DNA from: a virus
Virus record (IMG/VR): IMGVR_UViG_3300045988_122866
Span: 1 to 26,981 of that record
DNA length: 26,981 nucleotides
Reading direction: 5' to 3' (one strand)
In this document: positions 1 to 26,981 of the stretch, in pieces
How the letters are laid out: the number at the start of each line of letters is the position of its first letter
How positions within the stretch are numbered: the first letter of the stretch is position 1
Notes under the pieces: model-generated
What the model saw: only the letters and a program-made list of their open reading frames with translations
Told to the model about the DNA's origin: nothing
Databases searched by the model: none
Program-made: the position numbers and the translations under genes

Positions 1-54
1 AATTGTAGATTTGTAGATTTCTTAAAAATTGTAGATTTGTAGATTTCTTAAAAA
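1..54. repeat. Tandem direct repeat, 2 x 27 bp (aattgtagatttgtagatttcttaaaa), each unit containing a 9-bp sub-repeat tgtagattt x2
   Basis: Read directly: units 1-27 and 28-54 are identical. The window edge cuts any further copies. Confidence 0.75.
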
Positions 55-124
55 TTGTGAGAGTGTGGTACCGATCGGTTTAACAACCAACAACCACATT
101 TTCCCGTCTCCGATCTTCGAACCT

Positions 125-160
125 AAAAAAAAGAGAGACTTTTTTTAGTCTCTCTTTTTT
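125..160. terminator. Bidirectional intrinsic terminator (stem agagagact/agtctctct, T-rich loop) between an A-run and a T-run
   Basis: Perfect 9-bp inverted repeat just downstream (minus sense) of the stop of CDS 228..605. Confidence 0.7.
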
Positions 161-227
161 CATATTAGGCAATTCTTGGTGAAATTGTCGATTCTTAGGA
201 TGAAAAATATCTCACCCGACACATTGT

Positions 228-605
228 TCACTTATTGATGAAAGTATTCAAAAAATCGGCAATTACATCATCATCAGTTCTCTTGACCTTCTTAACCTTT
301 ACTGGCTCACTCTTGGGAAAAAGCACGTCAAGAAGATCGTTAACCCCGGTCATAAGACCGTAAACCTCAGCAAAGATATTCTCCACATCGGACGCGGTCA
401 ACGCAGAATCCTTGTAGCCATTAAGAGCGGCATATTCGTTAATCCGATCGGCAATTTCCTGCGCGAGCGCGGTCTTCCGATCGGCCTGCTTGGTTTCCTT
501 CTCTACCTGCTTAACTGCATCGTTTAGAGACTTAGCCATTTCGTCCGCAATAGCCTGAGCGTCCTCACCATTTTTCAGACGAGCAATAATATCATTCATA
601 TCCAT
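228..605 (-). CDS. Hypothetical small early protein, mostly helical. Start moved to the internal Met (MDMNDII...) because the track's N-terminal extension runs across the promoter.
   Basis: SD AAGAGG 7 nt before the ATG. Consensus promoter about 637-665: -35 TTGACA, 17 bp, -10 TATAAT on the minus strand. TGA stop. Confidence 0.5.
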   Translation of the reverse strand: MDMNDIIARLKNGEDAQAIADEMAKSLNDAVKQVEKETKQADRKTALAQEIADRINEYAALNGYKDSALTASDVENIFAEVYGLMTGVNDLLDVLFPKSEPVKVKKVKRTDDDVIADFLNTFINK

Positions 606-856
606 ATGAATACCTCTTTTCTTATTTTCTATATATATTATATACTTTTTTTTTAAAAATGTCAAGATTTTTTTGGACGAAAACATACGCGTGAAACAAT
701 GTAAGGGCGAAGCAATTTTTAATTAATCATAAAGGCATATGATCCTACGCGGGCTTAAAAAAGTCTTTTTTTACCATTATAACATATTTTTTATAAAAAG
801 TCAATTTTCGGGATTTTTTTGGGCCATATGGAGAGGTGCTAGAAGTATGAAAAATT

Positions 857-990
857 TTGCATATGGGTATACCGATCGGAAACTCGGGCCGGCACGTCCC
901 GCGACGGCCCGGCCATTATACCACATTTTCCGATCGGTGTCAATAGGTAAAATGCACAAAAAAATCAGCAGGTTTTAGTCAACCTGCTGA
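857..990 (-). promoter_or_regulatory. Leader module copy G: minus promoter (-35 about 938-943, -10 TATAAT about 915-920, TGG-extended), GC hairpin about 885-911 at the transcript 5' end, and a terminator hairpin about 966-989 for gene 999..1409
   Basis: Shares the core aaactcgg-[GC hairpin]-ccatt(t)ata(c)caca...tgtcaatag...A-run-terminator with six other copies. The plus-strand promoter is degenerate here. Confidence 0.6.
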
Positions 991-998
991 TTGAATAT

Positions 999-1409
999 TT
1001 ATGCAAGAAATGCACTTACAATTTCATCGAAAACCGTGGGGTTAATGTCCACGTTAAAAAAGCGGTCATTCTTGCGGAACGCTTTGGGGTATCGTCTAAT
1101 CAGTTCCGCACGCAACGCGCTTTCCGCACCCTCGGCGGGATAGTCCCCGCAAGAACGGATTCGATGAACTTCAACGCGCGTGATAGAATACTTTTTCGAG
1201 TATTCACCGATTTCATCACGCAAACGCCCTACAACATCTTTTGCGGAAGTGCCTACCTTGTTAAATTCAAGTTCGTCGTTGTGGTAAAACTTGAAAAAGT
1301 AAACCGCTTGTTCATTTTTCAGATTCTCGCCACAATTAGGCATAAACTCCATAGAAACGGGCGGTCTACCGTCCTTAAATCGGCGTAGCTTAATAGTAAT
1401 TTCTTCCAT
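999..1409 (-). CDS. Hypothetical protein, possibly GIY-YIG/T5orf172-like (VYFFKF...NKVGTSAKDVVGRLRD). Start at ATG 1409.
   Basis: SD GAGAGGA upstream. TAA stop. The 5' UTR contains the conserved stem-loop also found before the exonuclease gene. Confidence 0.5.
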   Translation of the reverse strand: MEEITIKLRRFKDGRPPVSMEFMPNCGENLKNEQAVYFFKFYHNDELEFNKVGTSAKDVVGRLRDEIGEYSKKYSITRVEVHRIRSCGDYPAEGAESALRAELIRRYPKAFRKNDRFFNVDINPTVFDEIVSAFLA

Positions 1410-1430
1410 TGACACAAAATCCTCTCTATT

Positions 1431-1460
1431 GATTGAGGTTTACCATCGTTCTCTCAACCA
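1431..1460 (-). repeat. Conserved 5'-UTR stem-loop element (GGTTGAGAGAACGATGGTAAACCTCAATC on the minus strand), copy 1
   Basis: About 28 nt identical to 4358-4385. Potential 7-bp stem GGUUGAG/CUCAAUC with a 15-nt loop. Sits in the leader of gene 999..1409. Confidence 0.6.
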
Positions 1461-1481
1461 TTATTTTTTGCACTTTTTTGC

Positions 1482-1517
1482 TTGTTTTTGGGTGAAAAAC
1501 CGCATTTTTCAGCGGTT
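1482..1517. terminator. Perfect 14-bp inverted repeat GGGTGAAAAACCGC-N8-GCGGTTTTTCACCC downstream of gene 1533..1940
   Basis: Read directly. T-rich on the plus side. Confidence 0.6.
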
Positions 1518-1532
1518 TTTCACCCTTTTTCA

Positions 1533-1940
1533 TCAATTTTTGGGCTTTCGCTTCTGAATCAGGGTCAATTCGTAGTCATTTTCGCCCACATGAAACGCAA
1601 TCATGCGCTCAATGTTCGTGATTTCCACATTTTCGCACGCATTTTCGCTGTTTTCACGCAAAAAAGTCGCAAGTTCAGCGATAATCGAGCGTTTTGTGGG
1701 ATTTTCCTTGCGCTGTCGCTTCTCAAATTTATAAGCGGTCGGCGCTTTGCGTGTTCCGGTCTTAGAATACTTGTTAGCTTCTTTGAGCTTTTCCGCGGAC
1801 AGGTCAAAGTCCTTGGCGATTCCATGGTCAATGTCATCATCGTCCATGAGAATTTCTTTTGCTTCCTCGGCAGTACAATCTAACTTTTTCATCAGATTAT
1901 CAATCTTTGCCTGAAAGTCCTTTTCACTCATTTTAGGCAT
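1533..1940 (-). CDS. Hypothetical early protein (135 aa)
   Basis: SD AAAGGGGG. Promoter about 1953-1990 (TTGACA-17-TATAAT, minus). TGA stop. Confidence 0.55.
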   Translation of the reverse strand: MPKMSEKDFQAKIDNLMKKLDCTAEEAKEILMDDDDIDHGIAKDFDLSAEKLKEANKYSKTGTRKAPTAYKFEKRQRKENPTKRSIIAELATFLRENSENACENVEITNIERMIAFHVGENDYELTLIQKRKPKN

Positions 1941-2008
1941 TTCTTTTGCCCCCTTTCAAGTATGATTATAACACCGCCGTCAGCAAATGTCAAGAGAAAT
2001 TTTTGGGA

Positions 2009-2038
2009 GCGCCTAATTTTTTTTAGGCGCTCCCCTTG
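2009..2038. terminator. Hairpin gggagcgccta-N-taggcgctccc with a T-run loop, terminator for gene 2041..2418
   Basis: 11-bp inverted repeat immediately after the stop. Confidence 0.6.
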
Positions 2039-2040
2039 AA

Positions 2041-2418
2041 TCAATGCGCCATGCGGAAGTAGGACTTGCGCTTGTCCACAATCTTTTCCACCTTGTTGGC
2101 GTCAATCATCTGGCGCAGAAGAGCGGAAACGCGCTGGTTGGTGAGGTCGCCCAGACCGTCCACATTCTTGATAAGGTCGGTCACGGTATACAGCTTGTCA
2201 GGATTCGCGGACAGCTCAGCAAAGATAATGTCCTTGTAGCCGTCGTTGGCAATCTGATTCGCGGTCGGCTTCTTATCACCGGCGTTCTTGCGAGACAGCA
2301 GGTCGATTTCGTGATTGATAAACTCAACCATAGCGGGGTCAGCCTGAACCTCGGACAGTTTGAGCAGAGCCTCGAAACGGTCGCGCTTGGTGAGCTTCTT
2401 AACAGTAGAAGTAGACAT
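2041..2418 (-). CDS. Winged-helix DNA-binding protein, paralog 1 (…QRVSALLRQMIDANKVEKIVDKRKSYF…)
   Basis: Paralogous to 4471..4845 with identical RBS context (aaaggaattgatactATG). Promoter about 2462-2490 (TTGACA-17-TGGTATACT). TGA stop. Confidence 0.6.
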   Translation of the reverse strand: MSTSTVKKLTKRDRFEALLKLSEVQADPAMVEFINHEIDLLSRKNAGDKKPTANQIANDGYKDIIFAELSANPDKLYTVTDLIKNVDGLGDLTNQRVSALLRQMIDANKVEKIVDKRKSYFRMAH

Positions 2419-2816
2419 AGTATCAATTCCTTTCTTTGGCGGTAGGTCGCTACCCTTTTGATATTATTGAGTATACCACATTTTAGAGGGCTTGTCAAGA
2501 GGTTTCGCAAACTTTTCACACGAATTACTACCCCGACCTGACGGATAATTTATTGTTTGTTGACTCAATCTATTTGTCAGCAAAAATGCTTCGAGGATAG
2601 TTGGTTCAATCAAACTCACTTTCACGTTCAACGTTTGGCTTTACAACGTGGTGTATTATGTTTTCTTCCTATACTTTCTCAAGGTCGCGCGCCCTCGGAT
2701 TTCTTGGGCTACTCCCTCTTGACATTTTCTATTATAACAGATTGCCCACAGATTGCAATTGACAAAATAACCAAATTACGGGAAAAAATTTTCTTCACTT
2801 TTGTGCAACTTTTCTC

Positions 2817-2963
2817 TTGACAAAATTGGCGGGGCGTGGTATAATGGAAAATTCGGACCGCTGCGTACGCTGGCGGTCCGCCCATTTTATCACAAAAATC
2901 CGCGTTTGTCAATAGTCAAAATAGACAAAAAAAACTGCCCATTTTTGGGCAGTTTTTTATTTT
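2817..2963. promoter_or_regulatory. Leader module copy A with convergent promoters. Plus promoter: TTGACA about 2817-2822, N17, TGGTATAAT about 2840-2845. GC hairpin 2854-2880 (cggaccgc/gcggtccg). Minus promoter: -10 about 2884-2889, -35 about 2907-2912. Bidirectional terminator 2935-2952 (ctgccca/tgggcag) between an A-run and a T-run.
   Basis: Both promoters have exact 17-bp spacing. The hairpin sits at about +1 of both transcripts. The overlapping track ORFs 2557..2820 and 2709..2912 are artefacts. Confidence 0.7.
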
Positions 2964-3192
2964 AGTCCAGCAGGTTAATTTCGCCGGGAATTGCGAAAGA
3001 ATCAGCGTCCAGCGTGGAATTGTAGTCCTCGGTAAAGAGTTCAATCATTCCACACTCCATGACGTAATTCTGAACCGACCGCCGAACGTTGTTCCAAAGG
3101 TCAGTTTTTCGGCTTTCCGCGCGGGCTTCCTGTATCTGGATAATGAGTTCGTCCAGTTTCTCGGCGGTCATGTAATTAAAATCCAAATCCAT
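2962..3192 (-). CDS. Hypothetical small protein (start at ATG, M3 of the track ORF)
   Basis: SD AAGGGGGAG. TAA stop. Closely follows CDS 3195..3473 as a two-gene unit. Confidence 0.5.
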   Translation of the reverse strand: MDLDFNYMTAEKLDELIIQIQEARAESRKTDLWNNVRRSVQNYVMECGMIELFTEDYNSTLDADSFAIPGEINLLD

Positions 3193-3194
3193 TT

Positions 3195-3473
3195 TCAAAA
3201 CTCCCCCTTAATGGCTTCTTTCCACGCGTCCCAGCCGAATTTTTCCTTGCTATCCAGTTCCTTGCCAATGTCTTTTGCGGTCAGCAGGTCAAGCTCGTCC
3301 GCAATTTCATCTTCAAAGTTTACCCAAGAGTCGTAGGTCTGAATAATGAAAACTTCATCAGCTTCAAAGACGCCACCGCACTCGGCGCAGATAATATAGT
3401 CATGGTCGATTAAAATACCCATGTGAGGGTCATTGTCATCAGGGACTACAAAAAGGACTTGTTTAGCGTTCAT
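3195..3473 (-). CDS. Hypothetical small CxxC-containing protein. Start at the third ATG (MNAKQVLF…).
   Basis: SD AAGAGGTG 7 nt upstream. The first two ATGs lie at or upstream of the predicted transcription start of promoter 3503-3531. TGA stop. Confidence 0.5.
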   Translation of the reverse strand: MNAKQVLFVVPDDNDPHMGILIDHDYIICAECGGVFEADEVFIIQTYDSWVNFEDEIADELDLLTAKDIGKELDSKEKFGWDAWKEAIKGEF

Positions 3474-3502
3474 GTGAAACACCTCTTTCATTTGATACAT
3501 TG

Positions 3503-3541
3503 ATTATACCATAGGGAATAGGACTTGTCAAGCCCTATTCC
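3503..3541 (-). promoter_or_regulatory. Consensus promoter (TTGACA-17-TGGTATAAT) with the -35 inside a 9-bp inverted repeat GGGAATAGG…CCTATTCCC
   Basis: Read directly. The inverted repeat also lies just downstream of the stop of the exonuclease gene. Confidence 0.65.
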
Positions 3542-3551
3542 CCTATTTTTT

Positions 3552-4328
3552 TTAGCTCATGTTTATCATGGGATTTTCCTTAATGTTTCGCATGAGCGCG
3601 CGCTGAAACTCGGTAGGCTTGGGGCGTTCCACCGTGGGAGTTTTGAAAAGGGACTTTTCCATTTCCTTGTGCTGTCGGACACAATAGCGCAGAATCTCAA
3701 CTTCAATGAGAACATCTTCTAATCCTGTGTGGGATTCATCAAAGCTGTCTTCACCGCTGATAAAGCGATAGAGAATTTCTGCGGTGAAACGGAGCTGTCC
3801 GTTCTTGGTCTTGTAGCCATTCTTTTCGCAATAGTCGCGGTAAGTGGGCATTTTGCCCATAACCTGTCGCGCCATTTTCAACGTGTCCCAAACTTCAAGG
3901 CCGTAGGGGAAGAAATAGCGATACTTGCTTTTCGTGTCCCATCTTTGCGCGTTGTTGCAGGCGTTAAGGTCGAACCGCATATTGTGAGCGCAGACAAAAG
4001 AGCAGTTATAACGCTCGACACATTCGCAGAACGCAAGACGAATTTCGTAAAGGTCAGCCATAATGCGAGTGCCGTTTTGAATGTCCTCAATGTAGCGGGG
4101 AATCTTATCGGCATAGTATGTGGACTGCATAAGGTCGCGCTCGTAGCAGAAAATGTCGCGATTCACAAAAGAATGAGTTTCATAAACATTTCCCTTGGAA
4201 TCAATGACCGCCCACCCAAAGTCGTAGGGAAGCACATTTGACATATCCAGCTTATCGCCGTCCTGAATGGTGTTTGCAGTTTCCGTGTCCAGCATAATAC
4301 CGTAGTTCCTGCGCCTATCAATACCCAT
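3552..4328 (-). CDS. DnaQ-like DEDDh 3'-5' exonuclease
   Basis: Motifs MLDTETA (Exo I), CAHNMRFDLN (Exo II) and HTGLEDV (Exo III with His). SD GGAGACG. TAA stop. Confidence 0.75.
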   Translation of the reverse strand: MGIDRRRNYGIMLDTETANTIQDGDKLDMSNVLPYDFGWAVIDSKGNVYETHSFVNRDIFCYERDLMQSTYYADKIPRYIEDIQNGTRIMADLYEIRLAFCECVERYNCSFVCAHNMRFDLNACNNAQRWDTKSKYRYFFPYGLEVWDTLKMARQVMGKMPTYRDYCEKNGYKTKNGQLRFTAEILYRFISGEDSFDESHTGLEDVLIEVEILRYCVRQHKEMEKSLFKTPTVERPKPTEFQRALMRNIKENPMINMS

Positions 4329-4357
4329 TTTATCGTCTCCTATTGGAAAAGTAGATT

Positions 4358-4385
4358 GAGGTTTACCATCGTTCTCTCAACCTCT
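4358..4385 (-). repeat. Conserved 5'-UTR stem-loop element, copy 2, in the leader of the exonuclease gene
   Basis: Near-identical to 1431-1460. Lies between promoter (TTGACA-17-TATACT about 4387-4415) and the SD. Confidence 0.6.
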
Positions 4386-4435
4386 AAATATAGTATAGCA
4401 CTTTGCTATTGGTTTGTCAATAGTTTTTTTGTAGG

Positions 4436-4466
4436 GCAGGGGATTTTTTTTATCCCCTGCCCTTTT
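4436..4466. terminator. Hairpin gggcagggga-T8-tcccctgccc followed by a T-run
   Basis: 10-bp inverted repeat just beyond the stop of gene 4471..4845. Confidence 0.6.
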
Positions 4467-4470
4467 CCCT

Positions 4471-4845
4471 TTACGCGAGGGAGAAGTAGGACTTGCGCTT
4501 GTCAACCGTCTTGACAACCGTGCCTGCATCAATCATCTGACGCAGAAGAGCAGAAACGCGCTGGTTGGAATACTCCGCAAGCTCGGGAACGCCCTTGATG
4601 AGGTCGGTCACCGTATACAGCTTGTCAAGGTTGGCGGTCATCTCGTCCAGAATGACCTGCTTCACGGCGTCATTCTCCATCTGCTTGGCCGTGGGCTTCT
4701 TGTCGCCCGCGTTCTTCTTGGCGAGCAGTTCAATCTCATGCTCGATGAACGCCACCATATCAGGATTTGCCTGAACCTCGCTCATTTTGAGCAGAGCCTC
4801 GAAACGGTCGCGCTTAGTGAGCTTCTTAGTAGTAGAAGTAGCCAT
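4471..4845 (-). CDS. Winged-helix DNA-binding protein, paralog 2. Start at M18 (MATSTTKKLTKRDRF…).
   Basis: N-terminus and RBS match paralog 2041..2418. Promoter about 4880-4915 (TTGACA-18-TATAAT). TAA stop. Confidence 0.6.
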   Translation of the reverse strand: MATSTTKKLTKRDRFEALLKMSEVQANPDMVAFIEHEIELLAKKNAGDKKPTAKQMENDAVKQVILDEMTANLDKLYTVTDLIKGVPELAEYSNQRVSALLRQMIDAGTVVKTVDKRKSYFSLA

Positions 4846-5345
4846 AGTATCAATTCCTTTCTGGTTTTTAAGACTGTCCTTGTCTATGGTAGTCATTATA
4901 TCATAGGCGGGAGTAGGTTGTCAATAGGTTTTTGCAATTTTTTTTAGGGGCGGTCGCGAGGTTTATTACTATACATCTTGTTTATACCTACCTTTATCTA
5001 TACTCTTAAACCAATTCAAAATTTACTAAGCCATTAGTTTTTAAGGCGGTGGACGAGCATCAGAAATCATCTTGTTTTTACCTCTCTCATTTGATGTATT
5101 CATTATACCCTACGTAGAACGGTTTGTCAAGGGGTTTTTCAAACTTTTTTTGAAAGTTTGTTCGGCACGCCACGCTTGGAACATTCCGTCGGATTTTGGT
5201 ATAATGGTCAAAGGAACTGCCTTTCCGCAGGTCTTACTCTTTCCTCCTGACATTATGTAGTATAGCAGATTGGTAATAATTTGTCTATTGATAAAATAAC
5301 CAAATAACGGGAAAAAATAAAATTGAAATTTGTACGAAATTTCTC

Positions 5346-5490
5346 TTGACAAAAATGCTGGCAGGGTGTATAATGGTAAATTCCGGTCGCAACATGCGTT
5401 AGCGACCGGCCAATTTTAGCACATTCAGATGGTTTTGTCAATAGTCAAAGTAAACAAAAAAATCTCCCCATTTTTGGGGAGATTTTCTTT
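5346..5490. promoter_or_regulatory. Leader module copy B. Plus promoter: TTGACA about 5346-5351, N17, TATAAT about 5369-5374. Hairpin 5383-5409 (ccggtcgc/gcgaccgg). Minus promoter: -10 about 5413-5418, -35 about 5436-5441. Terminator 5462-5483 (atctcccc/ggggagat).
   Basis: Same architecture as copy A. The hairpin stem sequence differs but pairing is preserved. Confidence 0.7.
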
Positions 5491-5747
5491 TAGCCAATCA
5501 CATTGACTTCGGTTTTGACAGGCGTTACCATCTTGTCGCGCGAGAACTCGCGAACCTGACCCGTTTCAAGATTCACCGCGTAGCAATACTGCGAACCTCT
5601 CGACCGGACAAACGGCGTGTTGTTGTTGCTGTCAATTTTGAGATACATTCCCATACCGACCCCATTGGAGCGCGGAGTGGTGAACGTGCCACCGCTGAGA
5701 ATGTTGATAATTTGAAGCTGACCCTTAGTGCCAAAATTTACTTTCAT
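5490..5747 (-). CDS. Hypothetical small protein (start at MKVNFGT…)
   Basis: SD AAGAGGGA. TAA stop. Closely follows CDS 5762..6076. Confidence 0.5.
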   Translation of the reverse strand: MKVNFGTKGQLQIINILSGGTFTTPRSNGVGMGMYLKIDSNNNTPFVRSRGSQYCYAVNLETGQVREFSRDKMVTPVKTEVNVIG

Positions 5748-5761
5748 TTTTATTCCCTCTT

Positions 5762-6076
5762 TCAAAATTCTTCTAAAAAGTGAATCGGCTTATGGTTTGG
5801 TCTGAAAAATGCCATTCCCTCGGTATAAAGAGAATTAAACAAATCTGCGGACACTTCAAACCATTCCGTGCCGCTAATGCGATTGCCTAACTCACTTAAA
5901 GTCAGATGACAAGAATTTTCCATGTCTCGACTTCCGGCGCAAGTGCTACGCATTATCGCTTTCGGATTATGGCTATAATAGCTTTTACGACGCTTTGCAA
6001 GGTTTTTAGTGCCGTCAGAATAGCCAACTTTAACCAAATGGCTATTGGTTAAATTATCCATCATCAAATACAGCAT
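5762..6076 (-). CDS. T5orf172/GIY-YIG-like domain protein
   Basis: LVKVGYSDGTKNLAKRRKSY … EWFEVS resembles the T5orf172 (MUG113) signature. SD GAGGT. TGA stop. Confidence 0.5.
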   Translation of the reverse strand: MLYLMMDNLTNSHLVKVGYSDGTKNLAKRRKSYYSHNPKAIMRSTCAGSRDMENSCHLTLSELGNRISGTEWFEVSADLFNSLYTEGMAFFRPNHKPIHFLEEF

Positions 6077-6232
6077 TTTTACCTCACAGCAGATGGGTAT
6101 TAACCCATTCTGCGGTCACAAGTCCGATTTCCTTAGAGACAACCGTTTCATAGCGGTAATTACCGCCATCAGTTCGTCCGGTCACTTTGGCGAGAACGCC
6201 AAGAGTAAGCCAAAAGTAAGGCATCATTTTTA

Positions 6233-6439
6233 TCACCCCTTATTGCCGACCGAGAAGATGGACTGTAAAAGCACGAGAATAATCCAAATTGCGAGTGCCA
6301 ACTTCCACGAAAATACGATGACGAAAGTGCCGATTGCGGTGATACCAAGAGCGGGAAGAAGCCAACAGAGAAGCCAAACCAAACCAGAGGTAAGCAGGAA
6401 CGAAACAGCGAGAGACAGCAGAATCAAAAGAACAATCAT
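6233..6439 (-). CDS. Small membrane protein (two predicted TM helices)
   Basis: Hydrophobic throughout. Promoter with hairpin-embedded -35 at about 6455-6502. TGA stop. Confidence 0.5.
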   Translation of the reverse strand: MIVLLILLSLAVSFLLTSGLVWLLCWLLPALGITAIGTFVIVFSWKLALAIWIILVLLQSIFSVGNKG

Positions 6440-6494
6440 TTTATTTTCCCCTTTTCATTTGATGTATTTATTATACCATTGGAGTAGGGCTTTG

Positions 6495-6995
6495 TCAAGC
6501 CCTTTTCTCCAAAAGTTCCGAAAGTTTTTCGATAATGTTTACTGCGGTCGGGTCAATGGTAGCGCCCAAGTGCCAACCATTCCGAACCTTTTCATTATCG
6601 TCAACCAAGATAGACACGTCATAGCGGTCGCGCACGCTGTCGGCCTTAGTCGCGCCATACTGGACGCCGTGGAAGTGGTCATAGTGGAAGCCCTGTTCTT
6701 CAAGCCACGCGCGTTTTGCTTCACGCACGAGGTTTTTGTATTCCTCGCTCGAATCCTTAGAGAGCCAAGTGATGATATTGATTTCCCAACCCTCGGCGCG
6801 GAGAAGTTCGCAAACCTCATTCAATTCAGCCATGTCGCACATGGGAACGGCAGTTCGATAGGGCTTAGGATTTTCCGAACGGAGAAGCGCAAGCCAATCC
6901 TTGACGCCGTAGAGGTCAGCGATAGTGCCGTCCATATCAAAGTTGATGGAGCGTCGAGTGGCTACAACGTGGGACTTAATGTAAGTGATTTTCAT
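6495..6995 (-). CDS. HAD-superfamily 5'(3')-deoxyribonucleotidase-like protein
   Basis: HAD motif I FDMDGTIADL and motif III-like ILVDDN. The fold family resembles the T5 Dmp / NT5C type. TGA stop overlaps the next promoter's -35. Confidence 0.6.
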   Translation of the reverse strand: MKITYIKSHVVATRRSINFDMDGTIADLYGVKDWLALLRSENPKPYRTAVPMCDMAELNEVCELLRAEGWEINIITWLSKDSSEEYKNLVREAKRAWLEEQGFHYDHFHGVQYGATKADSVRDRYDVSILVDDNEKVRNGWHLGATIDPTAVNIIEKLSELLEKRA

Positions 6996-7064
6996 TGGTA
7001 TTTACCCCTTTCCTTTACTGTATCTGTATTATACCATACGTTTGCGCAGTTGTCAAGAGAAATT

Positions 7065-7358
7065 TTAGCAATTTTTCGTTTTATTTATCCACTCTTTCCA
7101 CTGGTCTTCGGCAAACTTTTTATATTCTTCCTGCCAAAGACCCCGTGCGATGACATCTTTTACCGCGTCATCAATAGAAAGATATTGGTCGAGAAGAACA
7201 AAGTCCTCGCAAAAGAACCGAGTTCGACCAAAGAATTTGCGGTTAGGGCGGATAACTTCATAGACATAGATGAATAAGAAAGCCCCATACTCATCTCCGC
7301 TGTATGCCTTGACCTCAAAGGTTCTTCCCTCATACTCATAAGTTTTCGGTTTACTCAT
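7065..7358 (-). CDS. Hypothetical protein (97 aa)
   Basis: Track ORF with promoter at about 7380-7418. TAA stop. Confidence 0.5.
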   Translation of the reverse strand: MSKPKTYEYEGRTFEVKAYSGDEYGAFLFIYVYEVIRPNRKFFGRTRFFCEDFVLLDQYLSIDDAVKDVIARGLWQEEYKKFAEDQWKEWINKTKNC

Positions 7359-7426
7359 AGCACTTACCTCTTTCCTTTACTATACCCATAGTATATCAGA
7401 TACTTCTGGATTTGTCAAGAGTTTTT

Positions 7427-7558
7427 TTAATTTTCTTCTTCATAATTTTCGTCTTCTTCTTCACAAGGCGCGATGGGGCTTTCACAGTGGCAACAGGCGA
7501 AATCATCATTTTCACCTTTATAATAATAGCCACAATTAAAACTTTCACAAAATGACAT
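7427..7558 (-). CDS. Micro-ORF, about 43 aa, Cys-rich and acidic (MSFCESFNCGYYYKGENDDFACCHCESPIAPCEEEDENYEEEN). Coordinates +/-2.
   Basis: SD TAGGGGGT 8 nt upstream. Follows 7565..7708. Absent from the track because it falls below the size cutoff. Confidence 0.35.
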   Translation of the reverse strand: MSFCESFNCGYYYKGENDDFACCHCESPIAPCEEEDENYEEEN

Positions 7559-7564
7559 ACTATT

Positions 7565-7708
7565 TTACCCCCTAAAAGATAAGAAATTAAGCAAAATCAG
7601 CACAGGAATAGCGTAGACGATATTGAAATAGTCCCACCCGAGACTTTCACAGGAATAAGCAAAAATAAAGCCAAAAACGAGGCCGAAAATGCCGATTAAA
7701 ATAATCAT
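7565..7708 (-). CDS. Small single-pass membrane protein (start M15). ATGA overlap with the upstream stop.
   Basis: SD GAGGAT. The start codon overlaps the TGA of 7705..7968, suggesting translational coupling. Confidence 0.45.
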   Translation of the reverse strand: MIILIGIFGLVFGFIFAYSCESLGWDYFNIVYAIPVLILLNFLSFRG

Positions 7709-7968
7709 TCTAAATCCTCTATATGACCGTAGTGTTCGTTGATATGCCATTCAAGATAGGCATTAGTCGCAATCTGAATTTCTCTATCCAGCCAGTTATA
7801 AAAATCCTCGGGGTCGCGGGCCATGCGTTCATCAATGATATCTTTGAGAGAAACGCGGTGAGCAAGGAATTCCGAAATATCAAGAGAATCCATAGAAGAA
7901 AGAAGCTCTTCCACACATTCTCCACGAGTAGAGAACTTTTCAGTAGAAAAATCGTGAGTGTAATACAT
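7705..7968 (-). CDS. Hypothetical protein (87 aa)
   Basis: Track ORF. Lies downstream of module C's minus promoter and has its own promoter at about 7990-8035. Confidence 0.5.
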   Translation of the reverse strand: MYYTHDFSTEKFSTRGECVEELLSSMDSLDISEFLAHRVSLKDIIDERMARDPEDFYNWLDREIQIATNAYLEWHINEHYGHIEDLE

Positions 7969-8087
7969 TGTTTATATCCCCTTTCCTTTACGGTAATCAT
8001 AGTATAGCAGATTATTACATTCTTGTCTATTGACAAAATGCCCAAATTCGGGAAAATAATTAGTTGGACTTTTGGCTAAATTTCCTA

Positions 8088-8240
8088 TTGACAAATTGCT
8101 GGGATGGTGGTATAATGGAATTTCCGGCCGTGGCAGGCGCAAACGGCCGGCCATTTTATCACACTATTGGATTTTTGTCAATAGGCAAAATAAATAAAAT
8201 TTTGAGACGAGATTTGGTTATCTCGTCTCAAAATATTTTT
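8088..8240. promoter_or_regulatory. Leader module copy C. Plus promoter: TTGACA about 8088-8093, N17, TGGTATAAT about 8111-8116. Hairpin 8124-8150 (ccggccg/cggccgg). Minus promoter: -10 about 8153-8158, -35 about 8176-8181. Terminator 8203-8230 (11-bp stem tgagacgagat/atctcgtctca).
   Basis: Same architecture as copies A and B. Track ORF 8064..8261 is an artefact. Confidence 0.7.
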
Positions 8241-8691
8241 AACGTTCAGATACAATGCTGAGGTAGCGGACAATCATATCCATTTCGCAACCCATGTCCT
8301 GCTGGTCGCAAACCGCATAACCCACAAGGTCGCCGTCCGCACAAATCGGGTAAACACCATAAGTGTTATTGAAAACAAATGGCTTTCTTTTAAAATCCCA
8401 CTGGGTCGAAACATAAGGCGGAAAGTTTTCCATACCCCGCAGTTTCACGGTAGTATCATAGATTGCGATGGGACGCAGACCGGAATTCGATGCCATTGTA
8501 ATAGCGGTTCGCAGAGCTTCTTCGGTCAAAGAGCCAAGCACTGAATACCTCTTGAAGCAAACGCAGTCGTTATCTTCAATGAAGATTTCGAGCGGGTCTC
8601 CCTCGCGAATCTTCAAAGTCCGGCGAATCTCTTTCGGAATGACCACACGTCCAAGGTCATCAATTCTGCGGATAATACCAGTAGCTTTCAT
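8239..8691 (-). CDS. AbrB/SpoVT-family (swapped-hairpin) DNA-binding regulator with a C-terminal domain of unknown function
   Basis: N-terminus GIIRRIDDLGRVVIPKEIRRTLKIREGDPLEIF matches the AbrB-N/MazE-like fold. TAA stop immediately followed by module C's terminator. Confidence 0.65.
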   Translation of the reverse strand: MKATGIIRRIDDLGRVVIPKEIRRTLKIREGDPLEIFIEDNDCVCFKRYSVLGSLTEEALRTAITMASNSGLRPIAIYDTTVKLRGMENFPPYVSTQWDFKRKPFVFNNTYGVYPICADGDLVGYAVCDQQDMGCEMDMIVRYLSIVSER

Positions 8692-8755
8692 TTTAATTTT
8701 CCCCTTTCATTTAATACGTTAAGTATAGCAGAATAAAAGGCTTTTGTCAAGCCCT

Positions 8756-9229
8756 TTATTCAAGATTTTTGCTTTCCGCAACAAAATATTTTGCTTCATA
8801 CTGATTGGCGATAGCCTTGACTTTTGCGCTTTCCTTTTGGGTCGCGCAGTAGAAATTGAAAAGCGTATGTTTATCGCTCAATTCAATATAAGAGTGTGGG
8901 ACATCATGTAAGTCAAAGTCAATGGTATTAGTGTATTTTGTTGGGACAGTCAGCTCGACTTTCCATAACCGGTCTTTGCGGGCTTTCTCTTCAATCCACT
9001 TGACAAAGTAGACGCCTACGAAATTACAAACAGCAGTAATAGCCATTTTCAACCAGATAGGCATACCGTCCGCGGAAGTCAGCACAATCACATAGGAATA
9101 AAAACCATAAGTGATAGCGTTGATAAGAGACGCGCTAACTTTTCCGCCGTTGACCGTCAAGATGCTTTTGATAGTTGACAGAATCACATTCACCGCCGTG
9201 CAAAGCGCGAACAGAAGAATTGTATTCAT
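8756..9229 (-). CDS. Membrane protein (157 aa, hydrophobic N-terminal half)
   Basis: Track ORF with several predicted TM segments. TAA stop inside a hairpin-embedded -35 element. Confidence 0.5.
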   Translation of the reverse strand: MNTILLFALCTAVNVILSTIKSILTVNGGKVSASLINAITYGFYSYVIVLTSADGMPIWLKMAITAVCNFVGVYFVKWIEEKARKDRLWKVELTVPTKYTNTIDFDLHDVPHSYIELSDKHTLFNFYCATQKESAKVKAIANQYEAKYFVAESKNLE

Positions 9230-9474
9230 TCTACCACCTCAATATCGCAGTAAATACAGTCGGTAATATCGACGTATTCCTCAAAGCTCATTCTTTTATC
9301 GTCGCGATGGGTGAAGTCGATATAGGCATCTTCGCCATGAAGATTATTCTCTTCGTTATATGCGCGGGTGGCATTGTCAAAAGCCTTAATAGCGTCAGCT
9401 TCATTATAAACTACCACTTCTTTGACTTCGGGAGCATCATACCAAATAGTATATTTCTTTTTCATTATTATCAC
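9226..9474 (-). CDS. Hypothetical protein (82 aa)
   Basis: Track ORF. The 4-nt overlap with 8756..9229 suggests coupling. TGA stop. Confidence 0.5.
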   Translation of the reverse strand: MIIMKKKYTIWYDAPEVKEVVVYNEADAIKAFDNATRAYNEENNLHGEDAYIDFTHRDDKRMSFEEYVDITDCIYCDIEVVE

Positions 9475-9528
9475 CCTTTCCTTTTTCTATTATAATAATA
9501 TCATATTATAATAGAAATGTCAATAGAG

Positions 9529-9693
9529 AGTTTTTAATTTACTCTTTTAATTTTTCTAATAGGTCATCAACACATTCGTAGCTGATACTTCTGCGGTCGC
9601 ACTCGTTGGACAAAGGACAACACGCGCAGTCATTAAAGGTTTCCGTCCAAGCGCGCAACCAGTCAATCAAGCGCAAAGTATTAACTTCCTCAT
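9529..9693 (-). CDS. Micro-ORF, about 54 aa, Cys-rich (…NDCACCPLSNECDRRSISYEC…). Its ATG overlaps the TGA of 9690..10037. Coordinates +/-3.
   Basis: ATGA overlap with the upstream stop. Below the track's size cutoff. Confidence 0.3.
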
Positions 9694-10037
9694 ACATTGT
9701 TATCATTCTCCTTTACTCGGACAAAAAAGACCTTGTTATAGATTTTTGTTGCTTTAAGGTCAATCCAGAAATACACGTTTCCGCATACTCGATAGATTTT
9801 ACAAGTCTCTCCGCTAACCTTTTTGACTTCCTCAAATTTCTCTGGTGTTGTAGGGTGGAAAACCGTCAGTTTGAGAAATATGCAATAGAAAGCCAAAGGA
9901 ACGAAGCCGATAATCATAGCAATCCATGCGAGAACATCAGTTAAAGTGTTTTCCCATTCACACCACTCATCGGTGATTGTAGCGAACGCAATACCCACGC
10001 AAAACGCGAGAATCAACCAATACCATGCAACCATCAT
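9690..10037 (-). CDS. Membrane protein (115 aa)
   Basis: Two or three hydrophobic helices. First gene downstream of module D's minus promoter. TGA stop. Confidence 0.5.
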   Translation of the reverse strand: MMVAWYWLILAFCVGIAFATITDEWCEWENTLTDVLAWIAMIIGFVPLAFYCIFLKLTVFHPTTPEKFEEVKKVSGETCKIYRVCGNVYFWIDLKATKIYNKVFFVRVKENDNNV

Positions 10038-10141
10038 TTTAGTCCCCCTTTATTTGTTGTATACATCTTACCACATTATAGGATTTTTGTCTATTGGCAT
10101 TTTACACAAAAATTCGTGCGAAAATTTGTTGAACTTACCTC

Positions 10142-10265
10142 TTGACAAAAAACTCGGCGCGCCACAGTCGTTCGCGCGCCGACGATTTTATCACATTCAA
10201 GGAACTTTGTCAATAGTCAAAACAAATAAAAAATTCAGGCGAGATTTGGTTATCTCGCCTGAAAA
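10142..10265 (-). promoter_or_regulatory. Leader module copy D. Hairpin 10156-10180 (ggcgcgcc…gcgcgcc). Minus promoter: -10 about 10185-10190, -35 about 10208-10213. Terminator 10237-10260 (aggcgagat/atctcgcct). The plus-strand -10 is deleted.
   Basis: A TTGACA lies on the plus strand at about 10142, but no -10 follows at 17 bp. The rest of the core is conserved. Confidence 0.6.
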
Positions 10266-10493
10266 TTACACGTCCCACATGGCTTCCGCAATCCAGAAGT
10301 ATTCATAGCGGAGCTTTGACTGAATCGCAAACAAAGCGTCCGCAATTTCTCCACCGTCTCTGCGGTCTTCCACATTTGAAAATTCCTTGCTCTCTTTCGC
10401 AATTCTTTGAGCTAATTTTTCAATGGCATCTGCCTGTTCTCTCAAAGCCTGCGGGATAGGTTTTTCATTCATTATTTGTTTCCCCCTTTGCAA
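10266..10493 (-). CDS. Hypothetical protein (75 aa)
   Basis: Track ORF. SD AAAGGGGGAAAC. The TAA stop abuts module D's terminator. Confidence 0.5.
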   Translation of the reverse strand: MQRGKQIMNEKPIPQALREQADAIEKLAQRIAKESKEFSNVEDRRDGGEIADALFAIQSKLRYEYFWIAEAMWDV

Positions 10494-10618
10494 AGTTAGA
10501 GGTTAGCTCTAACGTATGTCCGCATTCATCGCAATACCAATAGTAATAAACTGTTCCATACCGGCCATGAGAAGCATTTACAAATTTCATTTCATTTCCG
10601 CAGATGGAGCAATAGCCG

Positions 10619-10822
10619 TCATTCCATGCCTTTTTTATCGGCATTGTGGTCAGCGACTACTGCGCCCGTCATACCGTAGCCAAGAGCGCACGAAATGAGA
10701 AGACCAACCAACAGTCTGACTATTGGGTGAAATTTATCCATGTTGCACCAACAGACAAGACAGACAAATAGCGCGAGGACTGCACTAAAAATTCCGCCAA
10801 CGATTAAAAATTCCATTCCCAT
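10619..10822 (-). CDS. Small membrane protein (67 aa, two TM helices)
   Basis: Track ORF. Start is coupled (TAAAAATGG) to the upstream micro-ORF. Confidence 0.5.
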   Translation of the reverse strand: MGMEFLIVGGIFSAVLALFVCLVCWCNMDKFHPIVRLLVGLLISCALGYGMTGAVVADHNADKKGME

Positions 10823-10824
10823 TT

Positions 10825-10896
10825 TTATTTCCCCTTTTCACATTTAACGCATTGAGCGTGTGTTCCGCACTTTCCATCACAATAAGGACATTTCAT
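10825..10896 (-). CDS. Micro-ORF, 23 aa, five Cys (MKCPYCDGKCGTHAQCVKCEKGK), zinc-ribbon-like. Coordinates +/-1.
   Basis: SD AAAGGGGAA. Its ATG lies 1 nt after the TAA of the preceding 38-aa ORF. Confidence 0.4.
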   Translation of the reverse strand: MKCPYCDGKCGTHAQCVKCEKGK

Positions 10897-10897
10897 T

Positions 10898-11014
10898 TTA
10901 GTTCCCCTTTCTCAGACTCTCTTCAATTTCTTCCCATTCGCTTCTGAACAATTCAATGTTCGTATTGCCGATACACTCTAAAATAGCTTTAATCTGTTCC
11001 TCAGTAAATTTCAT
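10898..11014 (-). CDS. Micro-ORF, 38 aa (MKFTEEQIKAILECIGNTNIELFRSEWEEIEESLRKGN). Coordinates +/-1.
   Basis: SD AAAGGGGAA. Promoter with hairpin-embedded -35 at about 11046-11078. Confidence 0.4.
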   Translation of the reverse strand: MKFTEEQIKAILECIGNTNIELFRSEWEEIEESLRKGN

Positions 11015-11092
11015 TTTTTTTATTCCCCTTTCCTTTGATACATTAAGTATAGCAGAAAAAGGGCTTTTTGTCAAGCCCTTTTCTTATTTTTT

Positions 11093-11455
11093 TCAATTTT
11101 CTTTTCTAATGGAGTAGTAGCTCCGACTTCCCTTTTTGGTGTAGGTCAACTTTCTGTCAATCCAGCAAAGATGACCACAATACCACGAAATAGTGGCGCA
11201 AGAATATTCCTTGCCAGTCTCACGGTAAAGAATAAACTGAATTTCCGTAGGGCGCAGGGGCTTTTCCGCCTTTGAGAGAACATCGAGCATCATGTTTTTC
11301 ATCATGGTGTTGCGGATTTCCTGTTTCAGTTTCCGCGCTTCCTGGGCTTCTTCATACTGTGAGCAAGCTCTCTCCGCGTGGATTTCATCAATTCCGGTGA
11401 AAGTGCCATTGTCAAGGAATTTCTTCAAAAGGCTATAAGTTTCAAAGTTCATCAT
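11093..11455 (-). CDS. Hypothetical protein with a C-terminal winged-helix-like segment
   Basis: …LRPTEIQFILYRETGKEYSCATISWYCGHLCWIDRKLTYTKKGSRSYYSI looks like a wHTH. TGA stop. Confidence 0.45.
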   Translation of the reverse strand: MMNFETYSLLKKFLDNGTFTGIDEIHAERACSQYEEAQEARKLKQEIRNTMMKNMMLDVLSKAEKPLRPTEIQFILYRETGKEYSCATISWYCGHLCWIDRKLTYTKKGSRSYYSIRKEN

Positions 11456-11555
11456 GTCAGTATTCCCTTTCCTTTATTGTGCTTTTATTATAGCATCTGC
11501 TTTTGAATTTGTCAAGAAGTTTTTTGGAAAAAGAGGGAAAAATTTTCCCTCTTTT

Positions 11556-11825
11556 TTACCACTTTACAGTAAGAATACCGTTTGAGTAAGAAGTGGTATA
11601 GCCATAATTCCGCAAAAGATTTTTCAGAGCTTCTTTTACAGCTTCATCTTCAATGGCAACGAGACAGCGAGACAGATAATTTTCGCCCTTTTCCGCGCGG
11701 TCTTCAATATCTTTCATCAGATTTTCTTCGAGATAGGCACGGGCCGTAGCAGTATCTTCTGCGCGCTTGGCGTCGCGAGTTTCCTTGGCGATAGTTGCTA
11801 TTTCGTGAGCATATTTAATTTCCAT
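11556..11825 (-). CDS. Hypothetical protein (89 aa)
   Basis: Track ORF. Promoter with hairpin-embedded -35 at about 11845-11889. TAA stop. Confidence 0.5.
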   Translation of the reverse strand: MEIKYAHEIATIAKETRDAKRAEDTATARAYLEENLMKDIEDRAEKGENYLSRCLVAIEDEAVKEALKNLLRNYGYTTSYSNGILTVKW

Positions 11826-11903
11826 GGTGTTTCTCCCTTTCCTTTATTGTATCTTTATTGTAGCATATAGGGCTTGTTTTGTCAAGCCCTATATACATTT
11901 TTT

Positions 11904-12212
11904 TTAACAGTAAGCCAGATTCCCGCGCGCCCAGCCATATACGCTGATTTGATTGCACGCCTTGCCAATTTCAAGCGCCTGCTTCTTGGTCTGCACCCTC
12001 TTGGACTTGTCAACATAATAGATGCCGTTCGCAAGCCATACGCCGCAGTTTCCGCCGAAGTCCTTAACCGCATTGATAGCTTCGCGTGCGGTCTTACATT
12101 CAACGCCGTTGGTAGCGACTTGCCAGCCGGACTTGTAGTTGACTTTCTTGCCATATTTGAGAGTCAGGCCGTCATTTTCAGCGAGCTTGCGAATAGAACG
12201 AATGTTAATCAT
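11904..12212 (-). CDS. Hypothetical protein (about 102 aa, start MINIRSIRKL…)
   Basis: SD AAAGGGAT. First gene downstream of module E's minus promoter. TAA stop. Confidence 0.5.
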   Translation of the reverse strand: MINIRSIRKLAENDGLTLKYGKKVNYKSGWQVATNGVECKTAREAINAVKDFGGNCGVWLANGIYYVDKSKRVQTKKQALEIGKACNQISVYGWARGNLAYC

Positions 12213-12341
12213 GTTGTTATCCCTTTCCGGTTTGGTAGGTTTTCCTTCCCTTACTGTGATTATAGTATAGCACCGATTCGGGATTCTGTCTATTGACATT
12301 ATGCACAAACTTTCGCCATAAAAATTTGTGCAATCCGCCTA

Positions 12342-12470
12342 TTGACAAAAACTCGGCGCGCCAGGTCCGTTCGCGCGCCGGCCGATTATACTACAAAGTT
12401 TTGGGACTGTCAATAGACAAAATGACAAAAAAATTCGGCAGGATTTTGTGTATCCTGCCGAATTTTTTTT
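12342..12470 (-). promoter_or_regulatory. Leader module copy E. Hairpin 12355-12379 (ggcgcgcc…gcgcgcc). Minus promoter: -10 TATAAT about 12385-12390, -35 about 12408-12413. Terminator 12434-12462 (11-bp stem ttcggcaggat/atcctgccgaa plus a T8 run).
   Basis: Same core as copy D. The terminator directly follows the TAA of 12469..12663. Confidence 0.6.
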
Positions 12471-12663
12471 AATCTTTCCAACTCTCGATGACTTCACCGG
12501 TCATTGCGTCGATAATGTCAACCGAGAGGACGTTGTCCGCGTCCATAAACTTCTGACCGAGGGCGTATGCATTTTCCTGTCCCGCGACAGACACTTCATA
12601 GCGATAATGCCCCATGTCGCCCGCCTTGTAGTTGTAGTAGTTAACAGAAACAATAAATAACAT
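12469..12663 (-). CDS. Hypothetical small protein (start MLFIVSVNYY…)
   Basis: SD AAAGGGGAT. Promoter at about 12680-12720. TAA stop. Confidence 0.5.
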   Translation of the reverse strand: MLFIVSVNYYNYKAGDMGHYRYEVSVAGQENAYALGQKFMDADNVLSVDIIDAMTGEVIESWKD

Positions 12664-12748
12664 TTGGTTTATCCCCTTTCTTTTTATACTCTTATTATAC
12701 CATAGATTCAAGATTTGTCAAGGACTTTTTTCAAGAAAGAAGCGGGGC

Positions 12749-12940
12749 TTAGTAGCCCCGCTTTTCCAAACGGTCCAGGCGTCCAGCAAGGATTCTCGCA
12801 AGAACGGGCTTTGTCCATTTCATCAGACTATCAGCAGTGCTTTGGCAGTTTGCCCAAACCTCCCAAGTTTGGCCCTCGCGAATAATGTCAGCCTTGCGCA
12901 TCTTCATGAACTTCTCGTAATACATTTCGAAAGTATCCAT
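12749..12940 (-). CDS. Hypothetical small protein (63 aa)
   Basis: Track ORF. TAA stop inside hairpin gcggggct-tagt-agccccgc. Confidence 0.5.
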   Translation of the reverse strand: MDTFEMYYEKFMKMRKADIIREGQTWEVWANCQSTADSLMKWTKPVLARILAGRLDRLEKRGY

Positions 12941-13048
12941 AACTAACCTTTCTGGTGTTTGGGATTTTCCTTTCCCTTTCTGATATTATAATACCACAGA
13001 CCGCAAAGAATGTCAAGTGTTTTTTTTCAAAAAAAAAAGAAAAGTTTT

Positions 13049-13171
13049 TCAACTTCTCTTTCTACGGCGAATCGCTCTCTTTACGCGGTGCTCCACGTAT
13101 TCGATGAGCGCACCCGCGCCGATAACACCAACATAGATAGCGAGAAGAACAAGACCATCGTGAGTAGACAT
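13049..13171 (-). CDS. Micro-ORF, about 40 aa, with one TM helix and a basic tail (MSTHDGLVLLAIYVGVIGAGALIEYVEHRVKRAIRRRKRS). Coordinates +/-2.
   Basis: SD AAGAGGTAAATCAA. Promoter with hairpin-embedded -35 at about 13205-13239. The overlapping plus-strand track ORF 13010..13432 is an artefact. Confidence 0.35.
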   Translation of the reverse strand: MSTHDGLVLLAIYVGVIGAGALIEYVEHRVKRAIRRRKRS

Positions 13172-13251
13172 TTGATTTACCTCTTTCTTTCTTTTGATGT
13201 ATTCATTATACCAAACAAAGGGGCTTTTGTCAAGCCCCTTTTTTATTTTTT

Positions 13252-13530
13252 TTACAGTTCTTTTCCAACCTTAACAAATACGATTTTCTCCGGCAAGACT
13301 TCGATGCCCTTAATGCCCGCTTCATTGACTTCCTTGTTCGTGCAAGTCCACCCAAACTCATCTAATGCGTCCCATTCACCGTTCCCACTGGGAGTCCAAG
13401 TGTTGAATCCGTCATCAATCATCACGTCATAGCCCTTGCTGTAAGTCTCCATAATCTGTTCGATAGTCATTTGTTGTATTCCCCTTTCCTTTGATGATAC
13501 TATTATAGCATTTCGGGATAGGAATGTCAA
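13252..13530 (-). CDS. Hypothetical protein (92 aa)
   Basis: Track ORF. Promoter at about 13495-13530 (TGTCAAG … TATAAT). TAA stop. Confidence 0.5.
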   Translation of the reverse strand: MTFLSRNAIIVSSKERGIQQMTIEQIMETYSKGYDVMIDDGFNTWTPSGNGEWDALDEFGWTCTNKEVNEAGIKGIEVLPEKIVFVKVGKEL

Positions 13531-13653
13531 GTGGTTTTTGGCAAAAAATGGAAAAAATTTTGCTTTAACGCTTTACTGTGGTAAAGTTCGGGCTGGGACG
13601 CCCTACACGCGCACAACGGCGTAAGAGAAAGAGCGGGAAGCCCGCTCCCGCCC

Positions 13654-13863
13654 TTAATACATTTCGCTACTGGGTTCAACTGTGAAATACTCAACATTCC
13701 GCAAGTCGAGCTTGCCATAGGACTTGTCATTATACATTGTAGCACCTGTCGCAAGTAAGTCATTCATCTTACCTGCAATCTCCATAGCGCGCTGTTCCTC
13801 GAACGCCTGCTGGAAGAGATAGCCCTGACCGCCCTTAGTGTAATAAACAATGCCGTAAATCAT
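13654..13863 (-). CDS. Hypothetical protein (69 aa)
   Basis: SD AAAGGGGAA. Terminator gagcggg-aag-cccgctc follows the TAA. Overlapping track ORF 13527..13763 rejected. Confidence 0.5.
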   Translation of the reverse strand: MIYGIVYYTKGGQGYLFQQAFEEQRAMEIAGKMNDLLATGATMYNDKSYGKLDLRNVEYFTVEPSSEMY

Positions 13864-13993
13864 TTTTCATTCCCCTTTCCTTTTGTGATTATAGAATACC
13901 ACATTCTAACTGATTTGTCAAGACCTTTTTGCAAAAAATCTTTGTTAATTTTTTAACAATCTACGCCGTTAGGAAGGGAGCATTACTGCTCCC

Positions 13994-14326
13994 TTATTCT
14001 GCGTAAAGACTCATCAATTCATTTATCTTATCAATGGCTTCATCAATGTCATCGAGGTAGTTGTCTGCCAACATACTTGCATGGCTGGCTTCCTCGTAGT
14101 CATCATACGCGTCGCTGAGTTCCTGTGTGCCAAACTTGTCTGCCTGTTCGAGGGCGTCTACCTCGTGCCATGCCCTCGACATCTCACCACGCTTAACCTG
14201 ACAGTCGCGGAACGCCTGCTTGCTTTCGTTCATTAACCGTTCCTTTTCAGCTTTGAGAGCCTTGTAAAAATCCTGATTAGTCATTTGAGTATTCCCCTTT
14301 CTTATTGTATCTACATTGTAGCACAT
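13994..14326 (-). CDS. Hypothetical acidic protein (110 aa)
   Basis: Track ORF. Promoter at about 14340-14375. Terminator gggagca-ttac-tgctccc after the TAA. Confidence 0.5.
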   Translation of the reverse strand: MCYNVDTIRKGNTQMTNQDFYKALKAEKERLMNESKQAFRDCQVKRGEMSRAWHEVDALEQADKFGTQELSDAYDDYEEASHASMLADNYLDDIDEAIDKINELMSLYAE

Positions 14327-14413
14327 TACCGCGCATTTGTCAAGACCTTTTTTACTCTTCTCTGCTTGTTAATTTTTTAACAATCTTCGCCGATCCGCAA
14401 GAAAGAGAGAGAC

Positions 14414-14779
14414 TTAATAAGCCTCTCTCCATACCTTAATGATTGTATCATCTTCCACAGTATCAGTGTCATTGTCGTTAATCCACAAGAGCAAGAAGTC
14501 GTTGTCATCAATGTTGAGTGCTTCCACGTCCCACAGGTTGCCCTGCTCATCAATGAGCGTCAGGGTATCGCCCTCGCGTGCGTAGACCTCTGCGCCGACG
14601 AAACGAATACTTCCGCGTTCCGTGCCTGCACCGCACCAATTCTCAATGACCGAGAGGTCGTAGGACTGGGGCGCTTCCTCACAGGCTTCCGCGGTTGTGT
14701 GGTCGTGGAGTGGAGTGAAAAGAGATGCGCAGAGAATGATGCCAAGAGCGATGGTGATGATTTTGGAAACGTTTTTCAT
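14414..14779 (-). CDS. Secreted or lipoprotein-like protein with an N-terminal signal peptide
   Basis: MKNVSKIITIALGIILCASLF… then an acidic domain. Promoter at about 14795-14845 (TTGACA-17-TATACT). TAA stop. Confidence 0.5.
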   Translation of the reverse strand: MKNVSKIITIALGIILCASLFTPLHDHTTAEACEEAPQSYDLSVIENWCGAGTERGSIRFVGAEVYAREGDTLTLIDEQGNLWDVEALNIDDNDFLLLWINDNDTDTVEDDTIIKVWREAY

Positions 14780-14929
14780 TTTGATTTACCTCTTTCTTTT
14801 TGATGATACAAGTATAGCACATGGCTACTGGATTGTCAATAGTCATTTTGCACAAATGTGATGGCGTGGTTTCGGGTATTTTGACGATTGTGCATTATGA
14901 CGAAGTTTCGGCGAGAAATTTGTGCAAAC

Positions 14930-15000
14930 TGCTGATTTTTATAAAACTCGGCTCGCCACTACCGCCAGCGAGCCGAGCAACGTTTACCGGGGTGTTTATG
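14930..15000. promoter_or_regulatory. Degenerate leader-module copy F: aaactcgg plus a 10-bp-stem hairpin 14948-14977 (ctcggctcgc/gcgagccgag). No intact flanking promoter.
   Basis: Shares the aaatttgtgcaa…aaactcgg-hairpin context with copies D and E. The conserved -10 box is absent. Confidence 0.4.
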
Positions 15001-15147
15001 CGGGATGTGGTTGTGCGTTCTGCAAAAGAGCGAGAGTAAGGCTGGTATACTCTCAGAGAATAAACGAGTTAGAACCTTATGGATGGGGGTGTATTTCGGG
15101 AAAAAATTTTTTTTGATTTGTGTTTTTTCTTTTGCGTGGTCAAAACG

Positions 15148-15310
15148 CAATCTAAATCAATTTTCAATTTCAGAATACGGTTTAAAACAATAAATCAATT
15201 TTTAATTTCAGATTACGAAGAATAATTTAAATTTACTATAATTAATTTTCAATTTCAGAATACGATTTAAAACAACAAATCAATTTTCGATTTCAAATTA
15301 CGATTTCTTT
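15148..15310. repeat. Iteron-like tandem direct repeats, 3-4 units of about 30-40 bp with core AAATCAATTTTCAATTTCAGAATACGATTTAAAACAA, in an AT-rich stretch
   Basis: A 32-nt near-exact repeat (about 15160-15190 vs 15245-15275, one mismatch) plus two partial units. Located at the early/late boundary. Confidence 0.65.
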
Positions 15311-15394
15311 TTTCTACCCCTTTTGGGCTTCTCACCCCACATAAGAGTGTATAATCCAGAAGTAGCAGAATAAGTAGCTTTCTGCTGATACTTT

Positions 15395-15790
15395 TTAGCA
15401 ACTGCCTTCAAGGGACTGAGTGGTTTCCGCATTTAATTTTTCCTCCATATATTCGATTAATTTATCTTTATATTTACAACTATCAATATATCTATTAATA
15501 GTATTTATATCATATTTTTCCATTAAGTGTTCTAATACATATTTGTATTTATTCAACTGATATTCTTCTTGTTCTTCTTTGGTGCTTAATTGAGCCTTTT
15601 CCGCGTCTGATAAAGGTCTGTAAGTAATCGTTCTTGACCCATTATCCTTTTGCTCAATACGTATTGTTTTAAATAATTTCCAATCTCTTACAAAAGGGTC
15701 TTTATCTCTTGTAGTGTTAAAATATTCTTGTTCTAATCTAAATATTACCGCGTCTATCCCTCTTACTTCAAAAGGCTGGTTCCATCCCAT
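15395..15790 (-). CDS. Hypothetical protein (start MGWNQPFEV…)
   Basis: SD GGGAGGA 8 nt before the internal ATG. Overlaps the end of the upstream gene by about 20 nt. TAA stop. Confidence 0.5.
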   Translation of the reverse strand: MGWNQPFEVRGIDAVIFRLEQEYFNTTRDKDPFVRDWKLFKTIRIEQKDNGSRTITYRPLSDAEKAQLSTKEEQEEYQLNKYKYVLEHLMEKYDINTINRYIDSCKYKDKLIEYMEEKLNAETTQSLEGSC

Positions 15791-16160
15791 CTTCAATATC
15801 CTCCCATTCAAATGTTCCATCATCTAATTCATATACAAATGCTTGTTTATAAAATGATGAAACAATTCCATCATTTGTAATTCCTTTTGGACTATTTTTT
15901 ACATCATGAAAACAATTATAAACAATTAGTCCTTGCGTTTCATATCGTGAAAAATCTACTGCCCTTCCCTCAAAATCATAATTATAAAATATGTTTAATA
16001 ATAGCATACACTCATATTGTGCGATTGGCCATTTATTTAATTCTTTTTGCTAATTTGCCATTTTTTGGTATAATACCCAAAAGGCTTTTCTATATAACCA
16101 TAAAAAAAGGAGTGATGCTACTAACGCACAACTCAATAATACAATAAAAATAGTTTCCAT
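15768..16160 (-). CDS. Membrane-anchored protein with one in-frame TAG codon (at about 16050-16052) read through
   Basis: ATG at 16160 with SD AAGGAGTA. Promoter at about 16186-16220 (TTGACA-17-TATTAT). The frame is continuous with track ORF 15768..16007 across a single TAG. N-terminal TM helix IFIVLLSCALVASLLFLWLY. Confidence 0.5.
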
Positions 16161-16299
16161 AAATACTCCTTTTCTTTTTTCTTATAATAATAATAAAATA
16201 AAAATAAAGAAATGTCAAGTCATAGAGCGTGATTGGGCAAAAGTTATTTGTTTTGTTAAAAAAATTTTTAAATATAAAAAGAAAAAATTTTAAATGAAA

Positions 16300-16330
16300 C
16301 TTGACAAAAAAAATTTTTTCGAGTATAATA
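16300..16330 (+). promoter_or_regulatory. Consensus sigma70 promoter TTGACA-N17-TATAAT driving the plus-strand late-type operon
   Basis: cTTGACAaaaaaaattttttcgagTATAATat. GGAGGT SD then ATG at 16354. Coordinates +/-1. Confidence 0.75.
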
Positions 16331-16353
16331 TAAATATAGACTGGAGGTAAAAA

Positions 16354-17409
16354 ATGATAAAACTTGATTATTCTTTACAAACTCCAGAAGAAAGAAATCA
16401 ATTAGTCGAACAAATTTTGGCTGATAATCCAGATCCGCCTGAAAAGTATTTAGAAATTTTAGCAGACTATTTGGTTCTTTGTATGGAGAAACAAGAAAAA
16501 AAGGAGAAAAAATTATTAACTGATAATCGTATGGCTACAGTTAATAAGCGTGAGATTTCTTTTGAAGGTCTTGTTTCCCAACTCGAAAATGGCGAAGATG
16601 GAATTTATAATTTAATTACAGACAATAGAAATACAATATTTCAACCACATATTACAATTACAAAAAAAGATTTAGAAGAGATACCAAGTTTAAATTAGTT
16701 AAGAGAAGCCATTAATGTTTGGGAGGCTAAATTAAAAGTAACAGAAGGCAAAGATGCTTTTGTTATTAAAAAGGCTCTTATTGAAATGCGTAAAGATTAG
16801 TATGTTATGAAAAATGCTTATCGTCGTCCAATAGTGCCTACAAAATTAACTAGATCAAAGTCTTATATTCCATTAGATGATAAAACATTTATTTTTGATG
16901 ATGATGGTTTTCCCATTCCTGATGGAATTAGTTTATTAAGACCTGAAATATGTTCTGCGGTTTTATGTAATTATTCCCGATTAAAGCAAGATAGTTGGGG
17001 CGAATACGATAAAGACTTATGGTATTTAATGGAGGATTTTGATAAGCTTTGTGATAAAGCTTTAGCTAATTATCCTCTTTATGATAGAATCGTTGAATAT
17101 AAAATTGATGGTTTACAAAATATTGACATTCAAGAGAAAATACAAATGGAATTTGGCATTAAGCACAGTCTTGAATATATTTCAAGTTTATGGCGTAATA
17201 AAATTCCAAAATTAATTGCTTCGACTGCGGAAGATGAATATTTAGATAATTATTATTTAAATGTTGAAAAAGGTAAATATAAAAAATGTAGTCGTTGTGG
17301 TAAAATAAAATTAGCTCATAATAAATATTTTAGTAAAAATAAAACAAGTAAAGATGGCTTTTATAGTATTTGTAAAAGTTGTCGAAATTCTAAGGCCAAA
17401 AAATCTTAA
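16354..17409 (+). CDS. Hypothetical protein, 351 aa, with a C-terminal CxxC-N17-CxxC zinc ribbon. Contains 2 in-frame TAG codons (16696, 16795).
   Basis: Track ORFs 16354..16698 and 16807..17409 are in the same frame. The intervening segment has no TAA or TGA. TAA stop. Confidence 0.6.
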
Positions 17410-17458
17410 TATTGTCCTTTTGTTTATAATAAATAGTTGAAAGGAGAATATTTTATTT

Positions 17459-18646
17459 ATGGCTGAAACATATTATTGCGAAAAATGTAATCGCACAATG
17501 AATGGCACGGAATTCTATTCATCTAATAATTTAGAAAAATATCCTAATGATGGTAAATTTCCTGTGTGCAAAAAATGTATGACAATGCACGTCGATAATT
17601 GGAATCCAGATACTTATTTATGGATTTTGCAAGAAGCAGATGTTCCTTATGTCCCAGATGAATGGAATAAATTAATGGAAAAATATGGACGCGATCCGCA
17701 GTCTATGACCGGTATGACAATTCTTGGACGTTATTTGTCAAAAATGAAACTCAAATAGTTTAAAGATTATCGTTGGAAAGATACAGAATTTTTATAGTAG
17801 ATGGCGAATAATAAATTAGAACAAACTATGAAGCGTCAAGGATATGATGCTCAATAGATTGCAACCGCTATTGAAAAAAGTTCTATTGCTATTCCAGAAG
17901 GAGAACTAAAAGAGCCGGTTTATGCTCCACCACCTAATGCCCCTACGGAAGATTATTTCGCACAATAGAGGGGTGAAGTGGAACAAGAATTAGACTTAAC
18001 TGATGAAGACCGCACTTATTTAAGACTTAAATGGGGCAAAACTTATAAACCTGAAGAATGGGTTAAGCTTGAATAGCTGTATGAAGAAATGATGGCTTCT
18101 TATGATATTCAAGGTGCCGGACATAAAGATACGCTAAAATTAATATGTAAGACATCTTTAAAGGCAAATCAATTGATCGATATTGGTGATATTGAAGGTT
18201 TCCAAAAGATGAGCAAAGTATACGATAGCTTAATGAAGTCTGGTAAATTTACTGCTGCTCAAAACAAAGCAGAATCAGGTGAATTTGTTGATTCAATTGG
18301 TGAATTAATTGAATTGTGTGAAAAAGAAGGATATATTGAAAGATATTATGTTGAATAGCCACATGATAAAGTGGATTTAACTATTCAAGATATGCAACGT
18401 TATACTCGCACTCTTATCGAAGATGAAACTAATATTAGCACAATGGTAGAAAAGGCTTTACGCGAAAATGCTAAAGAAGATGAAGAGAAAGCAAAGAACG
18501 CGGAAAGCGATATCGTTGATGATGCTGATTTAAGTATTGAAGAACTTGAAAAAACTATTAAAGATAGTGATTATGCGGATTTTGAGGAATTTAAAGAATA
18601 GGAATCTGCGCAAGATAATGAGTTCTTATAGGGTTTGGATAAATAA
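17459..18646 (+). CDS. Hypothetical protein, 395 aa, with an N-terminal CxxC-N23-CxxC zinc ribbon and an acidic C-terminus. Contains 9 in-frame TAG codons including a tandem TAG-TAG. Candidate small terminase by position only.
   Basis: Track ORFs 17459.., 18089.. and 18371.. share one frame. A codon-by-codon walk finds no TAA or TGA until TAA 18644-18646, which overlaps the TerL ATG (TAATG). SD AAAGGAGAA. Confidence 0.55.
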
Positions 18647-20385
18647 TGGCATTACAAGATTTACTGTAGTTAAGTGATAGCCGTAGAAAAATAGGTCTAT
18701 CACCGGAGCGAGTAGAAGCGGTAATGCCTACTATCCGCAAATACGTTGCCTTTTGGAGAGAATATCCTGATTTATTTGTAGATTTTATGGTGCGAGGAAG
18801 ACGCACTGAAATAAAAGATGGAGAATTTAATTTTTATTTTTATTAGAGAGTATTTCTCCGTTCTGTTATGCGTTATTAGTATGTTTACGCGGTTTTCCCT
18901 CGTGCTTATTCTAAATCATTCTTGTCTGTTATGGCATTAATGATTAGATGTATTTTATATCCTGGTGCGCACTTGTTCGTTACTTCTGGAGGTAAAGAGC
19001 AAGGTGCTAGTATTCTTCATGATAAAGTTCAAGAAATATGTGAACTTATTCCAAGCTTTAATCGAGAAATTGATTGGAGTCGAGGAAAAACTCTTGAAGG
19101 AAAAGATAAAGTTAGATATGTGTTTAAAAATGGTTCAGTTTTGGATAACCTCGCAGCTCGTGAAAGCACTCGTGGTCAGCGTCGTCATGGTGGATTAATG
19201 GAAGAATGTGTCGGTATTGATGATGCTATTCTTCGTGAAGTTATTATTCCTGTTATGGCAATTTCTCGTAGAGCTAAAGATGGCACTACCAATGAACAAG
19301 AGCCATTAAACAAATCACAGATCTATATTACTACTGCTGGTTATAAGGGCACATTCCCTTATGATAGACTTATTGGTTTCTTAGTTCGTATGGTGACTTA
19401 GCCTGATCGTTGTATGGTATTGGGCGGAACATGGCGAACTCCTGTTGCAGTAGGATTACAAAGTAAAACATTTATTACTGACCAAAAGAATGAAGGAACT
19501 TATAATGAAGCTTCATTCGAACGTGAATATGAATCTAAGTGGTCAGGAACTGTTGAGGATGCTTTCTTTAATGGAGAGCATTTTGATAGGAATAGAAAAC
19601 TATTATAGCCTGAATATGAAGCTTCTGGACGTGCGGGCGCACAAGCTTATTATGTGCTTTCTGTAGATGTAGGTCGTAAAGGGTGTGATTCAGTAGTTTG
19701 TGTATTTAAAGTAACACCACAAGCTCAAGGCCCAGCTATTAAATCATTAGTAAATATGTATACTATGTCAGATGACCATTTTGAAGATTAGGCTATTAAA
19801 TTAAAGAAATTATTTTATAAATATAAAGCTAAAACTTTAGTTATAGATGGTAATGGTTTAGGTATTGGACTTTTAGATTATATGGTAAAATCTCAAAATG
19901 ATGAAGATGGTGAATTTTTACCTGATTTTGGTGTTGAGAATGATGATGATGGATATTATAAAAAATATCGCACACCAAATACTCAATTTGATGCTATGTA
20001 TGTTATTAAAGCAAATGCTCCAATAAATACTGAATGTCATGCTAATGCTCAGACTCAATTGCAAGCGGGTAAAGTAAAATTCTTAATAGATGAGAGAACA
20101 GCTAAAGAAAAATTATTAGCTACTCAAAAAGGTTCAAAAATGACTTCTGAACAAAGGGCAGATTATTTAAAACCATTTACTTTAACCTCCATATTAAAAG
20201 AAGAAATGATGAATTTACGCGAAGAAAATGAAGGTATTAATATTATCCTAAAACAGGCAAATCGTGGAATTCGTAAAGATAAATTTTCGGCTTTTGAATA
20301 TGGATTATATTATTTAAAACTTGAAGAAGATAAAAAGAAAAAACGTAAAAAGTTTAATGCGGCTGATTGGTGCTTTTTAAATTAA
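18646..20385 (+). CDS. terL: Terminase large subunit, 579 aa, with 6 in-frame TAG codons
   Basis: Track ORFs 18922.., 19414.. and 19882.. are in one frame, and the frame extends upstream to ATG 18646 across 3 more TAGs. Walker-A-like PRAYSKS after FYFY(Q)RVF. C-terminal nuclease-like segments YVLSVDVGRKGCDSVV and LVIDGNGLGIGLLDYM. Confidence 0.8.
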
Positions 20386-20397
20386 GGAGGGTGGAAA

Positions 20398-20754
20398 ATG
20401 CGTGCTTCAAGAGGAGAAATTAAAATTGAAGAAATCTTAGAAGAAGCAGGACTACCTTTTAAAATGGAATATATCTTTCCAGATTTAAAAAGCCCAAGCG
20501 GGCGTCCGCTTCGTTTTGATTTTGTTATATTTGATGATGATGGAAAAATTGATTTCATTATTGAGTATTAGGGAAAATAGCATTATGAAGCCAGTTCTAA
20601 ATTTGGCGGAAAACGCGGTTTATACCAGTAGCAATATAATGATAATCAAAAAAGACGTTTTTGCGCTTTACATGATTTTAGATTAATAGAGATTCCATAT
20701 ACCGACGAAAACCTTATTTCTTATGATTATATAATGAAATTAGCAGGTTATTAA
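20398..20754 (+). CDS. Small PD-(D/E)xK (Vsr/DUF559-like) nuclease-fold protein, about 118 aa, with 3 in-frame TAGs
   Basis: SD AAGGAGGG. FDFVIFDDDGKIDFIIEY(TAG)GK(TAG)HY fits the D…E-x-x-G-x-Q-H signature if TAG is Gln. TAA stop. Confidence 0.5.
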
Positions 20755-20767
20755 AGGAGGTGGAACT

Positions 20768-22417
20768 TTGGATACGCAAGATCGTAATGAATAGATTCAT
20801 GCTAAAGGTTTTGATATTTATAATGGTCGTTATGAATATAATTATAATGATACCATGGACTATGCCAATAGAAAAATAAAAGTTGGCACAAAAACTTTAG
20901 ATGACGCTATTTTAAAACTTGGTGATTATAGTAAGATTAGATATCCAGGTCAAAATCGTATTATCACGAAACCTGATGTGCTTCGCGCGCTCGCAGAAAG
21001 AGATCTAAATGCTTTGCGATACATCTCTAATTTTTATTATGATATAAGTGGTGTATATCAACGAGTTTGTAATTATGTTGCTTTTTTATATCGTTATGAT
21101 TGGTATATTGCAGCCGAAACTTATGATGACAATGTAAAAGAAGAAAAAGTTTTAAAAGATTTTTATAAAATGTTGAATTATTTTGATAATAGCTATATTA
21201 AAAAGGTTTGCGGAGATATTGCTTTACAAGTTGTTAAAAATGGATGCTATTATGGTTATATAGTTCCTTCAGAGAAAAATCTAATTTTACAAGAATTACC
21301 AGTTAGATATTGTAGAACACGTTATAGTGTAAATAATACCCCAGTTGTTGAATTTGATATGCGATTTTTTGATACTTTTAGAGATATGAATTATCGTTTA
21401 AAAGTATTAAAATTATTCCCAGAAGAATTTGCTAAAGGTTATGTTCTATATAAACAAGGAAAACTTGCTTTGGAAGAGGCAGTTGGATGCTAGCATACTG
21501 GTAGTTGGTATGTTCTTGAACCAGAAAATTGTGTTAAATTTAATATTAATAATAGTGATGTTCCTATTTTTGTAAATTCGATTCCTACTATTATGGATTT
21601 AGATGCAGCGCAAGATCTTGACCGCAAGAAACAAATGTAGAAGTTGCTTAAAATTTTAGTCCAAAAGCTCCCAATGGATAAAAACGGTGATTTGATATTT
21701 GATGTTGATGAAGCCAGAGATATCCATAATAATGCCGTTTAGATGTTATAGAGGGCTATTGGAGTAGATGTTTTAACTACATTTACCGATGTAGATTCTA
21801 TTGATATGTCTGATAAGAATACTACTACAACGACAGATGATTTAGCTAAAGTTGAACGTAGCGTTTATAATTCGTTAGGTATTTCATAGAATTTATTTAA
21901 TACTGATGGTAATATGGCTTTAGAAAAATCAGTGTTAAATGATGAATCTACAATAAGAAGTTTAATTTTATAGTTTAATATATTCTTTAATAGAATTATT
22001 GAAAAAAAGAGTAGTAATAAGAAATATAATTTTAGATTTTATTTATTAGAAACTACTCAGAATAATTATCAAACACTTTCTAAAATGTATAAAGAACAAG
22101 CGCAAATGGGACAATCAAAGCTATTGTCTTAGATTGCTCTTGGACATTCGTAGAGTTTTATTCTTAATGCAGCTCATTTTGAAAATGAGATTTTACATTT
22201 AAGTGAAATTATGATTCCTCCTCTTATGAGTTCTACTATGGGTAGTGAAGATATTTTGGGTTTAAAAGGTTCATCATCTAATAATAAAACTCAAAATAAT
22301 TCAGGAAGTTCAGGCTCTGGAACTGCTAAAGCTTCTAATGGCGAGGCAGGACGTCCGGAAAAACCTGATGATTAGAAAAGTGAAAAAACTATTCAAAATA
22401 AAGAAGCAATGAAATAA
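20768..22417 (+). CDS. Putative portal protein, about 549 aa, with at least 9 in-frame TAG codons
   Basis: SD AAAGGAGGT then a TTG start (alternative ATG at 20855). The frame is continuous with track ORF 20855..21493 through to TAA 22415-22417, with no TAA or TGA in 1.6 kb. Size and position after TerL fit a portal. Confidence 0.55.
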
Positions 22418-22426
22418 GGAGGATTT

Positions 22427-24004
22427 ATGAAACATACAAGTATTAAATTAAATACACCTTGTGAGTTTATAAATATAACTCCTGTAAATCCTTTAATTTC
22501 TAAATGCCAAATTAAGGTTTGTTATGTAGATGATAAACCTAATCGTAACAAAAGTGTAATTACTAAAGATGTAGCGACTGAGATGGCTAATAGCCTTCCT
22601 GGTAGTCCTATTGTTGGCTTTTTTAATGAGAATGCTGAAGATTTTGAAGAACATAATAGGATAATTGAATTATCTAACGGCGAATTTAGAATGAGAGATG
22701 ATACTCGTCCTTATGGTTTTGTTGATCTTGGAGCTAAAGTTTGGTTTTAGAAATTTTTGGATGATGGTGTTGCCGAACGTGAGTATTTAATGACTGAAGG
22801 TTATTTGTGGACTGGTTAGTATCCTGAATGTAAACGTGTAATTGATAAAGGGAATAATCATTCTATGGAGCTTGATGAAAAAACATTAAATGCTACGTGG
22901 GCAAAAGATAGCAATGGAAAACCTTAGTTTTTTATTATAAATAAGGCAATTATTTCTAAACTTTGTATTTTGGGAGAAGAAAATGAACCTTGTTTCGAAG
23001 GTTCCCAAATCAATGTGAATTTTTCATTCGATGATGGTTTTAAGAACACTTTGTTCTCCATGATGAATGAACTTAAAGAATTTATGAAAGAAGGAGGAGC
23101 CAAAGTGTTTACACAATACGCTGTTAATATTGGCGACAATTTGTGGAATTCTCTTTATTCTTATATTGAGAATAAGTATCCTGTCGAACCAAAGAATTAT
23201 TGTTCTGTTTATCGCATTGAAGGTGTTTGCGAAGATGGTGAACAAAAGTTTGCTGTTTTGAAGAATAAGCAGGATGAAAAATACTATCGTATGGATTTTT
23301 CTCTTGAAGCAGAGAATTTCGTTCCTTCTGATACTTTGATTGAAGTAACTGATTATGCTCCTGCGGCTGAGCCTCAGTTTGCTCTTAATGCTGTAGAAGA
23401 ATTTGAAAATGAGTATGCTTCAAAAAAGAAAGCAGAAGAGGACAAAAATAATAAATCAAATAATCCTGACGGTGAAAATAAATCAGAGGGCAATGATAAT
23501 AAAAAGAACCCTGATAATGGAGAGCCCTCTAATAAGTCTGATAAAGGCGACAACGGTGAGAATGATGATGATAAAAAGAAAAAGAAAAATTATTCTCTTG
23601 AGGACGTTGTTGAATATACTGAACTTAAAGCTCAGTATGATGAATTACAGACTAAATTCGCAGCTCTTGAAACTGAAAATAATAGCTTGAAAGAGCAAAT
23701 TGCTCCACTTGCTGAATTTAAAAATGCTGCTGAGAAGAAAGATAAAGAAGATATGATTGCTAAATTCTATATGCTTTCTGATGAAGATAAAGCTGATGTT
23801 GTTGAAAATATTGATAAATATTCTCTTGATGATATTGAAGCTAAATTATCTGTTATTTGTGTTCGCAACAAGGTGAGTTTCGACCTTGACGAAAATAATA
23901 AGCCCAATGGTGCTACTACTTTTAATTTGAACAATAATGGTTCAGAAGACGATGATATGCCCGCTTGGGTGAAGGCGGCTTTTGCTACCGCCAACAAAAA
24001 TTAA
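22427..24004 (+). CDS. Scaffold-like protein, 525 aa: N-terminal globular domain (3 TAGs at 22748, 22817, 22925), acidic low-complexity linker, C-terminal coiled coil. Possibly a protease-scaffold fusion.
   Basis: SD AAGGAGG. Track ORFs 22427..22750 and 22970..24004 are in the same frame, verified codon by codon. Contains a KE/D-rich segment and heptad-like repeats. Confidence 0.5.
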
Positions 24005-24021
24005 TAAGGAGGACATACTAA

Positions 24022-24939
24022 ATGTTTAAAGACTTTTTGAATAAGAATCTTCCTATTAAGTCTCAGGCAAAGTATGTTGAGTTTGGTTACGGTCAGGTCG
24101 AGCCTAATCACCTTTCCGCGCAAAGAAATGCTCAAATCTATGCTCAACTTCCTGCCAATAAAGACATTGAGATTCTTGAAAACGGTCAGTTTGTAAAGTA
24201 TGACTATGCTGCTAATGGTAATGGTATCGGCGAAGTCAACTTTACTGGCGAAGGTGAATGGATGCTCGTTTATAATGAGATTAAGCTTTATCGTGATCAT
24301 TATGATGGCAGTAAGCAGTGGGACTGCGAATTTGCTATGATTAAAGATGACTATCAGGCTCGTGTTTATAGTCCTTATGATTGGGAGCATACCGAGGTTG
24401 AATATGGTGGTCGTTTCTGGAATGGTGTTGATGAAAAGGGTCAAACCTATAAGTTAATCAATCAGACCGTTTCCGCAGATCAAGGTTTAAAGACTGTTAC
24501 TATTGCTGGTCGTGTTTATGATGTTGATGAAACCGGCAAGTTTACTTATGATGGTAATGAATATACTCTTGATAGTAATCATCAGGTTGCTAATGTTCCT
24601 GTAAAGTATTACTATGATAAGCTTCTTACTGATGTTCCTGATATGTATGAAATGAATTGGACCAATGATCCATATCATAAGTTAGGTATTTATCATGAGA
24701 AGTTCATGGAATCTGGCACTTCTATGGTTCCTCGTGTATTTAAGACCATGATTGGTGATCTTTATACTACTAATATGATTAATGAAGAGACTCTTGCTGT
24801 TGGAGATAAGCTTTCTCCTTCTGCTGCTACAAAGGGTATTCTTAGCAAAACTGGCGACGATTCAATGACCTGGCAGGTTGTTAAGGTTTATACTATGCCT
24901 GATGGTCAAAAGGGCGTCAAGGTAATGCGTATTAAGTAA
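24022..24939 (+). CDS. Major structural protein (capsid, decoration or second coat protein), 305 aa, TAG-free
   Basis: Strong SD AAGGAGG. Codon usage shifts to GCT/GGT/CGT/CTT, typical of highly expressed genes. Lies between the scaffold-like gene and the capsid candidate. Confidence 0.45.
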   Translation: MFKDFLNKNLPIKSQAKYVEFGYGQVEPNHLSAQRNAQIYAQLPANKDIEILENGQFVKYDYAANGNGIGEVNFTGEGEWMLVYNEIKLYRDHYDGSKQWDCEFAMIKDDYQARVYSPYDWEHTEVEYGGRFWNGVDEKGQTYKLINQTVSADQGLKTVTIAGRVYDVDETGKFTYDGNEYTLDSNHQVANVPVKYYYDKLLTDVPDMYEMNWTNDPYHKLGIYHEKFMESGTSMVPRVFKTMIGDLYTTNMINEETLAVGDKLSPSAATKGILSKTGDDSMTWQVVKVYTMPDGQKGVKVMRIK

Positions 24940-24956
24940 GAAAGGAGAAAAGGATA

Positions 24957-26063
24957 ATGTTAGATAAAAATAATTTAATTGCTCTTATGAAGCAAGTTGC
25001 TAAGGCTGATCCTTCTGCTCCTGTTGCTTATAGTTATGAGGGAAAAAATCTTAGTTATGAAGCCTTAAATGAAACTCTTCGTAATGAAATGAATGAGTTG
25101 GCTGGTACTTACGCTCTTTATCGTGAAAATAAGAATCTTATTTTCTCTATGATTGAGCAGACTCTTGATGAGGTTCTTCCTAAGAAAGTTATTCAGCAAT
25201 ATGATCAGTTTGCTGAGGTTAAAACTTTCGCTCAGGGTGATAAGCCTATTTTCCGTCGTCCTCTTAATAATCGTGCTCGTGCTAAGCAGTTTGTAACTCG
25301 CGTTGGTCTTGCTGGTATTTATGAAGTCTTCAAGCTCGGACCTAAAGAGAATGAAGCCTTTGAGGTACGTACTAGCGCTATCGGCGGAGCTGCTCAGATT
25401 GGCTTCGAAGAGTTCCTTGATGGTCGTGTTGATTTCGGTGAAGTAACCAAGATCATCATGGATGGTATGGATGAACTTATTTATAAAGAAGTTGCTGCTG
25501 CTCTTAGATCTTCTATCAATCAGCTTCCTCCTGCTAACCGCGTTGCGGCTGCCGGATTTGATGAAGCTGCTATGGATCGTTTGATCACTATTGCTTCTGC
25601 TTATGGTACTCCTACTATTTATTGTACTTATGAGTTCGCTGTTAAGATGATTCCTCATGAGGCTTGGAGATATACTGAAGCTATGAAGAACGAGCTTTGG
25701 AATAATGGTCGTCTTGCTACTTACAAGGGCACTAAGGTTATTATTCTTGAGCAGGGCTTTGAAGATGAAACAAATACTCGTAAGGTTATTGATCCTGGTT
25801 ATGCTTGGGTTATTCCTACGGGCGCTGATGGTAAGCCTGTAAAGATTGCTTTCGAAGGTGGCACTATTGTTGACGAGTTCAACAATTATGATCGTTCTCG
25901 TGAGATTCAGGTTTACAAGAAGGTTGGCGTAGTTTGTATGCTTGCTAATAACATCTGTGCTTATGTTGATACTTCACTTCTCGGTCAGATGTATACTTGG
26001 AATTATGATGGAGTCACCGGTAAGGTTGTCACTTATGATGGCCGTCTTGATGGCAAGATCTAA
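24957..26063 (+). CDS. Putative major capsid protein, 368 aa, TAG-free
   Basis: SD AAGGAGAAAAGG. High-expression codon bias. Followed by the strongest terminator in the late region. Size fits an HK97-fold coat protein. Confidence 0.5.
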   Translation: MLDKNNLIALMKQVAKADPSAPVAYSYEGKNLSYEALNETLRNEMNELAGTYALYRENKNLIFSMIEQTLDEVLPKKVIQQYDQFAEVKTFAQGDKPIFRRPLNNRARAKQFVTRVGLAGIYEVFKLGPKENEAFEVRTSAIGGAAQIGFEEFLDGRVDFGEVTKIIMDGMDELIYKEVAAALRSSINQLPPANRVAAAGFDEAAMDRLITIASAYGTPTIYCTYEFAVKMIPHEAWRYTEAMKNELWNNGRLATYKGTKVIILEQGFEDETNTRKVIDPGYAWVIPTGADGKPVKIAFEGGTIVDEFNNYDRSREIQVYKKVGVVCMLANNICAYVDTSLLGQMYTWNYDGVTGKVVTYDGRLDGKI

Positions 26064-26082
26064 TTTAATATAAATTATTCCA

Positions 26083-26125
26083 TGGGGAGAAGGGATTAAA
26101 CTCCCTCTCCCCATATTTTTGTTTT
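26083..26125 (+). terminator. Intrinsic terminator (tggggagaaggga…tccctctcccca plus a T-run) after the capsid gene
   Basis: A 12-13-bp stem followed by tatttttgtttt. Confidence 0.7.
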
Positions 26126-26149
26126 ATGAGTAAAAGGAGAAATTGAATA

Positions 26150-26743
26150 ATGATTAATAATGAAGATATTTATAATGTAAAAAATAGAAGCACTAGTGTA
26201 GTTGTTTATACTATTCCTGATACTAATTTGCGTCGTGAATTTGCGCCTGGTGAAACTAAGCGTATTCCATTTGGTGAGCTAGAGAAATTAACTTATCAGG
26301 CAGGCGGTCGCGAATTAATTGCTAATTTTTTACAAATTTTAGAGCCAGAAGTAACTCATACTCTTAATGTTCATACTGAACCTGAATATAATATGTCAGA
26401 GCAACAAGTTGCTGATTTAATTCTTAATGGCTCATTAGATGCTTTCTTAGATGCTCTTGATTTTGCTCCTATTGGAATTATTGACTTAATCAAGAATTTA
26501 TCTGTTAGCCTTCCTATTACTGATATTAATAAGCGTAGAGCTTTGAAGGAAAAAACTGGGTTTGATGTTGATAAAGCTATTGCTAATGATATCGCTAGTA
26601 AAGAAGAAGATACTATTGTAGAGAAAGAACCCGCTGCTAAGCGCCGTGTAGTAAGAGAAGAGCCTACTACTCAAGGTCGTCGCACAAGCGGTTCTGGATA
26701 TAAAGTAATTAATAAAACCGAGGAAACTTCCTCCAAGAAATAA
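26150..26743 (+). CDS. Hypothetical structural-module protein, 197 aa, TAG-free
   Basis: SD AAAGGAGAA. TAA stop. Confidence 0.5.
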   Translation: MINNEDIYNVKNRSTSVVVYTIPDTNLRREFAPGETKRIPFGELEKLTYQAGGRELIANFLQILEPEVTHTLNVHTEPEYNMSEQQVADLILNGSLDAFLDALDFAPIGIIDLIKNLSVSLPITDINKRRALKEKTGFDVDKAIANDIASKEEDTIVEKEPAAKRRVVREEPTTQGRRTSGSGYKVINKTEETSSKK

Positions 26744-26762
26744 TTTATAGGAGGGCGATTAA

Positions 26763-26981
26763 GTGGGAACATTATTCTCAGCTGTTTATAATCGCTTTCT
26801 AAACAAGGTTACTGATGACATGTATCTGGAGTTGACTCCTGAAGATACTCTAAGAGATTTATAGAATCTTATAATAGATGCTATTCCTGGATTTGAATTT
26901 CCACGAAAAAATCTTTTAGATTATAATTTAGATGTTGCTACTATTAATGAATCTGATGCTATGCCAGATGATTTTATTGTA
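26763..26981 (+). CDS. Hypothetical protein, 5' part only (runs off the window), GTG start, with one in-frame TAG
   Basis: SD TAGGAGGGCG. The frame stays open to the window end apart from one TAG. Confidence 0.4.

What the first reader, a model, noticed from the sequence alone, without database searches (positions are those of the whole stretch)
1..16350. Two-compartment genome: a TAG-free GC-rich early arm and an AT-rich recoded late arm, meeting at a strand switch
About 40 early genes all sit on the minus strand in DNA of roughly 48-50% GC. Their stops were checked one by one and are TAA or TGA only. Downstream, the DNA drops to about 30-35% GC and TAG is a sense codon on both strands. The boundary at 15.1-16.3 kb holds iteron-like repeats and diverging promoters. 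Such a composition jump inside a single phage is unusual. It raises three possibilities: a modular chimera, different evolutionary sources for the two arms, or a code-dependent early/late split where early genes must be translatable before a suppressor exists.
Basis: partly seen in the sequence, partly recalled or inferred. Interest (0 to 1): 0.7.

Follow-up and report, generated by a model that had tools for sequence, protein, structure and literature searches.

The report
Early/late junction of an amber-recoded gut phage
This window is the junction in a large gut phage between a block of small early genes with host-type promoters that avoid the TAG codon and an AT-rich head-and-packaging block that reads TAG as glutamine; the code split is already known for such phages, and only the sharp, conserved codon-usage jump appears undescribed.

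Summary
GC drops at position 15,101 from 43% to 31%, not from 48-50%. Most of the drop is at third codon positions (GC3 0.53 versus 0.20). The 35 confidently called left-arm genes are all on the minus strand, contain no in-frame TAG and stop with TAA or TGA. The six genes at 16.35-24.0 kb carry 33 in-frame TAGs, which align with glutamine in relatives.

It is not a chimeric assembly. The same junction and GC step recur in about 50 related contigs from many metagenomes. The published relative phAss-1 shows the same gradient.

The left arm holds 28 near-consensus sigma-70 promoters where 0.1 are expected. It is hypervariable even between close relatives. A suppressor tRNA (CUA) lies in a promoter-bearing tRNA array on the early strand of a close relative.

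This fits the published model in which early genes are compatible with the standard code and late genes are recoded. The picture is not strictly two compartments:
- Two AT-rich minus-strand genes lie beyond the GC boundary, and one of them has a sense TAG.
- The major capsid block is late but TAG-free.
- Flanking DNA in relatives has intermediate GC.

Verdict: a new member of a known kind, of moderate interest.

The parts
1..15100 (-). Putative early ('host-takeover'-like) arm. It holds 35 confidently called small genes (37-258 aa) with strong Shine-Dalgarno sites. Coding GC is 45.5% and GC3 is 0.53. There is no in-frame TAG, and stops are 21 TAA / 14 TGA.
   Evidence: Gene calling. Codon statistics. 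GC. The few family hits are an AbrB/MazE-type domain (8239-8691), a HAD/PNK-phosphatase-like protein (6495-6995) and PHROG 20187 (3552-4328).
637..14839 (-). Array of 28 sigma-70-type promoters (TTGACA-17-TATAAT, at most 1 mismatch). 25 have an extended -10 TG. 17 end 30-34 nt before a gene start. Several -35 boxes sit inside terminator-like hairpins.
   Evidence: 28 observed versus 0.10 expected per strand from Markov shuffles. Repeat families D1-D7.
2817..2912 (.). One of three copies of a conserved element (the others at 5346-5441 and 8088-8181). A perfect + strand promoter and a - strand promoter converge on a GC-rich hairpin. Hairpin-only copies lie at about 879-925, 10149-10195, 12347-12380 and 14942-14975.
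   Evidence: 80% column identity; z-scores -3.2 to -4.9 for 4 of 7 copies; 5 of 10 pairs show compensatory changes among the 7 copies.
15155..15303 (.). Iteron-like array of four ~25-nt repeats (AATCAATTTTCAATTTCAGAATACG) at spacings of 38, 47 and 38 nt. It lies immediately after the GC change point at 15,101.
   Evidence: The core ATTTCAAAT(T/C)ACG is repeated 2-3 times at the equivalent place in divergent relatives L018 and L038. Function not determined.
15395..15790 (-). AT-rich minus-strand gene of 131 aa, GC3 0.26, no TAG.
   Evidence: No informative family hit.
15768..16160 (-). AT-rich minus-strand gene of 130 aa with a hydrophobic N-terminus, GC3 0.18. It has one sense TAG at 16050-16052.
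   Evidence: The TAG position is Gln in L006, L014 and L016, with the alignment continuing across it.
16190..16329 (.). Divergent promoter pair at the strand switch: 16218-16190 (-) TTGACA-17-TATTAT and 16301-16329 (+) TTGACA-17-TATAAT.
16354..17409 (+). 351-aa protein that PHROGs annotates as 'sigma factor' (phrog_5767), with a C-terminal Cys4 zinc-ribbon-like tail. It has 2 sense TAGs and GC3 0.16, and sits directly behind a perfect host-type promoter.
17459..18646 (+). Probable small terminase subunit (phrog_3314), 395 aa, 9 sense TAGs.
   Evidence: It lies immediately upstream of TerL. The gene in the same position in phAss-1 is annotated as terminase small subunit. This label is positional inference.
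18646..20385 (+). Terminase large subunit, 579 aa, 6 sense TAGs.
   Evidence: phrog_2 and phrog_15503/24618. TAG columns are mostly Q in relatives.
20398..20754 (+). Small homing/HNH-type endonuclease, 118 aa, 3 sense TAGs, lying between TerL and the portal gene.
   Evidence: phrog_9084 and phrog_559, E about 1e-26.
20771..22417 (+). Portal protein, about 548 aa, 10 sense TAGs.
   Evidence: phrog_2739, E 3e-82..
22427..24004 (+). Head-module protein of unknown role (phrog_3313), 525 aa, 3 sense TAGs.
24022..26743 (+). TAG-free late block of three genes: 24022-24939, 24957-26063 (major capsid protein homologue) and 26150-26743. GC is 35-40% and GC3 is 0.18-0.31. CAG and AAG are preferred.
   Evidence: 0 TAG in 870 codons. 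The 368-aa protein is 50% identical to phAss-1 ORF25, which its authors annotate as major capsid protein and do not flag for TAG. My own structure model failed, with pLDDT 39.

Best explanation
WHAT THE WINDOW IS
The window is the divergent early/late junction of a large (about 100 kb or more) virulent-type siphophage. It belongs to the phAss-1 / Enterococcus-EF1-like group and uses genetic code 15 (TAG = Gln) in part of its genome.

SHOWN
- The left arm is a dense array of host-type (sigma-70/sigma-A consensus) promoter-leader-small-gene cassettes on the minus strand. It avoids TAG completely.
- From 15.1 kb the DNA becomes AT-rich (GC3 about 0.2) and TAG is used as a glutamine codon. This holds in two minus-strand genes and in the plus-strand operon: a sigma-annotated protein, TerS-like, TerL, endonuclease, portal and a head protein.
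- The capsid block at 24.0-26.7 kb again avoids TAG.
- Close relatives carry a suppressor tRNA(CUA). It sits at the end of a tRNA array that is on the early strand and is studded with the same consensus promoters.

INFERRED MECHANISM
1. On infection, host RNA polymerase fires the consensus promoters.
2. Left-arm proteins are made under the host's standard code, while release factor 1 still reads TAG as stop.
3. The tRNA array, including the suppressor, is transcribed in the same phase.
4. Only when suppressor tRNA has accumulated can TAG-containing messages be translated full length. This includes the two genes that sit right behind host-type promoters at the junction.
5. TAG therefore acts as a translational delay on packaging and head genes.

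WHERE TAG IS FOUND
- TAG sense codons are also confined to genes with very low GC3, where CAG is rare.
- They are absent from the most highly expressed late genes.
- So codon-bias class and temporal class jointly decide where TAG is tolerated.

THE GC STEP
- It is mainly a synonymous-site (codon-usage) step.
- It is conserved in the clade despite rapid turnover of early genes.
- Its cause is not settled. The most likely cause is different translational or mutational regimes for the two gene classes, combined with horizontal exchange of early cassettes.
For: CODE 15
- In-frame TAGs occur in TerL, portal and other genes.
- 177 of 328 residues aligned to window TAGs in 13 relatives are Q, with many all-Q columns.
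- All late stops are TAA.
- Suppressor tRNA(CUA) at L172:20280-20369, in a contig that also carries the sigma-annotated gene at 99% identity. It is homologous to a phAss-1 suppressor.

EARLY ARM
- 28 promoters where 0.1 are expected, 25 of them with TG, 17 at a fixed 30-34 nt from a start codon. There are none on the + strand of the late operon apart from 16301.

TAG PARTITION
- Window: 0/3,377 versus 33/2,516 codons (P about 6e-20).
- Pooled over 29 lineages: 0.9 versus 9.9 per 1,000 codons.

NOT A CHIMERA
-.

SAME ARCHITECTURE IN RELATIVES
- Cultured standard-code relative EF1: a minus-strand promoter array diverging from the late operon.
- phAss-1: the late + block has GC3 0.28 and 164 TAG in 8,932 codons. 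The distal minus arm with promoters and tRNAs has GC3 0.63 and 8 TAG in 8,416 codons.
- In phAss-1, the authors' own table flags ORFs 11-22 as TAG-containing and none of ORFs 164-183.

JOINT CONTROL BY GC3 AND GENE CLASS
- Spearman GC3 versus TAG density is -0.43 in a 55-kb relative and -0.52 in phAss-1.
- From the gene table, low-GC3 genes on the early strand of the relative have 0 TAG in about 335 codons. I expect about 4.6 (my arithmetic).
- Late genes with GC3 of at least 0.30 have 0 TAG in about 673 codons.

PUBLISHED MODEL
-.
Against: - There are no expression data. 'Early' and 'late' rest on promoter consensus, gene content and analogy.
- No tRNA lies in the window. The suppressor was found only in a related contig about 30-37 kb beyond the window's left end.
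- The two TAG-bearing genes at the junction have host-type promoters. TAG use therefore follows composition class at least as well as promoter class. This fits a non-adaptive by-product as well as it fits gating.
- The absence of TAG stops in the left arm is not distinguishable from the clade baseline of about 5%. Some recoded relatives do have a few TAGs in early-arm ORFs.
- The sigma-factor label is unverified.
- The phAss-1 tRNA set is nearly complete and decodes both G/C-ending and A/T-ending codons. It gives no specific support for a late-gene-tailored tRNA supply.
- Lineages with few or no TAGs in the late module still show the GC3 step: L066 0.49 versus 0.35, L033 0.59 versus 0.33. The composition split therefore does not depend on recoding.
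Confidence: 0.72

Rival explanations
1. Compositional by-product. TAG sense codons accumulate passively wherever AT pressure at synonymous sites is strong, through CAG to TAG transitions once a suppressor exists. They are absent where codon bias favours CAG. On this view the TAG-free early arm follows from its GC-rich codon usage and is not an adaptation to being translated before the suppressor.
For: - Gln codons in the left arm are CAG 63 / CAA 12 / TAG 0. In the AT-rich late genes they are CAG 11 / CAA 60 / TAG 33. In the capsid block they are CAG 19 / CAA 12 / TAG 0.
- GC3 and TAG density are anticorrelated gene by gene.
- Homing-endonuclease genes with GC3 0.15 and 9-10 TAGs sit inside TAG-free blocks.
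- The two junction genes with host-type promoters still carry TAG.
- Borges et al. propose low GC as the precursor of recoding.
Against: - Low-GC3 genes on the early strand of the 55-kb relative have no TAG: about 335 codons, about 4.6 expected, P about 0.01 (from the table).
- Temporal class therefore matters beyond composition.
- This view does not explain why the early arm is GC-rich in the first place.
Confidence: 0.35
2. Different evolutionary source. The early arm is a pool of cassettes exchanged horizontally with GC-richer phages or hosts. Its composition would then reflect ancestry rather than selection in this genome.
For: - The left arm is mosaic or absent at the nucleotide level even in relatives 96-99% identical across the right arm. 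It cannot be aligned at all in relatives that are 73% identical in the right arm.
- Repeated promoter/hairpin cassettes could serve as recombination sites.
- Non-coding GC is also higher on the left, 0.37 versus 0.26.
- TGA makes up 40% of left-arm stops and 0 of 9 stops in the late operon.
- Left-arm GC3 varies widely between lineages (0.24-0.59), while late-arm GC3 stays at 0.17-0.35.
Against: - The offset is present in 27 of 29 lineages and in phAss-1 despite complete sequence turnover.
- Promoter, leader and ribosome-binding-site cassettes are uniform across the arm.
- The one early protein I searched has more than 4,400 homologues, and those examined lie in the same phage group.
- No donor was identified.
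Confidence: 0.25
3. Assembly chimera, or phage DNA joined to host DNA. On this view the two arms belong to different molecules.
For: Only the abrupt GC step itself.
Against: - A single 14-kb alignment at 96% identity crosses the boundary in an independent contig.
- 49 loci of 21 kb from many datasets share the arrangement.
- Phage genes continue beyond the far side of the GC-rich island in relatives.
- EF1, an isolated phage, has the same layout.
Confidence: 0.01

Closest known systems
Partial-genome stop-codon recoding in gut phages (Borges et al. 2021/2022, bioRxiv 10.1101/2021.08.26.457843; Yutin et al. 2021, PMC7886860)
   Same: - TAG is read as Gln in structural and packaging genes.
- Another part of the genome is compatible with the standard code.
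- A phage-encoded suppressor tRNA is present.
- Stops in recoded genes are mostly TAA.
- Low GC is associated with recoding.
- The proposed logic is that early genes are translated with the host code and late genes after the code switch.
   Different: - This is a different phage lineage from the named clades (Lak, crAss-like and the gemstone clades).
- Here the TAG partition coincides with a very large within-genome synonymous-site split (GC3 0.53 versus 0.20). That split also exists in relatives with few or no TAGs.
- The capsid block is late but TAG-free.
- I did not see the lysis genes.
phAss-1 and the 'Caudoviricetes code 15 clade' (Babkin et al. 2023, PMC10607447), together with Enterococcus phage EF1-like relatives
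   Same: - The major capsid homologue is 50% identical to phAss-1 and about 40% to EF1.
- TAG to Gln occurs in TerL, portal and the TerS-like gene.
- The major capsid protein is TAG-free.
- The suppressor tRNA with an insertion in the variable region is homologous.
- The tRNA array and a consensus-promoter array lie on the strand opposite the late genes.
- phAss-1 shows the same GC gradient, 0.31-0.56.
   Different: - There is only distant sequence similarity and no nucleotide match.
- Synteny differs from phAss-1, which has no sigma-annotated gene next to TerS.
- EF1 uses the standard code and lacks the GC step: GC3 0.24 versus 0.18.
- The paper does not discuss the intragenomic GC heterogeneity, promoters or early/late logic.
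Early 'host-takeover' or hyperplastic regions of large virulent phages: the SPO1 host-takeover module, the T5 pre-early region, and the PeSL promoter-stem-loop cassettes of T4-type phages (from my own knowledge; not checked in the library)
   Same: - Many small genes of unknown function, each preceded by a strong host-type promoter.
- Stem-loops adjacent to or overlapping promoters.
- High gene turnover between close relatives.
   Different: - No homology was tested or found.
- Whether this arm lies in a terminal repeat or enters the cell first is unknown.
- Recombination at the cassettes was not demonstrated.
Codon-usage differences between phage early and late genes (Mioduser, Goz and Tuller 2017, PMC5683454)
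   Same: Early and late gene sets differ in synonymous codon composition. [quoted passage not shown]
   Different: - The magnitude here is extreme, a 33-point GC3 difference across one boundary.
- It is coupled to a codon reassignment.

Membership tests
Code-15 (TAG=Gln) recoded phage | In-frame TAG codons in conserved essential genes that are fragmented under the standard code | tested here: met
   TerL 6, portal 10-11, TerS-like 9, sigma-annotated 2, endonuclease 3, head protein 3. Coverage of the right arm by ORFs of at least 100 aa rises from 0.67 to 0.97 when TAG is read as sense.
Code-15 (TAG=Gln) recoded phage | TAG positions correspond to glutamine in homologues | tested here: met
   177 of 328 aligned non-TAG residues are Q, followed by E 53 and K 29, with many all-Q columns. 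Q also aligns to the minus-strand TAG.
Code-15 (TAG=Gln) recoded phage | A suppressor tRNA with anticodon CUA encoded by the phage | tested here: inconclusive
   There is none in the window. One is present in a close relative's contig (L172:20280-20369, contig 3300045988_119030), which also carries the 99%-identical junction gene. It was not shown for the window's own genome.
Code-15 (TAG=Gln) recoded phage | Glutamine is actually inserted at TAG (proteomic evidence) | not testable with these tools
   This needs metaproteomics of the kind used by Peters et al. 2022 (PMC9523058, listed).
Early-standard / late-recoded regulatory model (Borges et al.) | A gene block compatible with the standard code that carries early-gene hallmarks | tested here: met
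   0 TAG in 35 genes. 28 consensus host-type promoters where 0.1 are expected.
Early-standard / late-recoded regulatory model (Borges et al.) | The code-change machinery is itself encoded in standard code and is expressible early | tested here: met
   In relatives the tRNA array ending in tRNA(CUA) is on the early strand and has 5 consensus promoters. In phAss-1 the suppressor tRNAs lie in the minus arm among consensus promoters. This is shown for relatives only.
Early-standard / late-recoded regulatory model (Borges et al.) | Temporal order of expression, and dependence of late proteins on suppression | not testable with these tools
   No expression data are available.
Early-standard / late-recoded regulatory model (Borges et al.) | Preferential recoding of lysis genes | not tested
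   No lysis genes lie in the window or in the 55 kb I stitched together.
phAss-1 / EF1-like phage group | Homologous signature proteins (major capsid protein, TerL, portal) | tested here: met
   Major capsid tblastn gives 50% identity to phAss-1, 58% to MT836163 and about 40% to the Enterococcus phages EF1/H1. No formal phylogeny was made.
Sigma factor (for the gene at 16354-17409) | Recognisable sigma-70 family regions 2 and 4 | tested here: inconclusive
Promoter-stem-loop (PeSL-like) shuffling cassettes | Repeated early promoter plus stem-loop units flanking small ORFs, with mosaic gene content among close relatives | tested here: met
   Repeat families D1-D7, and terminator-like hairpins containing the -35 box. 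Mosaic left arm. Recombination breakpoints at the cassettes were not tested.
Chimeric assembly | The junction is unique to one assembly and absent from independent contigs | tested here: not met
   The junction recurs in dozens of contigs.

The most novel reading that the evidence does not exclude
The phage runs two translation regimes from one genome, and TAG reassignment is only the most visible part of a wholesale codon-usage switch.
- Early cassettes would be kept at a host-like, GC3-rich codon usage. They must be translated at once by the unmodified host apparatus (host tRNA pool, active RF1).
- The rest of the genome would drift to extreme AT-richness. It is translated after the phage has installed its own roughly 20-36 tRNAs and the suppressor.
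- The early-arm GC3 of each lineage (0.24-0.59) would then track its host, and the late arm would not.
Probability: 0.25. Interest if true: 0.6.

Novelty: new member of a known kind. Interest (0 to 1): 0.4.

Why it matters
- The window gives a clean, well-anchored example of code partitioning in a phage group other than the crAss-like, Lak and gemstone clades.
- The elements needed to test the 'code switch as timer' model lie side by side: a host-promoter array, two TAG-bearing genes directly behind host-type promoters, and a TAG-free capsid block.
- The conserved 30-point GC3 step shows that TAG use is nested within a broader codon-usage dichotomy.
- That matters for gene callers, which need to switch code and codon model within one genome.
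- It matters for binning and host prediction by composition. The GC-rich arm and the AT-rich arm would be assigned differently, and one contig of this phage already sits in a GTDB 'Mollicutes' MAG.
- It also bears on whether recoding is adaptive regulation or a by-product of AT pressure.

Tried and rejected
- Nucleotide search of the phage collection with 25 kb of the window found no match.
- Rfam and tRNA scans of the window found nothing.
- Pfam gave no hits for any right-arm protein. NCBIfam and PDB sequence searches of the sigma-annotated protein found nothing.
- The AF2 model of the capsid homologue failed with pLDDT 39, so I ran no fold search on it.
- Host inference did not work.
- The idea that phage tRNAs are tailored to AT-rich late codons was not supported. 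The phAss-1 set is nearly complete and includes tRNAs for G- and C-ending codons.
- I first treated the absence of TAG stops in the left arm as evidence of adaptation to the suppressor. I withdrew this after finding that TAG-terminated ORF calls are about 5% in early arms of both recoded and non-recoded relatives.
- The eight TAG-terminated ORFs in a naive standard-code tiling of the left arm and boundary have TTG or GTG starts and lack a ribosome-binding site. Several begin inside promoter boxes. I rejected all eight as spurious.
- Three walking steps of 10 kb to the left and one to the right found no tRNA. The array appeared only at the fourth and fifth leftward steps.

Full report
**1. Observation**

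A 1-kb sliding window shows GC of 0.38-0.47 across 1-15,000. It falls to 0.27-0.30 at 15-17.5 kb, stays at 0.28-0.36 to 24 kb and rises to 0.37-0.41 at the right end. A two-segment likelihood fit places the step at 15,101, from 0.432 to 0.311. It is 42.7% overall and 45.5% in coding sequence, and only individual genes reach 50-53%.

Under the standard code, ORFs of at least 100 aa cover 67% of the right arm. With TAG read as sense they cover 97%. The + strand then resolves into abutting long ORFs with 2, 9, 6, 3, 11 and 3 in-frame TAGs, followed by three ORFs with none.

I re-called the left arm by requiring a Shine-Dalgarno site. This gave 35 minus-strand genes with no in-frame TAG in 3,377 codons and stops of 21 TAA / 14 TGA. 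At the late-operon rate of 33 TAG in 2,516 codons I would expect 44 TAGs, so P is about 6e-20.

**2. Identity of the genes**

PHROG profiles identify the right-arm genes:
- TerL and the portal protein.
- A homing-type endonuclease between them.
- A family annotated 'sigma factor' at 16,354-17,409.
- Conserved head-module families of unknown function.

The 368-aa protein at 24,957-26,063 is 50% identical to ORF25 of phage phAss-1 and about 40% identical to proteins of Enterococcus phages EF1/H1. The authors of phAss-1 annotate ORF25 as major capsid protein and do not flag it as TAG-containing.

phAss-1 is classified under 'Caudoviricetes code 15 clade'. It was described as a TAG-to-Gln phage with three suppressor tRNAs (PMC10607447).

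In 13 diverse relatives, the residues aligned to the window's TAGs are Q in 177 of 328 cases, with many invariant-Q columns. The window therefore belongs to a known group of code-15 phages.

**3. Not an assembly artefact**

- The protein at 16,354-17,409 has 475 relatives in IMG/VR.
- In all 49 loci that carry 10 kb on both sides, the left flank consists of small minus-strand genes. In nearly all of them the left flank is GC-richer than the right, typically 0.39-0.46 versus 0.30-0.38.
- Across 29 non-redundant lineages the GC3 difference is 0.07-0.33, with a median of 0.25. It exceeds 0.1 in 27 lineages.
- One contig aligns to window 12,969-26,978 in a single 96%-identical segment that crosses both the GC step and the strand switch.

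**4. What the left arm is**

It contains 28 matches to TTGACA-N16-18-TATAAT with at most one mismatch on the minus strand, where 0.10 are expected. Of these, 25 have the extended -10 TG and 17 end 30-34 nt before a start codon. The + strand of the late operon has none. The only one on that side is a perfect promoter at 16,301-16,329, just before the first late-side gene. It is paired with a divergent 11/12 promoter at 16,218-16,190.

The promoter, leader and ribosome-binding-site units form repeat families. Several -35 boxes lie inside terminator-like hairpins.

Most proteins have no known family. The exceptions are an AbrB/MazE-type domain, a HAD phosphatase-like protein and a widespread phage family.

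The arm is hypervariable. Relatives that are 96-99% identical over the right arm are mosaic, 80-95% identical or unalignable on the left. Relatives at about 73% identity on the right share no alignable left-arm DNA.

I infer that this is an early, host-RNA-polymerase-driven accessory ('host-takeover'-like) module. The isolated standard-code relative EF1 has the same layout, with 10 consensus promoters on a block of small minus-strand genes diverging from the late operon. EF1 shows almost no composition step: GC3 is 0.24 versus 0.18.

**5. The composition split is chiefly a codon-usage split**

| Gene set | GC1 | GC2 | GC3 |
|---|---|---|---|
| Left arm | 0.505 | 0.340 | 0.529 |
| 16.35-24 kb genes | 0.445 | 0.312 | 0.197 |
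| Capsid block | 0.528 | 0.347 | 0.277 |

Gln codons shift in parallel:

| Gene set | CAG | CAA | TAG |
|---|---|---|---|
| Left arm | 63 | 12 | 0 |
| AT-rich late genes | 11 | 60 | 33 |
| Capsid block | 19 | 12 | 0 |

Non-coding DNA is also GC-richer on the left, 0.37 versus 0.26. Codon selection alone is therefore not the whole story.

The published phAss-1 genome shows the same thing more strongly:
- GC in 2-kb windows ranges from 0.31 to 0.56.
- The + strand late block has GC3 0.28 with 164 TAG in 8,932 codons.
- The distal minus arm, which holds the consensus promoters and the tRNAs, has GC3 0.63 with 8 TAG in 8,416 codons.
- Per-gene Spearman correlation of GC3 with TAG density is -0.52.
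- The paper reports only whole-genome GC and does not mention promoters, early genes or heterogeneity.

**6. It is not simply two compartments meeting at a strand switch**

- The GC and TAG boundary at 15.1 kb lies 1.1 kb to the left of the strand switch.
- Two AT-rich minus-strand genes lie between them. One has a TAG at 16,050-16,052 that is a Gln codon in three close relatives.
- The capsid block is late but TAG-free: 0 in 870 codons with 11 expected.
- I stitched 55 kb of a 96%-identical relative from four loci with zero overlap mismatches. In it the GC-rich island is about 16 kb long.
- Beyond the island lie another roughly 15 kb of minus-strand, TAG-free genes of intermediate GC3 (0.19-0.47). 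A homing endonuclease with GC3 0.15 and 9 TAGs interrupts them.
- Further away on the same strand are genes with GC3 of 0.12-0.17, some of which contain TAGs.

From the gene table I draw two stratified comparisons:
- Low-GC3 genes on the early strand have 0 TAG in about 335 codons, where about 4.6 are expected.
- Late genes with GC3 of at least 0.30 have 0 TAG in about 673 codons, where about 9 are expected.

Both temporal or strand class and codon-bias class therefore constrain TAG use.

**7. The suppressor**

The window has no tRNA. I walked leftwards through relatives. This reached an array of 16-19 tRNAs on the early strand, starting about 30 kb beyond the window's left end.

In contig 3300045988_119030 the array ends with a 90-nt tRNA with anticodon CTA. 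That contig also carries the junction gene at 99% identity. The tRNA's anticodon arm and its unusual insertion in the variable region match one of the phAss-1 suppressors. Five consensus promoters lie within the array. In phAss-1 the three suppressors lie in the minus arm among the same kind of promoters.

**8. Mechanism**

Shown:
- The architecture of the junction.
- The reassignment of TAG to Gln.
- The partition of TAG between gene sets.
- A suppressor tRNA in close relatives.

Inferred:
- Host polymerase fires the consensus promoters at once.
- The TAG-free early genes are translated under the host code.
- The tRNA array supplies the suppressor.
- TAG-bearing messages become fully translatable only afterwards. 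These include the two genes directly behind host-type promoters at the junction.

This is the model of Borges et al.. It agrees with Yutin et al.'s observation that reassignment is mostly confined to late genes.

A non-adaptive reading remains viable: TAG accumulates where AT pressure replaces CAG. It is favoured by the fact that TAG follows composition class even behind host-type promoters. It cannot explain the TAG-free low-GC3 early-strand genes.

The composition step does not require recoding. Lineages with 0-4 TAGs in the late module still show GC3 differences of 0.14-0.26.

The absence of TAG stops on the left is not informative, because the clade baseline is about 5%.

**9. Unverified labels**

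- 'TerS' for 17,459-18,646 is positional.
- The iteron-like repeats at 15,155-15,303 have a core that recurs at the equivalent site in divergent relatives. Their role as origin, operator or insulator is unknown.
- The cumulative GC-skew minimum at 15.5-16.5 kb coincides with the transcription switch. It therefore cannot serve as evidence for a replication origin.

**10. Verdict**

The chimera reading is excluded. The code-dependent early/late reading is supported but already published for other phages. It is also implicit in the published annotation of a relative.

What appears undescribed is how large and how well conserved the synonymous-site split is, and that it tracks TAG use gene by gene. 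Early/late codon-usage differences as such are known (PMC5683454). I rate the finding a new member of a known kind, with moderate interest.

Noticed in passing
window 2817-2912, 5346-5441, 8088-8181; hairpin-only copies at about 879-925, 10149-10195, 12347-12380 and 14942-14975: This is a recurring element in which a perfect + strand promoter and a - strand promoter converge on an 8-bp GC-rich hairpin followed by a T-run on both strands. The hairpin starts about 5 nt after the -10 box. Among the 7 copies, 5 of 10 stem pairs show compensatory changes. It might be a bidirectional terminator or insulator embedded in promoters, or it might yield tiny RNAs. Rfam has no match.
   Followed up: partly
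window 24022-26743: The three late genes that include the major capsid homologue have no TAG and prefer CAG and AAG, unlike the neighbouring late genes. The capsid gene is also unflagged for TAG in phAss-1 and its two sister genomes. This suggests that the most highly expressed late genes avoid the suppressed codon.
   Followed up: partly
window 20398-20754; L083:16454-17401: Homing/HNH-type endonuclease genes are very AT-rich and TAG-dense. The window gene has 3 TAGs in 118 codons. In a relative, one has 9-10 TAGs at GC3 0.15, and that one is inserted in an otherwise TAG-free block.
   Followed up: no
L151 (CAMELE010000001.1, 163,874 bp): A contig of a MAG titled 'uncultured Mollicutes bacterium', held in the species-representative genome collection, carries this phage's early arm at 88-96% identity in a mosaic pattern. 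It is probably a phage contig that was mis-binned or misclassified.
   Followed up: partly
L172:20280-20369 and L155:3350-3440: The suppressor tRNA(CUA) of this lineage and one of the phAss-1 suppressors share a roughly 16-nt insertion after the anticodon stem, giving tRNAs of 90-91 nt. ARAGORN labels them tRNA-Pyl. The first gene of the tRNA array (L172:11043-11113) is called with a 2-nt anticodon.
   Followed up: no
window 2041-2418 versus 4471-4896 (repeats 1988-2435 / 4415-4862): A duplicated early gene together with its upstream region, 73-78% identical. These are the two most GC-rich genes of the arm, with GC3 of 0.71 and 0.68.
   Followed up: no
L172:1-10000: This is an extremely AT-rich stretch (18-29% GC, GC3 0.12-0.17) on the early strand upstream of the tRNA array. 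It includes a radical-SAM-like ORF with 11 TAGs next to long ORFs with none.
   Followed up: no
L021:7536-7619; L038:8132-8465: Divergent relatives carry other short repeat arrays near the same border. One example is three tandem 28-nt units containing the palindrome TTGTTAAATTTTTAACAA. This suggests that the border is a conserved site for DNA-binding proteins whose recognition sequences differ between lineages.
   Followed up: no
window 8239-8691: An early-arm protein has an N-terminal AbrB/MazE (SpoVT-type) DNA-binding domain (Pfam PF04014, E 3e-10; PHROG 'antitoxin'). It is a candidate regulator or anti-defence factor.
   Followed up: no

What the first reader, a model, noticed from the sequence alone, without database searches (positions are those of the whole stretch)
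228..14850. Almost every early gene is an insulated monocistronic cassette with a near-perfect extended -10 promoter
I could read more than 25 minus-strand promoters of the form TTGACA-N17(18)-TGnTATAAT/TATACT. Examples lie near 637-665, 1953-1990, 2462-2490, 3503-3531, 4387-4415, 4880-4915, 5105-5130, 6455-6502, 7380-7418, 11046-11078, 13205-13239, 13495-13530 and 14795-14845. Each is followed by a strong SD and a short ORF, and each ORF by its own hairpin terminator. This density of consensus sigma70 promoters resembles the phage T5 early/pre-early region and implies massive host-RNAP capture for a set of tiny takeover or anti-defence proteins.
Basis: seen in the sequence. Interest (0 to 1): 0.6.

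Follow-up and report, generated by a model that had tools for sequence, protein, structure and literature searches.

The report
Phage early-gene promoter cassette array
This is the roughly 15-kb early-gene block of a large gut phage that infects Gram-positive bacteria; about 35 small genes of mostly unknown function are driven by some 30 near-perfect host-type promoters, a layout already known from phages SPO1, T5 and T4-type phages but not described for this phage group.

Summary
In window 228-14850 the minus strand carries 28 sites matching TTGACA-N16-18-TATAAT at 11/12 or better, 25 of them with the TG extension. The plus strand has 3, and shuffled sequence gives 0.17. In 17 of 22 standard cassettes the ATG lies 29-33 nt after the -10, behind a GAAAGGGG-type ribosome-binding site.

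"Almost every gene monocistronic" is overstated. About 35 genes form about 25 transcription units, and 11 genes sit in small operons. Six of the consensus promoters precede a GC hairpin, not an ORF.

The window comes from a roughly 190-kb, TAG-recoded gut siphovirus. Its cultured relatives infect Enterococcus, and Enterococcus phage EF1 has the same promoter array. [quoted passage not shown] As with PeSLs, mosaic breakpoints among relatives fall at cassette borders.

Each combines a terminator, a fixed-geometry GC hairpin and up to three promoters. One of these is a perfect antisense promoter facing the hairpin. The function of these elements is unknown.

Verdict: a real feature of a known kind, with one unexplained conserved component.

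The parts
228..14850 (-). Early-gene module: about 35 genes in about 25 transcription units. GC 0.42-0.46, flanked by ~30% GC DNA.
14811..14839 (-). Promoter TTGACA-17-TATACT with TG; drives the 121-aa gene 14779..14414. It is the downstream (P_C-type) promoter of junction element 7.
14315..14343 (-). Standard promoter (TACAAT, TG); drives gene 14284..13994.
13893..13921 (-). Standard promoter (TATTCT, TG); drives gene 13863..13654.
13502..13530 (-). Standard promoter, 12/12 with TG; drives gene 13470..13252.
13205..13233 (-). Standard promoter, 12/12 with TG; drives gene 13171..13049. Its -35 is the loop of terminator hairpin 13241-13217.
12988..13016 (-). Standard promoter (TATTAT, TG); drives gene 12940..12749.
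12694..12721 (-). Standard promoter, 12/12, 16-nt spacer, TG; drives gene 12663..12469.
11857..11885 (-). Standard promoter (TACAAT, TG); drives gene 11825..11556. Its -35 lies in the loop of hairpin 11896-11863.
11487..11515 (-). Standard promoter, 12/12 with TG; drives gene 11455..11093.
11046..11074 (-). Standard promoter (TATACT, TG); drives gene 11014..10898. Its -35 lies in the loop of hairpin 11083-11056.
9495..9523 (-). Standard promoter (TATTAT, TG); drives operon 9465..8756.
8722..8750 (-). Standard promoter (TATACT, TG); drives the AbrB/MazE-like gene 8691..8239. Its -35 lies in the loop of hairpin 8761-8731.
7390..7418 (-). Standard promoter (TATACT, TG); drives gene 7358..7065.
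7028..7056 (-). Standard promoter, 12/12 with TG; drives the HAD phosphatase-like gene 6995..6495.
6470..6498 (-). Standard promoter, 12/12 with TG; drives the 4-gene operon 6439..5490. Its -35 lies in the loop of hairpin 6503-6486 and contains the TGA stop of the upstream gene.
5102..5130 (-). Perfect promoter followed only by mini-ORFs 5070..5041 (MISDARPPP*) and 4976..4944 (MYSNKPRDRP*).
4895..4924 (-). Standard promoter, 12/12, 18-nt spacer, TG; drives gene 4845..4471.
4392..4420 (-). Standard promoter (TATACT, TG); drives the exonuclease-like gene 4328..3552 through a 63-nt leader.
3503..3531 (-). Standard promoter, 12/12 with TG; drives operon 3473..2962. Its -35 lies in the loop of hairpin 3543-3513.
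2470..2498 (-). Standard promoter (TATACT, TG); drives gene 2418..2041.
1965..1993 (-). Standard promoter, 12/12 with TG; drives gene 1940..1533.
637..665 (-). Standard promoter, 12/12, no TG; drives the last gene of the module, 605..228.
12385..12413 (-). Junction element 6, upstream sense promoter (P_B); followed at once by the GC hairpin, with no ORF.
10185..10213 (-). Junction element 5, P_B.
8153..8181 (-). Junction element 4, P_B.
5413..5441 (-). Junction element 3, P_B.
2884..2912 (-). Junction element 2, P_B.
915..943 (-). Junction element 1, P_B.
2817..2845 (+). Antisense promoter P_rev, 12/12 with TG; faces P_B 2912 across the hairpin.
5346..5374 (+). Antisense promoter P_rev, 12/12; faces P_B 5441.
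8088..8116 (+). Antisense promoter P_rev, 12/12 with TG; faces P_B 8181.
12264..12292 (-). Junction promoter P_C (TGTCAATAGACA-17-TATACT); drives gene 12212..11904.
10065..10093 (-). Junction promoter P_C; drives operon 10037..9539.
8001..8029 (-). Junction promoter P_C; drives operon 7968..7427.
5259..5287 (-). Junction promoter P_C; no convincing ORF before P5130.
2731..2758 (-). Junction promoter P_C (TTGCAA-16-TATAAT); followed by ~230 nt without an ORF.
776..804 (-). Junction promoter P_C (TTGACT-17-TATAAT); followed by ~110 nt without an ORF.
14949..14975 (.). GC hairpin, 8-bp stem and 11-nt 'loop' (junction element 7, which has no P_B).
12354..12380 (.). GC hairpin 8/11/8.
10154..10182 (.). 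GC hairpin 9/11/9.
8124..8150 (.). GC hairpin 8/11/8, between convergent promoters.
5383..5409 (.). GC hairpin 8/11/8, between convergent promoters.
2854..2880 (.). GC hairpin 8/11/8, between convergent promoters.
885..911 (.). GC hairpin 7/13/7.
12427..12469 (.). Bidirectional terminator that opens junction element 6.
10234..10263 (-). Terminator that opens junction element 5.
8199..8234 (.). Bidirectional terminator that opens junction element 4.
5456..5489 (-). Terminator that opens junction element 3.
2929..2958 (.). Bidirectional terminator that opens junction element 2.
963..992 (.). Bidirectional terminator that opens junction element 1.
127..160 (-). Strong terminator that closes the module.

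Best explanation
Window 228-14850 is the early (host-takeover-type) module of a large TAG-recoded siphovirus of a Gram-positive (Bacillota) gut bacterium.

Proposed mechanism. After DNA entry, the host sigma-A RNA polymerase binds about 30 co-oriented promoters. These carry every strong-promoter signal: an upstream A-tract, TTGACA, a 17-bp spacer, TG or TRTG, and TATAAT. Each standard cassette then supplies a leader of about 25 nt with an extended Shine-Dalgarno sequence and an ATG, followed by a short gene or a 2-4-gene operon, and usually a hairpin terminator.

In six cassettes the terminator is fused into the next promoter. The -35 hexamer forms the hairpin loop and the T-tract lies in the promoter spacer. 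This packs terminator, promoter, leader and ribosome site into 55-80 nt.

The likely outcome is simultaneous, individually dosed, high-level expression of about 35 mostly orphan small proteins. This happens before the phage switches to its AT-rich late genes, which contain TAG codons. Because all cassettes share the same signals at their borders, they also act as natural exchange points, and relatives differ by whole-cassette swaps.

Shown by sequence: the signals, their spacing, strand coherence, conservation and the breakpoints. Inferred: host-polymerase dependence, early timing, promoter strength and protein roles.
For: - Promoter excess and strand bias: 28 on minus, 3 on plus, 0.17 in shuffles.
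- Only functional positions are conserved across 20 cassettes (A-tract, -35, TG, -10, SD); the spacer is free. This points to selection on function, not recent copying.
- The -10-to-ATG distance is 29-33 nt in 17 of 22 cassettes.
- TG occurs in 30 of 33 promoters and TRTG in 18 of 33. By my own knowledge, TRTG is the '-16 region' typical of Gram-positive promoters.
- Cultured relatives found by tblastn infect Enterococcus, Bacillus and Mammaliicoccus.
- Enterococcus phage EF1 has the same array and the same -35-in-loop terminators.
- The array is kept in IMG/VR relatives down to 46-62% protein identity.
- Early genes never use TAG: 21 TAA stops, 14 TGA stops, 0 TAG, GC3 0.51. Late genes carry 2-9 in-frame TAG each, with GC3 0.16-0.31.
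- Gene content is small orphans.
- Terminators.
- Breakpoints against 14 relatives: 29 of 48 clusters are intergenic where 30% is expected (p=1e-5), and most others lie within ~10 nt of a gene end. One relative carries an extra unit bounded by junction elements.
Against: - There are no expression data and no identified host.
- A match to consensus does not measure strength; fully consensus promoters can escape slowly.
- Nine consensus promoters do not drive an ordinary ORF.
- Four to six cassettes lack a convincing terminator, so insulation is incomplete.
- Breakpoints at gene borders are also what selection for intact genes alone would produce. They are consistent with cassette-mediated recombination but do not prove it.
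Confidence: 0.8

Rival explanations
1. The shared cassette is maintained mainly as a portable recombination unit, with PeSL-like shuffling and mini-circles; high expression is secondary.
For: - Breakpoints are enriched at cassette borders.
- Hot spots lie at the ~250-bp junction elements, which are 72-76% identical to each other.
- One relative has an extra unit flanked by junction elements.
- PeSLs provide a precedent (PMC2839356).
Against: - Standard cassettes share only the short functional motifs; spacers are unrelated. That leaves little homology for recombination.
- The fixed promoter-to-ATG spacing and the SD are expression features.
- This view is not exclusive of the best explanation.
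Confidence: 0.25
2. The promoters serve a phage-modified or phage-encoded polymerase or sigma factor, so these are middle genes rather than immediate-early host-polymerase genes.
For: Two upstream contexts exist. Standard cassettes have an A-tract, whereas junction promoters have TTTGTGCA and a TTGTCAATAGNCAA 14-mer. These could mark different temporal classes.
Against: - The sites match the housekeeping consensus perfectly, including TG.
- Phage-specific sigma factors such as SPO1 gp28 use different motifs (my own knowledge).
- No polymerase or sigma gene lies in the window.
Confidence: 0.07
3. The pattern is a non-functional repeat family, an assembly chimera (suggested by the GC jump at ~15 kb) or an engineered construct.
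For: - GC jumps abruptly from 0.30 to 0.45 at ~15.1 kb.
- The layout resembles a synthetic insulated-cassette design.
Against: - The same junction and array occur in more than 20 independent metagenome contigs from several samples that hold both the exonuclease and capsid genes.
- They also occur in cultured Enterococcus phages.
- Spacers are not conserved.
- The strand bias is strict.
Confidence: 0.02
4. For the junction elements only: they are ordinary bidirectional terminators that happen to be flanked by promoters, with no function of their own.
For: - The hairpin is GC-rich and followed by a short T-run on both strands.
- Loop sequence is not conserved.
Against: - A real terminator already sits 60-70 nt upstream in each element.
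- The geometry is fixed: 8-bp stem plus 11 nt.
- This hairpin type is absent from 1.5 Mb of late-region DNA of relatives.
- The antisense promoter plus hairpin is conserved, including spacer and initial transcribed sequence, in relatives at 52-54% identity and in EF1.
- A 14-mer overlaps all three -35 boxes: 16 hits against 1.15 expected.
Confidence: 0.3

Closest known systems
PeSL (promoter-early stem-loop) cassettes of T4-type phages RB49/phi1, T4/PST, KVP40/nt-1 (PMC2839356, PMC4122927)
   Same: - A sigma-70-consensus promoter with an AT-rich upstream region.
- A stem-loop terminator at a variable position, including overlapping the -35 or just after the -10.
- SD and ATG at the 3' end, so about 100 bp of shared signals.
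- Dense arrays in front of orphan genes (8 in 5 kb in RB49).
- Indels and replacements between relatives that end in the cassettes.
   Different: - Unrelated phage lineage: a Bacillota siphovirus, not a Gram-negative T4-type myovirus.
- Gram-positive signals (TRTG, extended SD).
- A single contiguous 15-kb module of distinct GC content instead of several hyperplastic regions.
- A second tier of ~250-bp junction elements with an antisense promoter.
- Mini-circle formation was not tested.
SPO1 host-takeover module (Bacillus subtilis phage; Stewart et al. 1998, cited in PMC6873191)
   Same: - Same host phylum and the same polymerase (sigma-A).
- 12.4 kb with 26 small early genes in short operons.
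- Promoters and ribosome sites typical of highly expressed genes.
- Products are mostly orphans, several of them toxic to the host.
   Different: - No sequence homology was found.
- The SPO1 module lies in the terminal redundancy; the position of this module relative to the genome ends is unknown.
- The density of near-perfect promoters and the terminator-in-promoter fusion are not, to my knowledge, described for SPO1.
T5 pre-early and early promoters (P_N25, P_25, P_26, P_28 and others; Gentz & Bujard 1985, my own knowledge; PMC7472727 for the T5 gene classes)
   Same: Many very strong host-polymerase promoters drive early phage genes.
   Different: - The host is Gram-negative and there is no homology.
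- T5 promoters owe much of their strength to AT-rich flanks and downstream regions rather than to 12/12 hexamers with TG.
- T5 pre-early genes are defined by first-step DNA transfer, which cannot be assessed here.
Convergent-promoter or antisense units such as lambda OOP RNA and P22 sar/ant (my own knowledge)
   Same: A strong promoter faces the main transcription direction. It makes a short hairpin-ended RNA at the 3' side of an upstream unit.
   Different: - Here there are three to eight copies per early module.
- The RNA sequence is not conserved, only its shape.
- In the window the predicted RNA does not overlap a coding region.

Membership tests
Host sigma-70/sigma-A-dependent phage early promoter array | -35 TTGACA and -10 TATAAT with a 17+/-1 bp spacer, far above chance and on the coding strand | tested here: met
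   28 on minus, 3 on plus, 0.17 in shuffles at >=11/12
Host sigma-70/sigma-A-dependent phage early promoter array | Extended -10 (TG / TRTG) as in Gram-positive strong promoters | tested here: met
   TG in 30 of 33, TRTG in 18 of 33
Host sigma-70/sigma-A-dependent phage early promoter array | Transcripts start at these sites early in infection and need the host polymerase | not testable with these tools
   No expression data. Cultured relatives exist.
PeSL cassettes | Consensus promoter plus AT-rich upstream region plus SD/ATG within about 100 bp | tested here: met
   Consensus profile; spacing of 29-33 nt in 17 of 22
PeSL cassettes | Associated stem-loop at a variable position, including overlap with the promoter boxes | tested here: met
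   Six hairpins have the -35 as their loop; others lie upstream; six lie just after the -10
PeSL cassettes | Preferentially flank orphan genes in a plastic region, with indels between relatives ending in the cassettes | tested here: met
   30 of 35 genes have no annotated function. 29 of 48 breakpoint clusters are intergenic, p=1e-5. Selection for intact genes could give the same pattern.
PeSL cassettes | Recombination between cassettes yields mini-circles | not testable with these tools
   Needs inverse PCR or long reads from infected cells
PeSL cassettes | Belongs to T4-type phages (common descent of the elements) | tested here: not met
   Relatives are Enterococcus/Bacillus-type siphoviruses. 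The element is analogous, not homologous.
SPO1-type host-takeover module | Compact block of small early genes with strong promoters and ribosome sites | tested here: met
   description in PMC6873191
SPO1-type host-takeover module | Products shut off host processes or are toxic | not testable with these tools
   No homologues of SPO1 gp37-60 were detected by Pfam or PHROGs
SPO1/T5-type terminal or first-injected location | Module lies in the terminal repeat or at the first-entering end | tested here: inconclusive
   Several IMG/VR contigs end near window 15.1-15.25 kb or inside the module. Repeats there can break assemblies.
Integron gene cassettes | Promoterless cassettes with attC sites and an integrase | tested here: not met
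   Each cassette has its own promoter, and there is no integrase in the window
MITE / Correia-like repeat (junction elements) | Terminal inverted repeats, target duplication, insertion in either orientation | tested here: not met
   The 14-mer occurs in inverted orientation at both ends. However, all seven copies share one orientation and one context: after a terminator and before a gene.
Rfam RNA families | Match to any curated RNA model | tested here: not met
   No hit at gathering score; only chance-level hits at E<=1

The most novel reading that the evidence does not exclude
The seven junction elements may be a new kind of phage regulatory and exchange cassette.

Its conserved core is an antisense-facing consensus promoter that fires straight into a GC hairpin of fixed shape: an 8-bp stem, a small internal loop, 2 bp and a tetraloop. 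In three elements a sense promoter opposes it, with 36-38 bp between the two -10 hexamers. A third promoter backs it, and a 14-bp operator-like motif covers all three -35 boxes.

On this reading the unit would do one of two things. It could act as an RNA-polymerase collision or roadblock insulator and switch that divides the early module into exchangeable blocks of 2-2.7 kb. Or it could produce a multi-copy family of small hairpin RNAs with a trans function, for example decoys.
Probability: 0.2. Interest if true: 0.65.

Novelty: new variant of a known kind. Interest (0 to 1): 0.45.

Why it matters
- It extends the promoter-plus-stem-loop cassette design, known from T4-type coliphages and in spirit from SPO1 and T5, to a widespread group of large gut phages of Gram-positive bacteria. 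These phages also recode TAG.
- It gives a sequence-only handle on three things in uncultured phages. The first is the host phylum: sigma-A and SD signals argue against Bacteroidota. The second is the early/late boundary, marked by promoter density, absence of TAG and a GC3 shift from 0.51 to about 0.2. The third is a ready list of about 35 candidate takeover or anti-defence proteins.
- The compact terminator-in-promoter fusions are natural, evolution-tested insulated expression parts for Gram-positive hosts.
- The junction elements with antisense promoters are conserved as far as cultured Enterococcus phages, so their unknown function can be tested directly.

Tried and rejected
- Megablast of both halves of the window against 50,697 phage records found nothing. 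Relatives were found only at protein level and in IMG/VR.
- Rfam at gathering score and at E<=1 gave nothing credible for the hairpins or the ORF-less promoter-driven stretches. There are no tRNAs in the window.
- I tried to decide which strand's RNA the GC hairpin serves from G.T versus A.C mismatches. Only 9 of 93 hairpins have any mismatch, with no bias.
- The covariation count shows compensatory changes at 4 of 8 stem pairs. The input had been selected for pairing, so the 99.7% paired figure is circular.
- The ~230-nt stretch after promoter 2758 folds no better than shuffles (z = -1.09), so no structured RNA is claimed.
- PDB sequence search of the paralogous 125-aa proteins found nothing.
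- The apparent tRNA-like segments upstream of antisense units in relative L019 were not confirmed by ARAGORN and were dropped.
- Contig ends were examined for evidence of a terminal location of the module. The result is inconclusive.
- Integron, MITE, chimera and synthetic-construct readings were considered and rejected (see membership test and rivals).

Full report
OBSERVATION. The promoter array is real. The built-in scan of 1-15000 found 77 promoter-like sites against 27.3 +/- 4.7 in shuffles. Sixteen are perfect 12/12 matches, 13 of them on the minus strand. My own count in 228-14850 gave 28 minus-strand sites at >=11/12, 25 of them with the TG extension. The plus strand has 3, and 200 dinucleotide shuffles gave 0.17 (maximum 2). 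The adjacent late region has none with TG.

THE STANDARD CASSETTE. Aligning 20 cassettes on the -35 shows which positions are conserved: an A-tract at -46 to -41, C at -36, TTGACAaa, TG, TATAaT, then a(t/c)A.aAaA.GAAAGGGG and the ATG. The 17-nt spacer is unconstrained. This is the signature of selection on function, not of recently copied repeats. The -10-to-ATG distance is 29-33 nt in 17 of 22 cassettes. TG is present in 30 of 33 promoters, and the longer TRTG in 18 of 33. By my own knowledge (Voskuil & Chambliss 1998), TRTG is characteristic of Gram-positive promoters. The GAAAGG(G/A)GG ribosome site matches the extended anti-SD of Bacillota.

GENES AND OPERONS. A simple SD-guided tiling gives 35 minus-strand genes. 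About 24 have their own promoter. Eleven follow another gene with -8 to +14 nt between them, or with no promoter in the gap (10822.., 10472.., 9697.., 9229.., 7708.., 7558.., 6227.., 6076.., 5747.., 3198.., 1415..). 'Almost every gene monocistronic' is therefore overstated; there are about 25 transcription units. Median protein length is 89 aa. Fifteen proteins have pI below 4.7 and eight have a hydrophobic segment. Only five have a family assignment: a DnaQ-like exonuclease, a HAD phosphatase or nucleotidase, an AbrB/MazE-fold protein, a T5orf172 protein and a few PHROGs of unknown function.

TERMINATORS. About 20 of 25 units end in a hairpin. In six cases the hairpin loop is the -35 hexamer of the next promoter and its T-tract lies in that promoter's spacer: 13241-13217, 11896-11863, 11083-11056, 8761-8731, 6503-6486 and 3543-3513. 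This fits stop codon, terminator, promoter, leader and SD into 55-80 nt. At 6498 the upstream TGA stop lies inside TTGACA. Promoters 7418, 7056, 4924 and 665 have no convincing hairpin upstream, so insulation is not universal.

Six consensus promoters (943, 2912, 5441, 8181, 10213, 12413) are followed not by an ORF but, 2-4 nt after the -10, by a GC hairpin. They belong to seven copies of a 230-260-bp composite. The copies align over their whole length and are 72-76% identical to each other. The parts of the composite, in order, are:
- the terminator of the upstream gene, often bidirectional;
- a sense promoter, P_B;
- a hairpin with a 7-9-bp GC stem and an 11-nt 'loop' (13 nt in one copy, 885-911);
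- in three copies (2817, 5346, 8088, plus strand), a perfect antisense promoter, P_rev, whose -10 lies only 36-38 bp from that of P_B and points back into the hairpin;
- about 60 nt of spacer;
- a third promoter, P_C (TGTCAATAGACA-17-TATACT), which usually drives the next gene.

The 14-mer TTGTCAATAGNCAA occurs 16 times where 1.15 are expected. Fifteen hits lie three per element in five elements, and one marks junction element 7. Each hit overlaps a -35 box.

This hairpin type occurs seven times in 15 kb here. In 1.5 Mb of late-region DNA from relatives it occurs only nine times, and eight of those are the orthologue of the copy at 14949-14975. Among relatives I found 93 distinct promoter-adjacent hairpins. 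Of these, 84 have perfect 8/8 pairing, stem differences are compensatory, and loop sequences change quickly. So the shape is selected, not the sequence. The 11 nt usually fold further into a 2+1 internal loop, 2 bp and a tetraloop.

The predicted P_rev RNA contains the whole hairpin followed by CCAUUUUAU, and about 70 nt later it meets the upstream gene's terminator. That would give RNAs of roughly 40 or 115 nt (inference). A P_B start at +7 would fall inside the 5' arm of the hairpin (inference).

The antisense unit is conserved well beyond the close relatives. The upstream TTGCACAAA/TTTGTGCAA repeat, TTGACAAAA, a spacer ending GGCGGnGTGG, TATAAT, GGAAATTT and a GC hairpin recur 7-8 times per module in relatives with only 52-54% exonuclease identity. 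Two further copies occur in Enterococcus phage EF1, in reduced form: TTGACA-17-TAAAAT, a GC hairpin and an A-rich tail. Its function is unknown. The options I consider are:
- an insulator working by polymerase collision or roadblock;
- a regulated three-promoter switch;
- a 5' stabiliser;
- a family of small RNAs;
- a long repeat used for recombination.

CONTEXT. The plus-strand genes from 16.3 kb onward are structural. PHROG 4088 matches the capsid-like protein, which is 40% identical to that of Enterococcus phages. These genes read through 2-11 in-frame TAG codons each, and no other stop type is affected. The phage is therefore TAG-recoded, like the gut phage phAss-1 (50% capsid identity). 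The phAss-1 description does not mention promoters (PMC10607447). The 35 early genes use TAA 21 times, TGA 14 times and TAG never. Their GC3 is 0.51, against 0.16-0.31 for the late genes. Relatives in IMG/VR are contigs of up to about 200 kb. In them the promoter-dense, GC-richer block has the same extent and ends where the window's module ends. The same contigs carry both the exonuclease and the capsid genes, so the GC jump is not a chimera. Cultured relatives infect Enterococcus, Bacillus and Mammaliicoccus. The phAss-1 paper suggests Clostridia as hosts. Canonical TTGACA/TATAAT promoters with strong SD sequences also argue for a Bacillota host and against Bacteroidota (my own knowledge of Bacteroidota promoters). 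Enterococcus phage EF1 shows about 15 such promoters in 5 kb upstream of its exonuclease gene, each before a small ORF, with -35-in-loop terminators at 5381, 7937, 8700 and 9477.

MOSAICISM. BLAST of the module against 14 close relatives gives 48 breakpoint clusters. Twenty-nine are intergenic where 30% is expected (binomial p=1e-5). Most of the rest lie within about 10 nt of a gene end. The most recurrent breakpoints sit in the junction elements: 12434/12403, 10233/10206, 8236/8199, 2739/2713 and 915/876. Relative L002 carries an extra ~1.9-kb unit between two junction-type sequences, at the position where the window has one. This is what cassette-mediated exchange predicts. Selection for intact genes would produce similar borders, so the mechanism remains an inference.

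MECHANISM AND RIVALS. The best-supported reading (confidence 0.8) is a host-polymerase-driven early module. Many independent high-output cassettes let each small protein be made at once and be dosed separately, and they keep read-through low. The recombination role is probably an added property rather than an alternative. Use by a phage sigma factor or a modified polymerase is unlikely given the perfect housekeeping consensus. Artefact, chimera and synthetic origin are excluded by the independent contigs and the cultured relatives.

COMPARISON WITH KNOWN SYSTEMS. The closest match in function is PeSL: a sigma-70 consensus promoter with an AT-rich upstream region, a stem-loop in any of five positions including over the -35 or just after the -10, SD and ATG, about 100 bp in all, dense in front of orphan genes and marking indel borders (PMC2839356, PMC4122927). 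All sequence-level PeSL features are met here. Common descent is not, and mini-circles are untested. The SPO1 host-takeover module is the closest match in biology: 12.4 kb, 26 small early genes, strong promoters and ribosome sites, and the same host phylum (PMC6873191). I know of no described counterpart of the junction elements in any of these systems.

VERDICT. The feature is real and statistically overwhelming, and in kind it is already understood. It is new for this phage group and carries an extra, conserved and unexplained component. Interest 0.45; novelty: new variant of a known kind.

Noticed in passing
window 16348-24002 (+): Late structural genes are open only if TAG is read through, with 2-11 in-frame TAG per gene and no in-frame TAA or TGA. 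This indicates a TAG-recoded (code-15-like) phage. No suppressor tRNA lies in the window.
   Followed up: partly
window 228-14850 vs 16354-26743: There is a sharp codon-usage split within one genome. Early genes have GC 0.45 and GC3 0.51 and never use TAG as a stop (21 TAA, 14 TGA). Late genes have GC 0.28-0.41 and GC3 0.16-0.31. Relatives show the same split.
   Followed up: partly
window 5070-5041 and 4976-4944 (-): Perfect promoter 5130 drives only two mini-ORFs with near-identical ribosome sites, MISDARPPP* and MYSNKPRDRP*. Both end in proline-rich motifs of the kind that stall ribosomes, so they may be leader peptides ahead of gene 4845..4471.
   Followed up: no
window 1431-1459 and 4354-4382 (-): An identical 29-nt element, GGTTGAGAGAACGATGGTAAACCTCAATC (a hairpin with a 15-nt loop), lies in the 5' leaders of two unrelated genes: the exonuclease 4328.. 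and the 138-aa gene 1415... A 23-nt core of it is exactly conserved at one or both sites in 14 relatives. It may be a shared translational operator.
   Followed up: partly
window 1-58 and 15153-15306: AT-rich tandem repeats (26 bp x2.2 and 38 bp x3.8) sit just outside both edges of the GC-rich module. The cumulative GC-skew minimum also lies at 15-16 kb. Several IMG/VR contigs end at about 15.1-15.25 kb. This could be an origin, a genome end or an assembly-break site.
   Followed up: partly
window 2041-2418 and 4471-4845 (-): These are paralogous 125- and 124-aa basic proteins (72% identical) with the same 45-nt leader. The C-terminus looks like a winged helix (my reading of the sequence). They have no Pfam or PDB match. 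They are candidate regulators, for example for the 14-mer in the junction elements.
   Followed up: partly
window 16190-16218 (-) and 16301-16329 (+): A divergent pair of consensus promoters lies in the AT-rich region outside the finding. The plus-strand one (12/12) drives the first TAG-containing gene, 16354... The minus-strand one drives a 36-aa membrane peptide and two AT-rich genes upstream of the module.
   Followed up: no
window 2500-2725 and 666-776 (-): Promoters 2758 and 804 are followed by ~230 and ~110 nt without an ORF or an Rfam match. The longer stretch folds no better than shuffles (z = -1.09).
   Followed up: partly
window 6493-6498 (-): The TGA stop codon of the HAD-like gene 6995..6495 lies inside the -35 hexamer TTGACA of the next promoter. 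That hexamer is also the loop of the gene's own terminator hairpin.
   Followed up: yes
L103 (Enterococcus phage EF1) 9700-10500: This non-coding region carries many copies of ATAAAATAACA in both orientations and several TTGTGAA-N4-TTCACAA palindromes that resemble Rex boxes, around one antisense promoter-hairpin unit. It may be an origin or a regulatory hub in the cultured relative.
   Followed up: no
window 5762-6076 (-): A T5orf172 (GIY-YIG-related) protein is encoded inside the 4-gene operon 6439..5490. Proteins of this type are often linked to mobile or homing functions, which could bear on the mosaicism.
   Followed up: no

What the first reader, a model, noticed from the sequence alone, without database searches (positions are those of the whole stretch)
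857..15000. A leader module of about 150-230 bp recurs seven times at about 2-2.8 kb spacing, with a covarying 5' hairpin
Copies lie at about 857-990, 2817-2963, 5346-5490, 8088-8240, 10142-10265, 12342-12470 and a degenerate one at 14930-15000. Each has four parts: the terminator of the upstream gene; a minus-strand TTGACA-N17-TGnTA(T/A)AAT promoter whose -10 lies in the conserved box CCATTTTATCACA; a GC-rich hairpin placed at the transcript 5' end; and the conserved flank aaactcgg. The hairpin stems differ completely between copies (cggaccgc, ccggtcgc, ccggccg, ggcgcgcc, cgggccg, ctcggctcgc) yet always pair, with 10-13-nt loops. Seven paralogs with compensatory change point to selection on RNA or cruciform structure rather than sequence. 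The hairpins may be put-like antitermination elements, 5'-end stability elements or protein-binding sites.
Basis: seen in the sequence. Interest (0 to 1): 0.85.

Follow-up and report, generated by a model that had tools for sequence, protein, structure and literature searches.

The report
Polar hairpin cassette between phage operons
A 27-base GC-rich hairpin recurs between the early operons of this uncultured gut phage and 70 other fetched stretches of related phage DNA, always in the same orientation relative to the genes and often with strong promoters set against it at fixed distances, so it looks like a compact operon-boundary device rather than a simple mRNA leader.

Summary
Seven 27-nt GC-rich hairpins lie at the stated places. 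Six have a minus-strand consensus promoter 2-4 nt away, and pairing is kept while stem sequences change.

- Copies 2-4 also carry a perfect plus-strand, antisense promoter 7-8 nt from the other side of the hairpin. Copies 5-6 keep only its -35 box.
- A further sense promoter lies about 120-150 nt downstream, next to the gene.
- The element belongs to a large family in uncultured phages related to phAss-1.

In that family the hairpin is strictly polar: 77 of 77 covariance-model hits that could be oriented lie opposite to the coding strand. It sits just after an operon's terminator. Its downstream tail is U-rich in the gene sense only. 38 of 107 copies have no abutting promoter.

Where promoters abut, the spacing is bimodal and tied to orientation. 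Sense promoters sit 2-4 nt away, so the predicted start falls inside the stem. Antisense promoters sit 7-9 nt away, so the start falls at the stem base.

Best reading (confidence 0.42): a back-up terminator or insulator at operon boundaries whose stem also forms the base-paired 5' end of transcripts from the abutting promoters. A put-like antitermination role is not supported. Function is untested, because no transcript data exist.

The parts
885..911 (.). GC hairpin, copy 1 (27 nt)
2854..2880 (.). GC hairpin, copy 2 (27 nt)
5383..5409 (.). GC hairpin, copy 3 (27 nt)
8124..8150 (.). GC hairpin, copy 4 (27 nt)
10155..10181 (.). GC hairpin, copy 5. In the gene (minus) sense it is followed by AGTTTTTTG.
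12354..12380 (.). GC hairpin, copy 6. In the gene sense it is followed by AGTTTTTG.
14949..14975 (.). GC hairpin, copy 7. It stands alone with no abutting promoter and is 27/27 conserved in relatives L132 and L178.
915..943 (-). Sense promoter B of copy 1 (-35 at 938-943, -10 at 915-920). The -10 ends 3 nt from the stem.
2884..2912 (-). Sense promoter B of copy 2 (TTGACA-N17-TAAAAT). The -10 ends 3 nt from the stem.
5413..5441 (-). Sense promoter B of copy 3. The -10 ends 3 nt from the stem.
8153..8181 (-). Sense promoter B of copy 4. The -10 ends 2 nt from the stem.
10185..10213 (-). Sense promoter B of copy 5. The -10 ends 3 nt from the stem.
12385..12413 (-). Sense promoter B of copy 6. The -10 ends 4 nt from the stem.
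2817..2845 (+). Antisense promoter A of copy 2 (12/12 consensus, with TG). The -10 ends 8 nt from the stem, and it faces promoter B.
5346..5374 (+). Antisense promoter A of copy 3 (12/12 consensus). The -10 ends 8 nt from the stem.
8088..8116 (+). Antisense promoter A of copy 4 (12/12 consensus, with TG). The -10 ends 7 nt from the stem.
10142..10147 (+). Antisense -35 box only (TTGACA), 7 nt from the stem of copy 5. Spacer and -10 are absent.
12325..12347 (+). Antisense upstream element plus -35 box only (TTTGTGCA-N6-CTATTGACA), ending 6 nt from the stem of copy 6. There is no -10.
963..992 (.). Terminator T1 of the operon upstream of copy 1
2929..2958 (.). Bidirectional terminator T1 upstream (gene sense) of copy 2
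5456..5489 (.). Terminator T1 upstream of copy 3
8199..8234 (.). Bidirectional terminator T1 upstream of copy 4
10234..10263 (-). Terminator T1 upstream of copy 5
12427..12469 (.). Bidirectional terminator T1 upstream of copy 6
776..804 (-). Downstream sense promoter of copy 1. A further one lies at 637-665, before gene 605..228.
2731..2758 (-). Downstream sense promoter (P_down) of copy 2. No credible ORF follows for about 200 nt.
5259..5287 (-). P_down of copy 3 (TAGACA-N17-TATACT). No credible ORF follows for about 120 nt.
8001..8029 (-). P_down of copy 4, followed by a ribosome-binding site and gene 7968..7705
10065..10093 (-). P_down of copy 5, followed by gene 10037..9690
12264..12292 (-). 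P_down of copy 6, followed by gene 12212..11904
14811..14839 (-). Sense promoter downstream of copy 7, followed by gene 14779..14414

Best explanation
The hairpin is the core of a polar boundary cassette between the early operons of a clade of uncultured, TAG-recoding gut and rumen phages related to phAss-1.

Shown:
- The hairpin always has one orientation relative to the genes.
- It lies just downstream of the upstream operon's ordinary terminator (T1).
- Its stem co-varies, and its downstream flank is U-rich in the gene sense only.
- Promoters of one distinctive class (TTTGTGCA-N6-CTATTGACA-N17-TATAAT) are set against it at two fixed distances. An antisense promoter (A) has its -10 7-9 nt from the other side.

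Inferred mechanism:
- In the gene sense the hairpin acts as a second, back-up intrinsic terminator or insulator (T2). It catches read-through from the upstream operon. This is strong in copies 5-6, where a U-run follows, and weaker in copies 1-4.
- Transcripts from B should start 2-4 nt inside the 5' arm. They would carry only a shortened stem that is no longer next to the U-tract. They would therefore escape T2 and begin with a base-paired 5' end, which in Firmicutes should slow 5'-end-dependent decay.
- Transcripts from A should start 0-3 nt before the stem and carry the full hairpin as a 5'-terminal stem-loop. In this window they should stop at the bidirectional T1, giving an antisense RNA of about 105 nt.
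- A and B face each other, with predicted starts about 25 nt apart. They cannot both be occupied, so in copies 2-4 the consensus promoter A should interfere with B.
- The gene-proximal promoter P_down, about 120-150 nt further on, should be unaffected.
For: Anatomy in the window.

Family: 183 promoter-hairpin junctions in 71 sources (70 fetched loci plus this window).

Spacing between -10 and stem is bimodal, at 2-4 and 7-9 nt. Spacing class predicts orientation: the 7-9 nt class is 81 antisense to 4 sense, and the 2-4 nt class is 49 sense to 2 antisense.

Covariance-model hits: 107 distinct, and 77 of the 77 that can be oriented lie opposite to the coding strand. 38 have no promoter.

Hairpins sit after the last ORF of an operon. 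57 of 80 have a canonical terminator within 160 nt upstream, usually 5-20 nt away, and a few have none, so the hairpin is the only stem after the stop codon.

The gene-sense tail has 3.97 T in 8 nt. Composition predicts 2.18, and the opposite sense has 1.74. Copies 5 and 6 read stem-AGTTTTTTG and stem-AGTTTTTG.

Promoter-less copy 7 is 27/27 conserved.

Covariation. Fold energies.

Established knowledge: a 5'-terminal stem-loop with few unpaired 5' bases protects mRNA (Emory 1992 and Hambraeus 2002, as listed in PMC3997798). Convergent promoters interfere with each other (PMC5423467, PMC3675496).
Against: No transcript ends are known; every start site is inferred from the -10 position.

Loops of 7-11 nt are large for an intrinsic terminator. 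The gene-sense tail of copies 1, 3 and 4 has only 2-3 T in 8 nt.

T1 already precedes most copies, so T2 would seldom be transcribed in the sense direction.

A plain terminator does not explain the fixed 27-nt length, the nearly invariant pairs 6 and 7, the strand-biased loop, or why a consensus antisense promoter should sit against it.

In most relatives T1 is not a terminator in the antisense direction (6 of 53). There the antisense RNA would run into the upstream operon, and its purpose is unexplained.
Confidence: 0.42

Rival explanations
1. The hairpin is a 5' leader element of the sense (minus-strand) promoter. It would act either as a 5'-terminal mRNA stabiliser or as a put-like element that makes RNA polymerase resistant to downstream terminators.
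For: Six of seven window copies have a strong sense promoter within 2-4 nt. The stem co-varies. 5' stem-loops are known to stabilise mRNA (PMC3997798).
Against: Only 34 of 107 family members have a sense promoter, and 38 have none at all. Copy 7 has none yet is perfectly conserved. The predicted start lies inside the stem. Every copy has a further sense promoter between the hairpin and the next gene. The element is a single 27-nt hairpin rather than put's two-stem RNA, and no Rfam family matched.
Confidence: 0.13
2. The cassette exists for the antisense promoter. The hairpin would be the protective 5' cap of a cis-antisense RNA, similar to lambda oop. That RNA pairs with, or collides with, transcription of the upstream operon's 3' end, or of the facing sense promoter. 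The result would be control of early gene dosage or shut-off.
For: The antisense promoter is near-perfect consensus (TATAAT in 94 of 107). It sits at the spacing that puts +1 at the stem base. Nearly every antisense promoter of this class has the hairpin. In the window it would give a discrete RNA of about 105 nt ending at a bidirectional terminator.
Against: Only 40 of 107 hairpins have an intact antisense promoter. Window copies 5-7 lack one. In relatives the antisense RNA has no terminator of its own. No target effect can be tested here.
Confidence: 0.17
3. The element acts at the DNA level or is a by-product of evolution. The hairpin would be the centre of a palindromic promoter cassette that spreads and recombines like the T4-type PeSL cassettes. 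Alternatively it would be a polar DNA site used on single-stranded DNA, for nicking or priming. Pairing would then be kept by gene conversion or template switching rather than by RNA function.
For: The face-to-face module is a long imperfect palindrome. Cassettes lie at the borders of a 2.5-kb duplication and near indels between close relatives. In L173 the copy matching window copy 3 has taken on the stem of the copy-4 homologue. Hairpins change faster than their flanks. The early region is otherwise built from PeSL-like units.
Against: The two arms are asymmetric (2-4 against 7-9 nt) in a way tied to gene direction. Loop and flanks are strand-biased. Stems of 8-10 bp with 7-11-nt loops are poor cruciforms (established knowledge). 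Stand-alone copies are conserved.
Confidence: 0.1
4. The hairpin is a specific binding site for a phage or host factor. The factor would recognise the conserved apical part (pairs 6-7 plus the loop), as RNA or as DNA. Candidates are a termination or antitermination factor, or a processing or decoy target. The abutting promoters would serve only to produce the site or to respond to it.
For: Total length is fixed at 27 nt in 58 of 158 copies, the modal value. Pairs 6 and 7 are C-G and G-C in 59-60 of 61 sequences, while the outer pairs change freely. Loop k-mers are strand-specific, for example GGAC 14 against 1 and GACC 16 against 2. The same loop occurs with different stems.
Against: No candidate factor was identified. 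Loop consensus is weak (at most 0.8 bits per position). Shared ancestry of the copies could give the same pattern.
Confidence: 0.13

Closest known systems
PeSL (promoter-early stem-loop) composite terminator/promoter cassettes of T4-type phages (PMC2839356, PMC4122927)
   Same: Both are short conserved regulatory cassettes repeated at the borders of small early genes in a plastic region. Both combine a stem-loop with a host-type early promoter, and both are linked with indels. Ordinary promoter units in this window, where the terminator loop carries the next -35, fit the PeSL layout.
   Different: In a PeSL the stem-loop lies just upstream of the promoter. Here the GC hairpin lies at or after the start site. 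It is flanked by convergent promoters at two fixed spacings, is strictly polar, and often stands alone. The phage lineage and host phylum are also different.
Tandem or back-up intrinsic terminators at the ends of strongly expressed operons
   Same: The element is a GC-rich stem-loop a few bases after a first terminator, at the operon end, with a U-enriched tail in the sense direction only.
   Different: The loops are 7-11 nt, the U-tract is often poor (AAUUUUCC), the length is fixed with a partly conserved apex, and promoters are set against both sides.
5'-terminal stem-loop mRNA stabilisers (E. coli ompA, B. subtilis aprE leader; review PMC3997798)
   Same: A stable hairpin is predicted to begin within 0-3 nt of the transcript 5' end for promoter A. 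For promoter B the 5' end is predicted to be base-paired.
   Different: The best-placed promoter is antisense to the genes. A third of the copies have no promoter. No half-life data exist.
Face-to-face promoters with transcriptional interference (coliphage 186 pR/pL; PMC3675496, PMC5423467)
   Same: In copies 2-4 two convergent promoters have overlapping transcripts and overlapping polymerase footprints, and their consensus quality is unequal.
   Different: The predicted starts are only about 25 nt apart, against 62 bp in phage 186. A hairpin is shared between them. The arrangement is repeated many times per genome in a lytic-type early region, and no repressor is known.
Short cis-antisense RNAs at gene 3' ends (lambda oop; Shigella RnaG, PMC2879508)
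   Same: A promoter points at the 3' end of the upstream operon. In the window it should give a short RNA ending at a terminator.
   Different: The arrangement is repeated at many operons. In most relatives the antisense RNA has no terminator of its own. The target and the effect are unknown.
HK022 put antitermination RNA
   Same: It is a promoter-proximal RNA structure in a phage early region.
   Different: Here there is a single 27-nt hairpin and not a two-stem RNA. Most copies are not in a sense transcript. There is no sequence or Rfam similarity.

Membership tests
Intrinsic (Rho-independent) terminator | GC-rich stem-loop in the transcript | tested here: met
   Stems are 8-10 bp and nearly all G-C, folding at -17 to -20 kcal/mol.
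Intrinsic (Rho-independent) terminator | U-rich tract directly 3' of the stem in the direction of transcription | tested here: inconclusive
   The gene-sense tail averages 3.97 T in 8 nt, against 2.18 expected and 1.74 in the other sense. Window copies 5 and 6 have 6 and 5 T in 8 nt. Copies 1, 3 and 4 have 2-3 T in 8 nt.
Intrinsic (Rho-independent) terminator | Short loop (about 3-8 nt) | tested here: not met
   The commonest loop lengths are 9 and 11 nt. Folding predicts 2-3 extra inner pairs in some copies.
Intrinsic (Rho-independent) terminator | Lies at the 3' end of a transcription unit | tested here: met
   Hairpins follow the last ORF or the T1 terminator of an operon.
Intrinsic (Rho-independent) terminator | Transcripts end there | not testable with these tools
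   No RNA data are available.
PeSL cassette (T4-type phages) | Stem-loop immediately upstream of an early sigma-70-type promoter, which is followed by a ribosome-binding site and a start codon | tested here: not met
   The GC hairpin lies downstream of promoter B and of promoter A, at their start sites. The definition comes from PMC4122927.
PeSL cassette (T4-type phages) | Repeated at gene-cassette borders in a plastic early region and linked with indels between close relatives | tested here: inconclusive
   The element is repeated at operon borders. Indels next to the T1 terminators of copies 4 and 6, and a 2.5-kb duplication, are seen. Junctions were not mapped to the hairpin itself.
5'-terminal stem-loop mRNA stabiliser | The stem begins within a few nt of the transcript 5' end | tested here: inconclusive
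   This is inferred only from the distance between -10 and stem: 7-9 nt for A and 2-4 nt for B. No start sites have been mapped.
5'-terminal stem-loop mRNA stabiliser | The element is on the mRNA of the gene it protects | tested here: not met
   This fails for most copies. 38 of 107 have no promoter, and 27 of 107 have an intact antisense promoter and no intact sense promoter.
5'-terminal stem-loop mRNA stabiliser | It lengthens RNA half-life | not testable with these tools
   This needs decay measurements.
HK022 put antitermination RNA | A two-stem RNA of about 65-70 nt | tested here: not met
   There is a single 27-nt hairpin, and no Rfam family reached even E = 0.1 there.
HK022 put antitermination RNA | Lies in the sense transcript upstream of the terminators to be overridden | tested here: not met
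   Most copies have no sense promoter upstream of them other than the preceding operon's, and they follow its terminator.
Face-to-face promoter interference (phage 186 pR/pL type) | Two convergent promoters whose transcripts overlap | tested here: met
   By sequence, in copies 2-4. The -10 hexamers are 36-38 bp apart, so the predicted starts are about 25 nt apart. There are 24 such pairs in the family.
Face-to-face promoter interference (phage 186 pR/pL type) | Measured reduction of one promoter by the other | not testable with these tools
   This needs reporter assays.
cis-antisense RNA (lambda oop type) | A promoter antisense to the 3' end of the upstream gene, with its own terminator giving a discrete RNA | tested here: inconclusive
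   Met in the window, where T1 is bidirectional next to A. Only 6 of 53 relatives have a T1 that could terminate in the antisense direction.

The most novel reading that the evidence does not exclude
The cassette is a previously undescribed phage timing or insulation device in which one hairpin is shared by three functions.
- It terminates read-through from the previous operon.
- A sense promoter starts inside its stem, with +1 G or C, and so bypasses it.
- A stronger antisense promoter starts at its base, with +1 A or U, and competes for the same DNA.

A factor that recognises the conserved apex (pairs 6-7 and the loop), or the cell's initiating-nucleotide levels, would decide which polymerase wins. 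That decision would set whether and when each early operon is boosted. The device would be widespread in TAG-recoding phages of gut Firmicutes.
Probability: 0.2. Interest if true: 0.8.

Novelty: new variant of a known kind. Interest (0 to 1): 0.6.

Why it matters
The parts are ordinary: sigma-A promoters, stem-loops and terminators. Their fixed, polar assembly is the unusual feature, and it recurs in at least 70 other fetched loci from uncultured phage contigs. In this assembly a sense promoter starts inside a terminator stem and a consensus antisense promoter starts at the stem's base.

I found no description of this assembly. The phAss-1 genome paper does not mention promoters, hairpins or terminators. 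No cultured phage in the reference set carries it.

If the inferred logic holds, it would be:
- a compact natural design for insulating operons that are driven by very strong promoters;
- a handle on early-gene control in a phage clade that has no cultured host;
- a sequence signature for finding the early regions of such phages in metagenomes.

Tried and rejected
- **Megablast to reference phages.** Bases 1-15000 gave no match. Relatives were found only through a protein and through DNA patterns.
- **Rfam and tRNA scans.** Nothing relevant was found.
- **First pattern scan.** The pattern (-10 plus TGTCAATAG) was too general and returned mostly unrelated contigs. The second pattern (TGTCAATAG-N6-TGCACAAA) worked.
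- **Bacterial genome scan.** The hit count was near chance expectation. Only 12 of 120 loci held a cassette, mostly in Clostridia MAG contigs, so there is no firm host call.
- **A discrete small RNA from promoter A.** This holds in the window but not in general. T1 is rarely a terminator in the antisense direction.
- **Cassettes travelling with paralogous genes.** Rejected. Only one paralogue pair exists among 34 early ORFs.
- **G-U against A-C mismatch counts to tell which strand is the functional RNA.** There were too few mismatches, and my selection step was biased.
- **Cruciform bringing a -35 and a -10 into register in copies 5 and 6.** The remaining spacer would be about 12 nt, so this was rejected by reading the sequence.
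- **The 410-aa + strand ORF as a target of the antisense promoters.** It has no homologues, and the minus-strand genes it overlaps are supported.
- **Literature searches.** Searches for antisense promoters in SPO1-like and Herelleviridae early regions gave nothing applicable.

Full report
**Context**

The window comes from an uncultured phage. A 368-aa protein at 24957-26063 is 50-58% identical to proteins of Phage phAss-1 and of a human faecal contig, and about 40% identical to proteins of large Enterococcus phages. phAss-1 belongs to the "Caudoviricetes code 15 clade".

Bases 1-15000 form a minus-strand early region with 42-46% GC. It holds about 40 near-consensus sigma-A promoters (TTGACA-N17-TGnTATAAT), strong ribosome-binding sites and small ORFs. 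From about 15000 the GC content falls to about 30%. The + strand genes there read as long ORFs only if TAG is translated.

**Check of the observation**

The seven copies exist, with 27-nt hairpins at 885-911, 2854-2880, 5383-5409, 8124-8150, 10155-10181, 12354-12380 and 14949-14975. They fold at -17 to -20 kcal/mol.

Six copies have a minus-strand consensus promoter whose -10 ends 2-4 nt from the stem. Each of these is preceded by a terminator-like hairpin, here called T1.

The region has 16 GC-rich hairpins, against 1.7 in Markov-random sequence.

Small corrections:
- Copies 5 and 6 share a stem.
- The flank aaactcgg occurs in four copies only.
- Copy 7 has neither a promoter nor a T1.

- Copies 2, 3 and 4 carry a perfect 12/12 promoter on the + strand, at 2817-2845, 5346-5374 and 8088-8116. 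Its -10 ends 7-8 nt from the other side of the hairpin. It faces the minus-strand promoter and is antisense to the genes.
- Copies 5 and 6 keep only this promoter's upstream element and -35 box, placed directly against the hairpin. Copy 1 has a degenerate remnant.
- Every copy is followed, about 120-150 nt further in the gene direction, by another sense promoter (P_down). In five of the seven copies P_down lies next to a ribosome-binding site and the gene; copies 2 and 3 have no credible ORF behind it.
- The promoters set against the hairpin, and P_down, share an extended signature: TTTGTGCA-N6-C(T/A)AT(T/A)GACA. The other early promoters lack it.

**The family**

Pattern scans of IMG/VR recovered the same arrangement in many contigs of 20-200 kb. 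In 2.09 Mb of fetched DNA, 183 promoter-hairpin junctions occur in 71 sources (70 fetched loci plus this window).

The distance from the -10 to the stem is bimodal, at 2-4 nt and 7-9 nt. This distance predicts orientation relative to the local genes:
- The 7-9 nt class ("A") is antisense in 81 cases and sense in 4.

The architectures found among these junctions were:

| Architecture | Count |
|---|---|
| A only | 82 |
| B only | 31 |
| A and B face to face | 24 |
| B with a facing -35 box only | 17 |
| A with a facing -35 box only | 8 |

Total hairpin length peaks at 27 nt.

On 61 distinct 27-mers, 96% of cells pair. All eight pairs show changes on both sides, in 106 cells against 31 in shuffles. 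Slid registers pair at 28-43%. These sequences were chosen for pairing, so only the double changes count as evidence.

Pairs 6 and 7 are almost invariant, and loop composition is strand-biased.

A covariance model built from this alignment found 107 distinct hits in 0.82 Mb of related loci. All 77 hits that could be oriented lie with the same strand opposite to the genes. 38 have no promoter or -35 box against them.

Stand-alone copies sit between T1 of one operon and the promoter of the next. The flank downstream in the gene sense is U-enriched, at 3.97 T in 8 nt. The expected value is 2.18, and the other sense has 1.74.

57 of 80 antisense-promoter cassettes have a canonical terminator within 160 nt upstream, usually 5-20 nt away. 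A few have none, so the hairpin is the only stem after the stop codon.

**Close relatives**

L173, L186, L132 and L178 are syntenic with the window and 91-96% identical to it.

The hairpins of copies 1-3 differ from their counterparts more than the flanks do: 67-85% identity against 93-99%. Both arms have changed and pairing is kept.

In L173 the copy that matches window copy 3 carries the stem of the copy-4 homologue, which points to exchange between copies.

Copies 4, 6 and 7 are identical or nearly so. Copy 7, which has no promoter, is 27/27 identical.

**Interpretation**

The constant features are the hairpin, its polarity, its place after T1 and its sense-only U-rich tail. The promoters are frequent additions at two exact spacings.

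The reading that fits most of these facts has three parts:
- **Back-up terminator or insulator (T2).** In the gene sense the hairpin would catch read-through from the upstream operon. This is convincing for copies 5 and 6, where stem-AGUUUUUUG and stem-AGUUUUUG follow, and weak for copies 1, 3 and 4.
- **Sense promoter B.** The usual 7-nt distance from -10 to +1 puts its start 2-4 nt inside the 5' arm. Its RNA would then have a shortened stem that is no longer adjacent to the U-tract. It would escape T2 and begin base-paired.
- **Antisense promoter A.** Its +1 would fall 0-3 nt before the stem, giving a full 5'-terminal stem-loop.

5'-terminal stem-loops are an established protection against 5'-end-dependent decay (PMC3997798).

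Where A and B face each other, their footprints overlap. Interference is therefore expected, as known for convergent promoters (PMC5423467, PMC3675496).

In the window the antisense RNA should end at the bidirectional T1, at about 105 nt. In most relatives T1 would not stop it, and its role there is unexplained.

All start sites and all effects are inferred.

**Rivals**

This fails on the family statistics and on copy 7.
- **A put-like element.** The element has the wrong size and usually the wrong position, and nothing in Rfam matches.
- **An antisense-RNA-centred function.** This explains the exact spacing of A but not the 67 of 107 copies that lack an intact A promoter.
- **A DNA-level or recombination by-product.** This is suggested by the palindromic layout, the exchange between copies and nearby indels. 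It does not explain the polar asymmetries.
- **A specific factor binding the conserved apex.** This would explain the fixed length and the invariant pairs, but no candidate factor was found.

**Comparison with known systems**

The nearest described thing is the PeSL composite terminator/promoter cassette of T4-type phages. There the stem-loop lies upstream of the promoter. The ordinary promoter units of this window follow that layout, but the GC hairpin cassette does not.

I therefore treat it as a new variant of known kinds: composite phage regulatory cassettes, tandem terminators, 5' stem-loops and convergent promoters. It is not a member of any one of these.

I found no description of it. 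The phAss-1 paper is silent on promoters, hairpins and terminators. Apart from phAss-1 itself and unannotated faecal contigs, no reference phage carries the promoter-hairpin signature.

Noticed in passing
window 16354-24004 (+ strand): These genes read as long, tightly packed ORFs (351, 395, 579, 118, 520 and 525 aa) only if TAG is translated. Each has 2-9 in-frame TAG codons. GC content drops from about 0.44 to about 0.30 at around 15000. The early minus-strand genes do not need recoding. This fits the code-15 phAss-1 clade.
   Followed up: partly
window 13217-13241, 11057-11082, 11865-11894, 8739-8753: The ordinary early promoters are composite units like the T4-type PeSL cassettes. The terminator hairpin of the upstream gene carries the -35 TTGACA of the next promoter in its loop. 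There is a repeat family of ten 70-nt copies.
   Followed up: partly
window 1988-2962 and 4415-5491: This is a segmental duplication at 73-78% DNA identity with an offset of 2.4-2.5 kb. It includes hairpin copies 2 and 3 and the only paralogous gene pair (2418..2041 and 4845..4471, 72% aa identity).
   Followed up: yes
window 15155-15303: Two copies of a 64-nt repeat (91% identical, 85 nt apart) lie in the AT-rich spacer between the early region and the recoded genes. Its function is unknown.
   Followed up: no
window 6045-7277 (+ strand): A 410-aa ORF runs antisense to three minus-strand genes that have their own promoters. One of those genes has HAD/polynucleotide-kinase-phosphatase similarity. 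The long ORF has no Pfam or PHROG match and is probably spurious, but it is unusually long for chance.
   Followed up: partly
window 8239-8691 (- strand): A 150-aa early protein has an AbrB/MazE-type DNA-binding domain (Pfam E = 3e-10, PHROG antitoxin E = 1e-19). It lies directly upstream of cassette copy 4. It is a possible regulator, but this was not tested.
   Followed up: no
window 2519-2730 and 5140-5258 (- strand): The gene-proximal promoters of copies 2 and 3 are followed by about 200 nt and about 120 nt with no credible ORF. These stretches may be non-coding leaders or decayed genes.
   Followed up: partly
window 7036-7575, compared with L173 2139-2200: The close relative L173 lacks this stretch, which holds one promoter-plus-gene unit. 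The stretch is bounded by direct repeats at 7002-7067 and 7364-7429. This looks like an indel mediated by the repeated promoter units.
   Followed up: partly
L208 about 2864-2950, L159 about 4440-4493, L182 about 3953-4000; window half-sites at 12302-12309 and 12325-12332: TTTGTGCA is the upstream half-motif of the cassette promoters. In related loci it also occurs as a palindrome, TTGTGCA-N3-TGCACAA, next to stand-alone hairpins. This looks like an operator for a dimeric regulator.
   Followed up: no

Follow-up and report, generated by a model that had tools for sequence, protein, structure and literature searches.

Results

The DNA that we consider is a stretch of 26,981 nucleotides (IMG/VR record IMGVR_UViG_3300045988_122866, here called the window) from a large gut phage in which TAG is read as an amino acid. 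Its host probably belongs to the Clostridia and is presumed to be Gram-positive, and its kin are phAss-1 (40-58% amino acid identity) and EF1-like large siphoviruses, not a T4-type myovirus. The early region carries a recurrent intergenic cassette, placed each time between two early transcription units. There are at least six of these in the window (A to F), three of them without an antisense promoter, and a degenerate seventh (G); the relatives, phAss-1 included, add dozens more. Read in gene direction, a cassette consists of the terminator of the upstream gene, a sense promoter (P1), a GC hairpin, an antisense promoter pointing backwards at P1 (Pplus), a 59-bp spacer, a second sense promoter (P2), the ribosome-binding site (RBS) and the gene.

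Cassettes A, B and C, in which every flanking gene lies on the minus strand, contain Pplus. In cassette A, the gene-proximal P2 (2731-2758, minus strand; TTGCAA-16-TATAAT with TG) has its -35 element 59 bp from that of Pplus. The antisense promoter itself (2801-2845, plus strand) consists of a TTGTGCA-N9 upstream box and TTGACA-N17-TGgTATAAT, a 12/12 match whose hexamers span 2817-2845, and its predicted start is at about 2851-2852 on the plus strand. The hairpin (2854-2880; 8-bp stem CGGACCGC/GCGGTCCG, 11-nt loop) sits between this position and the predicted minus-strand start of P1 (about 2877-2879), which falls within the stem. P1 (2884-2912, minus strand) reads TTGACA-17-TGaTAAAAT (11/12), and the two-way intrinsic terminator beyond it (2929-2958) ends the minus-strand upstream gene (2962-3192) and would also end a plus-strand RNA. 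Cassette B has P2 at 5259-5287 (minus strand; TAGACA-17-TATACT with TG), Pplus at 5346-5374 (plus strand; 12/12), the hairpin at 5383-5409 (stem CCGGTCGC/GCGACCGG), P1 at 5413-5441 (minus strand; TTGACA-17-TAAAAT with TG, 11/12) and the two-way terminator at 5456-5489. In cassette C the same parts are P2 (8001-8029, minus strand; TAGACA-17-TATACT with TG), which adjoins the RBS and ATG of the gene 7705-7968, Pplus (8088-8116, plus strand; 12/12 with TG), the hairpin (8124-8150; stem CCGGCCGT/ACGGCCGG), P1 (8153-8181, minus strand; TTGACA-17-TAAAAT with TG, 11/12) and the two-way terminator (8199-8234), downstream of an AbrB/MazE-like gene (8239-8691). All three have a 27-nt hairpin 7-8 nt from Pplus, followed by the reverse complement of P1 (11/12, extended -10), an A-run and the two-way terminator. 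Cassettes A and B lie within a segmental duplication of about 1 kb and are therefore not independent copies; in both, 120-225 nt past P2 are without a clear gene.

The remaining cassettes, all on the minus strand, differ in their antisense promoter. Cassette D (10065-10263) has P2 (10065-10093), the hairpin (10155-10181, with T6 directly after it on the minus strand), P1 (10185-10213) and the terminator (10234-10263), and it keeps the plus-strand TTGACA (10142-10147). Cassette E (776-992) has P2 (776-804), the hairpin (885-911), P1 (915-943, 12/12) and the terminator (963-992). The initial annotation held that D and E had lost exactly the plus-strand -10; in D, however, a piece of about 22 nt, spacer plus -10, is missing, and E lacks both the -35 and the -10. 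Cassette F (12264-12469), an addition to the copies listed there, likewise keeps the plus-strand TTGACA (12342-12347) and has no antisense -10; its other parts are P2 (12264-12292), the hairpin (12354-12380), P1 (12385-12413, 12/12) and the terminator (12427-12469). The degenerate cassette G (14811-14975) retains a sense promoter with a TTGTGCA box (14811-14839) and a hairpin (14949-14975; CGGCTCGC/GCGAGCCG), and neither of the convergent promoters flanking that hairpin is a good one.

Exact TTGACA-N17-TATAAT occurs 15 times in the window, against 0.01 expected from shuffles. On the plus strand the matches are at 2817, 5346 and 8088, and the sole other one (16301) stands at the start of a plus-strand gene block. 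The plus-strand consensus promoters that the initial annotation placed in A to C are thus present and face the minus promoter P1 head-on, and the plus unit has the anatomy described there (promoter, 5' hairpin, terminator). Two details are to be corrected: copy B has no TG extension (GGTGTATAAT), and the predicted RNA is about 110-120 nt long rather than about 100 nt.

The geometry of these promoters is tightly kept. The -10 elements of Pplus and P1 are 36-38 nt apart in the window, and also in 31 of 36 unique pairs from relatives; the gap in phAss-1 is 32-34 nt. A transcript usually starts 7 nt from the -10 element, and a polymerase covers roughly -55 to +20. Counted in this way, the start of Pplus is predicted just 5' of the hairpin and that of P1 inside it, some 24-27 bp apart, so that the footprints of two polymerases would have to overlap. 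The arrangement is also polar. In 49 of the 50 unique cassettes that could be classified, the long linker (7-9 nt, with the whole hairpin in the RNA) belongs to the promoter that runs against the flanking genes, and the short one (2-4 nt, start within the stem) to the sense promoter. Strength, judged by consensus match only, follows the same direction, with 12/12 for the antisense promoter against 11/12 for P1 in A to C of the window; in an unbiased retrieval (n=40) the antisense -10 is always TATAAT and the sense -10 is TAAAAT in 15, the reverse being seen in 0/40. On its other side Pplus stands back-to-back with P2: the two -35 elements are 58-60 bp apart in 49 of 57 unique cassettes scored (exactly 59 in 43) and about 59-60 bp apart in phAss-1, and 12 further unique cassettes have no detectable divergent promoter. 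The TTGTGCA-N9 upstream box is common to P1, P2 and Pplus, with inverted boxes between Pplus and P2; Pplus, having the same box and the same spacing, is an inverted paralogue of P1 and P2.

The antisense promoter recurs in phAss-1 and in many phages of IMG/VR. Of the 41 unique cassettes with this promoter, 39 have TTGACA and 38 have TATAAT, while the spacers are about 65% conserved (12 lineage representatives). No point-decayed antisense promoter was seen among the cassettes; it is either intact, or the spacer and -10, or the whole promoter, are missing. Judged by these hexamer counts, the antisense promoter is under purifying selection. The presence or absence of the promoter in a given cassette is kept per lineage across roughly 15 close relatives, so the earlier suggestion that the feature can be gained or lost applies over long time scales only and not in the near term. 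Some cassettes of relatives have the antisense promoter and the hairpin and no P1, which argues that some role of the antisense promoter is independent of P1. The relatives also differ in the number and order of cassettes, and the same cassette is found next to different terminators and upstream genes, the junction being at the A-run.

We turn to the hairpin and the RNA that Pplus would make. The stem covaries strongly, with three different stems for A, B and C within one genome, and the hairpin is the sole element common to all cassette classes. In the predicted fold of the plus RNA, about 45 nt of open core separate the 5' hairpin from the terminator (z -5.8 to -6.1), and with hairpins at both ends the RNA is, by this folding, likely to be stable. 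The two-way terminator belongs to the upstream gene, and it is two-way to the same degree in cassettes that have no antisense promoter. No Rfam family was matched; the best score was that of STnc230, whose 33 bits (E = 0.22) fall short of the gathering score of 50. As for a CRISPR-repeat mimic or RNA anti-CRISPR, a degenerate pattern of the C-type hairpin, the one hairpin type tested, found no arrays in bacterial genomes, and its hits were single in each stretch and nearly all in GC-rich or environmental lineages.

Discussion

Our reading of the cassette, held tentatively and at a probability of about 0.4, is that of a hard-wired three-promoter unit in which promoter competition and transcriptional interference throttle early transcription, with the release of a short stable antisense RNA. 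Pplus would be a full-consensus host sigma-A-type promoter; since its predicted start is merely 24-27 bp from that of P1, we propose that a polymerase bound at Pplus keeps another off P1 by a front-end clash. A polymerase that escapes from Pplus would run across the -10 and -35 of P1 and halt at the two-way terminator of the upstream gene. P1-driven transcription into the next gene would be damped in this way, and read-through from upstream probably too, which would leave P2 as an insulated proximal promoter. The RNA of about 110-120 nt would be a by-product, to which an antisense effect may add. In line with interference, two functional-looking promoters stand face to face, one placed to transcribe across the other, and the putatively interfering one is the stronger by consensus match, the only measure of strength used. 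The rigid geometry, the stereotyped polarity, the selection on the hexamers and the near-constant distance to P2 also favour this reading, as does the body of the plus RNA, where conservation is confined to the P1 elements. The covarying hairpin, on the other hand, is not needed in a pure interference model and is yet present in all cassette classes, some cassettes of relatives have Pplus and the hairpin and no P1, P2 is not closely followed by a clear gene in A and B, and the retention of P1 is puzzling if P1 is mostly masked.

The initial annotation saw in the plus RNA the classic design of a trans-acting sRNA, in which the AU-rich single-stranded core would serve as a seed for host or phage mRNAs. 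The unit does have its own 12/12 promoter, a 5' stem-loop, an open core and a U-tail terminator about 110 nt downstream, and it is kept across relatives, but the core proves to be P1 read backwards, with no conservation of its own: its conserved positions are exactly the -10, TG extension and -35 of P1, the remaining positions are 33-58% conserved, and the 11 nt between the P1 elements vary among cassettes. The P1-less cassettes have unrelated or very short bodies at this place, the A/U-rich core is without an anti-Shine-Dalgarno-like motif, the RNA has no Rfam match, and the terminator also serves the upstream gene and is present in cassettes that have no Pplus. We regard a trans-acting sRNA as unlikely and give it a very slight chance. 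The same stable RNA of about 110 nt could instead be an effector in cis, as roughly the first 25 nt of the predicted P1 mRNA are a perfect complement of its 5' hairpin, and any read-through transcript of the upstream gene would be complementary to its body; pairing would expose the RNAs to RNase III or strip a protective 5' structure, and a distinct stem per cassette would keep the pairs private. The overlap of about 24-27 nt, given the predicted starts, equals the hairpin, the whole hairpin lies 1-3 nt from the RNA 5' end in nearly all cassettes (a placement that matters only for an RNA), both RNA ends are hairpins (z about -6), the stems of A, B and C differ within one genome, and the layout is like that of RnaG/icsA and IS10 pIN/pOUT. 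However, the overlap holds no RBS or coding sequence, the RBS of the gene being about 150 nt downstream, past P2, both complementary segments are held in stable stems, and P1-less cassettes exist. The G-U pairs of the apical mini-stem favour the plus sense by 11 to 2, but they come from only two or three lineages, and the wobble pairs of the outer stem are even (2 vs 2). Taken together, we find cis-antisense control doubtful.

There are two further explanations. In one, Pplus and P2 form a rigid back-to-back pair, and a polymerase bound or firing at Pplus would boost P2 by way of the upstream boxes that the two have in common, by bending the DNA or by local negative supercoiling; the hairpin and terminator would merely dispose of an unwanted transcript. 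The near-constant spacing of the -35 elements, the inverted boxes between them, the weak -35 of P2 (TAGACA or TTGCAA) and the retention of the divergent pair in P1-less cassettes all suit a helper of P2; yet D, E and F drive their genes from P2 without an antisense promoter, a transcript of about 100 nt would presumably cause little torsional stress, and the box has no known factor. We consider this explanation improbable. Slightly harder still to credit is the view that the cassettes are mainly mobile promoter/terminator modules which shuffle early genes, the antisense promoter being a by-product that arose when a promoter of this type was duplicated in inverse orientation and that is tolerated. 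Its status as an inverted paralogue of P1 and P2, the joining of one cassette to various terminators and upstream genes at the A-run, the differing number and order of cassettes, the segmental duplication of A and B and a precedent in T4-type phages (PMC2839356, PMC4122927) fit such shuffling. A by-product should decay, however, and here the hexamers hardly vary in promoters whose spacers drift, and polarity, linker and strength asymmetry (49/50; 0/40) are stereotyped out to phAss-1.

That precedent is the promoter-early stem-loop (PeSL) of T4-type phages, a terminator-plus-promoter composite (Arbiol 2010, PMC2839356; Comeau 2014, PMC4122927). Like PeSLs, the present cassettes are short composites of a strong host-type early promoter with a stem-loop and terminator, repeated many times between small early genes, tied to gene shuffling and placed where close relatives differ by a replacement or an indel. 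They differ in belonging to another phage lineage, not T4-type myoviruses, with a presumed Gram-positive host, in not pointing in a single direction, and in having three promoters of rigid geometry, one of them antisense, of which these PeSL descriptions make no mention; their second hairpin lies at the start sites and is not the terminator.

RnaG/icsA of Shigella also has convergent promoters, and there, in addition to interference, the antisense RNA exerts a transcriptional effect through the 5' leader of the sense RNA (PMC2879508). The present cassettes share the convergent promoters, and no RnaG-like alternative structure is evident in them. RnaG is reportedly about 450 nt long and is said to act at the icsA leader by premature termination. 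In IS10 pIN/pOUT with RNA-OUT, P22 sar and lambda OOP, a strong promoter converges on a sense promoter and gives an antisense RNA that is short, structured and terminated. The IS10 start sites are about 36 bp apart, and the overlap in these systems covers the translation start or coding end of the target. In the present cassettes, by comparison, the predicted overlap is the 5' hairpin only, about 150 nt upstream of the gene, and includes no target RBS.

The interference that we propose has its closest parallels in coliphage 186 pR/pL (Dodd 1990; Callen 2004, as cited in PMC2760811) and in the Ecl18kI restriction-modification system, where polymerase bound at the stronger of two promoters that face each other masks the other, itself a strong one (Pm/Pr; PMC2760811). 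In these systems, and by our proposal in the present pair, the promoters are close and convergent, and the stronger lowers the weaker by clash or by elongation across the target. The 186 and Ecl18kI pairs occur in single copy and serve as switches under a repressor or a methyltransferase, whereas no operator or regulator was identified in the present cassettes. The present pair is instead repeated three times in the window and many times in relatives, its predicted starts are closer (about 25 bp), and its interfering transcript would end after about 110 nt.

Results

Small minus-strand genes are packed densely over positions 1-15,000 of the window, and nearly each of them comes with a terminator and a consensus sigma-70/sigma-A-type promoter of its own. 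Promoter-like sites number 77 in the scan where 27 are expected, and the exact TTGACA-N17-TATAAT is found 15 times where 0.01 is expected. The gene strand changes to plus from ~16,300. This 1-15,000 region resembles the early region with which a large Firmicutes phage takes over its host, for which the SPO1 host-takeover module is the textbook analogue; to our knowledge, almost no study has addressed early transcription in large phages that infect gut Firmicutes. At the protein level the window has 50% identity to the human-gut phage phAss-1 (GenBank placement: 'Caudoviricetes code 15 clade') and 40-50% identity to large Enterococcus siphoviruses such as EF1, H1 and VRE9 (PMC10607447), and no relative at the nucleotide level came up in a search of the phage collection. 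In an AT-rich gene-free gap between the early block and the next genes, at 15130-15310, lie four tandem-like copies of AATCAATTTTCAATTTCAGAATACG.TTTAAAACAA, arranged as two 64-nt units that are 91% identical and each have an internal repeat; these iteron-like repeats are a possible replication origin or protein-binding array.

The late, plus-strand genes (16351-24004) are interrupted by in-frame TAG codons, and reading through TAG joins them as long ORFs on the plus strand: 16351-17409 (352 aa, sigma-factor-like, 2 TAG), 17441-18646 (401 aa, 9 TAG), 18643-20385 (580 aa, 6 TAG) and 20738-22417 (559 aa, portal-like, 11 TAG). The 31 early minus-strand genes called stop at TAA (18) or TGA (13) and never at TAG. 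Because read-through merges the late ORFs and no early gene ends in TAG, the phage appears to recode TAG, like phAss-1. No suppressor tRNA was found within the window.

Exact plus-strand promoters occur within the minus-strand block at 2817-2845, 5346-5374 and 8088-8116 only, each in an intergenic cassette (A, B and C, respectively). On the 3' side of each are a linker of 7-8 nt, a 27-nt GC hairpin, 2-3 nt more and the reverse complement of P1, a sense promoter that matches the consensus at 11/12 positions with an extended -10; beyond P1 come an A-run and a two-way terminator, which belongs to the upstream minus-strand gene. The initial annotation had described this antisense unit as an exact promoter, a 5' hairpin and a terminator, facing a minus promoter head-on, and each of these parts is in place, with the reverse complement of P1 directly beyond the hairpin. 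The full consensus holds for all three plus promoters, although copy B is without the TG extension. A discrete terminated RNA is likewise predicted, but its length is ~110-120 nt instead of the ~100 nt proposed; it folds as a 5' hairpin, an open core and the terminator (z ~ -6). The minus-strand gene directly upstream of cassette C (8239-8691; 150 aa) is a candidate early transcription regulator; its product has an AbrB/MazE/SpoVT-type DNA-binding domain at the N-terminus (Pfam PF04014, E = 3e-10).

Every cassette also has a gene-proximal sense promoter, P2, directly upstream of the ribosome-binding site, in the form TAGACA or TTGCAA, a 16-17 nt spacer and TATACT or TATAAT with TG. Since P1, P2 and the antisense promoter share a TTGTGCA box, placed 9 nt before the -35, we read the antisense promoter as a paralogue, in inverted orientation, of the early promoter type that this phage uses. 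In addition to the five copies A-E, a profile of these five finds a sixth cassette, F (12,264-12,469), and a box search finds a degenerate seventh, G (~14,811-14,975). Cassettes A and B are held in a ~1-kb segmental duplication (1988-2962 vs 4415-5491, 73-78% identity) that includes paralogous genes of 125 and 124 aa (2041-2418 and 4471-4845). In the B copy, the promoter at 5102-5130 and its ribosome-binding site are followed by a 9-codon ORF only, apparently a gene remnant. Past P2 on the minus strand, neither A nor B has a convincing ncRNA, nor a convincing ORF in the 120-225 nt up to the next promoter (A: 2500-2725; B: 5140-5250), and the two stretches show no conservation between them.

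A second, simpler cassette type, the repeat family D1, is found at 3469-3538, 6436-6505, 8688-8757, 11012-11081, 13171-13240 and other places. Here the -35 TTGACA of a sense promoter is located in the loop of a GC hairpin (e.g. GGGCTTTGTCAAGCCC), and the hairpin looks like it doubles as the terminator of the upstream gene. D1 is thus a compact terminator/promoter composite, very like the promoter-early stem-loop cassettes (PeSLs) of T4-type phages.

The geometry of the face-to-face pair is nearly fixed. The gap between the two -10 boxes measures 36-38 nt in 31 of the 36 unique pairs, against 32-34 nt in phAss-1. If transcription begins 7 nt from the -10, as is usual, the antisense promoter and P1 are predicted to start about 24-27 bp apart, and because an open complex has a footprint of ~ -55 to +20, one at either predicted start should exclude the other. 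Nearly all of the 55 unique hairpin-type cassettes combine a linker of 7-9 nt with a shorter one of 2-4 nt on the opposite side, and the promoter with the long linker is antisense to the flanking genes in 49 of the 50 that can be classified. From this polarity the antisense RNA is predicted to start 1-3 nt before a complete hairpin, unlike the sense P1 RNA, whose predicted start is 3-5 nt inside the stem. The hexamers are also unequal: in the side-unbiased retrieved loci every antisense -10 reads TATAAT, the sense -10 reads TAAAAT in 15/40, and the reverse is seen in 0/40. On the other side of the antisense promoter, 49 of the 57 unique cassettes scored have 58-60 bp between its -35 and that of P2 (43 of them exactly 59), and phAss-1 has ~59-60 bp; beyond these 57, 12 more cassettes have no detectable divergent promoter.

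We take the hairpin to be a selected structure. Pairing in the 8-bp stem reaches 94% over 36 distinct hairpins, and the doubly changed cells number 62-67 vs 21-28 in shuffles and 3-18 with the partners slid. The hairpin energies are equal on both strands, and the outer stem is almost purely Watson-Crick with balanced wobble pairs (2 vs 2); in the apical 2-bp mini-stem, wobble pairs are 11 in the plus sense vs 2 in the minus sense, a weak plus bias from few lineages. Loop positions C17 and G18 are nearly invariant in the close clade, and loops vary in the wider family. The minus strand has T5-T6 after the hairpin only in D, F and some relatives, where the hairpin is a possible second terminator, a role that would be confined to that class. 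As an immediate terminator of the plus RNA, the hairpin with its downstream U-run fits only those cassettes with a P1 -10 of TAAAAT and not the 25/40 with TATAAT, and the idea is rejected as a general one. CRISPR-repeat mimicry is also rejected (a pattern of the C-type hairpin found no arrays), as is coding by a 43-codon ORF in E, which runs through the hairpin and whose codons are altered by the compensatory changes. The plus RNA of A contains no ATG.

A P1-based pattern retrieves 56 IMG/VR loci and a profile search 70 unique cassettes. The antisense promoter, hairpin and P1 are together in 41 of the 70 (class I); P1 and hairpin without the antisense promoter make up the other 29 (class II); and a class III, with the antisense promoter and hairpin but without P1, occurs in relatives only. 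The hairpin is the only element in all three classes, at least one predicted start site always adjoins it, and the hairpin of the plus RNA may have a role. The initial annotation held that D and E had lost exactly the plus -10. This -10 is absent in both, but D is without ~22 nt (spacer and -10) and keeps the -35, and E is without both elements; among the class II relatives, the D and F lineages and several others follow the former form, with the -35 kept beside the hairpin, and the E lineage the latter. Point-decayed antisense promoters are found in 0 cassettes. In class I the antisense hexamers are TTGACA in 39/41 and TATAAT in 38/41 with 17-nt spacing in 39/41, while spacer conservation is only 65% over 12 lineage representatives; P1 has the same pattern. 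Kept hexamers, drifting spacers and the lack of any point-decayed copy argue for purifying selection on the antisense promoter.

The arrangement extends to phAss-1, with protein identity of only ~50%, which has two face-to-face pairs with a GC hairpin and one lone antisense promoter, all in its right-end 11.6 kb; none turned up in 39 kb from the middle of its genome, and the early region of Enterococcus phage EF1 showed no related cassette. A generic IMG/VR scan for perfect face-to-face promoter pairs returns at least 119 stretches; among the matches listed, the -10 boxes flank a GC-rich hairpin in about two thirds of 120 unique pairs. Counted over the window and every retrieved locus, there are at least 25 distinct stems, on contigs from many samples. 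Other, AT-richer phage groups (loci L183, L187, L201, L241 and L252; also L190, L212, L234 and L270) likewise have perfect face-to-face pairs whose -10 boxes enclose an inverted repeat (e.g. TGGGTAA...TTACCCA or TTACGGAATTCCGTAA), and the layout of convergent promoters plus palindrome may be more general than the clade of the window phage.

The right edges of cassettes C and D (~8190-8200 and ~10225-10235) were compared with loci L006, L033, L026 and L054. Close relatives combine the same cassette with another terminator and upstream gene, the break falling at the A-run, and in L033 the terminator of window D follows a different cassette that bears an antisense promoter. Junction breaks at the A-run with differing terminators suggest that recombination at the cassette edges shuffles early genes.

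Discussion

The reading that fits best, to which we give a probability of roughly 0.4, is a convergent-promoter device where the antisense promoter would limit the output of P1. The consensus antisense promoter would outcompete P1, its transcript would then run across P1 and be disposed of at the neighbouring terminator, and the result would be less P1-driven and read-through transcription into the next gene, with P2 as the insulated proximal promoter. Weak points of this reading are the covarying hairpin, which pure interference would not require, and the class III cassettes, which have the antisense promoter with no P1 to limit. A cis-antisense role of the probably stable plus RNA is unlikely. 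It is unlikely, too, that the antisense units form a widespread phage small-RNA family, not previously described, with the RNA itself as effector. Its members would be ~110 nt long, open with a GC hairpin whose sequence varies, and occur several times per genome in TAG-recoding gut phages and their relatives. Such an RNA could be, for example, the private antisense partner of each cassette's sense RNA, or it could act as a decoy that binds a host RNA-binding protein, RNase or defence sensor, and the convergent geometry would couple its synthesis inversely to early sense transcription. We consider it quite unlikely that the rigidly spaced divergent antisense promoter stimulates P2, and improbable that the whole is a recombination cassette with the antisense promoter as a by-product.

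The initial annotation saw a classic trans-acting sRNA design, in which the plus RNA would act through its AU-rich core as a seed; this we regard as highly improbable. The "AU-rich single-stranded core" is P1 read backwards, namely CCATTTTATCACA (the TGTGATAAAATGG of P1) and TTGTCAATAG (containing the -35 of P1), and the 11 nt between these elements varies freely across cassettes. Class III cassettes have unrelated or very short sequence instead of the core body. The terminator is that of the upstream gene and is equally two-way in cassettes without the antisense promoter; a plus-strand T-run is not tied to that promoter, which gives no support either way. The plus RNAs have no coding potential and match no Rfam family, with nothing meaningful at a permissive threshold. 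Since the core is P1, the class III bodies are unrelated, the terminator is shared and Rfam has no match, the trans-acting seed is not supported. What remains of that interpretation is a real antisense unit on which selection acts.

The cassette is a compact and rigid set of three predicted polymerase-binding sites, present in many copies and kept from the window phage, whose clade also recodes TAG, to phAss-1 and many metagenomic relatives. If the interference mechanism is true, it would be a natural regulator-free device that insulates and tunes neighbouring early transcription units by polymerase traffic, and a ready-made synthetic-biology part for Gram-positive hosts. Promoter competition at close range can be tested directly on it in dozens of natural sequence variants, some of which are "knock-outs" made by nature: D, E and F for the antisense promoter, and certain cassettes of relatives for P1. 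The predicted function of so rigid and widespread an architecture is suited to simple in vitro and reporter experiments.

Convergent promoters are shared by the window cassettes with phage 186 pR/pL, the classic case of interference by elongation, and with IS10 pIN/pOUT, RnaG/icsA and Ecl18kI Pm/Pr. In Ecl18kI, the polymerase at the stronger of two face-to-face promoters can mask a strong promoter through a front-end clash (PMC2760811). Unlike these four systems, the window cassettes are in many copies and without an identified regulator, and their predicted starts are only ~25 bp apart, with the overlap confined to the 5' hairpin. The T4-type PeSLs are likewise repeated promoter/stem-loop cassettes at early-region shuffling junctions (PMC2839356, PMC4122927), and the cassette-to-terminator junctions here differ among relatives; the cassettes of the window, however, have an antisense promoter, and the PeSL descriptions in these two papers mention none.

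What the first reader, a model, noticed from the sequence alone, without database searches (positions are those of the whole stretch)
3514..13239. -35 hexamers embedded in GC-clamped palindromes (GGGCTT-TTGTCA-AAGCCC type): combined terminator, promoter and operator elements
At least seven early promoters have their minus-strand TTGACA inside a short inverted repeat. Approximate positions are 3514-3541 (GGGAATAGG…CCTATTCCC), 6487-6502, 8737-8756, 11061-11078, 11868-11889, 13220-13239 (GGGGCTT…AAGCCCC) and 4400-4416 (CTATTG…CAATAG). Each lies right after the stop of the preceding gene. The same 20-25 bp can thus act as an RNA hairpin terminator for the upstream transcript and as the -35 for the next gene. 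It is also an obvious dyad operator for a dimeric repressor that would occlude the -35.
Basis: seen in the sequence. Interest (0 to 1): 0.7.

Follow-up and report, generated by a model that had tools for sequence, protein, structure and literature searches.

The report
Terminator-like hairpins built into phage early promoters
Six of about 30 near-consensus early promoters in this gut phage have their -35 box in the loop of a conserved GC-rich hairpin, most likely a space-saving promoter-plus-terminator cassette like the PeSL elements of T4-type phages and not a repressor operator.

Summary
Six minus-strand sigma-A/sigma-70 promoters have TTGACA in the loop or top of a stable hairpin. Their -35 boxes lie at 3526-3531, 6493-6498, 8745-8750, 11069-11074, 11880-11885 and 13228-13233. 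Folding energies are -15 to -22 kcal/mol, with z-scores of -3.8 to -8. Each hairpin starts 0-10 nt after the upstream stop codon. The seventh site (4400-4416) is a weak 6-bp AT-rich palindrome with its own standalone hairpin upstream.

In related IMG/VR gut phages:
- 102 of 894 unique promoters have such a hairpin, against 1.8 expected.
- Stems keep pairing through compensatory changes.
- Mismatches lean towards G.U on the sense strand.
- Embedded hairpins almost never co-occur with a standalone terminator-type hairpin upstream (4% against 44%).

I read them as compacted terminators or attenuators for the upstream gene, fused to the next promoter. Only about one third, and 3 of the 6 here, have a canonical sense U-tract, so termination may be partial.

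The operator idea fails. Arm spacing varies from 7 to 12 nt, the dyad centre moves, and stem sequences differ.

The closest known elements are PeSL promoter/stem-loop cassettes of T4-like phages, one subclass of which overlaps the -35. This is a new member of a known kind in a TAG-recoded gut phage lineage. Interest is moderate.

The parts
3503..3543 (-). Composite element P3531. -10 TATAAT at 3503-3508, -35 TTGACA at 3526-3531, and a 14-bp hairpin at 3513-3543 (GGGGAAUAGGGCUU-GAC-AAGUCCUAUUCCC, with one G.U pair). It follows the stop codon of gene 3552-4328 and drives gene 3195-3473.
   Evidence: -21.4 kcal/mol, z -5.3. The orthologue in L037/L013 has a compensatory AACAGG/CCTGTT change. There is no sense U-tract; the T-run is on the plus strand only.
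6470..6512 (-). Composite element P6498. -10 at 6470-6475, -35 at 6493-6498, a core 7-bp hairpin at 6486-6503 (GGGCUU-GACA-AAGCCC type) and an outer helix UUGGAG/CUCCAA extending to 6479-6512. The TGA inside TTGACA (6495-6497) is the stop codon of gene 6495-6995. It drives gene 6233-6439.
   Evidence: -18.9 kcal/mol, z -4.2. Orthologues have GGGGC/GCCCC variants. There is no sense U-tract.
8722..8761 (-). Composite element P8750. -10 TATACT at 8722-8727, -35 at 8745-8750, and a 13-bp hairpin at 8731-8761 followed by UUUUAUUCUG. The stop codon TAA of gene 8756-9229 lies in the left arm. It drives the AbrB/MazE-like gene 8239-8691.
   Evidence: -16.9 kcal/mol, z -6.3. It passes the sense U-tract test. 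Orthologues carry sense-strand U.G wobbles.
11046..11083 (-). Composite element P11074. -10 TATACT at 11046-11051, -35 at 11069-11074, and an 11-bp hairpin at 11056-11083 followed by UUUUUCUG. It follows the stop codon of gene 11093-11455 and drives a multi-gene unit from 11014 to 10266.
   Evidence: -15.4 kcal/mol, z -4.1. It passes the sense U-tract test. L033 has a compensatory AAAGGGGC/GCCCCTTT change.
11857..11896 (-). Composite element P11885. -10 TACAAT at 11857-11862, -35 at 11880-11885, and a 14-bp hairpin at 11863-11896 that reaches the extended -10 TG. It follows the stop codon of gene 11904-12212 and drives gene 11556-11825.
   Evidence: -22.4 kcal/mol, z -8.0. L030 and L025 have a compensatory TAGAGGGC/GCCCTCTA change. 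L028/L005 carry a chimeric copy with a foreign right arm. There is no canonical sense U-tract.
13205..13241 (-). Composite element P13233. -10 TATAAT at 13205-13210, -35 at 13228-13233, and a 10-bp hairpin at 13217-13241 followed by GUUUGG. It has T-tracts on both strands, so it is terminator-like in both directions. It follows the stop codon of gene 13252-13470 and drives gene 13049-13171.
   Evidence: listed as terminator-like on both strands; -16.6 kcal/mol, z -3.8.
4392..4423 (-). It has a good promoter but only a 6-bp AT-rich palindrome, CUAUUG-ACAAAC-CAAUAG. A standalone hairpin at 4433-4463 lies between it and the upstream stop codon at 4471. It is probably not a member of the class.
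   Evidence: -4.7 kcal/mol, z -2.6. In orthologues the pairing is partly lost.
14811..14851 (-). The -35 lies in the loop of a moderate, interrupted hairpin.
   Evidence: -10.4 kcal/mol, z -2.2. One orthologue (L025) has a better stem at -15.5 kcal/mol.
12740..12763 (-). Comparator: a standalone intrinsic-terminator-like hairpin with a sense T-tract, 19 nt upstream of the -35 of P12721. This is the 'uncompacted' arrangement. Others of this kind are at 2929-2958, 5456-5489, 8199-8234, 10234-10263 and 12427-12469.
   Evidence: Family-wide, standalone hairpins sit a median of 20 nt upstream of the -35, and 62% have a sense T-tail.

Best explanation
These are compact promoter-plus-terminator cassettes.

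The double-stranded DNA is a strong host-RNA-polymerase (sigma-A/sigma-70 type) early promoter. When RNA polymerase arrives from the upstream early gene, the same 25-35 nt are transcribed into a GC-clamped hairpin whose loop is the -35 sequence.

That hairpin ends or attenuates the upstream transcript, and/or leaves it with a protective 3' stem-loop, just before the next transcription start site. Each small early gene is therefore expressed mainly from its own promoter, and the promoter is shielded from read-through.

The element is the space-saving alternative to the arrangement 'stop codon, standalone terminator, about 20 nt, promoter' that the same phages use elsewhere.

Shown here:
- the promoters match consensus;
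- the hairpins are far beyond chance;
- pairing is conserved by compensatory change;
- embedded and standalone hairpins are mutually exclusive.

Inferred: that the selected structure is the sense RNA, and that it causes termination. Efficiency is probably variable, because only about one third have a canonical U-tract.

As repeated near-identical cassettes, they probably also serve as crossover points for gene-cassette shuffling, as PeSLs do.
For: 1. Region and promoters. About 30 near-consensus promoters, one per small gene or short operon, lie on the minus strand between 665 and 16218.

2. Hairpin strength. Six promoters have hairpins of -15 to -22 kcal/mol centred on the -35. The rest fold at 0 to -9 kcal/mol.

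3. Family-wide excess.
- 102 of 894 unique promoters carry a -35-centred hairpin, against 1.8 +/- 1.0 after shuffling the flanks.
- 120 of 121 strong palindromes within the promoter context have the -35 inside the loop, mostly centred on or just 3' of the hexamer.

4. Compensatory change. Orthologues located through their flanks, not through palindromy, keep pairing by double changes:
- 3531: AATAGG/CCTATT becomes AACAGG/CCTGTT.
- 11885: TATAGGGC/GCCCTATA becomes TAGAGGGC/GCCCTCTA.
- 11074: AAAAGGGC/GCCCTTTT becomes AAAGGGGC/GCCCCTTT.
- Register-grouped alignments show 9 of 17 and 8 of 15 pairs changed on both sides. The covariation score is about four times that of any slid control in the first alignment and 2.6 times or more in the second.

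5. Strand bias. G.T mismatches, which pair as G.U in sense RNA, outnumber A.C:
- 60 to 18 in raw counts.
- 33 to 17 after clustering related sequences, p = 0.03.
- Standalone terminator-type hairpins show the same ratio, 113 to 40.

6. Mutual exclusivity. A standalone hairpin lies upstream of only 4% of embedded-hairpin promoters, against 44% of the others (Fisher p = 1.6e-18).

7. Compaction. The upstream stop codon is a median of 8 nt from the -35 for embedded hairpins, against 42 nt for standalone ones.

8. Canonical tails. Three of the six (13233, 11074, 8750) have a canonical sense U-tract.

9. Precedent. PeSL stem-loops of phages RB49 and phi1, some of which overlap the -35, lowered downstream lacZ expression about as much as the rrnB T1 terminator (PMC2839356). 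In the Listeria phage CKA15, transcript 3' ends mapped in the early-gene terminal repeat were efficient although not predicted as canonical terminators (PMC12282133).
Against: - No transcript 3'-end data exist for this phage or its relatives.
- Only 33 of 102 embedded hairpins, and 3 of the 6 in the window, have at least 5 T in 8 nt after the stem on the sense strand. That is little above the 22% background for promoter spacers.
- By contrast 86 of 102 have a T-run on the antisense strand. This is confounded, because 66% of hairpin-free promoters also have the A-rich UP-like region upstream.
- The strand bias is modest after removing related sequences (p = 0.03). Several single-genome orthologue variants carry A.C mismatches.
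- The promoter sets used for the statistics contain phylogenetically related sequences, so the p-values are optimistic.
- Synteny breakpoints are enriched at promoter zones in general and not specifically at hairpin promoters.
Confidence: 0.6

Rival explanations
1. The hairpins terminate antisense (plus-strand) transcription. They would protect early genes from RNA made in the opposite direction. The A-rich tract upstream of each -35 would then be the T-tract of a plus-strand terminator.
For: All six hairpins are followed by a T-run on the plus strand. The scan lists 8739, 11057, 11865 and 13217 as plus-strand terminator-like. Family-wide, 86 of 102 pass the antisense tail test against 33 of 102 for sense. 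Strong plus-strand promoters exist inside the region at 2817, 5346 and 8088.
Against: The A-rich tract is a general feature of these promoters; 66% of hairpin-free promoters have it. The wobble bias favours the sense RNA. The plus-strand promoters are each followed by their own hairpin and then by a bidirectional terminator before any embedded hairpin is reached. Exclusivity with sense-oriented standalone terminators and placement right after sense stop codons fit a sense function.
Confidence: 0.1
2. The hairpins do not terminate transcription. They are RNA processing or stability elements in read-through polycistronic early RNA. They would act either as 3' exonuclease barriers or as double-strand-specific RNase sites, as in T7 early RNA or SP82 early RNA cut by Bacillus RNase III (both cited from memory).
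For: Pairing is selected on the sense strand, and many copies lack a U-tract. Some relatives have stems of 16-17 bp at -25 to -30 kcal/mol.
Against: Stems in the window are 7-14 bp, short for RNase III substrates. Embedded hairpins replace standalone hairpins, most of which (62%) have canonical U-tracts and so look like true terminators. This rival overlaps the main explanation, since a terminator hairpin also stabilises the 3' end.
Confidence: 0.13
3. The dyad would be a binding site for a dimeric phage repressor, for example the AbrB-like protein 8239-8691 or the paralogous 124-125 aa proteins at 2041-2418 and 4471-4845. Binding would occlude the -35 and shut off a subset of early promoters.
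For: All six copies in the window share GGGC directly 5' of TTGACA and GCCC or GTCC in the spacer. DNA-binding-type proteins are encoded in the region.
Against: The spacing between GGGC and GCCC is 7, 8, 9, 9, 10 and 12 nt. The dyad centre ranges from +3 to +5.5 relative to the first T of the -35. Arm sequences differ among copies and relatives (GGGG, GGAC, GCGG, GACTA and others) while pairing is kept by compensatory change. Mismatches are strand-biased. The exclusivity with standalone terminators is unexplained by an operator.
Confidence: 0.05
4. The primary role is at the DNA level. The inverted repeats would be recombination or cruciform sites that mobilise gene cassettes (PeSL-type mini-circles) or make the promoter sensitive to supercoiling.
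For: Chimeric copies exist with the crossover at the shared GGGCTTGACAAAAGCCC core, in L028/L005 and L040. Also, 27 of 49 synteny breakpoint clusters fall in promoter zones that make up 25% of the region. PeSL mini-circles have been documented (PMC2839356).
Against: Breakpoints are not enriched at hairpin promoters relative to other promoters: 4 of 27, with 6 of 33 promoters being of the hairpin type. DNA-level symmetry does not predict the G.T over A.C bias. Homologous recombination needs only the repeated promoter and leader, not a hairpin.
Confidence: 0.1

Closest known systems
PeSL (promoter-early stem-loop) composite promoter-terminator motifs of T4-like phages RB49/phi1, PST and nt-1 (Arbiol et al. 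2010, PMC2839356; Comeau et al. 2014, PMC4122927)
   Same: - A near-consensus TTGACA-N17-TATAAT early promoter with an AT-rich upstream tract.
- A stem-loop that is often a G-run, a loop and a C-run.
- Placement between the stop codon of one small ORFan and the ribosome-binding site of the next.
- Many copies in a variable region of small genes.
- One of the five described subclasses has the stem-loop overlapping the -35.
- Chimeric copies and indel breakpoints at the cassettes.
   Different: - The phage lineage and host are different: a TAG-recoded gut phage, probably of Clostridia, against T4-like myoviruses of Gram-negative bacteria.
- In the family census here the promoter-embedded stem-loops sit almost exclusively with the -35 in the loop, 120 of 121. 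[quoted passage not shown]
- Only about 10-20% of promoters carry an embedded stem-loop.
- Terminator activity and mini-circles are untested here.
Canonical bidirectional intrinsic (Rho-independent) terminators
   Same: A GC-rich stem with a loop of 3-6 nt, an A-tract before and a T-tract after in 13233, 11074 and 8750, and a position right after a stop codon.
   Different: Half of the six lack a sense U-tract. The loop and spacer must also encode a -35 and leave a 17-nt spacer, so the tail is constrained by the -10.
Host-takeover early-gene clusters of SPO1-like phages (Herelleviridae): many small early genes, each with a strong sigma-A promoter
   Same: A dense array of very strong host-type promoters and strong ribosome-binding sites in front of small genes of unknown function. 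In the related Listeria phage CKA15, efficient transcript 3' ends in this region are not canonical terminators (PMC12282133).
   Different: I found no description of -35-in-loop hairpins for those phages in the papers I could read. The relationship of this phage to them is distant, about 40% amino-acid identity for one late protein.
Hairpin-form promoters: phage N4 virion-RNA-polymerase promoters and single-strand promoters of conjugative plasmids such as Frpo (from memory)
   Same: An inverted repeat at a promoter of genes expressed immediately after DNA entry.
   Different: Those promoters are recognised as extruded or single-stranded hairpins and lack a double-stranded consensus -35/-10 with a 17-nt spacing. 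Here the duplex form is a perfect host promoter, and the hairpin would destroy rather than create it.

Membership tests
PeSL-type composite promoter/stem-loop cassette | Near-consensus sigma-70-type early promoter with an AT-rich upstream tract | tested here: met
   The sites score 11-12 of 12 hexamer matches, with a 17-nt spacer, a TG before the -10 and an A-run upstream.
PeSL-type composite promoter/stem-loop cassette | A stable stem-loop within the promoter element, often a G-run, a loop and a C-run; one described subclass overlaps the -35 | tested here: met
   GGGC...GCCC stems fold at -15 to -22 kcal/mol with the -35 in the loop. The subclass definition is in PMC2839356.
PeSL-type composite promoter/stem-loop cassette | Many copies between small ORFans in a variable genome region | tested here: met
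   Six copies plus about 25 other promoters lie in 16 kb of mostly family-less small ORFs. Gene content varies among relatives that are about 90% identical.
PeSL-type composite promoter/stem-loop cassette | Indel and replacement breakpoints, and chimeric elements, at the cassettes in close relatives | tested here: inconclusive
   27 of 49 breakpoint clusters fall in promoter zones that cover 25% of the sequence, and chimeric copies exist in L028/L005 and L040. However, there is no excess at hairpin promoters over plain promoters.
PeSL-type composite promoter/stem-loop cassette | Demonstrated promoter and terminator activity, and mini-circle formation | not testable with these tools
   This needs reporter assays, inverse PCR or 3'-end mapping.
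Canonical intrinsic terminator (sense strand) | GC-rich stem of at least 5 bp with a loop of 3-8 nt | tested here: met
Canonical intrinsic terminator (sense strand) | U-tract (at least 5 U in 8 nt) directly after the stem on the transcribed strand | tested here: inconclusive
   Met for 13233, 11074 and 8750, and not met for 11885, 6498 and 3531. Family-wide it is met in 33 of 102, against a 22% background.
Canonical intrinsic terminator (sense strand) | Location just downstream of a same-strand stop codon, in place of another terminator | tested here: met
   The stop codon is 0-10 nt from the stem or inside it, at a median of 8 nt from the -35 family-wide. Embedded hairpins are exclusive with standalone hairpins, 4% against 44%.
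Canonical intrinsic terminator (sense strand) | Transcript 3' ends at the site | not testable with these tools
   No transcriptome data are available.
Dyad-symmetric repressor operator | Fixed half-site spacing and fixed position relative to the promoter | tested here: not met
   The arm spacing ranges from 7 to 12 nt in the six copies. The centre lies at +3.0 to +5.5 across the family.
Dyad-symmetric repressor operator | Conserved half-site sequence across copies and relatives | tested here: not met
   Only a G-rich/C-rich clamp is shared. The arms vary, with compensatory changes.
Dyad-symmetric repressor operator | Binding of a cognate protein | not testable with these tools
   This needs gel-shift or footprinting assays.

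The most novel reading that the evidence does not exclude
The strict '-35 in the loop' geometry may be functional rather than just compact. The nascent hairpin would form exactly when a read-through polymerase sits over the spacer and the -10, so the AT-rich TG-n-TATAAT stretch would serve as the weak RNA:DNA hybrid in place of a U-tract. Polymerase would then be released on top of the next promoter. This would be a U-tract-independent terminator and insulator that couples termination of one gene to clearing, or re-loading, of the next promoter.
Probability: 0.12. Interest if true: 0.6.

Novelty: new member of a known kind. Interest (0 to 1): 0.35.

Why it matters
If the reading is right, this uncultivated group of TAG-recoded gut phages organises its early genes as self-contained cassettes. 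Each would have a strong host-type promoter whose -35 also forms the loop of the preceding gene's terminator. That is the same solution T4-like phages reached with PeSLs.

This would extend the PeSL concept to phages of Gram-positive-type hosts. It would give a sequence signature for finding early regions in metagenomic phage genomes. It would also provide compact natural promoter/terminator parts.

It does not open a new mechanism unless U-tract-independent termination at the -10 is shown.

Tried and rejected
- Chance was rejected: shuffles give 1.8 embedded hairpins against 102 observed, and per-site z-scores are strongly negative.
- The operator reading was rejected on variable spacing, variable sequence and strand bias.
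- Megablast of the region against GenBank phages found nothing.
- Rfam found no known RNA family and ARAGORN found no tRNA in the window.
- Pfam and PHROGs gave no function for most early ORFs, so gene function did not help.
- A T-tail comparison measured after the outermost base pair showed no sense enrichment (2.78 against 3.06 T per 8 nt). I repeated it with trimmed stems, and sense tails were still present in only about one third.
- Breakpoint enrichment specific to hairpin promoters was looked for and not found.
- The ORF-end heuristic can pick the TGA of TTGACA in a wrong frame. I therefore use only its medians, not its count of stop codons lying inside the -35.
- The SPO1 genome paper could not be retrieved.
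- The phAss-1 paper does not discuss promoters or terminators.

Full report
**Setting**

The window has 38% G+C. From about 228 to 16200 it carries small genes on the minus strand, and from about 16350 onward it carries genes on the plus strand. The minus-strand part holds about 30 promoters that match TTGACA-17 nt-TATAAT at 10-12 of 12 positions. Most also have the extended -10 TG and an A-run upstream. Each is followed by a conserved leader, a strong ribosome-binding site and an ATG. The scan found 90 promoter-like sites where 37 +/- 7 were expected.

Most of the small proteins have no Pfam or PHROG function. The plus-strand genes look like late genes, for example a portal-like protein. They read through many in-frame TAG codons.

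The closest described relative of one late protein is the gut phage phAss-1 at 50% amino-acid identity. That phage is reported to decode TAG as Gln and to infect Clostridia (PMC10607447). The region is therefore the early-gene cluster of an uncultivated TAG-recoded gut phage.

**The observation**

The sense RNA folds at -15.4 to -22.4 kcal/mol, with z-scores of -3.8 to -8.0 and 0-1 of 200 shuffles folding as well. The other promoters of the region fold at 0 to -9 kcal/mol in the same frame, so two classes exist.

The upstream stop codon lies 0-10 nt from each stem or inside it:
- The TAA of gene 8756-9229 is in the left arm.
- The TGA of gene 6495-6995 is the TGA within TTGACA.

The seventh site (4400-4416) is a 6-bp AT-rich palindrome at -4.7 kcal/mol. 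A strong standalone hairpin (4433-4463) lies between it and the preceding gene, so I do not count it. A moderate extra case lies at 14817-14851.

**Relatives**

Two proteins of the region recovered 101 loci from IMG/VR. About 27 of these loci, drawn from roughly 15 contigs of 85-197 kb, align to the window at 79-92% nucleotide identity. More distant loci align at 66-75%.

Orthologues of the six elements were located through their flanking homology. They keep the hairpin, in several cases through changes on both sides of a pair:
- 3531: AATAGG/CCTATT becomes AACAGG/CCTGTT in L037/L013.
- 11885: TATAGGGC/GCCCTATA becomes TAGAGGGC/GCCCTCTA in L030 and L025.
- 11074: AAAAGGGC/GCCCTTTT becomes AAAGGGGC/GCCCCTTT in L033.

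Pairing is conserved.

In a census of all unique spacer-17 promoters in the window and these loci:
- 102 of 894 have a strong hairpin centred on the -35, against 1.8 +/- 1.0 after shuffling the flanks.
- 120 of 121 strong palindromes in the promoter context have the -35 inside the loop; most are centred on or just 3' of the hexamer, and about 20 are wide-loop or upstream-centred palindromes.
- Stem sequences are diverse, for example GCACAAGGGGC, ATTGCGG and GGATTTAGGGG.
- Grouped by register, 9 of 17 and 8 of 15 pairs show changes on both sides. The covariation score is 0.44 in the first alignment and 0.32 in the second, against at most 0.12 in any slid control.

These grouped sequences were selected for palindromy. 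They show that pairing, not sequence, is what the copies share. They do not prove structure on their own.

**Which strand, and what for**

Four lines of evidence point to the sense RNA, that is, the 3' end of the upstream gene's transcript.

1. With symmetrical scoring, G.T mismatches outnumber A.C by 60 to 18. G.T pairs as G.U in sense RNA, and A.C pairs as G.U in antisense RNA. After clustering related sequences the count is 33 to 17, p = 0.03.
2. The standalone intergenic hairpins of the same phages show the same bias, 113 to 40. Of these, 62% have a sense T-tail, so most look like ordinary intrinsic terminators. They end a median of 20 nt upstream of the next -35.
3. Embedded and standalone hairpins exclude each other. 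A standalone hairpin lies within about 130 nt upstream of 4% of embedded-hairpin promoters, against 44% of the others (Fisher p = 1.6e-18). The p-value is optimistic because the sequences are related.
4. In the embedded class the upstream ORF ends a median of 8 nt from the -35, against 42 nt when a standalone hairpin is present.

The simplest reading is that the embedded hairpin is the compacted form of the usual terminator. It uses the only freely variable sequence of the promoter, the 10-15 nt upstream of the -35 and the 17-nt spacer, as its two arms. That geometry forces the invariant -35 into the loop.

**The weak point**

A canonical terminator needs a U-tract. On the sense strand, 13233, 11074 and 8750 have one. 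11885, 6498 and 3531 do not. Family-wide the figure is 33 of 102, against a 22% background in hairpin-free spacers.

On the plus strand all six, and 86 of 102 family-wide, are followed by a T-run. However, this T-run is the complement of the A-rich UP-like tract that 66% of hairpin-free promoters also carry.

I therefore treat the elements as terminators or attenuators of variable strength, possibly working in both directions at three of the six sites. An antisense-terminator role and a pure RNA-stability role remain as rivals.

There is precedent for function without a textbook tail:
- A PeSL stem-loop reduced downstream lacZ expression about as much as the rrnB T1 terminator (PMC2839356).
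- Efficient transcript 3' ends in the early-gene terminal repeat of Listeria phage CKA15 were not predicted as intrinsic terminators (PMC12282133).

**The operator idea**

A dimeric repressor needs half-sites of conserved sequence at fixed spacing. That is not what the data show:
- The distance between GGGC and GCCC or GTCC is 7, 8, 9, 9, 10 and 12 nt in the six copies.
- The dyad centre moves from +3 to +5.5 within the -35.
- The arms differ in sequence within the genome and between relatives, while pairing is kept.
- Mismatches are strand-biased.
- An operator does not explain the exclusivity with standalone terminators.

Candidate DNA-binding proteins exist. One is an AbrB/MazE-like protein at 8239-8691. 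Two others are 72%-identical paralogues at 2041-2418 and 4471-4845. Nothing links them to these sites.

**Comparison with known elements**

The closest known elements are the PeSLs of T4-like phages. These pair a strong sigma-70-type early promoter and its AT-rich upstream tract with a stem-loop that is often a G-run, a loop and a C-run. They lie between small ORFans of hyperplastic regions. Five positional subclasses are described, one of which overlaps the -35. Promoter and terminator activity have been shown experimentally, and the elements take part in cassette shuffling through mini-circles (PMC2839356 and PMC4122927).

The elements here meet the architectural criteria. For shuffling the evidence is partial:
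- Synteny breakpoints between the window and its relatives fall in promoter zones 27 times out of 49, although those zones make up 25% of the sequence.
- Chimeric copies exist whose crossover lies in the shared GGGCTTGACAAAAGCCC core, in L028/L005 and L040.
- Hairpin promoters are not hit more often than plain promoters.

The differences from published PeSLs are:
- an unrelated phage lineage and a probable Gram-positive-type host;
- the near-exclusive -35-in-loop geometry;
- the presence of an embedded stem-loop in only about 10-20% of promoters.

The paper on the nearest described phage group does not mention promoters or terminators.

**Verdict**

The promoter reading is solid. The terminator reading is the best-supported function but remains inferred, and is probably partial for half of the sites. 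The operator reading is not supported.

This is a new member of a known kind of element, documented here with unusually good comparative evidence. Interest is moderate.

Noticed in passing
window 16354-26981, e.g. 20855-22600: Plus-strand late-type genes, including a portal-like ORF, read through many in-frame TAG codons and end at TAA. The minus-strand early genes read in the standard code. This is a TAG-recoded phage; the nearest described relative, phAss-1, is reported to decode TAG as Gln.
   Followed up: partly
window 783-988, 2752-2957, 5281-5486, 8021-8226, 10053-10258, 12253-12458 (minus strand): A module of about 200 bp occurs in six copies. Each has a bidirectional terminator, then a conserved minus-strand promoter (TTTTGACTATTGACA...TGTGATAAAAT), then directly a GC-rich hairpin plus TTT. 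The hairpin stems differ between copies but stay paired. Copies 2-4 have a consensus plus-strand promoter (2817, 5346, 8088) converging on the same hairpin; copies 5-6 have a plus-strand TTGACA there (10142, 12342) without a matching -10 in the scan, and copy 1 has none. In three copies (5281-5486, 8021-8226, 12253-12458) a TAGACA -35 promoter for the next gene follows. The modules look like a family of RNAs of about 40 nt made from both strands. There is no Rfam match.
   Followed up: partly
window 6493-6498: The -35 hexamer TTGACA of P6498 supplies the in-frame TGA stop codon of the upstream 166-aa gene (6495-6995), so coding sequence, hairpin arm and promoter overlap.
   Followed up: yes
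window 4950-5130 (minus strand): The perfect promoter P5130 (-35 at 5125-5130) is followed by about 150 nt containing only a 9-codon ORF before the next promoter (P4924). This may be a non-coding RNA or a leader peptide.
   Followed up: no
window 2041-2418 and 4471-4845 (minus strand): Two paralogous genes of 124-125 aa are 72% identical at the protein level and have identical ribosome-binding-site contexts. No Pfam family matched the longer 141-aa reading of 4471-4896; 2041-2418 itself was not scanned.
   Followed up: partly
window 8239-8691 (minus strand): This 150-aa protein has an AbrB/MazE-type N-terminal domain (Pfam PF04014, E = 3e-10). Its first roughly 50 residues are 60-80% identical in more than 60 IMG/VR phage contigs, far beyond this phage group.
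   Followed up: partly
window 16190-16330: This is a divergent control region between the early (minus-strand) and plus-strand gene blocks, with back-to-back promoters P16218 (minus) and P16301 (plus). P16218, the first early promoter, has no same-strand gene directly upstream in the window and has no hairpin.
   Followed up: no
window 16807-17409: This 200-aa protein matches the C-terminal part of a phage sigma-factor PHROG (phrog_5767, E = 3e-35) and has a C-terminal zinc-finger/HNH-like motif. It may be a candidate for the switch from early to later transcription.
   Followed up: no

Follow-up and report, generated by a model that had tools for sequence, protein, structure and literature searches.

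A putative early operon of micro-genes in a gut phage, with a split two-TM/zinc-ribbon gene and cistron turnover at SD repeats

The 26,981-nucleotide stretch of viral DNA analysed here (the window; positions 1 to 26,981 of IMG/VR record IMGVR_UViG_3300045988_122866) very probably carries an early operon of five ORFs, A-B-C|D-E, in which A and B are genuine genes, C is a fragment of a split gene that we call CD, and single cistrons turn over among relatives at repeated SD sequences. All five ORFs lie on the minus strand and are enclosed by a promoter (11074-11046) and a terminator (10263-10234). The features are as follows, in the direction of transcription.

11057-11082, minus strand: hairpin AAAAGGGCTTGACAAAAAGCCCTTTT, resembling the terminator of the upstream 120-aa gene; its loop holds the -35 box of the operon promoter
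11046-11074, minus strand: sigma-A type promoter, TTGACA-17-TGcTATACT, with an extended -10 and 11/12 consensus positions; kept in related loci
11023-11031, minus strand: SD AAAGGGGAA of ORF A, 8-nt spacer to the ATG
10898-11014, minus strand: ORF A, 38 aa, acidic, MKFTEEQIKAILECIGNTNIELFRSEWEEIEESLRKGN; its terminal codons, ..RKGN, double as the SD of ORF B
10902-10910, minus strand: SD AAAGGGGAA of ORF B, inside the 3' end of ORF A
10825-10896, minus strand: ORF B, 23 aa, MKCPYCDGKCGTHAQCVKCEKGK; its terminal codons, ..EKGK, double as the SD of ORF C
10829-10837, minus strand: SD AAAGGGGAA of ORF C, inside the 3' end of ORF B
10619-10822, minus strand: ORF C, 67 aa, two TM helices, ending ...DKKGME*; N-terminal fragment of CD
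10629-10636, minus strand: poly-A tract A6GG, the frameshift site, in the linker between TM helices and zinc ribbon
10465-10644, minus strand: ORF D, 59 aa, zinc ribbon CSIC...CDEC, without an SD and overlapping C by 26 nt; C-terminal part of CD
10584-10598, minus strand: (GAAAT)3 simple repeat, inside D
10465-10822, minus strand: reconstructed CD gene, two TM helices plus zinc ribbon, 118 aa after removal of one poly-A base
10266-10472, minus strand: ORF E, 68 aa, predicted helical hairpin, SD AAAGGGGGAA at 10489-10480
10234-10263, minus strand: intrinsic terminator, with a stem of 12 bp and then a T run; kept in relatives, with changes only in the loop

An earlier note on this DNA had described A, B and C as a coupled trio of micro-proteins, and its placement of them on the minus strand is accurate: A at 11014-10898 (38 aa), B at 10896-10825 (23 aa) and C at 10822-10619 (67 aa). 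Exactly the same SD, AAAGGGGAA, precedes each of the three at 5-8 nt from the ATG, as had been proposed, and the junctions are TAA-A-ATG (A/B) and TAA-AA-ATG (B/C); with stop and next start 1-2 nt apart, the cistrons appear to be built for translational coupling. As a description of the unit, "trio" does not hold, since the transcription unit contains five ORFs between promoter and terminator, nor are the three conserved together, since A, B and CD are found independently and in either order among relatives. The ORF track was said to have missed all three; this is correct for A and B, which fall under its 60-aa cut-off, but not for C, which, at 67 aa, is visible in the 60-aa ORF list.

The shared SD is strongly overrepresented: AAAGGGGAA occurs eight times in the window, always on the minus (coding) strand, against 0.47 expected, and none of 100 shuffles reached eight. 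Together with its spacer it forms a 15-nt direct repeat in three copies (repeat family D2), and the cistron ends read ..KG[NKE], the same codons forming the SD of the next cistron. The hairpin at 11082-11057 and the promoter together look like a composite terminator/promoter, and hairpins overlapping -35 boxes were also found at 13241-13217, 11894-11865 and 8753-8739. An Rfam scan of the whole window returned no family, and no tRNA genes were found.

To examine A and B among relatives, we gathered loci by degenerate DNA patterns and by a concatenated A+B query. Thirteen further loci carry ORF A, and 12 of them entered the selection analysis; the ORF is 38 aa long among homologous loci and called proteins (39 in L021 and P0031) and is kept at 63-100% identity with conservative replacements. 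ORF B turned up in more than 30 loci, likewise at constant length, and both ORFs recur in many contigs of uncultivated gut phages. In-frame pN/pS was 0.23 for A, 0.16 for B, 0.26 for C and 0.23 for E, the value for B coming from 12 unique sequences, none of which was found through B itself; the remaining five frames gave 0.29-2.5 and nearly all contain stops. The divergence behind these ratios is modest (64-100% amino-acid identity), because all loci come from one phage lineage. Variable columns in B fall 3/2/10 by codon position (first set, 7 sequences), and residues C3, C6, C10, H13, C16 and C19 are invariant while the synonymous sites of those codons vary. The suggestion that A and B are overlooked coding micro-genes is thus borne out by their fixed length and by purifying selection in the proposed frame only, and both are kept in related phages, so that the refutation proposed in the earlier note, a lack of conservation there, does not apply. 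On this comparative evidence, A and B are bona fide protein-coding micro-genes; they add two well-supported micro-protein families, of 38 and 23 aa, mostly missed by standard gene callers.

We also considered that A and/or B might be leader ORFs that load ribosomes or provide coupling into CD and E, or that they are conserved as RNA or regulatory sequence. Both are very short, with a strong promoter on one side and larger cistrons on the other; the following SD constrains their 3' ends, and either can be missing while the operon is retained. The concentration of substitutions at third codon positions, with a low pN/pS (0.16-0.23) in frame only, argues against such a role, as do the variation at synonymous sites around six unchanging potential metal ligands in B and the combination of fixed length and conservative replacement in A. 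Moreover, whichever of the two comes first and although the partners downstream differ, the A and B sequences are kept, as those of a pure leader need not be. We therefore regard the leader reading as highly unlikely.

What these proteins do is suggested by sequence patterns in B and by context for the operon as a whole. The earlier note had called B a minimal zinc-ribbon-like peptide. The ligand pattern and its six invariant residues agree with this description, but neither Pfam nor NCBIfam returns a match, and in an AF2 model of a natural B-E fusion the B segment has a pLDDT of ~50, with no confident fold and no docking onto E, so that the case for zinc binding comes from the cysteine pattern. 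If this pattern is read at face value, B would fold around one Zn2+ through two CxxC pairs. The B segment PYCDGKCGTH resembles the CDGSH motif P.CDG[SAT]H, and the PDB sequence search returned a CDGSH-like 12-mer at a non-significant E of 0.03, a likeness over 12 residues that is too short to test; unlike CDGSH proteins, B has no upstream CxC. Its CPYCDGK also resembles the CxxCxGx of DnaJ-type CxxCxGxG repeats. We considered B as a RiPP/SCIFF-type precursor and rejected the idea, there being no maturase nearby and no NCBIfam match. For A, the PDB sequence search gave only repeat-inflated matches to de novo designed TIM barrels. A, B, C and E all lack an above-threshold match in Pfam, PHROGs and NCBIfam, the defence-system models of PADLOC match none of A, B, CD and E, and no model in these resources or the PDB backs reading A, B or C as a zinc ribbon, a toxin or an anti-defence protein.

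C presents a different case. The two hydrophobic helices of the "67-aa two-TM protein" are present, but its status as a stand-alone protein did not survive comparison, since relatives fuse C with D: the two are fused in frame in 7/7 IMG/VR relatives and in 13 of 16 distinct tracts. Full-length CD homologs are 113-118 aa long and stand for hundreds of member sequences, and a CD profile search returned 302 cluster representatives, mostly of 100-118 aa, matched end to end. An exact look-up of the 67-aa product gave no match. In the AF2 model of CD, two helices lead into a three-stranded zinc ribbon, which scores pLDDT 80-89; a fold search with this model found no match in the PDB and, in BFVD, only "zinc-ribbon domain protein" matches (A0A8S5NWK2). 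Like the members of this two-TM/zinc-ribbon family, C and D match end to end and carry the WN[DN]G.C linker and the YYYW.C..CG ribbon; unlike the single chain of those members, the copy in the window has all the elements split by a 1-nt insertion. At the tract, in-frame relatives read A6G or A5GG (a few AGAAAA or AAGAAA), and the window has one A more in the A5/A6 run than the in-frame allele L043. By this alignment, C is the two-TM half of CD, split here by one extra poly-A base, and the 67-aa ORF is to be corrected to a fragment of a widespread phage family. No Pfam entry and no solved structure were found for the family, which is unnamed, widespread in phages and uncharacterised.

The ribbon half resembles Lar (PF14354 / phrog_599) in having a CxxC...CxxC ribbon of similar size. 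The match is below threshold (16.2 bits against a Pfam gathering cut-off of 28.6, E 0.013; phrog_599 E 0.066), and D gives similarly weak, sub-threshold matches to generic zinc-ribbon models. Unlike Lar, which has no such tether, D is normally joined to two TM helices.

The frameshift itself could be a homopolymer error of sequencing or assembly, in which case the true phage has an intact 118-aa CD and no 67-aa protein. The difference is a single A, the D frame carries no further damage, and the other frameshift alleles also fall in simple repeats, on short contigs whose coverage is probably low. On the other hand, Logan's independent assembly of run ERR1137182 (contig L042) is identical to the window over 1,444 nt, A6GG included, and short reads normally give a reliable call for homopolymers of 6. 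A shared read-level error would be possible if L042 and the window come from one run, and we consider the artefact unlikely while giving it some weight.

If the split is real, it may still have made something new. A functional stand-alone C, a 67-aa two-TM micro-protein acting as a membrane effector of holin- or toxin-like kind, would make the split adaptive, with the ribbon made separately from the ATG at 10644 or absent. The split allele is present in the second assembly, and in the window an ATG has arisen in the D frame, five codons ahead of the shift. Other alleles are independently cut after an intact TM hairpin (L011, with A7G; protein P0013, which implies A4GG; and L039 and P0010, where loss of one GAAAT unit gives a second frameshift allele), and in protein P0014 an unrelated C-terminal domain follows the same TM hairpin. 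Against this stand the 13 in-frame tracts among 16 and the ~300 family representatives that hold TM helices and zinc ribbon in one chain. D lacks an SD, and its protein is 100% identical to that of an intact relative, which indicates that the frameshift is very recent; furthermore, CD is gone from 10 of 26 operons, which fits decay of a dispensable gene better than gain of function. Taken together, these points make a stand-alone C decidedly improbable.

It would also be conceivable that the poly-A run is a programmed switch, by transcriptional slippage, +1 ribosomal frameshifting or phase variation, between TM-only and TM-plus-ribbon forms. The tract sits exactly at the domain linker, three different length variants occur (A4GG, A6GG and A7G), and one A less in the mRNA of the window restores the conserved DKKAWNDG. 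Most genomes are in frame and need no recoding, and in some relatives the run is broken (AGAAAA, AAGAAA) without consequence. An A6 run is shorter than those known to give efficient RNA polymerase slippage. A classic -1 slip on A AAA AAG was rejected outright, D being +1 relative to C, so that such a slip could not join the two. We give the programmed switch hardly any credence. Our preferred reading is that CD, a gene frequently lost as a whole, would have been hit in the window by a recent mutation that abolishes its function or uncouples its domains; the tract at the CD linker might possibly turn the zinc-ribbon domain on and off by mutation.

Loss of CD is one part of a wider variation in cistron content. 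Among 26 distinct complete operons, the architecture is B-CD-E in 10, A-B-E in 7, B-E in 3, and A-B-CD-E, B-A-CD-E and CD-E in 1 each, with frameshifted forms in the other 3; the frequencies involving B are biased because many loci were retrieved by a B pattern. ORF E alone among the cistrons is found in all complete operons, and CD is wholly absent from 10. A-B-CD-E is not unique to the window, as the same arrangement occurs in L041 and L040-L044. Every indel and reorder junction of A, B and CD falls within the SD repeat, and the junction sequences differ between CD-less lineages, implying several independent events. On the junctions sampled, the 9-15-nt SD repeat is the breakpoint at which A, B or CD were deleted, inserted or reordered, the direction of change being unpolarised. 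For homologous recombination, 9-15 nt of microhomology is short. Natural fusion proteins of both orders were also found (A-B in P0016, B-A in P0017), each a singleton; we set them aside as a sign of physical interaction, since a slip of 1 nt in the SD joint is enough to account for them.

Because the codons at a cistron end double as the next SD, any two joints could recombine with coupling kept. It is tempting to see the SD joints as portable recombination sites at which single micro-genes are excised, inserted or permuted and coupling is restored automatically, an idea that we put forward tentatively and hold to be rather doubtful. If true, it would amount to a cistron-level "plug-and-play" trial of tiny effectors in the early operons of phages with Gram-positive hosts.

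The closest parallel to such turnover is the PeSL cassette of T4-like phages, a terminator hairpin plus a strong early promoter in regions rich in small ORFans, which serves as a breakpoint where close relatives have undergone indels and gene swaps (PMC2839356, PMC4122927). The window has similar composite terminator/promoters repeated across an ORFan-rich region, with the -35 box in the hairpin loop. In one case, L006, which lacks the upstream 120-aa gene, the join lies in the shared promoter leader AAAGGAAAGGG. Unlike PeSL breakpoints, those of A, B and CD fall at SD and stop/start junctions inside the operon and not at promoter stem-loops, so that single cistrons are exchanged and translational coupling is kept; the phage also differs from the T4-like phages in its presumed Gram-positive host. 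Single-cistron turnover at shared ribosome-binding sites would thus extend the PeSL idea from T4-like to a Herelleviridae-related phage.

The phage is ~195 kb, comes from the human gut and recodes TAG in the other module; its nearest cultured relatives are Herelleviridae and phAss-1, and the opposite-strand module includes a gene for a phage sigma factor. Promoter-like sites are dense around the operon: the 6-16.5 kb region holds 57 against 23.4 expected, ~20 promoters matching 11-12/12 positions lie on the minus strand at 6-16.3 kb, and a stricter pattern that requires the extended -10 finds 24 over the whole minus strand. Most minus-strand ORFs follow a leader of the AAAGGAAAGGGG type. Megablast with the 8-14 kb segment gave no match in GenBank phages or PLSDB plasmids, tblastn of A, B and CD against 50,697 GenBank phage records, in which Herelleviridae are well represented, gave none, and a genome-contig scan returned just two remote relatives (35-37%), both in MAGs, and yielded no host assignment.

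SPO1's host-takeover module lies in the terminal redundancy, is expressed early and shuts off host functions. It consists mostly of small early genes in short operons with strong sigma-A promoters and strong RBSs, and its products are mostly without homologs, several being membrane or small inhibitor proteins (PMC6873191). The window likewise has short operons of small genes with consensus sigma-A promoters and uniformly strong SDs. It differs in that A, B and CD lack sequence similarity to any cultured phage in the records searched, and the phage itself is larger than SPO1, gut-derived and TAG-recoding in its other module; homology to SPO1 gp37-gp60 or to Herelleviridae early proteins was not found, PHROGs giving none for A, B or C. 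The dense early promoters and strong SDs of a Herelleviridae-related phage would fit a host-takeover or anti-defence role, which we infer by analogy of architecture and not by homology.

We propose that host sigma-A RNA polymerase would transcribe the operon immediately after infection and that translation would reach a high level. A, B and CD may then be dispensable accessory effectors, each binding a host target, as the SPO1 host-takeover proteins do, with A and B in the cytoplasm and CD at the membrane, where it might, for example, mediate superinfection exclusion or interfere with division or the envelope. This would not overturn the current understanding of phage early regions, and the finding is ordinary in kind; A, B and CD are nonetheless cheaply synthesised candidates for host-takeover and anti-defence screens in phages of gut Clostridia.

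The earlier note had also listed three further micro-ORFs in the window as similarly overlooked. The one at 7427-7558 (43 aa) has no counterpart in any locus fetched. That given as 9529-9693 is conserved in many related loci, its real coordinates being 9539-9697 (52 aa), and the 40-aa ORF at 13049-13171 is likewise conserved in many related loci.

Read on the minus strand from 11120 to 10200, the elements of the operon follow one another in the order listed below. An exact AAAGGGGAA lies 5-8 nt ahead of the ATG of ORFs A, B and C, and the stop/start junctions between them are TAA-A-ATG and TAA-AA-ATG; the earlier note, which had described these ORFs as a coupled trio of micro-proteins, was thus accurate in their coordinates, SD (ribosome-binding) motifs and spacing. 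The transcription unit itself comprises five ORFs, not three. Eight copies of AAAGGGGAA are found in the window, all of them on the minus strand, vs. 0.47 expected from shuffled sequence; motif and spacer together make up a 15-nt direct repeat, of which there are three copies.

Elements of the A-E operon
11082-11057, minus strand: hairpin AAAAGGGCTTGACAAAAAGCCCTTTT, with the -35 box within the loop
11074-11046, minus strand: near-consensus promoter, TTGACA-17-TGcTATACT
11014-10898, minus strand: ORF A, 38 aa
10896-10825, minus strand: ORF B, 23 aa
10822-10619, minus strand: ORF C, 67 aa
10644-10465, minus strand: ORF D, 59 aa, CxxC...CxxC, without an SD, overlapping C by 26 nt
10472-10266, minus strand: ORF E, 68 aa, SD AAAGGGGGAA
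10263-10234, minus strand: terminator, 12-bp stem plus T run

To compare the operon among relatives, we collected loci via the C protein (L001-L007), proteins homologous to the C-D fusion (L008-L011 and L039), exact copies of A (L040-L044), and degenerate nucleotide patterns matching B and A (L012-L038). ORF A was recovered in 13 further loci and about 17 called proteins, with 63-100% identity and a length of 38 aa in nearly all homologues (39 aa in locus L021 and protein P0031); across 10 unique nucleotide sequences, its pN/pS is 0.23 in frame, while the five other frames give 0.40-1.58 and contain stops. Selection on ORF B was scored on 12 unique sequences, using only loci not ascertained through B, and yielded a pN/pS of 0.16 in frame vs. 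0.29-2.5 in the other frames. Variable columns of B number 3/2/10 at codon positions 1/2/3 (first, seven-sequence set), and C3, C6, C10, H13, C16, and C19 are invariant, with synonymous variation in their codons. B is present in nine of 10 distinct operons found via CD and in all five found via A. The earlier note had regarded absence from related phages as one observation that would count against these ORFs; conservation and low in-frame pN/pS instead indicate that both A and B are protein-coding micro-genes. Natural in-frame fusions of the two also exist as singletons in metagenome assemblies (P0016, A-B, 62 aa; P0017, B-A, 63 aa); since P0016 can be explained by a 1-nt slip in the SD joint, the fusions argue at most weakly that A and B are functionally linked.

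The 67-aa two-TM protein proposed as the third member of the trio is part of a longer conserved gene, cut short by a frameshift. Where the window reads GATAAAAAAGGCATGG, all seven IMG/VR relatives read GATAAAAAAGCATGG (or GATAAAAAGGCATGG), so that C runs in frame into D as one 114-118-aa ORF from an SD-bearing start codon; of the 16 distinct tracts in the full set of loci, 13 keep the frame. A protein search returned nine full-length CD homologs (113-118 aa) representing hundreds of member sequences, and a profile of these nine matched 302 cluster representatives at E<=1e-3, most of them 100-118 aa and matching end to end. The family has a conserved linker, WN[DN]G.C, and a ribbon, YYYW.C..CG. 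For CD, AlphaFold predicts two helices (3-27 and 33-65) followed by a ribbon of three strands, the latter at pLDDT 80-89. Its top fold match is a viral "zinc-ribbon domain protein" that lacks annotation, with nothing found for CD in PDB or Pfam. In a remote family member, P0055, TM helix 1 is replaced by a signal of the lipoprotein type (…LAGC) plus a long, polar linker, which may help fix the membrane topology of the family.

The window allele differs by one A (A6GG at 10636-10629) from the A5GG of the otherwise near-identical locus L043. Other frameshift alleles are likewise simple-repeat slips: L011 has A7G, P0013 implies A4GG, and L039/P0010 has lost one unit of (GAAAT)3. Because the frame of D is +1 with respect to C, the two cannot be joined during translation by classic -1 slippage on A AAA AAG. 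Window positions 10053-11496, frameshift included, are matched at 100% identity by Logan contig L042 from run ERR1137182; judged from this sequence match, the split allele is probably real, unless both sequences come from the same reads. The frameshift is recent, because the D protein sequence is still identical to that of an intact relative.

The earlier observation is largely right, and its ORFs are real. The trio is a contingent arrangement within the five-ORF operon: architecture varies among the 26 distinct complete operons, in which E is the only constant cistron.

Architectures among 26 distinct complete operons
B-CD-E: 10/26
A-B-E: 7/26
B-E: 3/26
A-B-CD-E: 1/26 (L041)
B-A-CD-E: 1/26 (L008)
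CD-E: 1/26 (L001)
Frameshifted forms: 3/26, one being the window/L042 allele (A-B-C/D-E)

The breakpoint of every architecture difference falls in the SD repeat, which doubles as the final two or three codons of the upstream cistron (..KG[NKE]). Lineages lacking CD differ in joint sequence, with five or more versions, which means that the event took place several times; at some of these joints, B is fused in frame to E (93 aa, P0033-P0037), and at others, B gains the CD tail ..KGETNNE. Locus L006 lacks the upstream 120-aa gene, the join lying in the shared promoter leader. This turnover resembles PeSL-mediated shuffling in T4-like phages (PMC2839356, PMC4122927), except that here cistron joints are involved. 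Relatives also carry chimeric genes (P0014, P0015; loci L012, L020), in which the C TM hairpin continues into the C-terminal portion of a 68-70-aa gene from the neighbourhood (P0014) or C TM helix 1 is joined to the C-terminus of E (P0015). This is a highly recombinogenic region.

None of A, B, CD, and E could be identified from Pfam, PHROGs, NCBIfam, PADLOC, PDB, or GenBank phages. The A product is acidic, at a net charge of about -4, and the B product basic; B shows the CxxC...CxxC pattern and has no confident AF2 model, and for E, AF2 predicts a helical hairpin. By analogy with the SPO1 host-takeover module, to which no sequence homology was found, A, B, and CD may be accessory effectors made early and at high levels, the first two soluble and the third membrane-bound. 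That they are patchily distributed suggests roles that are dispensable and related to conflict. Host-takeover-like modules of small, early ORFan genes are a known kind of object; the specific families are new and uncharacterised.

On the evidence of conservation, the early region holds many more real micro-genes than the earlier note listed. Two of its further micro-ORFs are conserved in many related loci: 9539-9697 (minus; 52 aa; previously 9529-9693), with an invariant FNDCACCPLS...C...C and 59-98% identity, and 13049-13171 (minus; 40 aa), with one TM helix, a basic tail, and two sequence types (66-100% identity). For the third, a 43-aa Cys-rich acidic ORF at 7427-7558 (minus), the SD is good, but none of the related loci fetched contains a counterpart. 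Also conserved in relatives, at 49-100% identity, are minus-strand ORFs at 6084-6227 (47 aa), 6233-6439 (68 aa, very hydrophobic), and 7565-7708 (47 aa, hydrophobic).

The minus strand at ~1-16.3 kb is dense in small ORFs with leader AAAGGAAAGGGG and has about 24 promoters of the sigma-A type in which the -10 is extended; promoter-like sites in 6-16.5 kb number 57 vs. 23 expected. Its GC content is 40-46% vs. 28-35% in the plus-strand module from 16.3 kb, which encodes a sigma factor and a portal-like protein; the GC drop is sharp, with a reversal in the sign of the GC skew near 16 kb. Plus-strand ORFs of 352, 401, 580, 559, and 528 aa (16300-26981) exist only with TAG as sense and fragment under the standard code, which indicates a TAG-recoding phage like phAss-1, a gut phage whose hosts are thought to be Clostridia (PMC10607447). 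The window contains no suppressor tRNA. Early genes stop at TAA (22), TGA (14), and TAG (1); the stops of A, B, C, and E are all TAA or TGA, so recoding leaves these ORFs unaffected. The nearest records to a conserved 368-aa protein are an uncultured human-faecal phage contig (58%), phAss-1 (50%), and Enterococcus and Bacillus Herelleviridae (~40%). Related contigs span 97-220 kb, the longest bearing the A-E operon being about 190-198 kb.

Few early-region genes have recognisable domains, all on the minus strand: an AbrB/MazE-like DNA-binding domain (8239-8691, E 3e-10), T5orf172 (5762-6076, E 1e-6), a HAD/PNKP-like phosphatase (6495-6995), and a phrog_20187 protein weakly similar to a DNA polymerase exonuclease subunit (3552-4328). 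Several promoters overlap the terminator hairpin that precedes them, lying in its loop or its flank. Terminator-like hairpins of type AAGGGCTTGACAAAAGCCCTT, with the next promoter's -35 TTGACA in the loop, lie at 11082-11057, 13241-13217, 11894-11865, 8753-8739, and near 6498 and 3531; the early region thus repeats a compact element that is terminator and promoter in one. A further minus-strand unit is present in five copies (-35 boxes at 10213, 8181, 5441, 2912, and 943, each unit extending about 130 nt downstream) and consists of a promoter, TATTGACA-N17-TGnTAAAAT, directly followed by a GC-rich ~9-bp hairpin and then AATTTCCATTATACC...TTTGTCAA. The stem sequence varies among copies while pairing is kept, no SD-led ORF comes directly after the unit, and Rfam has no match. 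Possible roles are those of a small RNA, of a stabiliser of the 5' end, or of a promoter element active in both directions.

What the first reader, a model, noticed from the sequence alone, without database searches (positions are those of the whole stretch)
16050..26981. TAG is read as an amino acid through the AT-rich late compartment
Seen directly: TerL (18646-20385) has 6 in-frame TAGs, the portal at least 9, the zinc-ribbon protein 17459-18646 has 9 including a TAG-TAG pair, gene 16354-17409 has 2, the scaffold-like gene 3, the small nuclease 3, gene 26763 has 1 and the minus-strand gene 15768-16160 has 1. The same frames contain no TAA or TGA over spans up to 1.7 kb of about 33% GC DNA, where random stops would be frequent. 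All real stops here are TAA, with one TGA. Inference on identity: in the PD-(D/E)xK protein the motif reads E-Y-[TAG]-G-K-[TAG]-H-Y, and the second TAG sits exactly where the family signature has Gln (G-x-Q-H). This supports TAG->Gln, as in crAss-like and Lak phages. No suppressor tRNA was found in this window.
Basis: partly seen in the sequence, partly recalled or inferred. Interest (0 to 1): 0.92.

Follow-up and report, generated by a model that had tools for sequence, protein, structure and literature searches.

The report
TAG-to-glutamine recoding in gut phage
The late genes of this roughly 195-kb gut phage contain many in-frame TAG "stop" codons that are read as glutamine; this is a well-documented phage trick (genetic code 15), so the finding is real but a new example rather than a new phenomenon.

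Summary
There are 34 in-frame TAGs in eight genes between 15768 and 26981. Those frames have no internal TAA or TGA, where shuffles of the six large TAG-bearing genes expect 25-35 per gene, and no gene in the window ends with TAG.

The TAG=Gln interpretation is supported by four independent comparisons:
- Near-identical strains swap TAG only with CAG or CAA.
- Across 99 relatives, CAA/CAG is the dominant alternative at TAG sites.
- In 20 sister genomes with no TAG at all, 20 of the 32 comparable sites (g1-g6) are Gln.
- Distant standard-code phages have invariant Gln at several sites.

Near-identical genomes carry a CUA-anticodon tRNA about 40 kb outside the window. It has Gln-like identity features (unpaired U1, G73) and is followed directly by a minimal HDV-like "theta" ribozyme.

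The 25 early genes (1-15000) use TAG neither as stop nor as sense codon, so they read the same under either code. They carry a dense set of host-type promoters.

All of this matches published descriptions (Borges et al.; the phAss-1 group; Kienbeck et al.), and public protein predictions already place Q at these sites. Verdict: a new member of a known kind, of modest interest.

Side observations: the capsid and tail-tube genes almost never use TAG, and two unrelated suppressor-tRNA bodies occupy the same locus in different strains.

The parts
16354..17409 (+). g1, first gene of the late array. It matches a PHROG family labelled 'sigma factor' and has a C-terminal zinc ribbon. In-frame TAGs at 16696 and 16798.
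   Evidence: phrog_5767 E=3e-54 across residues 31-347, spanning both TAGs. Both sites are Gln in 19-20 of 20 zero-TAG relatives. Pfam and PDB sequence searches give no support for the sigma label.
17459..18646 (+). g2, YonG-like protein (annotated as a putative small terminase in relatives). Nine in-frame TAGs: 17756, 17795, 17798, 17855, 17966, 18074, 18356, 18599, 18629.
   Evidence: phrog_3314 E=5e-56 over residues 2-341. Precomputed Pfam hit YonG_N on the identical gene in public contigs. Site 18074 is CAG in strain L009.
18646..20385 (+). g3, terminase large subunit. Six in-frame TAGs: 18667, 18844, 18877, 19399, 19606, 19789.
   Evidence: tblastn gives 46-47% identity over 92% of the length to standard-code Enterococcus and Geobacillus phages. 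Codons 67 and 382 are Gln in 8 of 8 standard-code phages.
20398..20754 (+). g4, small protein resembling a homing endonuclease, lying between TerL and the portal. Three in-frame TAGs: 20569, 20578, 20629.
   Evidence: phrog_559 and phrog_9084 E about 1e-23. All three sites are Gln in 20 of 20 zero-TAG relatives. A gene occupies the same position in standard-code Enterococcus phage VRE9_4.
20855..22417 (+). g5, portal protein. Nine in-frame TAGs: 21491, 21638, 21740, 21749, 21887, 21971, 22130, 22151, 22373.
   Evidence: phrog_2739 E=4e-80 over residues 77-546 in one stretch. Public gene calls give the same 520-aa product.
22427..24004 (+). g6, YonD-like protein (a scaffold or prohead-protease position in relatives). 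Three in-frame TAGs, all in the first third: 22748, 22817, 22925.
   Evidence: The sites are Gln in 15-20 of 20 zero-TAG relatives.
24022..26743 (+). g7 (24022-24939), g8 (24957-26063, YonB-type major capsid protein) and g9 (26150-26743). These late genes have no TAG, a higher GC content (0.34-0.40) and, in g7 and g8, more CAG than CAA.
   Evidence: TAG makes up only 1-5% of Gln-equivalent codons in these genes across 78 recoded relatives, against 19-41% in g1-g6.
26820..26981 (+). g10, cut off by the end of the window. One in-frame TAG at 26862.
   Evidence: The public gene call is 171 aa, starting at the ATG that corresponds to 26820. TAG share is 35% in relatives.
15768..16160 (-). m1, a 130-aa minus-strand gene in the AT-rich zone. 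One in-frame TAG at codon 37 (+ strand 16050-16052). It ends in TGA.
   Evidence: The TAG is conserved in six strains. In more distant relatives the codon is TAG 19, CAG 3, CAA 1, TTA 3, and all 26 alignments span it.
15395..15790 (-). m2, a 131-aa minus-strand gene in the AT-rich zone with no TAG.
16301..16329 (+). A perfect sigma-70/sigmaA-type promoter match (TTGACA, 17 nt, TATAAT) 24 nt upstream of g1. It is the only 12-of-12 match in 14000-26981.
16190..16218 (-). A near-perfect promoter match (TTGACA, 17 nt, TATTAT) upstream of m1, divergent from the g1 promoter.
228..14839 (-). Early block of about 25 short minus-strand genes at 40-46% GC. TAG is used neither as a stop (15 TAA, 10 TGA) nor in frame. 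Most genes have their own consensus promoter, a strong Shine-Dalgarno sequence and a terminator.
   Evidence: 74 promoter-like sites against 24.8 +/- 4.6 expected. The block adjoins the late block in two other long contigs.

Best explanation
The window comes from a siphovirus of about 195 kb, related to SPbeta, from gut metagenomes. It uses genetic code 15 for most of its late genes.

Shown:
- TAG is a sense codon in TerL, the portal, the YonG-like, YonD-like and sigma-like genes, a small nuclease and tail genes.
- It is evolutionarily interchangeable with CAA and CAG, the glutamine codons.
- TAG never terminates a gene in the window.
- The early genes contain no TAG at all, so the unmodified host machinery reads them correctly.
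- Genomes 97-98% identical to the window in the late block (and 93-96% where the early block could be compared) carry an array of about 21 tRNA genes roughly 40 kb beyond the window's left end. One of these tRNAs has a CUA anticodon and a Gln-like acceptor end.
- A 55-nt minimal HDV-like (theta-type) ribozyme fold starts one nucleotide after that tRNA.

Inferred:
- After infection, host RNA polymerase transcribes the TAG-free early genes from their many consensus promoters.
- The phage suppressor tRNA is transcribed, its 3' end is released by the ribozyme, and host enzymes charge it with glutamine.
- Only then can full-length packaging, portal and tail proteins be made, so the code switch acts as a timing gate for late functions.
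- TAG is kept out of the highest-copy virion proteins (major capsid, major tail tube), probably because suppression is slower or less reliable than normal decoding.
For: Open frames:
- 34 in-frame TAGs and no internal TAA or TGA. Shuffles expect 25-35 TAA+TGA in each of g1, g2, g3, g5 and g6, and 7.5 in the short g4.
- With TAG read through, the region becomes a tidy head-to-tail gene array.

Homology across the TAGs:
- PHROG and tblastn alignments are single stretches that span the TAG positions.
- Gene order matches standard-code Enterococcus phage VRE9_4.

Glutamine identity:
- TAG alternates only with CAG or CAA at 6 polymorphic sites in strains about 97% identical.
- Over 99 relatives, CAA and CAG make up 58% of the non-TAG codons at TAG sites. 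In the reverse direction, relatives' TAGs fall on 6.4% of the window's CAA codons and 3.9% of its CAG codons, against 1.4% or less for any other codon.
- In 20 zero-TAG relatives, Gln is the majority residue at 20 of 32 sites, against 37 of 70 for control Gln codons. BLOSUM62 totals are Q 110, E 67, K 36.
- In 8 distant standard-code phages, Gln is invariant at TerL codons 67 and 382.

No TAG terminators:
- No gene in the window ends with TAG. The 25 early genes end in TAA (15) or TGA (10).

Suppressor tRNA:
- A CUA-anticodon tRNA is present in all 8 relatives scanned. One of them is IMG/VR contig 118370, whose late block is 97.9% identical to the window.
- The tRNA scores 57.8 bits on the Rfam tRNA model.
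- It has U1 unpaired with position 72, G73, G18G19 and a normal T-arm stem (the T-loop is canonical in the 90-nt allele only), like the tRNA-Gln genes of relatives.
- The 73-nt allele has no long variable arm.

Ribozyme:
- RF02682 matches end to end at 26.1 bits, and all 18 proposed pairs are canonical. The first G lies 1 nt after the tRNA 3' end.
- It occurs once per genome in 10 contigs of this species-level group.

Literature:
- The same architecture is described by Borges et al. (bioRxiv 10.1101/2021.08.26.457843), for phAss-1 (PMC10607447) and for theta ribozymes (PMC10879173).
- TAG-to-Gln decoding was confirmed by proteomics in crAss-like phages, according to the abstract of PMC9523058.
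Against: - There is no protein-level evidence for this phage.
- The suppressor tRNA and ribozyme are not in the window. I could not show them on the two contigs that are 100% identical to it (k119_127087 and ZEEV15-1 scaffold_17), only on genomes 97-98% identical in the late block.
- The tRNA's amino-acid identity rests on acceptor-end features and protein alignments. Overall similarity to other tRNAs was uninformative and no isotype model was available.
- The common 90-nt allele has an enlarged variable region, which is unusual for a tRNA-Gln.
- At 12 of 32 TAG sites the zero-TAG relatives do not have Gln as the majority residue, although control Gln codons behave the same way.
- The ribozyme scores below the gathering threshold of the nearest Rfam family. 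It is invariant apart from one L3 position, so there is no covariation support.
- The timing-gate role is inferred only from gene content and promoters. No expression data exist, and the host is unknown.
Confidence: 0.93

Rival explanations
1. The TAG-interrupted genes are pseudogenes in a decaying prophage or a defective element, and the TAGs are true stops.
For: Under the standard code, TerL, the portal and g2 break into 3-8 fragments.
Against: - No TAA or TGA accompanies the TAGs in frames where 25-35 are expected.
- The same TAG positions are conserved in dozens of independent assemblies of 190-200 kb.
- TAG alternates only with Gln codons.
- The phage is abundant: the capsid protein is on record in 138 blocks of the collection.
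Confidence: 0.01
2. TAG is a sense codon but encodes something other than glutamine, for example tyrosine (a supF-like GUA-to-CUA change in the neighbouring tRNA-Tyr), serine or leucine (because of the long variable region of the 90-nt allele), lysine or pyrrolysine, or tryptophan.
For: - The CUA tRNA lies next to a 90-nt tRNA-Tyr(GUA), and its most common allele is also 90 nt.
- Lys and Glu are the next most frequent residues at TAG columns.
- Kienbeck et al. predict non-Gln isotypes for about 30% of ribozyme-associated suppressor tRNAs.
Against: - Tyr, Ser, Leu and Trp are essentially absent from TAG columns. Gln is invariant at many sites, and the spectrum of residues mirrors that of ordinary Gln codons.
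- TAG exchanges with CAA and CAG 10-40 times more often than with nearly every other codon; the closest, TCA, is still 3-5 times lower.
- The CUA tRNA has G73 and an unpaired U1, whereas the adjacent tRNA-Tyr has G1-C72 and A73. The two are only 66% identical.
- The 73-nt allele, which serves the same TAG sites in strains 98% identical, has no long arm, and that excludes Ser, Leu and Tyr identity.
- G18G19 and a normal-length D-loop and anticodon stem are present in both alleles (plus a canonical T-loop in the 90-nt allele), unlike tRNA-Pyl (the tRNA-Pyl features are from my own knowledge).
Confidence: 0.04
3. The phage does not supply the suppression. Either the host decodes TAG as an amino acid or it carries its own amber suppressor, and the phage has simply adapted to its host's code.
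For: - No tRNA lies in the window.
- Borges et al. detected suppressor tRNAs in only 40% of TAG-recoded genomes.
Against: - All 8 near-identical genomes scanned encode a CUA tRNA.
- The early genes avoid TAG completely, which would be unnecessary in a host that reads TAG as sense.
- Sister lineages at about 70% protein identity have no TAG at all in the same genes.
- As far as I know, no bacterium is known to read TAG as Gln genome-wide.
Confidence: 0.03
4. This refines the main explanation rather than excluding it. Suppression is deliberately partial, so TAG acts as a dosage throttle as well as a timing gate, and truncated products may also have functions. For example, m1 would yield a 36-residue hydrophobic peptide before the switch.
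For: - TAG makes up 1-5% of Gln-equivalent codons in the major capsid block and the tail-tube gene, against 17-63% in other late genes, across 56-78 recoded relatives for most genes.
- m1 and g1 both have host-type promoters yet contain TAG.
Against: - Genes with 9-17 TAGs could not yield useful amounts of full-length protein unless each suppression event were efficient.
- The high-copy genes also differ in GC content and CAG use in the zero-TAG lineages. Part of the pattern may therefore reflect general codon bias rather than avoidance of TAG itself.
Confidence: 0.2

Closest known systems
Alternatively coded gut phages using code 15 (crAss-like, Lak, and the Firmicutes-infecting 'gemstone' clades of Borges et al., bioRxiv 10.1101/2021.08.26.457843)
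   Same: - In-frame TAG in structural and packaging genes.
- Early genes compatible with the standard code.
- A phage-encoded tRNA(CUA).
- Recoded and standard-code lineages that are closely related.
- Genomes of about 150-200 kb, with recoded modules spread around the genome.
   Different: - I could not place this lineage in a named clade.
- Lysis genes, which that study highlights as the most biased, are not in the window and were not examined.
- No release-factor gene was seen in the roughly 100 kb inspected.
The phAss-1 / proposed Phassvirus group (PMC10607447; GenBank OQ749652, filed by NCBI under 'Caudoviricetes code 15 clade')
   Same: - Human-gut siphoviruses related to SPbeta and Enterococcus phage EF1.
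- TerL, tape-measure and other late genes interrupted by TAG.
- tRNA-Sup(CTA) genes inside a large tRNA array.
- Gln inferred from TerL alignments.
   Different: - TerL is only 44% identical.
- phAss-1 is 136 kb, against about 195 kb here.
- phAss-1 has three suppressor tRNAs of 74-77 nt with a U1-A72 pair and an encoded CCA. This lineage has one, with an unpaired U1, no encoded CCA, and in most strains a 90-nt body.
Theta ribozymes: minimal HDV-like ribozymes 3' of phage tRNAs (Kienbeck et al. 2024, PMC10879173)
   Same: - A fold of about 55 nt that lacks P4.
- G1 lies 1 nt from the tRNA 3' end.
- The associated tRNA is an amber suppressor with no encoded CCA.
- The genome uses code 15.
   Different: - I did not run the authors' own descriptor.
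- About 90% of their predicted hosts are Bacteroidota, whereas this phage's relatives infect Bacillota.
- Self-cleavage has not been tested.
SPbeta-like and EF1-like siphoviruses of Bacillota (SPbeta, Enterococcus phages VRE9_4, H1 and EF1, Geobacillus virus E3, Brevibacillus phage Sundance)
   Same: - The same order of late genes: YonG-like, TerL (YonF), a small nuclease, portal, YonD-like, a YonB-type capsid protein, and the YomW, YomV and YomU tail genes.
- TerL is 32-47% identical.
   Different: - All of these use the standard code.
- In several of them the tRNA array sits just upstream of the terminase module, not about 40 kb away.
Classical amber suppressor supE (tRNA-Gln with a CUA anticodon) of Escherichia coli
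   Same: A Gln-type tRNA body with a CUA anticodon inserts glutamine at UAG. A weak 1:72 pair and G73 favour glutamine identity. This comparison rests on my own knowledge of the tRNA identity literature.
   Different: - supE is a weak suppressor in a host that still uses TAG as a stop.
- Here the codon has been removed from terminator use across the sampled genome and is used as a regular sense codon.

Membership tests
Code 15 (TAG=Gln) recoded phage | In-frame TAG in conserved genes, with homologs aligning across the TAG positions rather than to separate fragments | tested here: met
Code 15 (TAG=Gln) recoded phage | TAG positions align with glutamine in standard-code homologs | tested here: met
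   Gln is the majority residue at 20 of 32 sites, which matches the behaviour of ordinary Gln codons. Best BLOSUM62 totals: Q 110, E 67.
Code 15 (TAG=Gln) recoded phage | TAG is not used as a terminator, and coding density rises when genes are called with TAG as sense | tested here: met
   None of about 36 genes ends in TAG. ORFs of at least 100 aa total 8732 aa under the standard code and 12747 aa with read-through. The whole-window rise is no larger than for TGA or TAA read-through (15692 and 18481 aa), but only TAG read-through turns the late block into one contiguous gene array.
Code 15 (TAG=Gln) recoded phage | The phage encodes a tRNA with a CUA anticodon | tested here: met
   It is absent from the window. 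It is present in all 8 related genomes scanned, including one 97.9% identical to the window in the late block. It was not shown on the window's own contig.
Code 15 (TAG=Gln) recoded phage | Glutamine found at TAG positions in the protein itself | not testable with these tools
   This needs proteomics of virions or metaproteomics.
Theta / minimal HDV-like ribozyme | Nested double-pseudoknot fold (P1 with a G1-U wobble, P1.1, P2, P3), an L3 of the UCCUCGC type, and a C at the start of J4/2 | tested here: met
   L065:16046-16100. P1 6/6, P3 3/3, P1.1 2/2 and P2 7/7 pairs are canonical. L3 is UCCUCGC, and C43 lies in GCUAA.
Theta / minimal HDV-like ribozyme | Cleavage site within 5 nt (usually within 1 nt) of a tRNA 3' end | tested here: met
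   The tRNA ends at L065:16045 and G1 is at 16046.
Theta / minimal HDV-like ribozyme | Reaches a curated covariance-model threshold, or shows covariation | tested here: inconclusive
   RF02682 scores 26.1 bits against a gathering score of 44, with E=0.0017 in a 101-nt scan only. The sequence is invariant apart from one L3 position, so there is no covariation. No theta-ribozyme family turned up in the scans.
Theta / minimal HDV-like ribozyme | Self-cleavage that is abolished by mutating the catalytic C | not testable with these tools
   This needs in vitro transcription and a cleavage assay.
tRNA-Gln identity of the CUA tRNA | U1 with a weak or absent 1:72 pair, G73, G10, U35, and a class I body | tested here: inconclusive
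   Both alleles have U1 unpaired, G73, G10, G2-C71 and U35. The 73-nt allele is class I. The 90-nt allele has an expanded variable region of about 22 nt. No isotype-specific model was available, and nearest-neighbour typing was uninformative.
tRNA-Pyl (the label ARAGORN gives by default) | Short D-loop without G18G19, a 6-bp anticodon stem, a 3-nt variable loop and an atypical T-loop (from my own knowledge) | tested here: not met
   Both alleles have G18G19 in an 8-nt D-loop, and the 73-nt allele has a 5-bp anticodon stem (ARAGORN and RNAfold draw 6 bp in the 90-nt allele, including G-U pairs). The 90-nt allele has a canonical TTCGAAT T-loop, whereas the 73-nt allele's T-loop (ATCGACA) is itself atypical.
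SPbeta-like siphovirus structural module | YonG, YonF (TerL), YonD, YonB, YomW, YomV and YomU homologs in conserved order | tested here: met
   Precomputed Pfam hits on identical genes in public contigs, TerL matches to genes annotated YonF, and shared gene order.

The most novel reading that the evidence does not exclude
The suppressor system may be a modular master switch rather than only a passive code change. Four observations point that way:
1. The only perfect host-type promoter in the late block drives g1, a putative late transcription factor that itself needs two TAG read-throughs. Late transcription would then be gated by maturation of the suppressor tRNA.
2. TAG is systematically excluded from the highest-copy virion proteins, which makes it a dosage filter.
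3. The tRNA body upstream of an invariant theta ribozyme behaves as an exchangeable cassette. Two unrelated CUA tRNAs, of 73 and 90 nt, occupy the identical junction in strains 98% identical.
4. The 90-nt version is an unusual suppressor with a Gln-like acceptor end and an expanded variable region.
Probability: 0.25. Interest if true: 0.55.

Novelty: new member of a known kind. Interest (0 to 1): 0.3.

Why it matters
In practical terms, any annotation of this abundant gut phage under the standard code shatters its terminase, portal and tail genes. The window is a clean test case for code-aware gene calling.

Biologically it adds a well-resolved example of the code-switch model in an SPbeta-like phage of Bacillota. 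All the published components are visible together:
- TAG-free early genes under host promoters.
- Late genes with TAG read as glutamine.
- A suppressor tRNA joined to a theta ribozyme.
- Sister lineages about 70% identical in these proteins that have not recoded at all.

The clade therefore offers natural paired genomes for studying how recoding starts. It may also show why the most abundant virion proteins stay free of the recoded codon. None of this overturns current understanding.

Tried and rejected
- A megablast of the late block against 50,697 phage records found nothing, so there is no close cultured or deposited relative.
- Pfam on the window proteins was nearly empty. PHROGs and the precomputed Pfam hits in public contigs were needed.
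- I first read PHROG families 15503 and 24618, which match the two ends of TerL separately, as a sign of recoded genomes inside PHROGs. I dropped that because TerL of Enterococcus phage EF1 is split by an HNH endonuclease insertion (H6/H7).
I therefore could not walk along the two contigs that are 100% identical to the window and used IMG/VR contigs instead.
- Typing the CUA tRNA by its nearest neighbours among 155 tRNAs was uninformative, since all were about 65% identical.
- ARAGORN's 'tRNA-SeC(tca)' calls in two strains have two mismatches in the acceptor stem, and no in-frame TGA occurs in those strains' late genes. I do not regard them as opal suppressors.
- A tRNA-like gene with a 6-nt anticodon loop at the start of the array remains unexplained.
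- The extra Rfam tRNA hit at L065:12966-13040 has the loop CCTCTAA. It reads as Arg(UCU) with C33, not as a second suppressor.
- I tried to find the tRNA arrays of the zero-TAG lineages through a conserved tRNA anchor, but the tRNA bodies are too mosaic. The exact ribozyme sequence occurs only in the window's own species-level group.
- The 'sigma factor' label of g1 found no support in Pfam or in PDB sequences.
- I did not run a structure prediction, because the listed homologs were too similar to each other to make a useful alignment.

Full report
**Checking the observation**

I re-derived the open reading frames under each possible stop-codon reassignment. I then counted stop codons in all three frames of each candidate gene. 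With TAG read through, window 16351-26743 becomes a compact head-to-tail array on the + strand:
- g1, 16354-17409
- g2, 17459-18646
- g3, 18646-20385
- g4, 20398-20754
- g5, 20855-22417
- g6, 22427-24004
- g7, 24022-24939
- g8, 24957-26063
- g9, 26150-26743
- the start of g10, from 26820

In-frame TAG counts are 2, 9, 6, 3, 9, 3, 0, 0, 0 and 1. The minus-strand gene m1 (15768-16160) has one more.

None of these frames has an internal TAA or TGA. The other two frames of the same DNA hold 16-105 of them. Shuffles expect 25-35 per gene for g1, g2, g3, g5 and g6, and 0 of 1000 shuffles had none. For the short g4 the expectation is 7.5, and 2 of 1000 shuffles had none. Every late gene ends in TAA, and m1 ends in TGA. 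No tRNA and no Rfam family is found in the window.

**What the genes are**

PHROG profiles match across the TAG positions in single stretches:
- the portal, E=4e-80 over residues 77-546
- g2, E=5e-56 over residues 2-341
- g1, E=3e-54 over residues 31-347
- TerL, several families
- g4, homing-endonuclease families

By tblastn, TerL is 46-47% identical over 92% of its length to Enterococcus phages VRE9_4 and H1 and to Geobacillus virus E3. It is 32-35% identical to SPbeta-like Bacillus and Brevibacillus phages, where the gene is annotated YonF. It is 44% identical to phage Phass-1, which NCBI files under 'Caudoviricetes code 15 clade'. Standard-code phage VRE9_4 has the same gene order: TerL, small nuclease, portal and four further PHROG families.

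The capsid-like protein g8 is present, letter for letter, on many metagenomic contigs of 100-200 kb. Their neighbouring genes carry the SPbeta-type Pfam families YonG_N, YonD_N, YonB, YomW, YomV, YomU and YomO. Those public gene calls are already full length, and the public TerL sequences carry Q at the TAG positions. The pipeline that produced them had therefore already chosen code 15.

Two ENA contigs are 100% identical to parts of the window. They are k119_127087 (159 kb), matching window 4414-24779, and ZEEV15-1 scaffold_17 (195 kb), matching window 1-11496. The second one wraps around its own ends, as a circular or circularly permuted genome would.

**Which amino acid**

Four independent comparisons agree on glutamine.

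1. In six strains about 97% identical to the window, 203 of 204 TAG comparisons are conserved. Every difference, in either direction, is with CAG or CAA, at six sites.
2. Across 99 relatives with 76-100% capsid identity, the codons opposite the window's TAGs are TAG 1191, CAA 775, CAG 207, GAA 157 and AAA 92. Conversely, the relatives' TAGs fall on 6.4% of the window's CAA codons and 3.9% of its CAG codons. For most other codons the figure is 0.5% or less, and the highest, TCA, is 1.4%.
3. Twenty of these relatives have no TAG at all in the nine genes, nor in nine downstream tail genes, so they are unambiguously standard code. In them, the window's 32 comparable TAG sites (those in g1-g6) have Gln as the majority residue at 20 sites and in every genome at 16 sites. 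The window's ordinary Gln codons give 37 of 70. Summed BLOSUM62 scores are Q 110, E 67 and K 36.
4. In eight distant standard-code phages, Gln is the commonest aligned residue. It is invariant at TerL codons 67 and 382.

The TAG in m1 alternates with CAG and CAA in relatives, with TTA in three, and all alignments span it.

**The early block**

Positions 1-15000 are 40-46% GC. They hold about 25 short minus-strand genes. None of these ends in TAG (15 TAA, 10 TGA), and none contains TAG in frame. They read the same under either code.

The region holds 74 sigma-70-like promoter matches against 24.8 +/- 4.6 expected. About 29 of them are perfect or near-perfect TTGACA-17-(TG)TATAAT, nearly all on the minus strand. 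Each is followed by a strong AAAGGAAAGGGG-type ribosome-binding site. There are also 33 terminator-like hairpins against 14.6 expected.

The late block shows no such enrichment (64 against 56). It has a single perfect promoter match, at 16301-16329, directly upstream of g1. A near-perfect one upstream of m1 faces the other way.

This block is contiguous with the late block in other assemblies, but it varies between strains. Most relatives stop aligning to the left of about 15,100-15,240, which is where GC content changes.

**Finding the suppressor**

The window has no tRNA, so I walked leftwards through IMG/VR contigs of the same phage. Contig IMGVR_UViG_3300045988_118370 (197,006 bp) is 97.9% identical to the window across the late block and 93-96% across the leftmost 4.6 kb of the early block.

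About 40 kb beyond the window's left end, on the window's minus strand, lies an array of about 21 tRNA genes. It includes a tRNA with a CUA anticodon at L065:15956-16045. All eight relatives scanned have it. The Rfam tRNA model scores it at 57.8 bits.

Two unrelated bodies occupy the same junction:
- A 90-nt form with a variable region of about 22 nt, in six of the eight arrays scanned.
- A 73-nt class I form, in contigs 132576 and 118866 (and in a third contig, 3300029860_000005, found).

Both have U1 unpaired with position 72 (U-U or U-C), G73, G2-C71, G10, G18G19 and the anticodon arm GGU-CUCUAAA-ACC. Both fold as cloverleaves. The bona fide tRNA-Gln genes of related phages share the G73 discriminator, most begin with U1, and one has a similar D-arm. 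The adjacent tRNA-Tyr has G1-C72 and A73. In a more distant recoded relative, the slot upstream of tRNA-Tyr holds a tRNA-Gln(UUG).

ARAGORN's 'Pyl' label is only its default name for a CUA anticodon, and most of the features that define tRNA-Pyl are absent. The 73-nt allele serves the same TAG positions in strains 98% identical, so class II identities (Ser, Leu, Tyr) are excluded for those strains.

**A ribozyme after the tRNA**

Prompted by Kienbeck et al. (PMC10879173), I examined the conserved sequence that follows both tRNA alleles. In a short-range scan, Rfam's HDV-like family RF02682 aligns end to end with L065:16046-16100, with P4 deleted. The score is 26.1 bits with E=0.0017, below the gathering score of 44.

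All proposed pairs are canonical: P1 6/6 including the G1-U wobble, P3 3/3, P1.1 2/2 and P2 7/7. L3 is UCCUCGC, as in the HDV ribozyme, and a C occupies the catalytic position in GCUAA. G1 lies one nucleotide after the tRNA's 3' end.

The L3 core motif turned up nowhere else in the loci that cover the tRNA array. In IMG/VR the exact sequence occurs once per genome in ten contigs, all from this species-level group.

This matches the published 'theta ribozyme' arrangement. In that study, 96% of genomes with a suppressor-tRNA-associated ribozyme use code 15. Activity is untested, and the sequence offers no covariation.

**How it most likely works**

Shown:
- TAG is a Gln-equivalent sense codon in most late genes.
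- It is absent from the early genes and from all terminators.
- Near-identical genomes encode a Gln-like tRNA(CUA) fused to an HDV-like fold.

Inferred, following the model of Borges et al.:
- Host RNA polymerase and the host's standard code express the early genes.
- The suppressor tRNA is produced and matured.
- Only then can the packaging, portal and tail proteins be completed.

g1 has the single perfect host-type promoter of the late block and contains two TAGs. This would fit a scheme in which a late regulator is itself gated by suppression. However, g1's 'sigma factor' label is only a PHROG name, unsupported by Pfam or by PDB sequence searches.

**Comparison with what is known, and novelty**

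Every element has a published precedent:
- Code 15 in gut phages, with recoded late genes and recoded and standard lineages that are closely related (Borges et al.).
- Recoding in exactly this SPbeta/EF1-related neighbourhood, with tRNA-Sup(CTA) genes (phAss-1, PMC10607447).
- Theta ribozymes next to amber-suppressor tRNAs (PMC10879173).
- Proteomic proof of TAG=Gln in crAss-like phages (PMC9523058, abstract).

This lineage is not in the deposited phage collection, and I found no paper on it. Even so, public pipelines already translate it with Q. I therefore class it as a new member of a known kind.

**Things worth a second look**

- TAG makes up 17-63% of Gln-equivalent codons in most late genes. 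It makes up only 1-5% in g7, in the major capsid gene g8, in g9, and in the major tail-tube gene, across 56-78 recoded relatives for most genes.
- Those same genes are richer in GC and use CAG heavily, and this holds in the zero-TAG lineages too. Part of the pattern may therefore be general expression-linked codon bias.
- The two non-homologous suppressor tRNA bodies upstream of one invariant ribozyme suggest cassette-like replacement.
- The 90-nt allele is an atypical suppressor.

Noticed in passing
window 24022-26743; L005:15072-16070: The highest-copy virion genes almost never use TAG. These are g7, the major capsid gene g8, g9 and the YomU tail-tube gene. TAG makes up 1-5% of their Gln-equivalent codons, against 17-63% in neighbouring late genes, across 56-78 recoded relatives for most genes. 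They are also richer in GC (0.36-0.41) and use CAG as much as or more than CAA (except g9), and this holds in the zero-TAG lineages too.
   Followed up: yes
window 1-14000, mostly minus strand: The density of consensus promoters is extraordinary: 74 sigma-70-like sites against 24.8 +/- 4.6 expected, about 29 of them perfect or near-perfect TTGACA-17-TGnTATAAT. Each precedes a short gene with an AAAGGAAAGGGG-type ribosome-binding site and often a terminator (33 against 14.6 expected). The early genes look like individual host-transcribed units, in the Gram-positive style.
   Followed up: partly
L065:15956-16045 versus L074:15138-15210 and L071:7688-7760: Two unrelated CUA-anticodon tRNA bodies (90 nt and 73 nt) sit at exactly the same junction in strains 98% identical. 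The junction lies between a conserved upstream sequence and the same downstream ribozyme. This looks like cassette replacement of the tRNA alone.
   Followed up: partly
L065:15997-16018: The 90-nt suppressor tRNA has a variable region of about 22 nt (TTTTCCCTTTGAAGGAGTCGTT) with only a 3-bp hairpin. This is unusual for a tRNA whose acceptor end looks like that of tRNA-Gln.
   Followed up: partly
L116-L129 (13 of these loci), L148-L151, L153-L154, L025: Twenty relatives have no in-frame TAG in any of 18 late genes examined. They are 68-70% identical to the window in these proteins, with capsid identity of 81-87%. Standard-code and recoded lineages therefore coexist in one clade. GC content is about the same in both.
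   Followed up: partly
window 15085-15240: A compositional and homology breakpoint. GC falls from about 45% to about 28%, and most strains about 97% identical to the window stop aligning to the left of this point. The early block is therefore a strain-variable segment, found with this exact sequence in only 2-3 assemblies.
   Followed up: partly
window 15768-16160 (minus strand): m1 has a near-consensus host-type promoter and a TAG at codon 37. Under the standard code it would yield only a 36-residue hydrophobic peptide (METIFIVLLSCALVASLLFLWLYRKAFWVLYQKMAN), and with suppression a 130-residue protein. Its 3' end overlaps the start of m2.
   Followed up: partly
window 2041-2418 and 4471-4896 (minus strand): Two paralogous early genes of 125 and 141 aa, about 78% identical at the DNA level. 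Both are unusually rich in GC (0.51-0.53).
   Followed up: no
window 8239-8691 (minus strand): An early gene with an AbrB/MazE-type N-terminal domain (precomputed Pfam hit PF04014 on the identical gene). It may be a transition-state regulator or an antitoxin-like DNA binder.
   Followed up: no
L055:16781-17560; window 20398-20754: Mobile-element-type nucleases also use TAG. A GIY-YIG homing endonuclease inside the tRNA array has 4 TAGs. The small nuclease between TerL and the portal has 3. A nuclease occupies that same position in standard-code Enterococcus phages.
   Followed up: partly
L055:10997-13707: Two tandem glycine-rich proteins resembling tail fibres (phrog_1589), with 4-5 TAGs each, lie just upstream of the tRNA array and far from the main structural module. 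Recoded genes are thus spread over several modules.
   Followed up: partly
L065:4679-4749: A tRNA-like gene opens the array (42.7 bits on the Rfam tRNA model). It has a 6-nt anticodon loop (ATTTAA), which ARAGORN reports as Lys or Stop with a two-base anticodon. The loop differs between strains (tt or tc). Its function is unknown.
   Followed up: partly
L072:16911-16990; L074:16489-16568: ARAGORN calls a UCA-anticodon tRNA ('SeC') in two strains. The acceptor stem has two mismatches, and no in-frame TGA occurs in those strains' late genes. It is probably a false call or a degenerate tRNA rather than an opal suppressor.
   Followed up: partly
L065:9499-9549: A sub-threshold match to the type-P1 twister ribozyme (RF03160, 39 bits against a gathering score of 67.2, E=1.2e-5), lying between tRNA-Phe and tRNA-Ser in the array.
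   Followed up: no
L023-L035: Contigs of this phage clade are binned into MAGs labelled Mollicutes, Clostridium, Lachnospiraceae, Erysipelotrichaceae, Bacilli, and in one case Muribaculaceae. Most are Bacillota, but the labels disagree with each other. They are more likely phage contigs swept into bins than integrated prophages.
   Followed up: no
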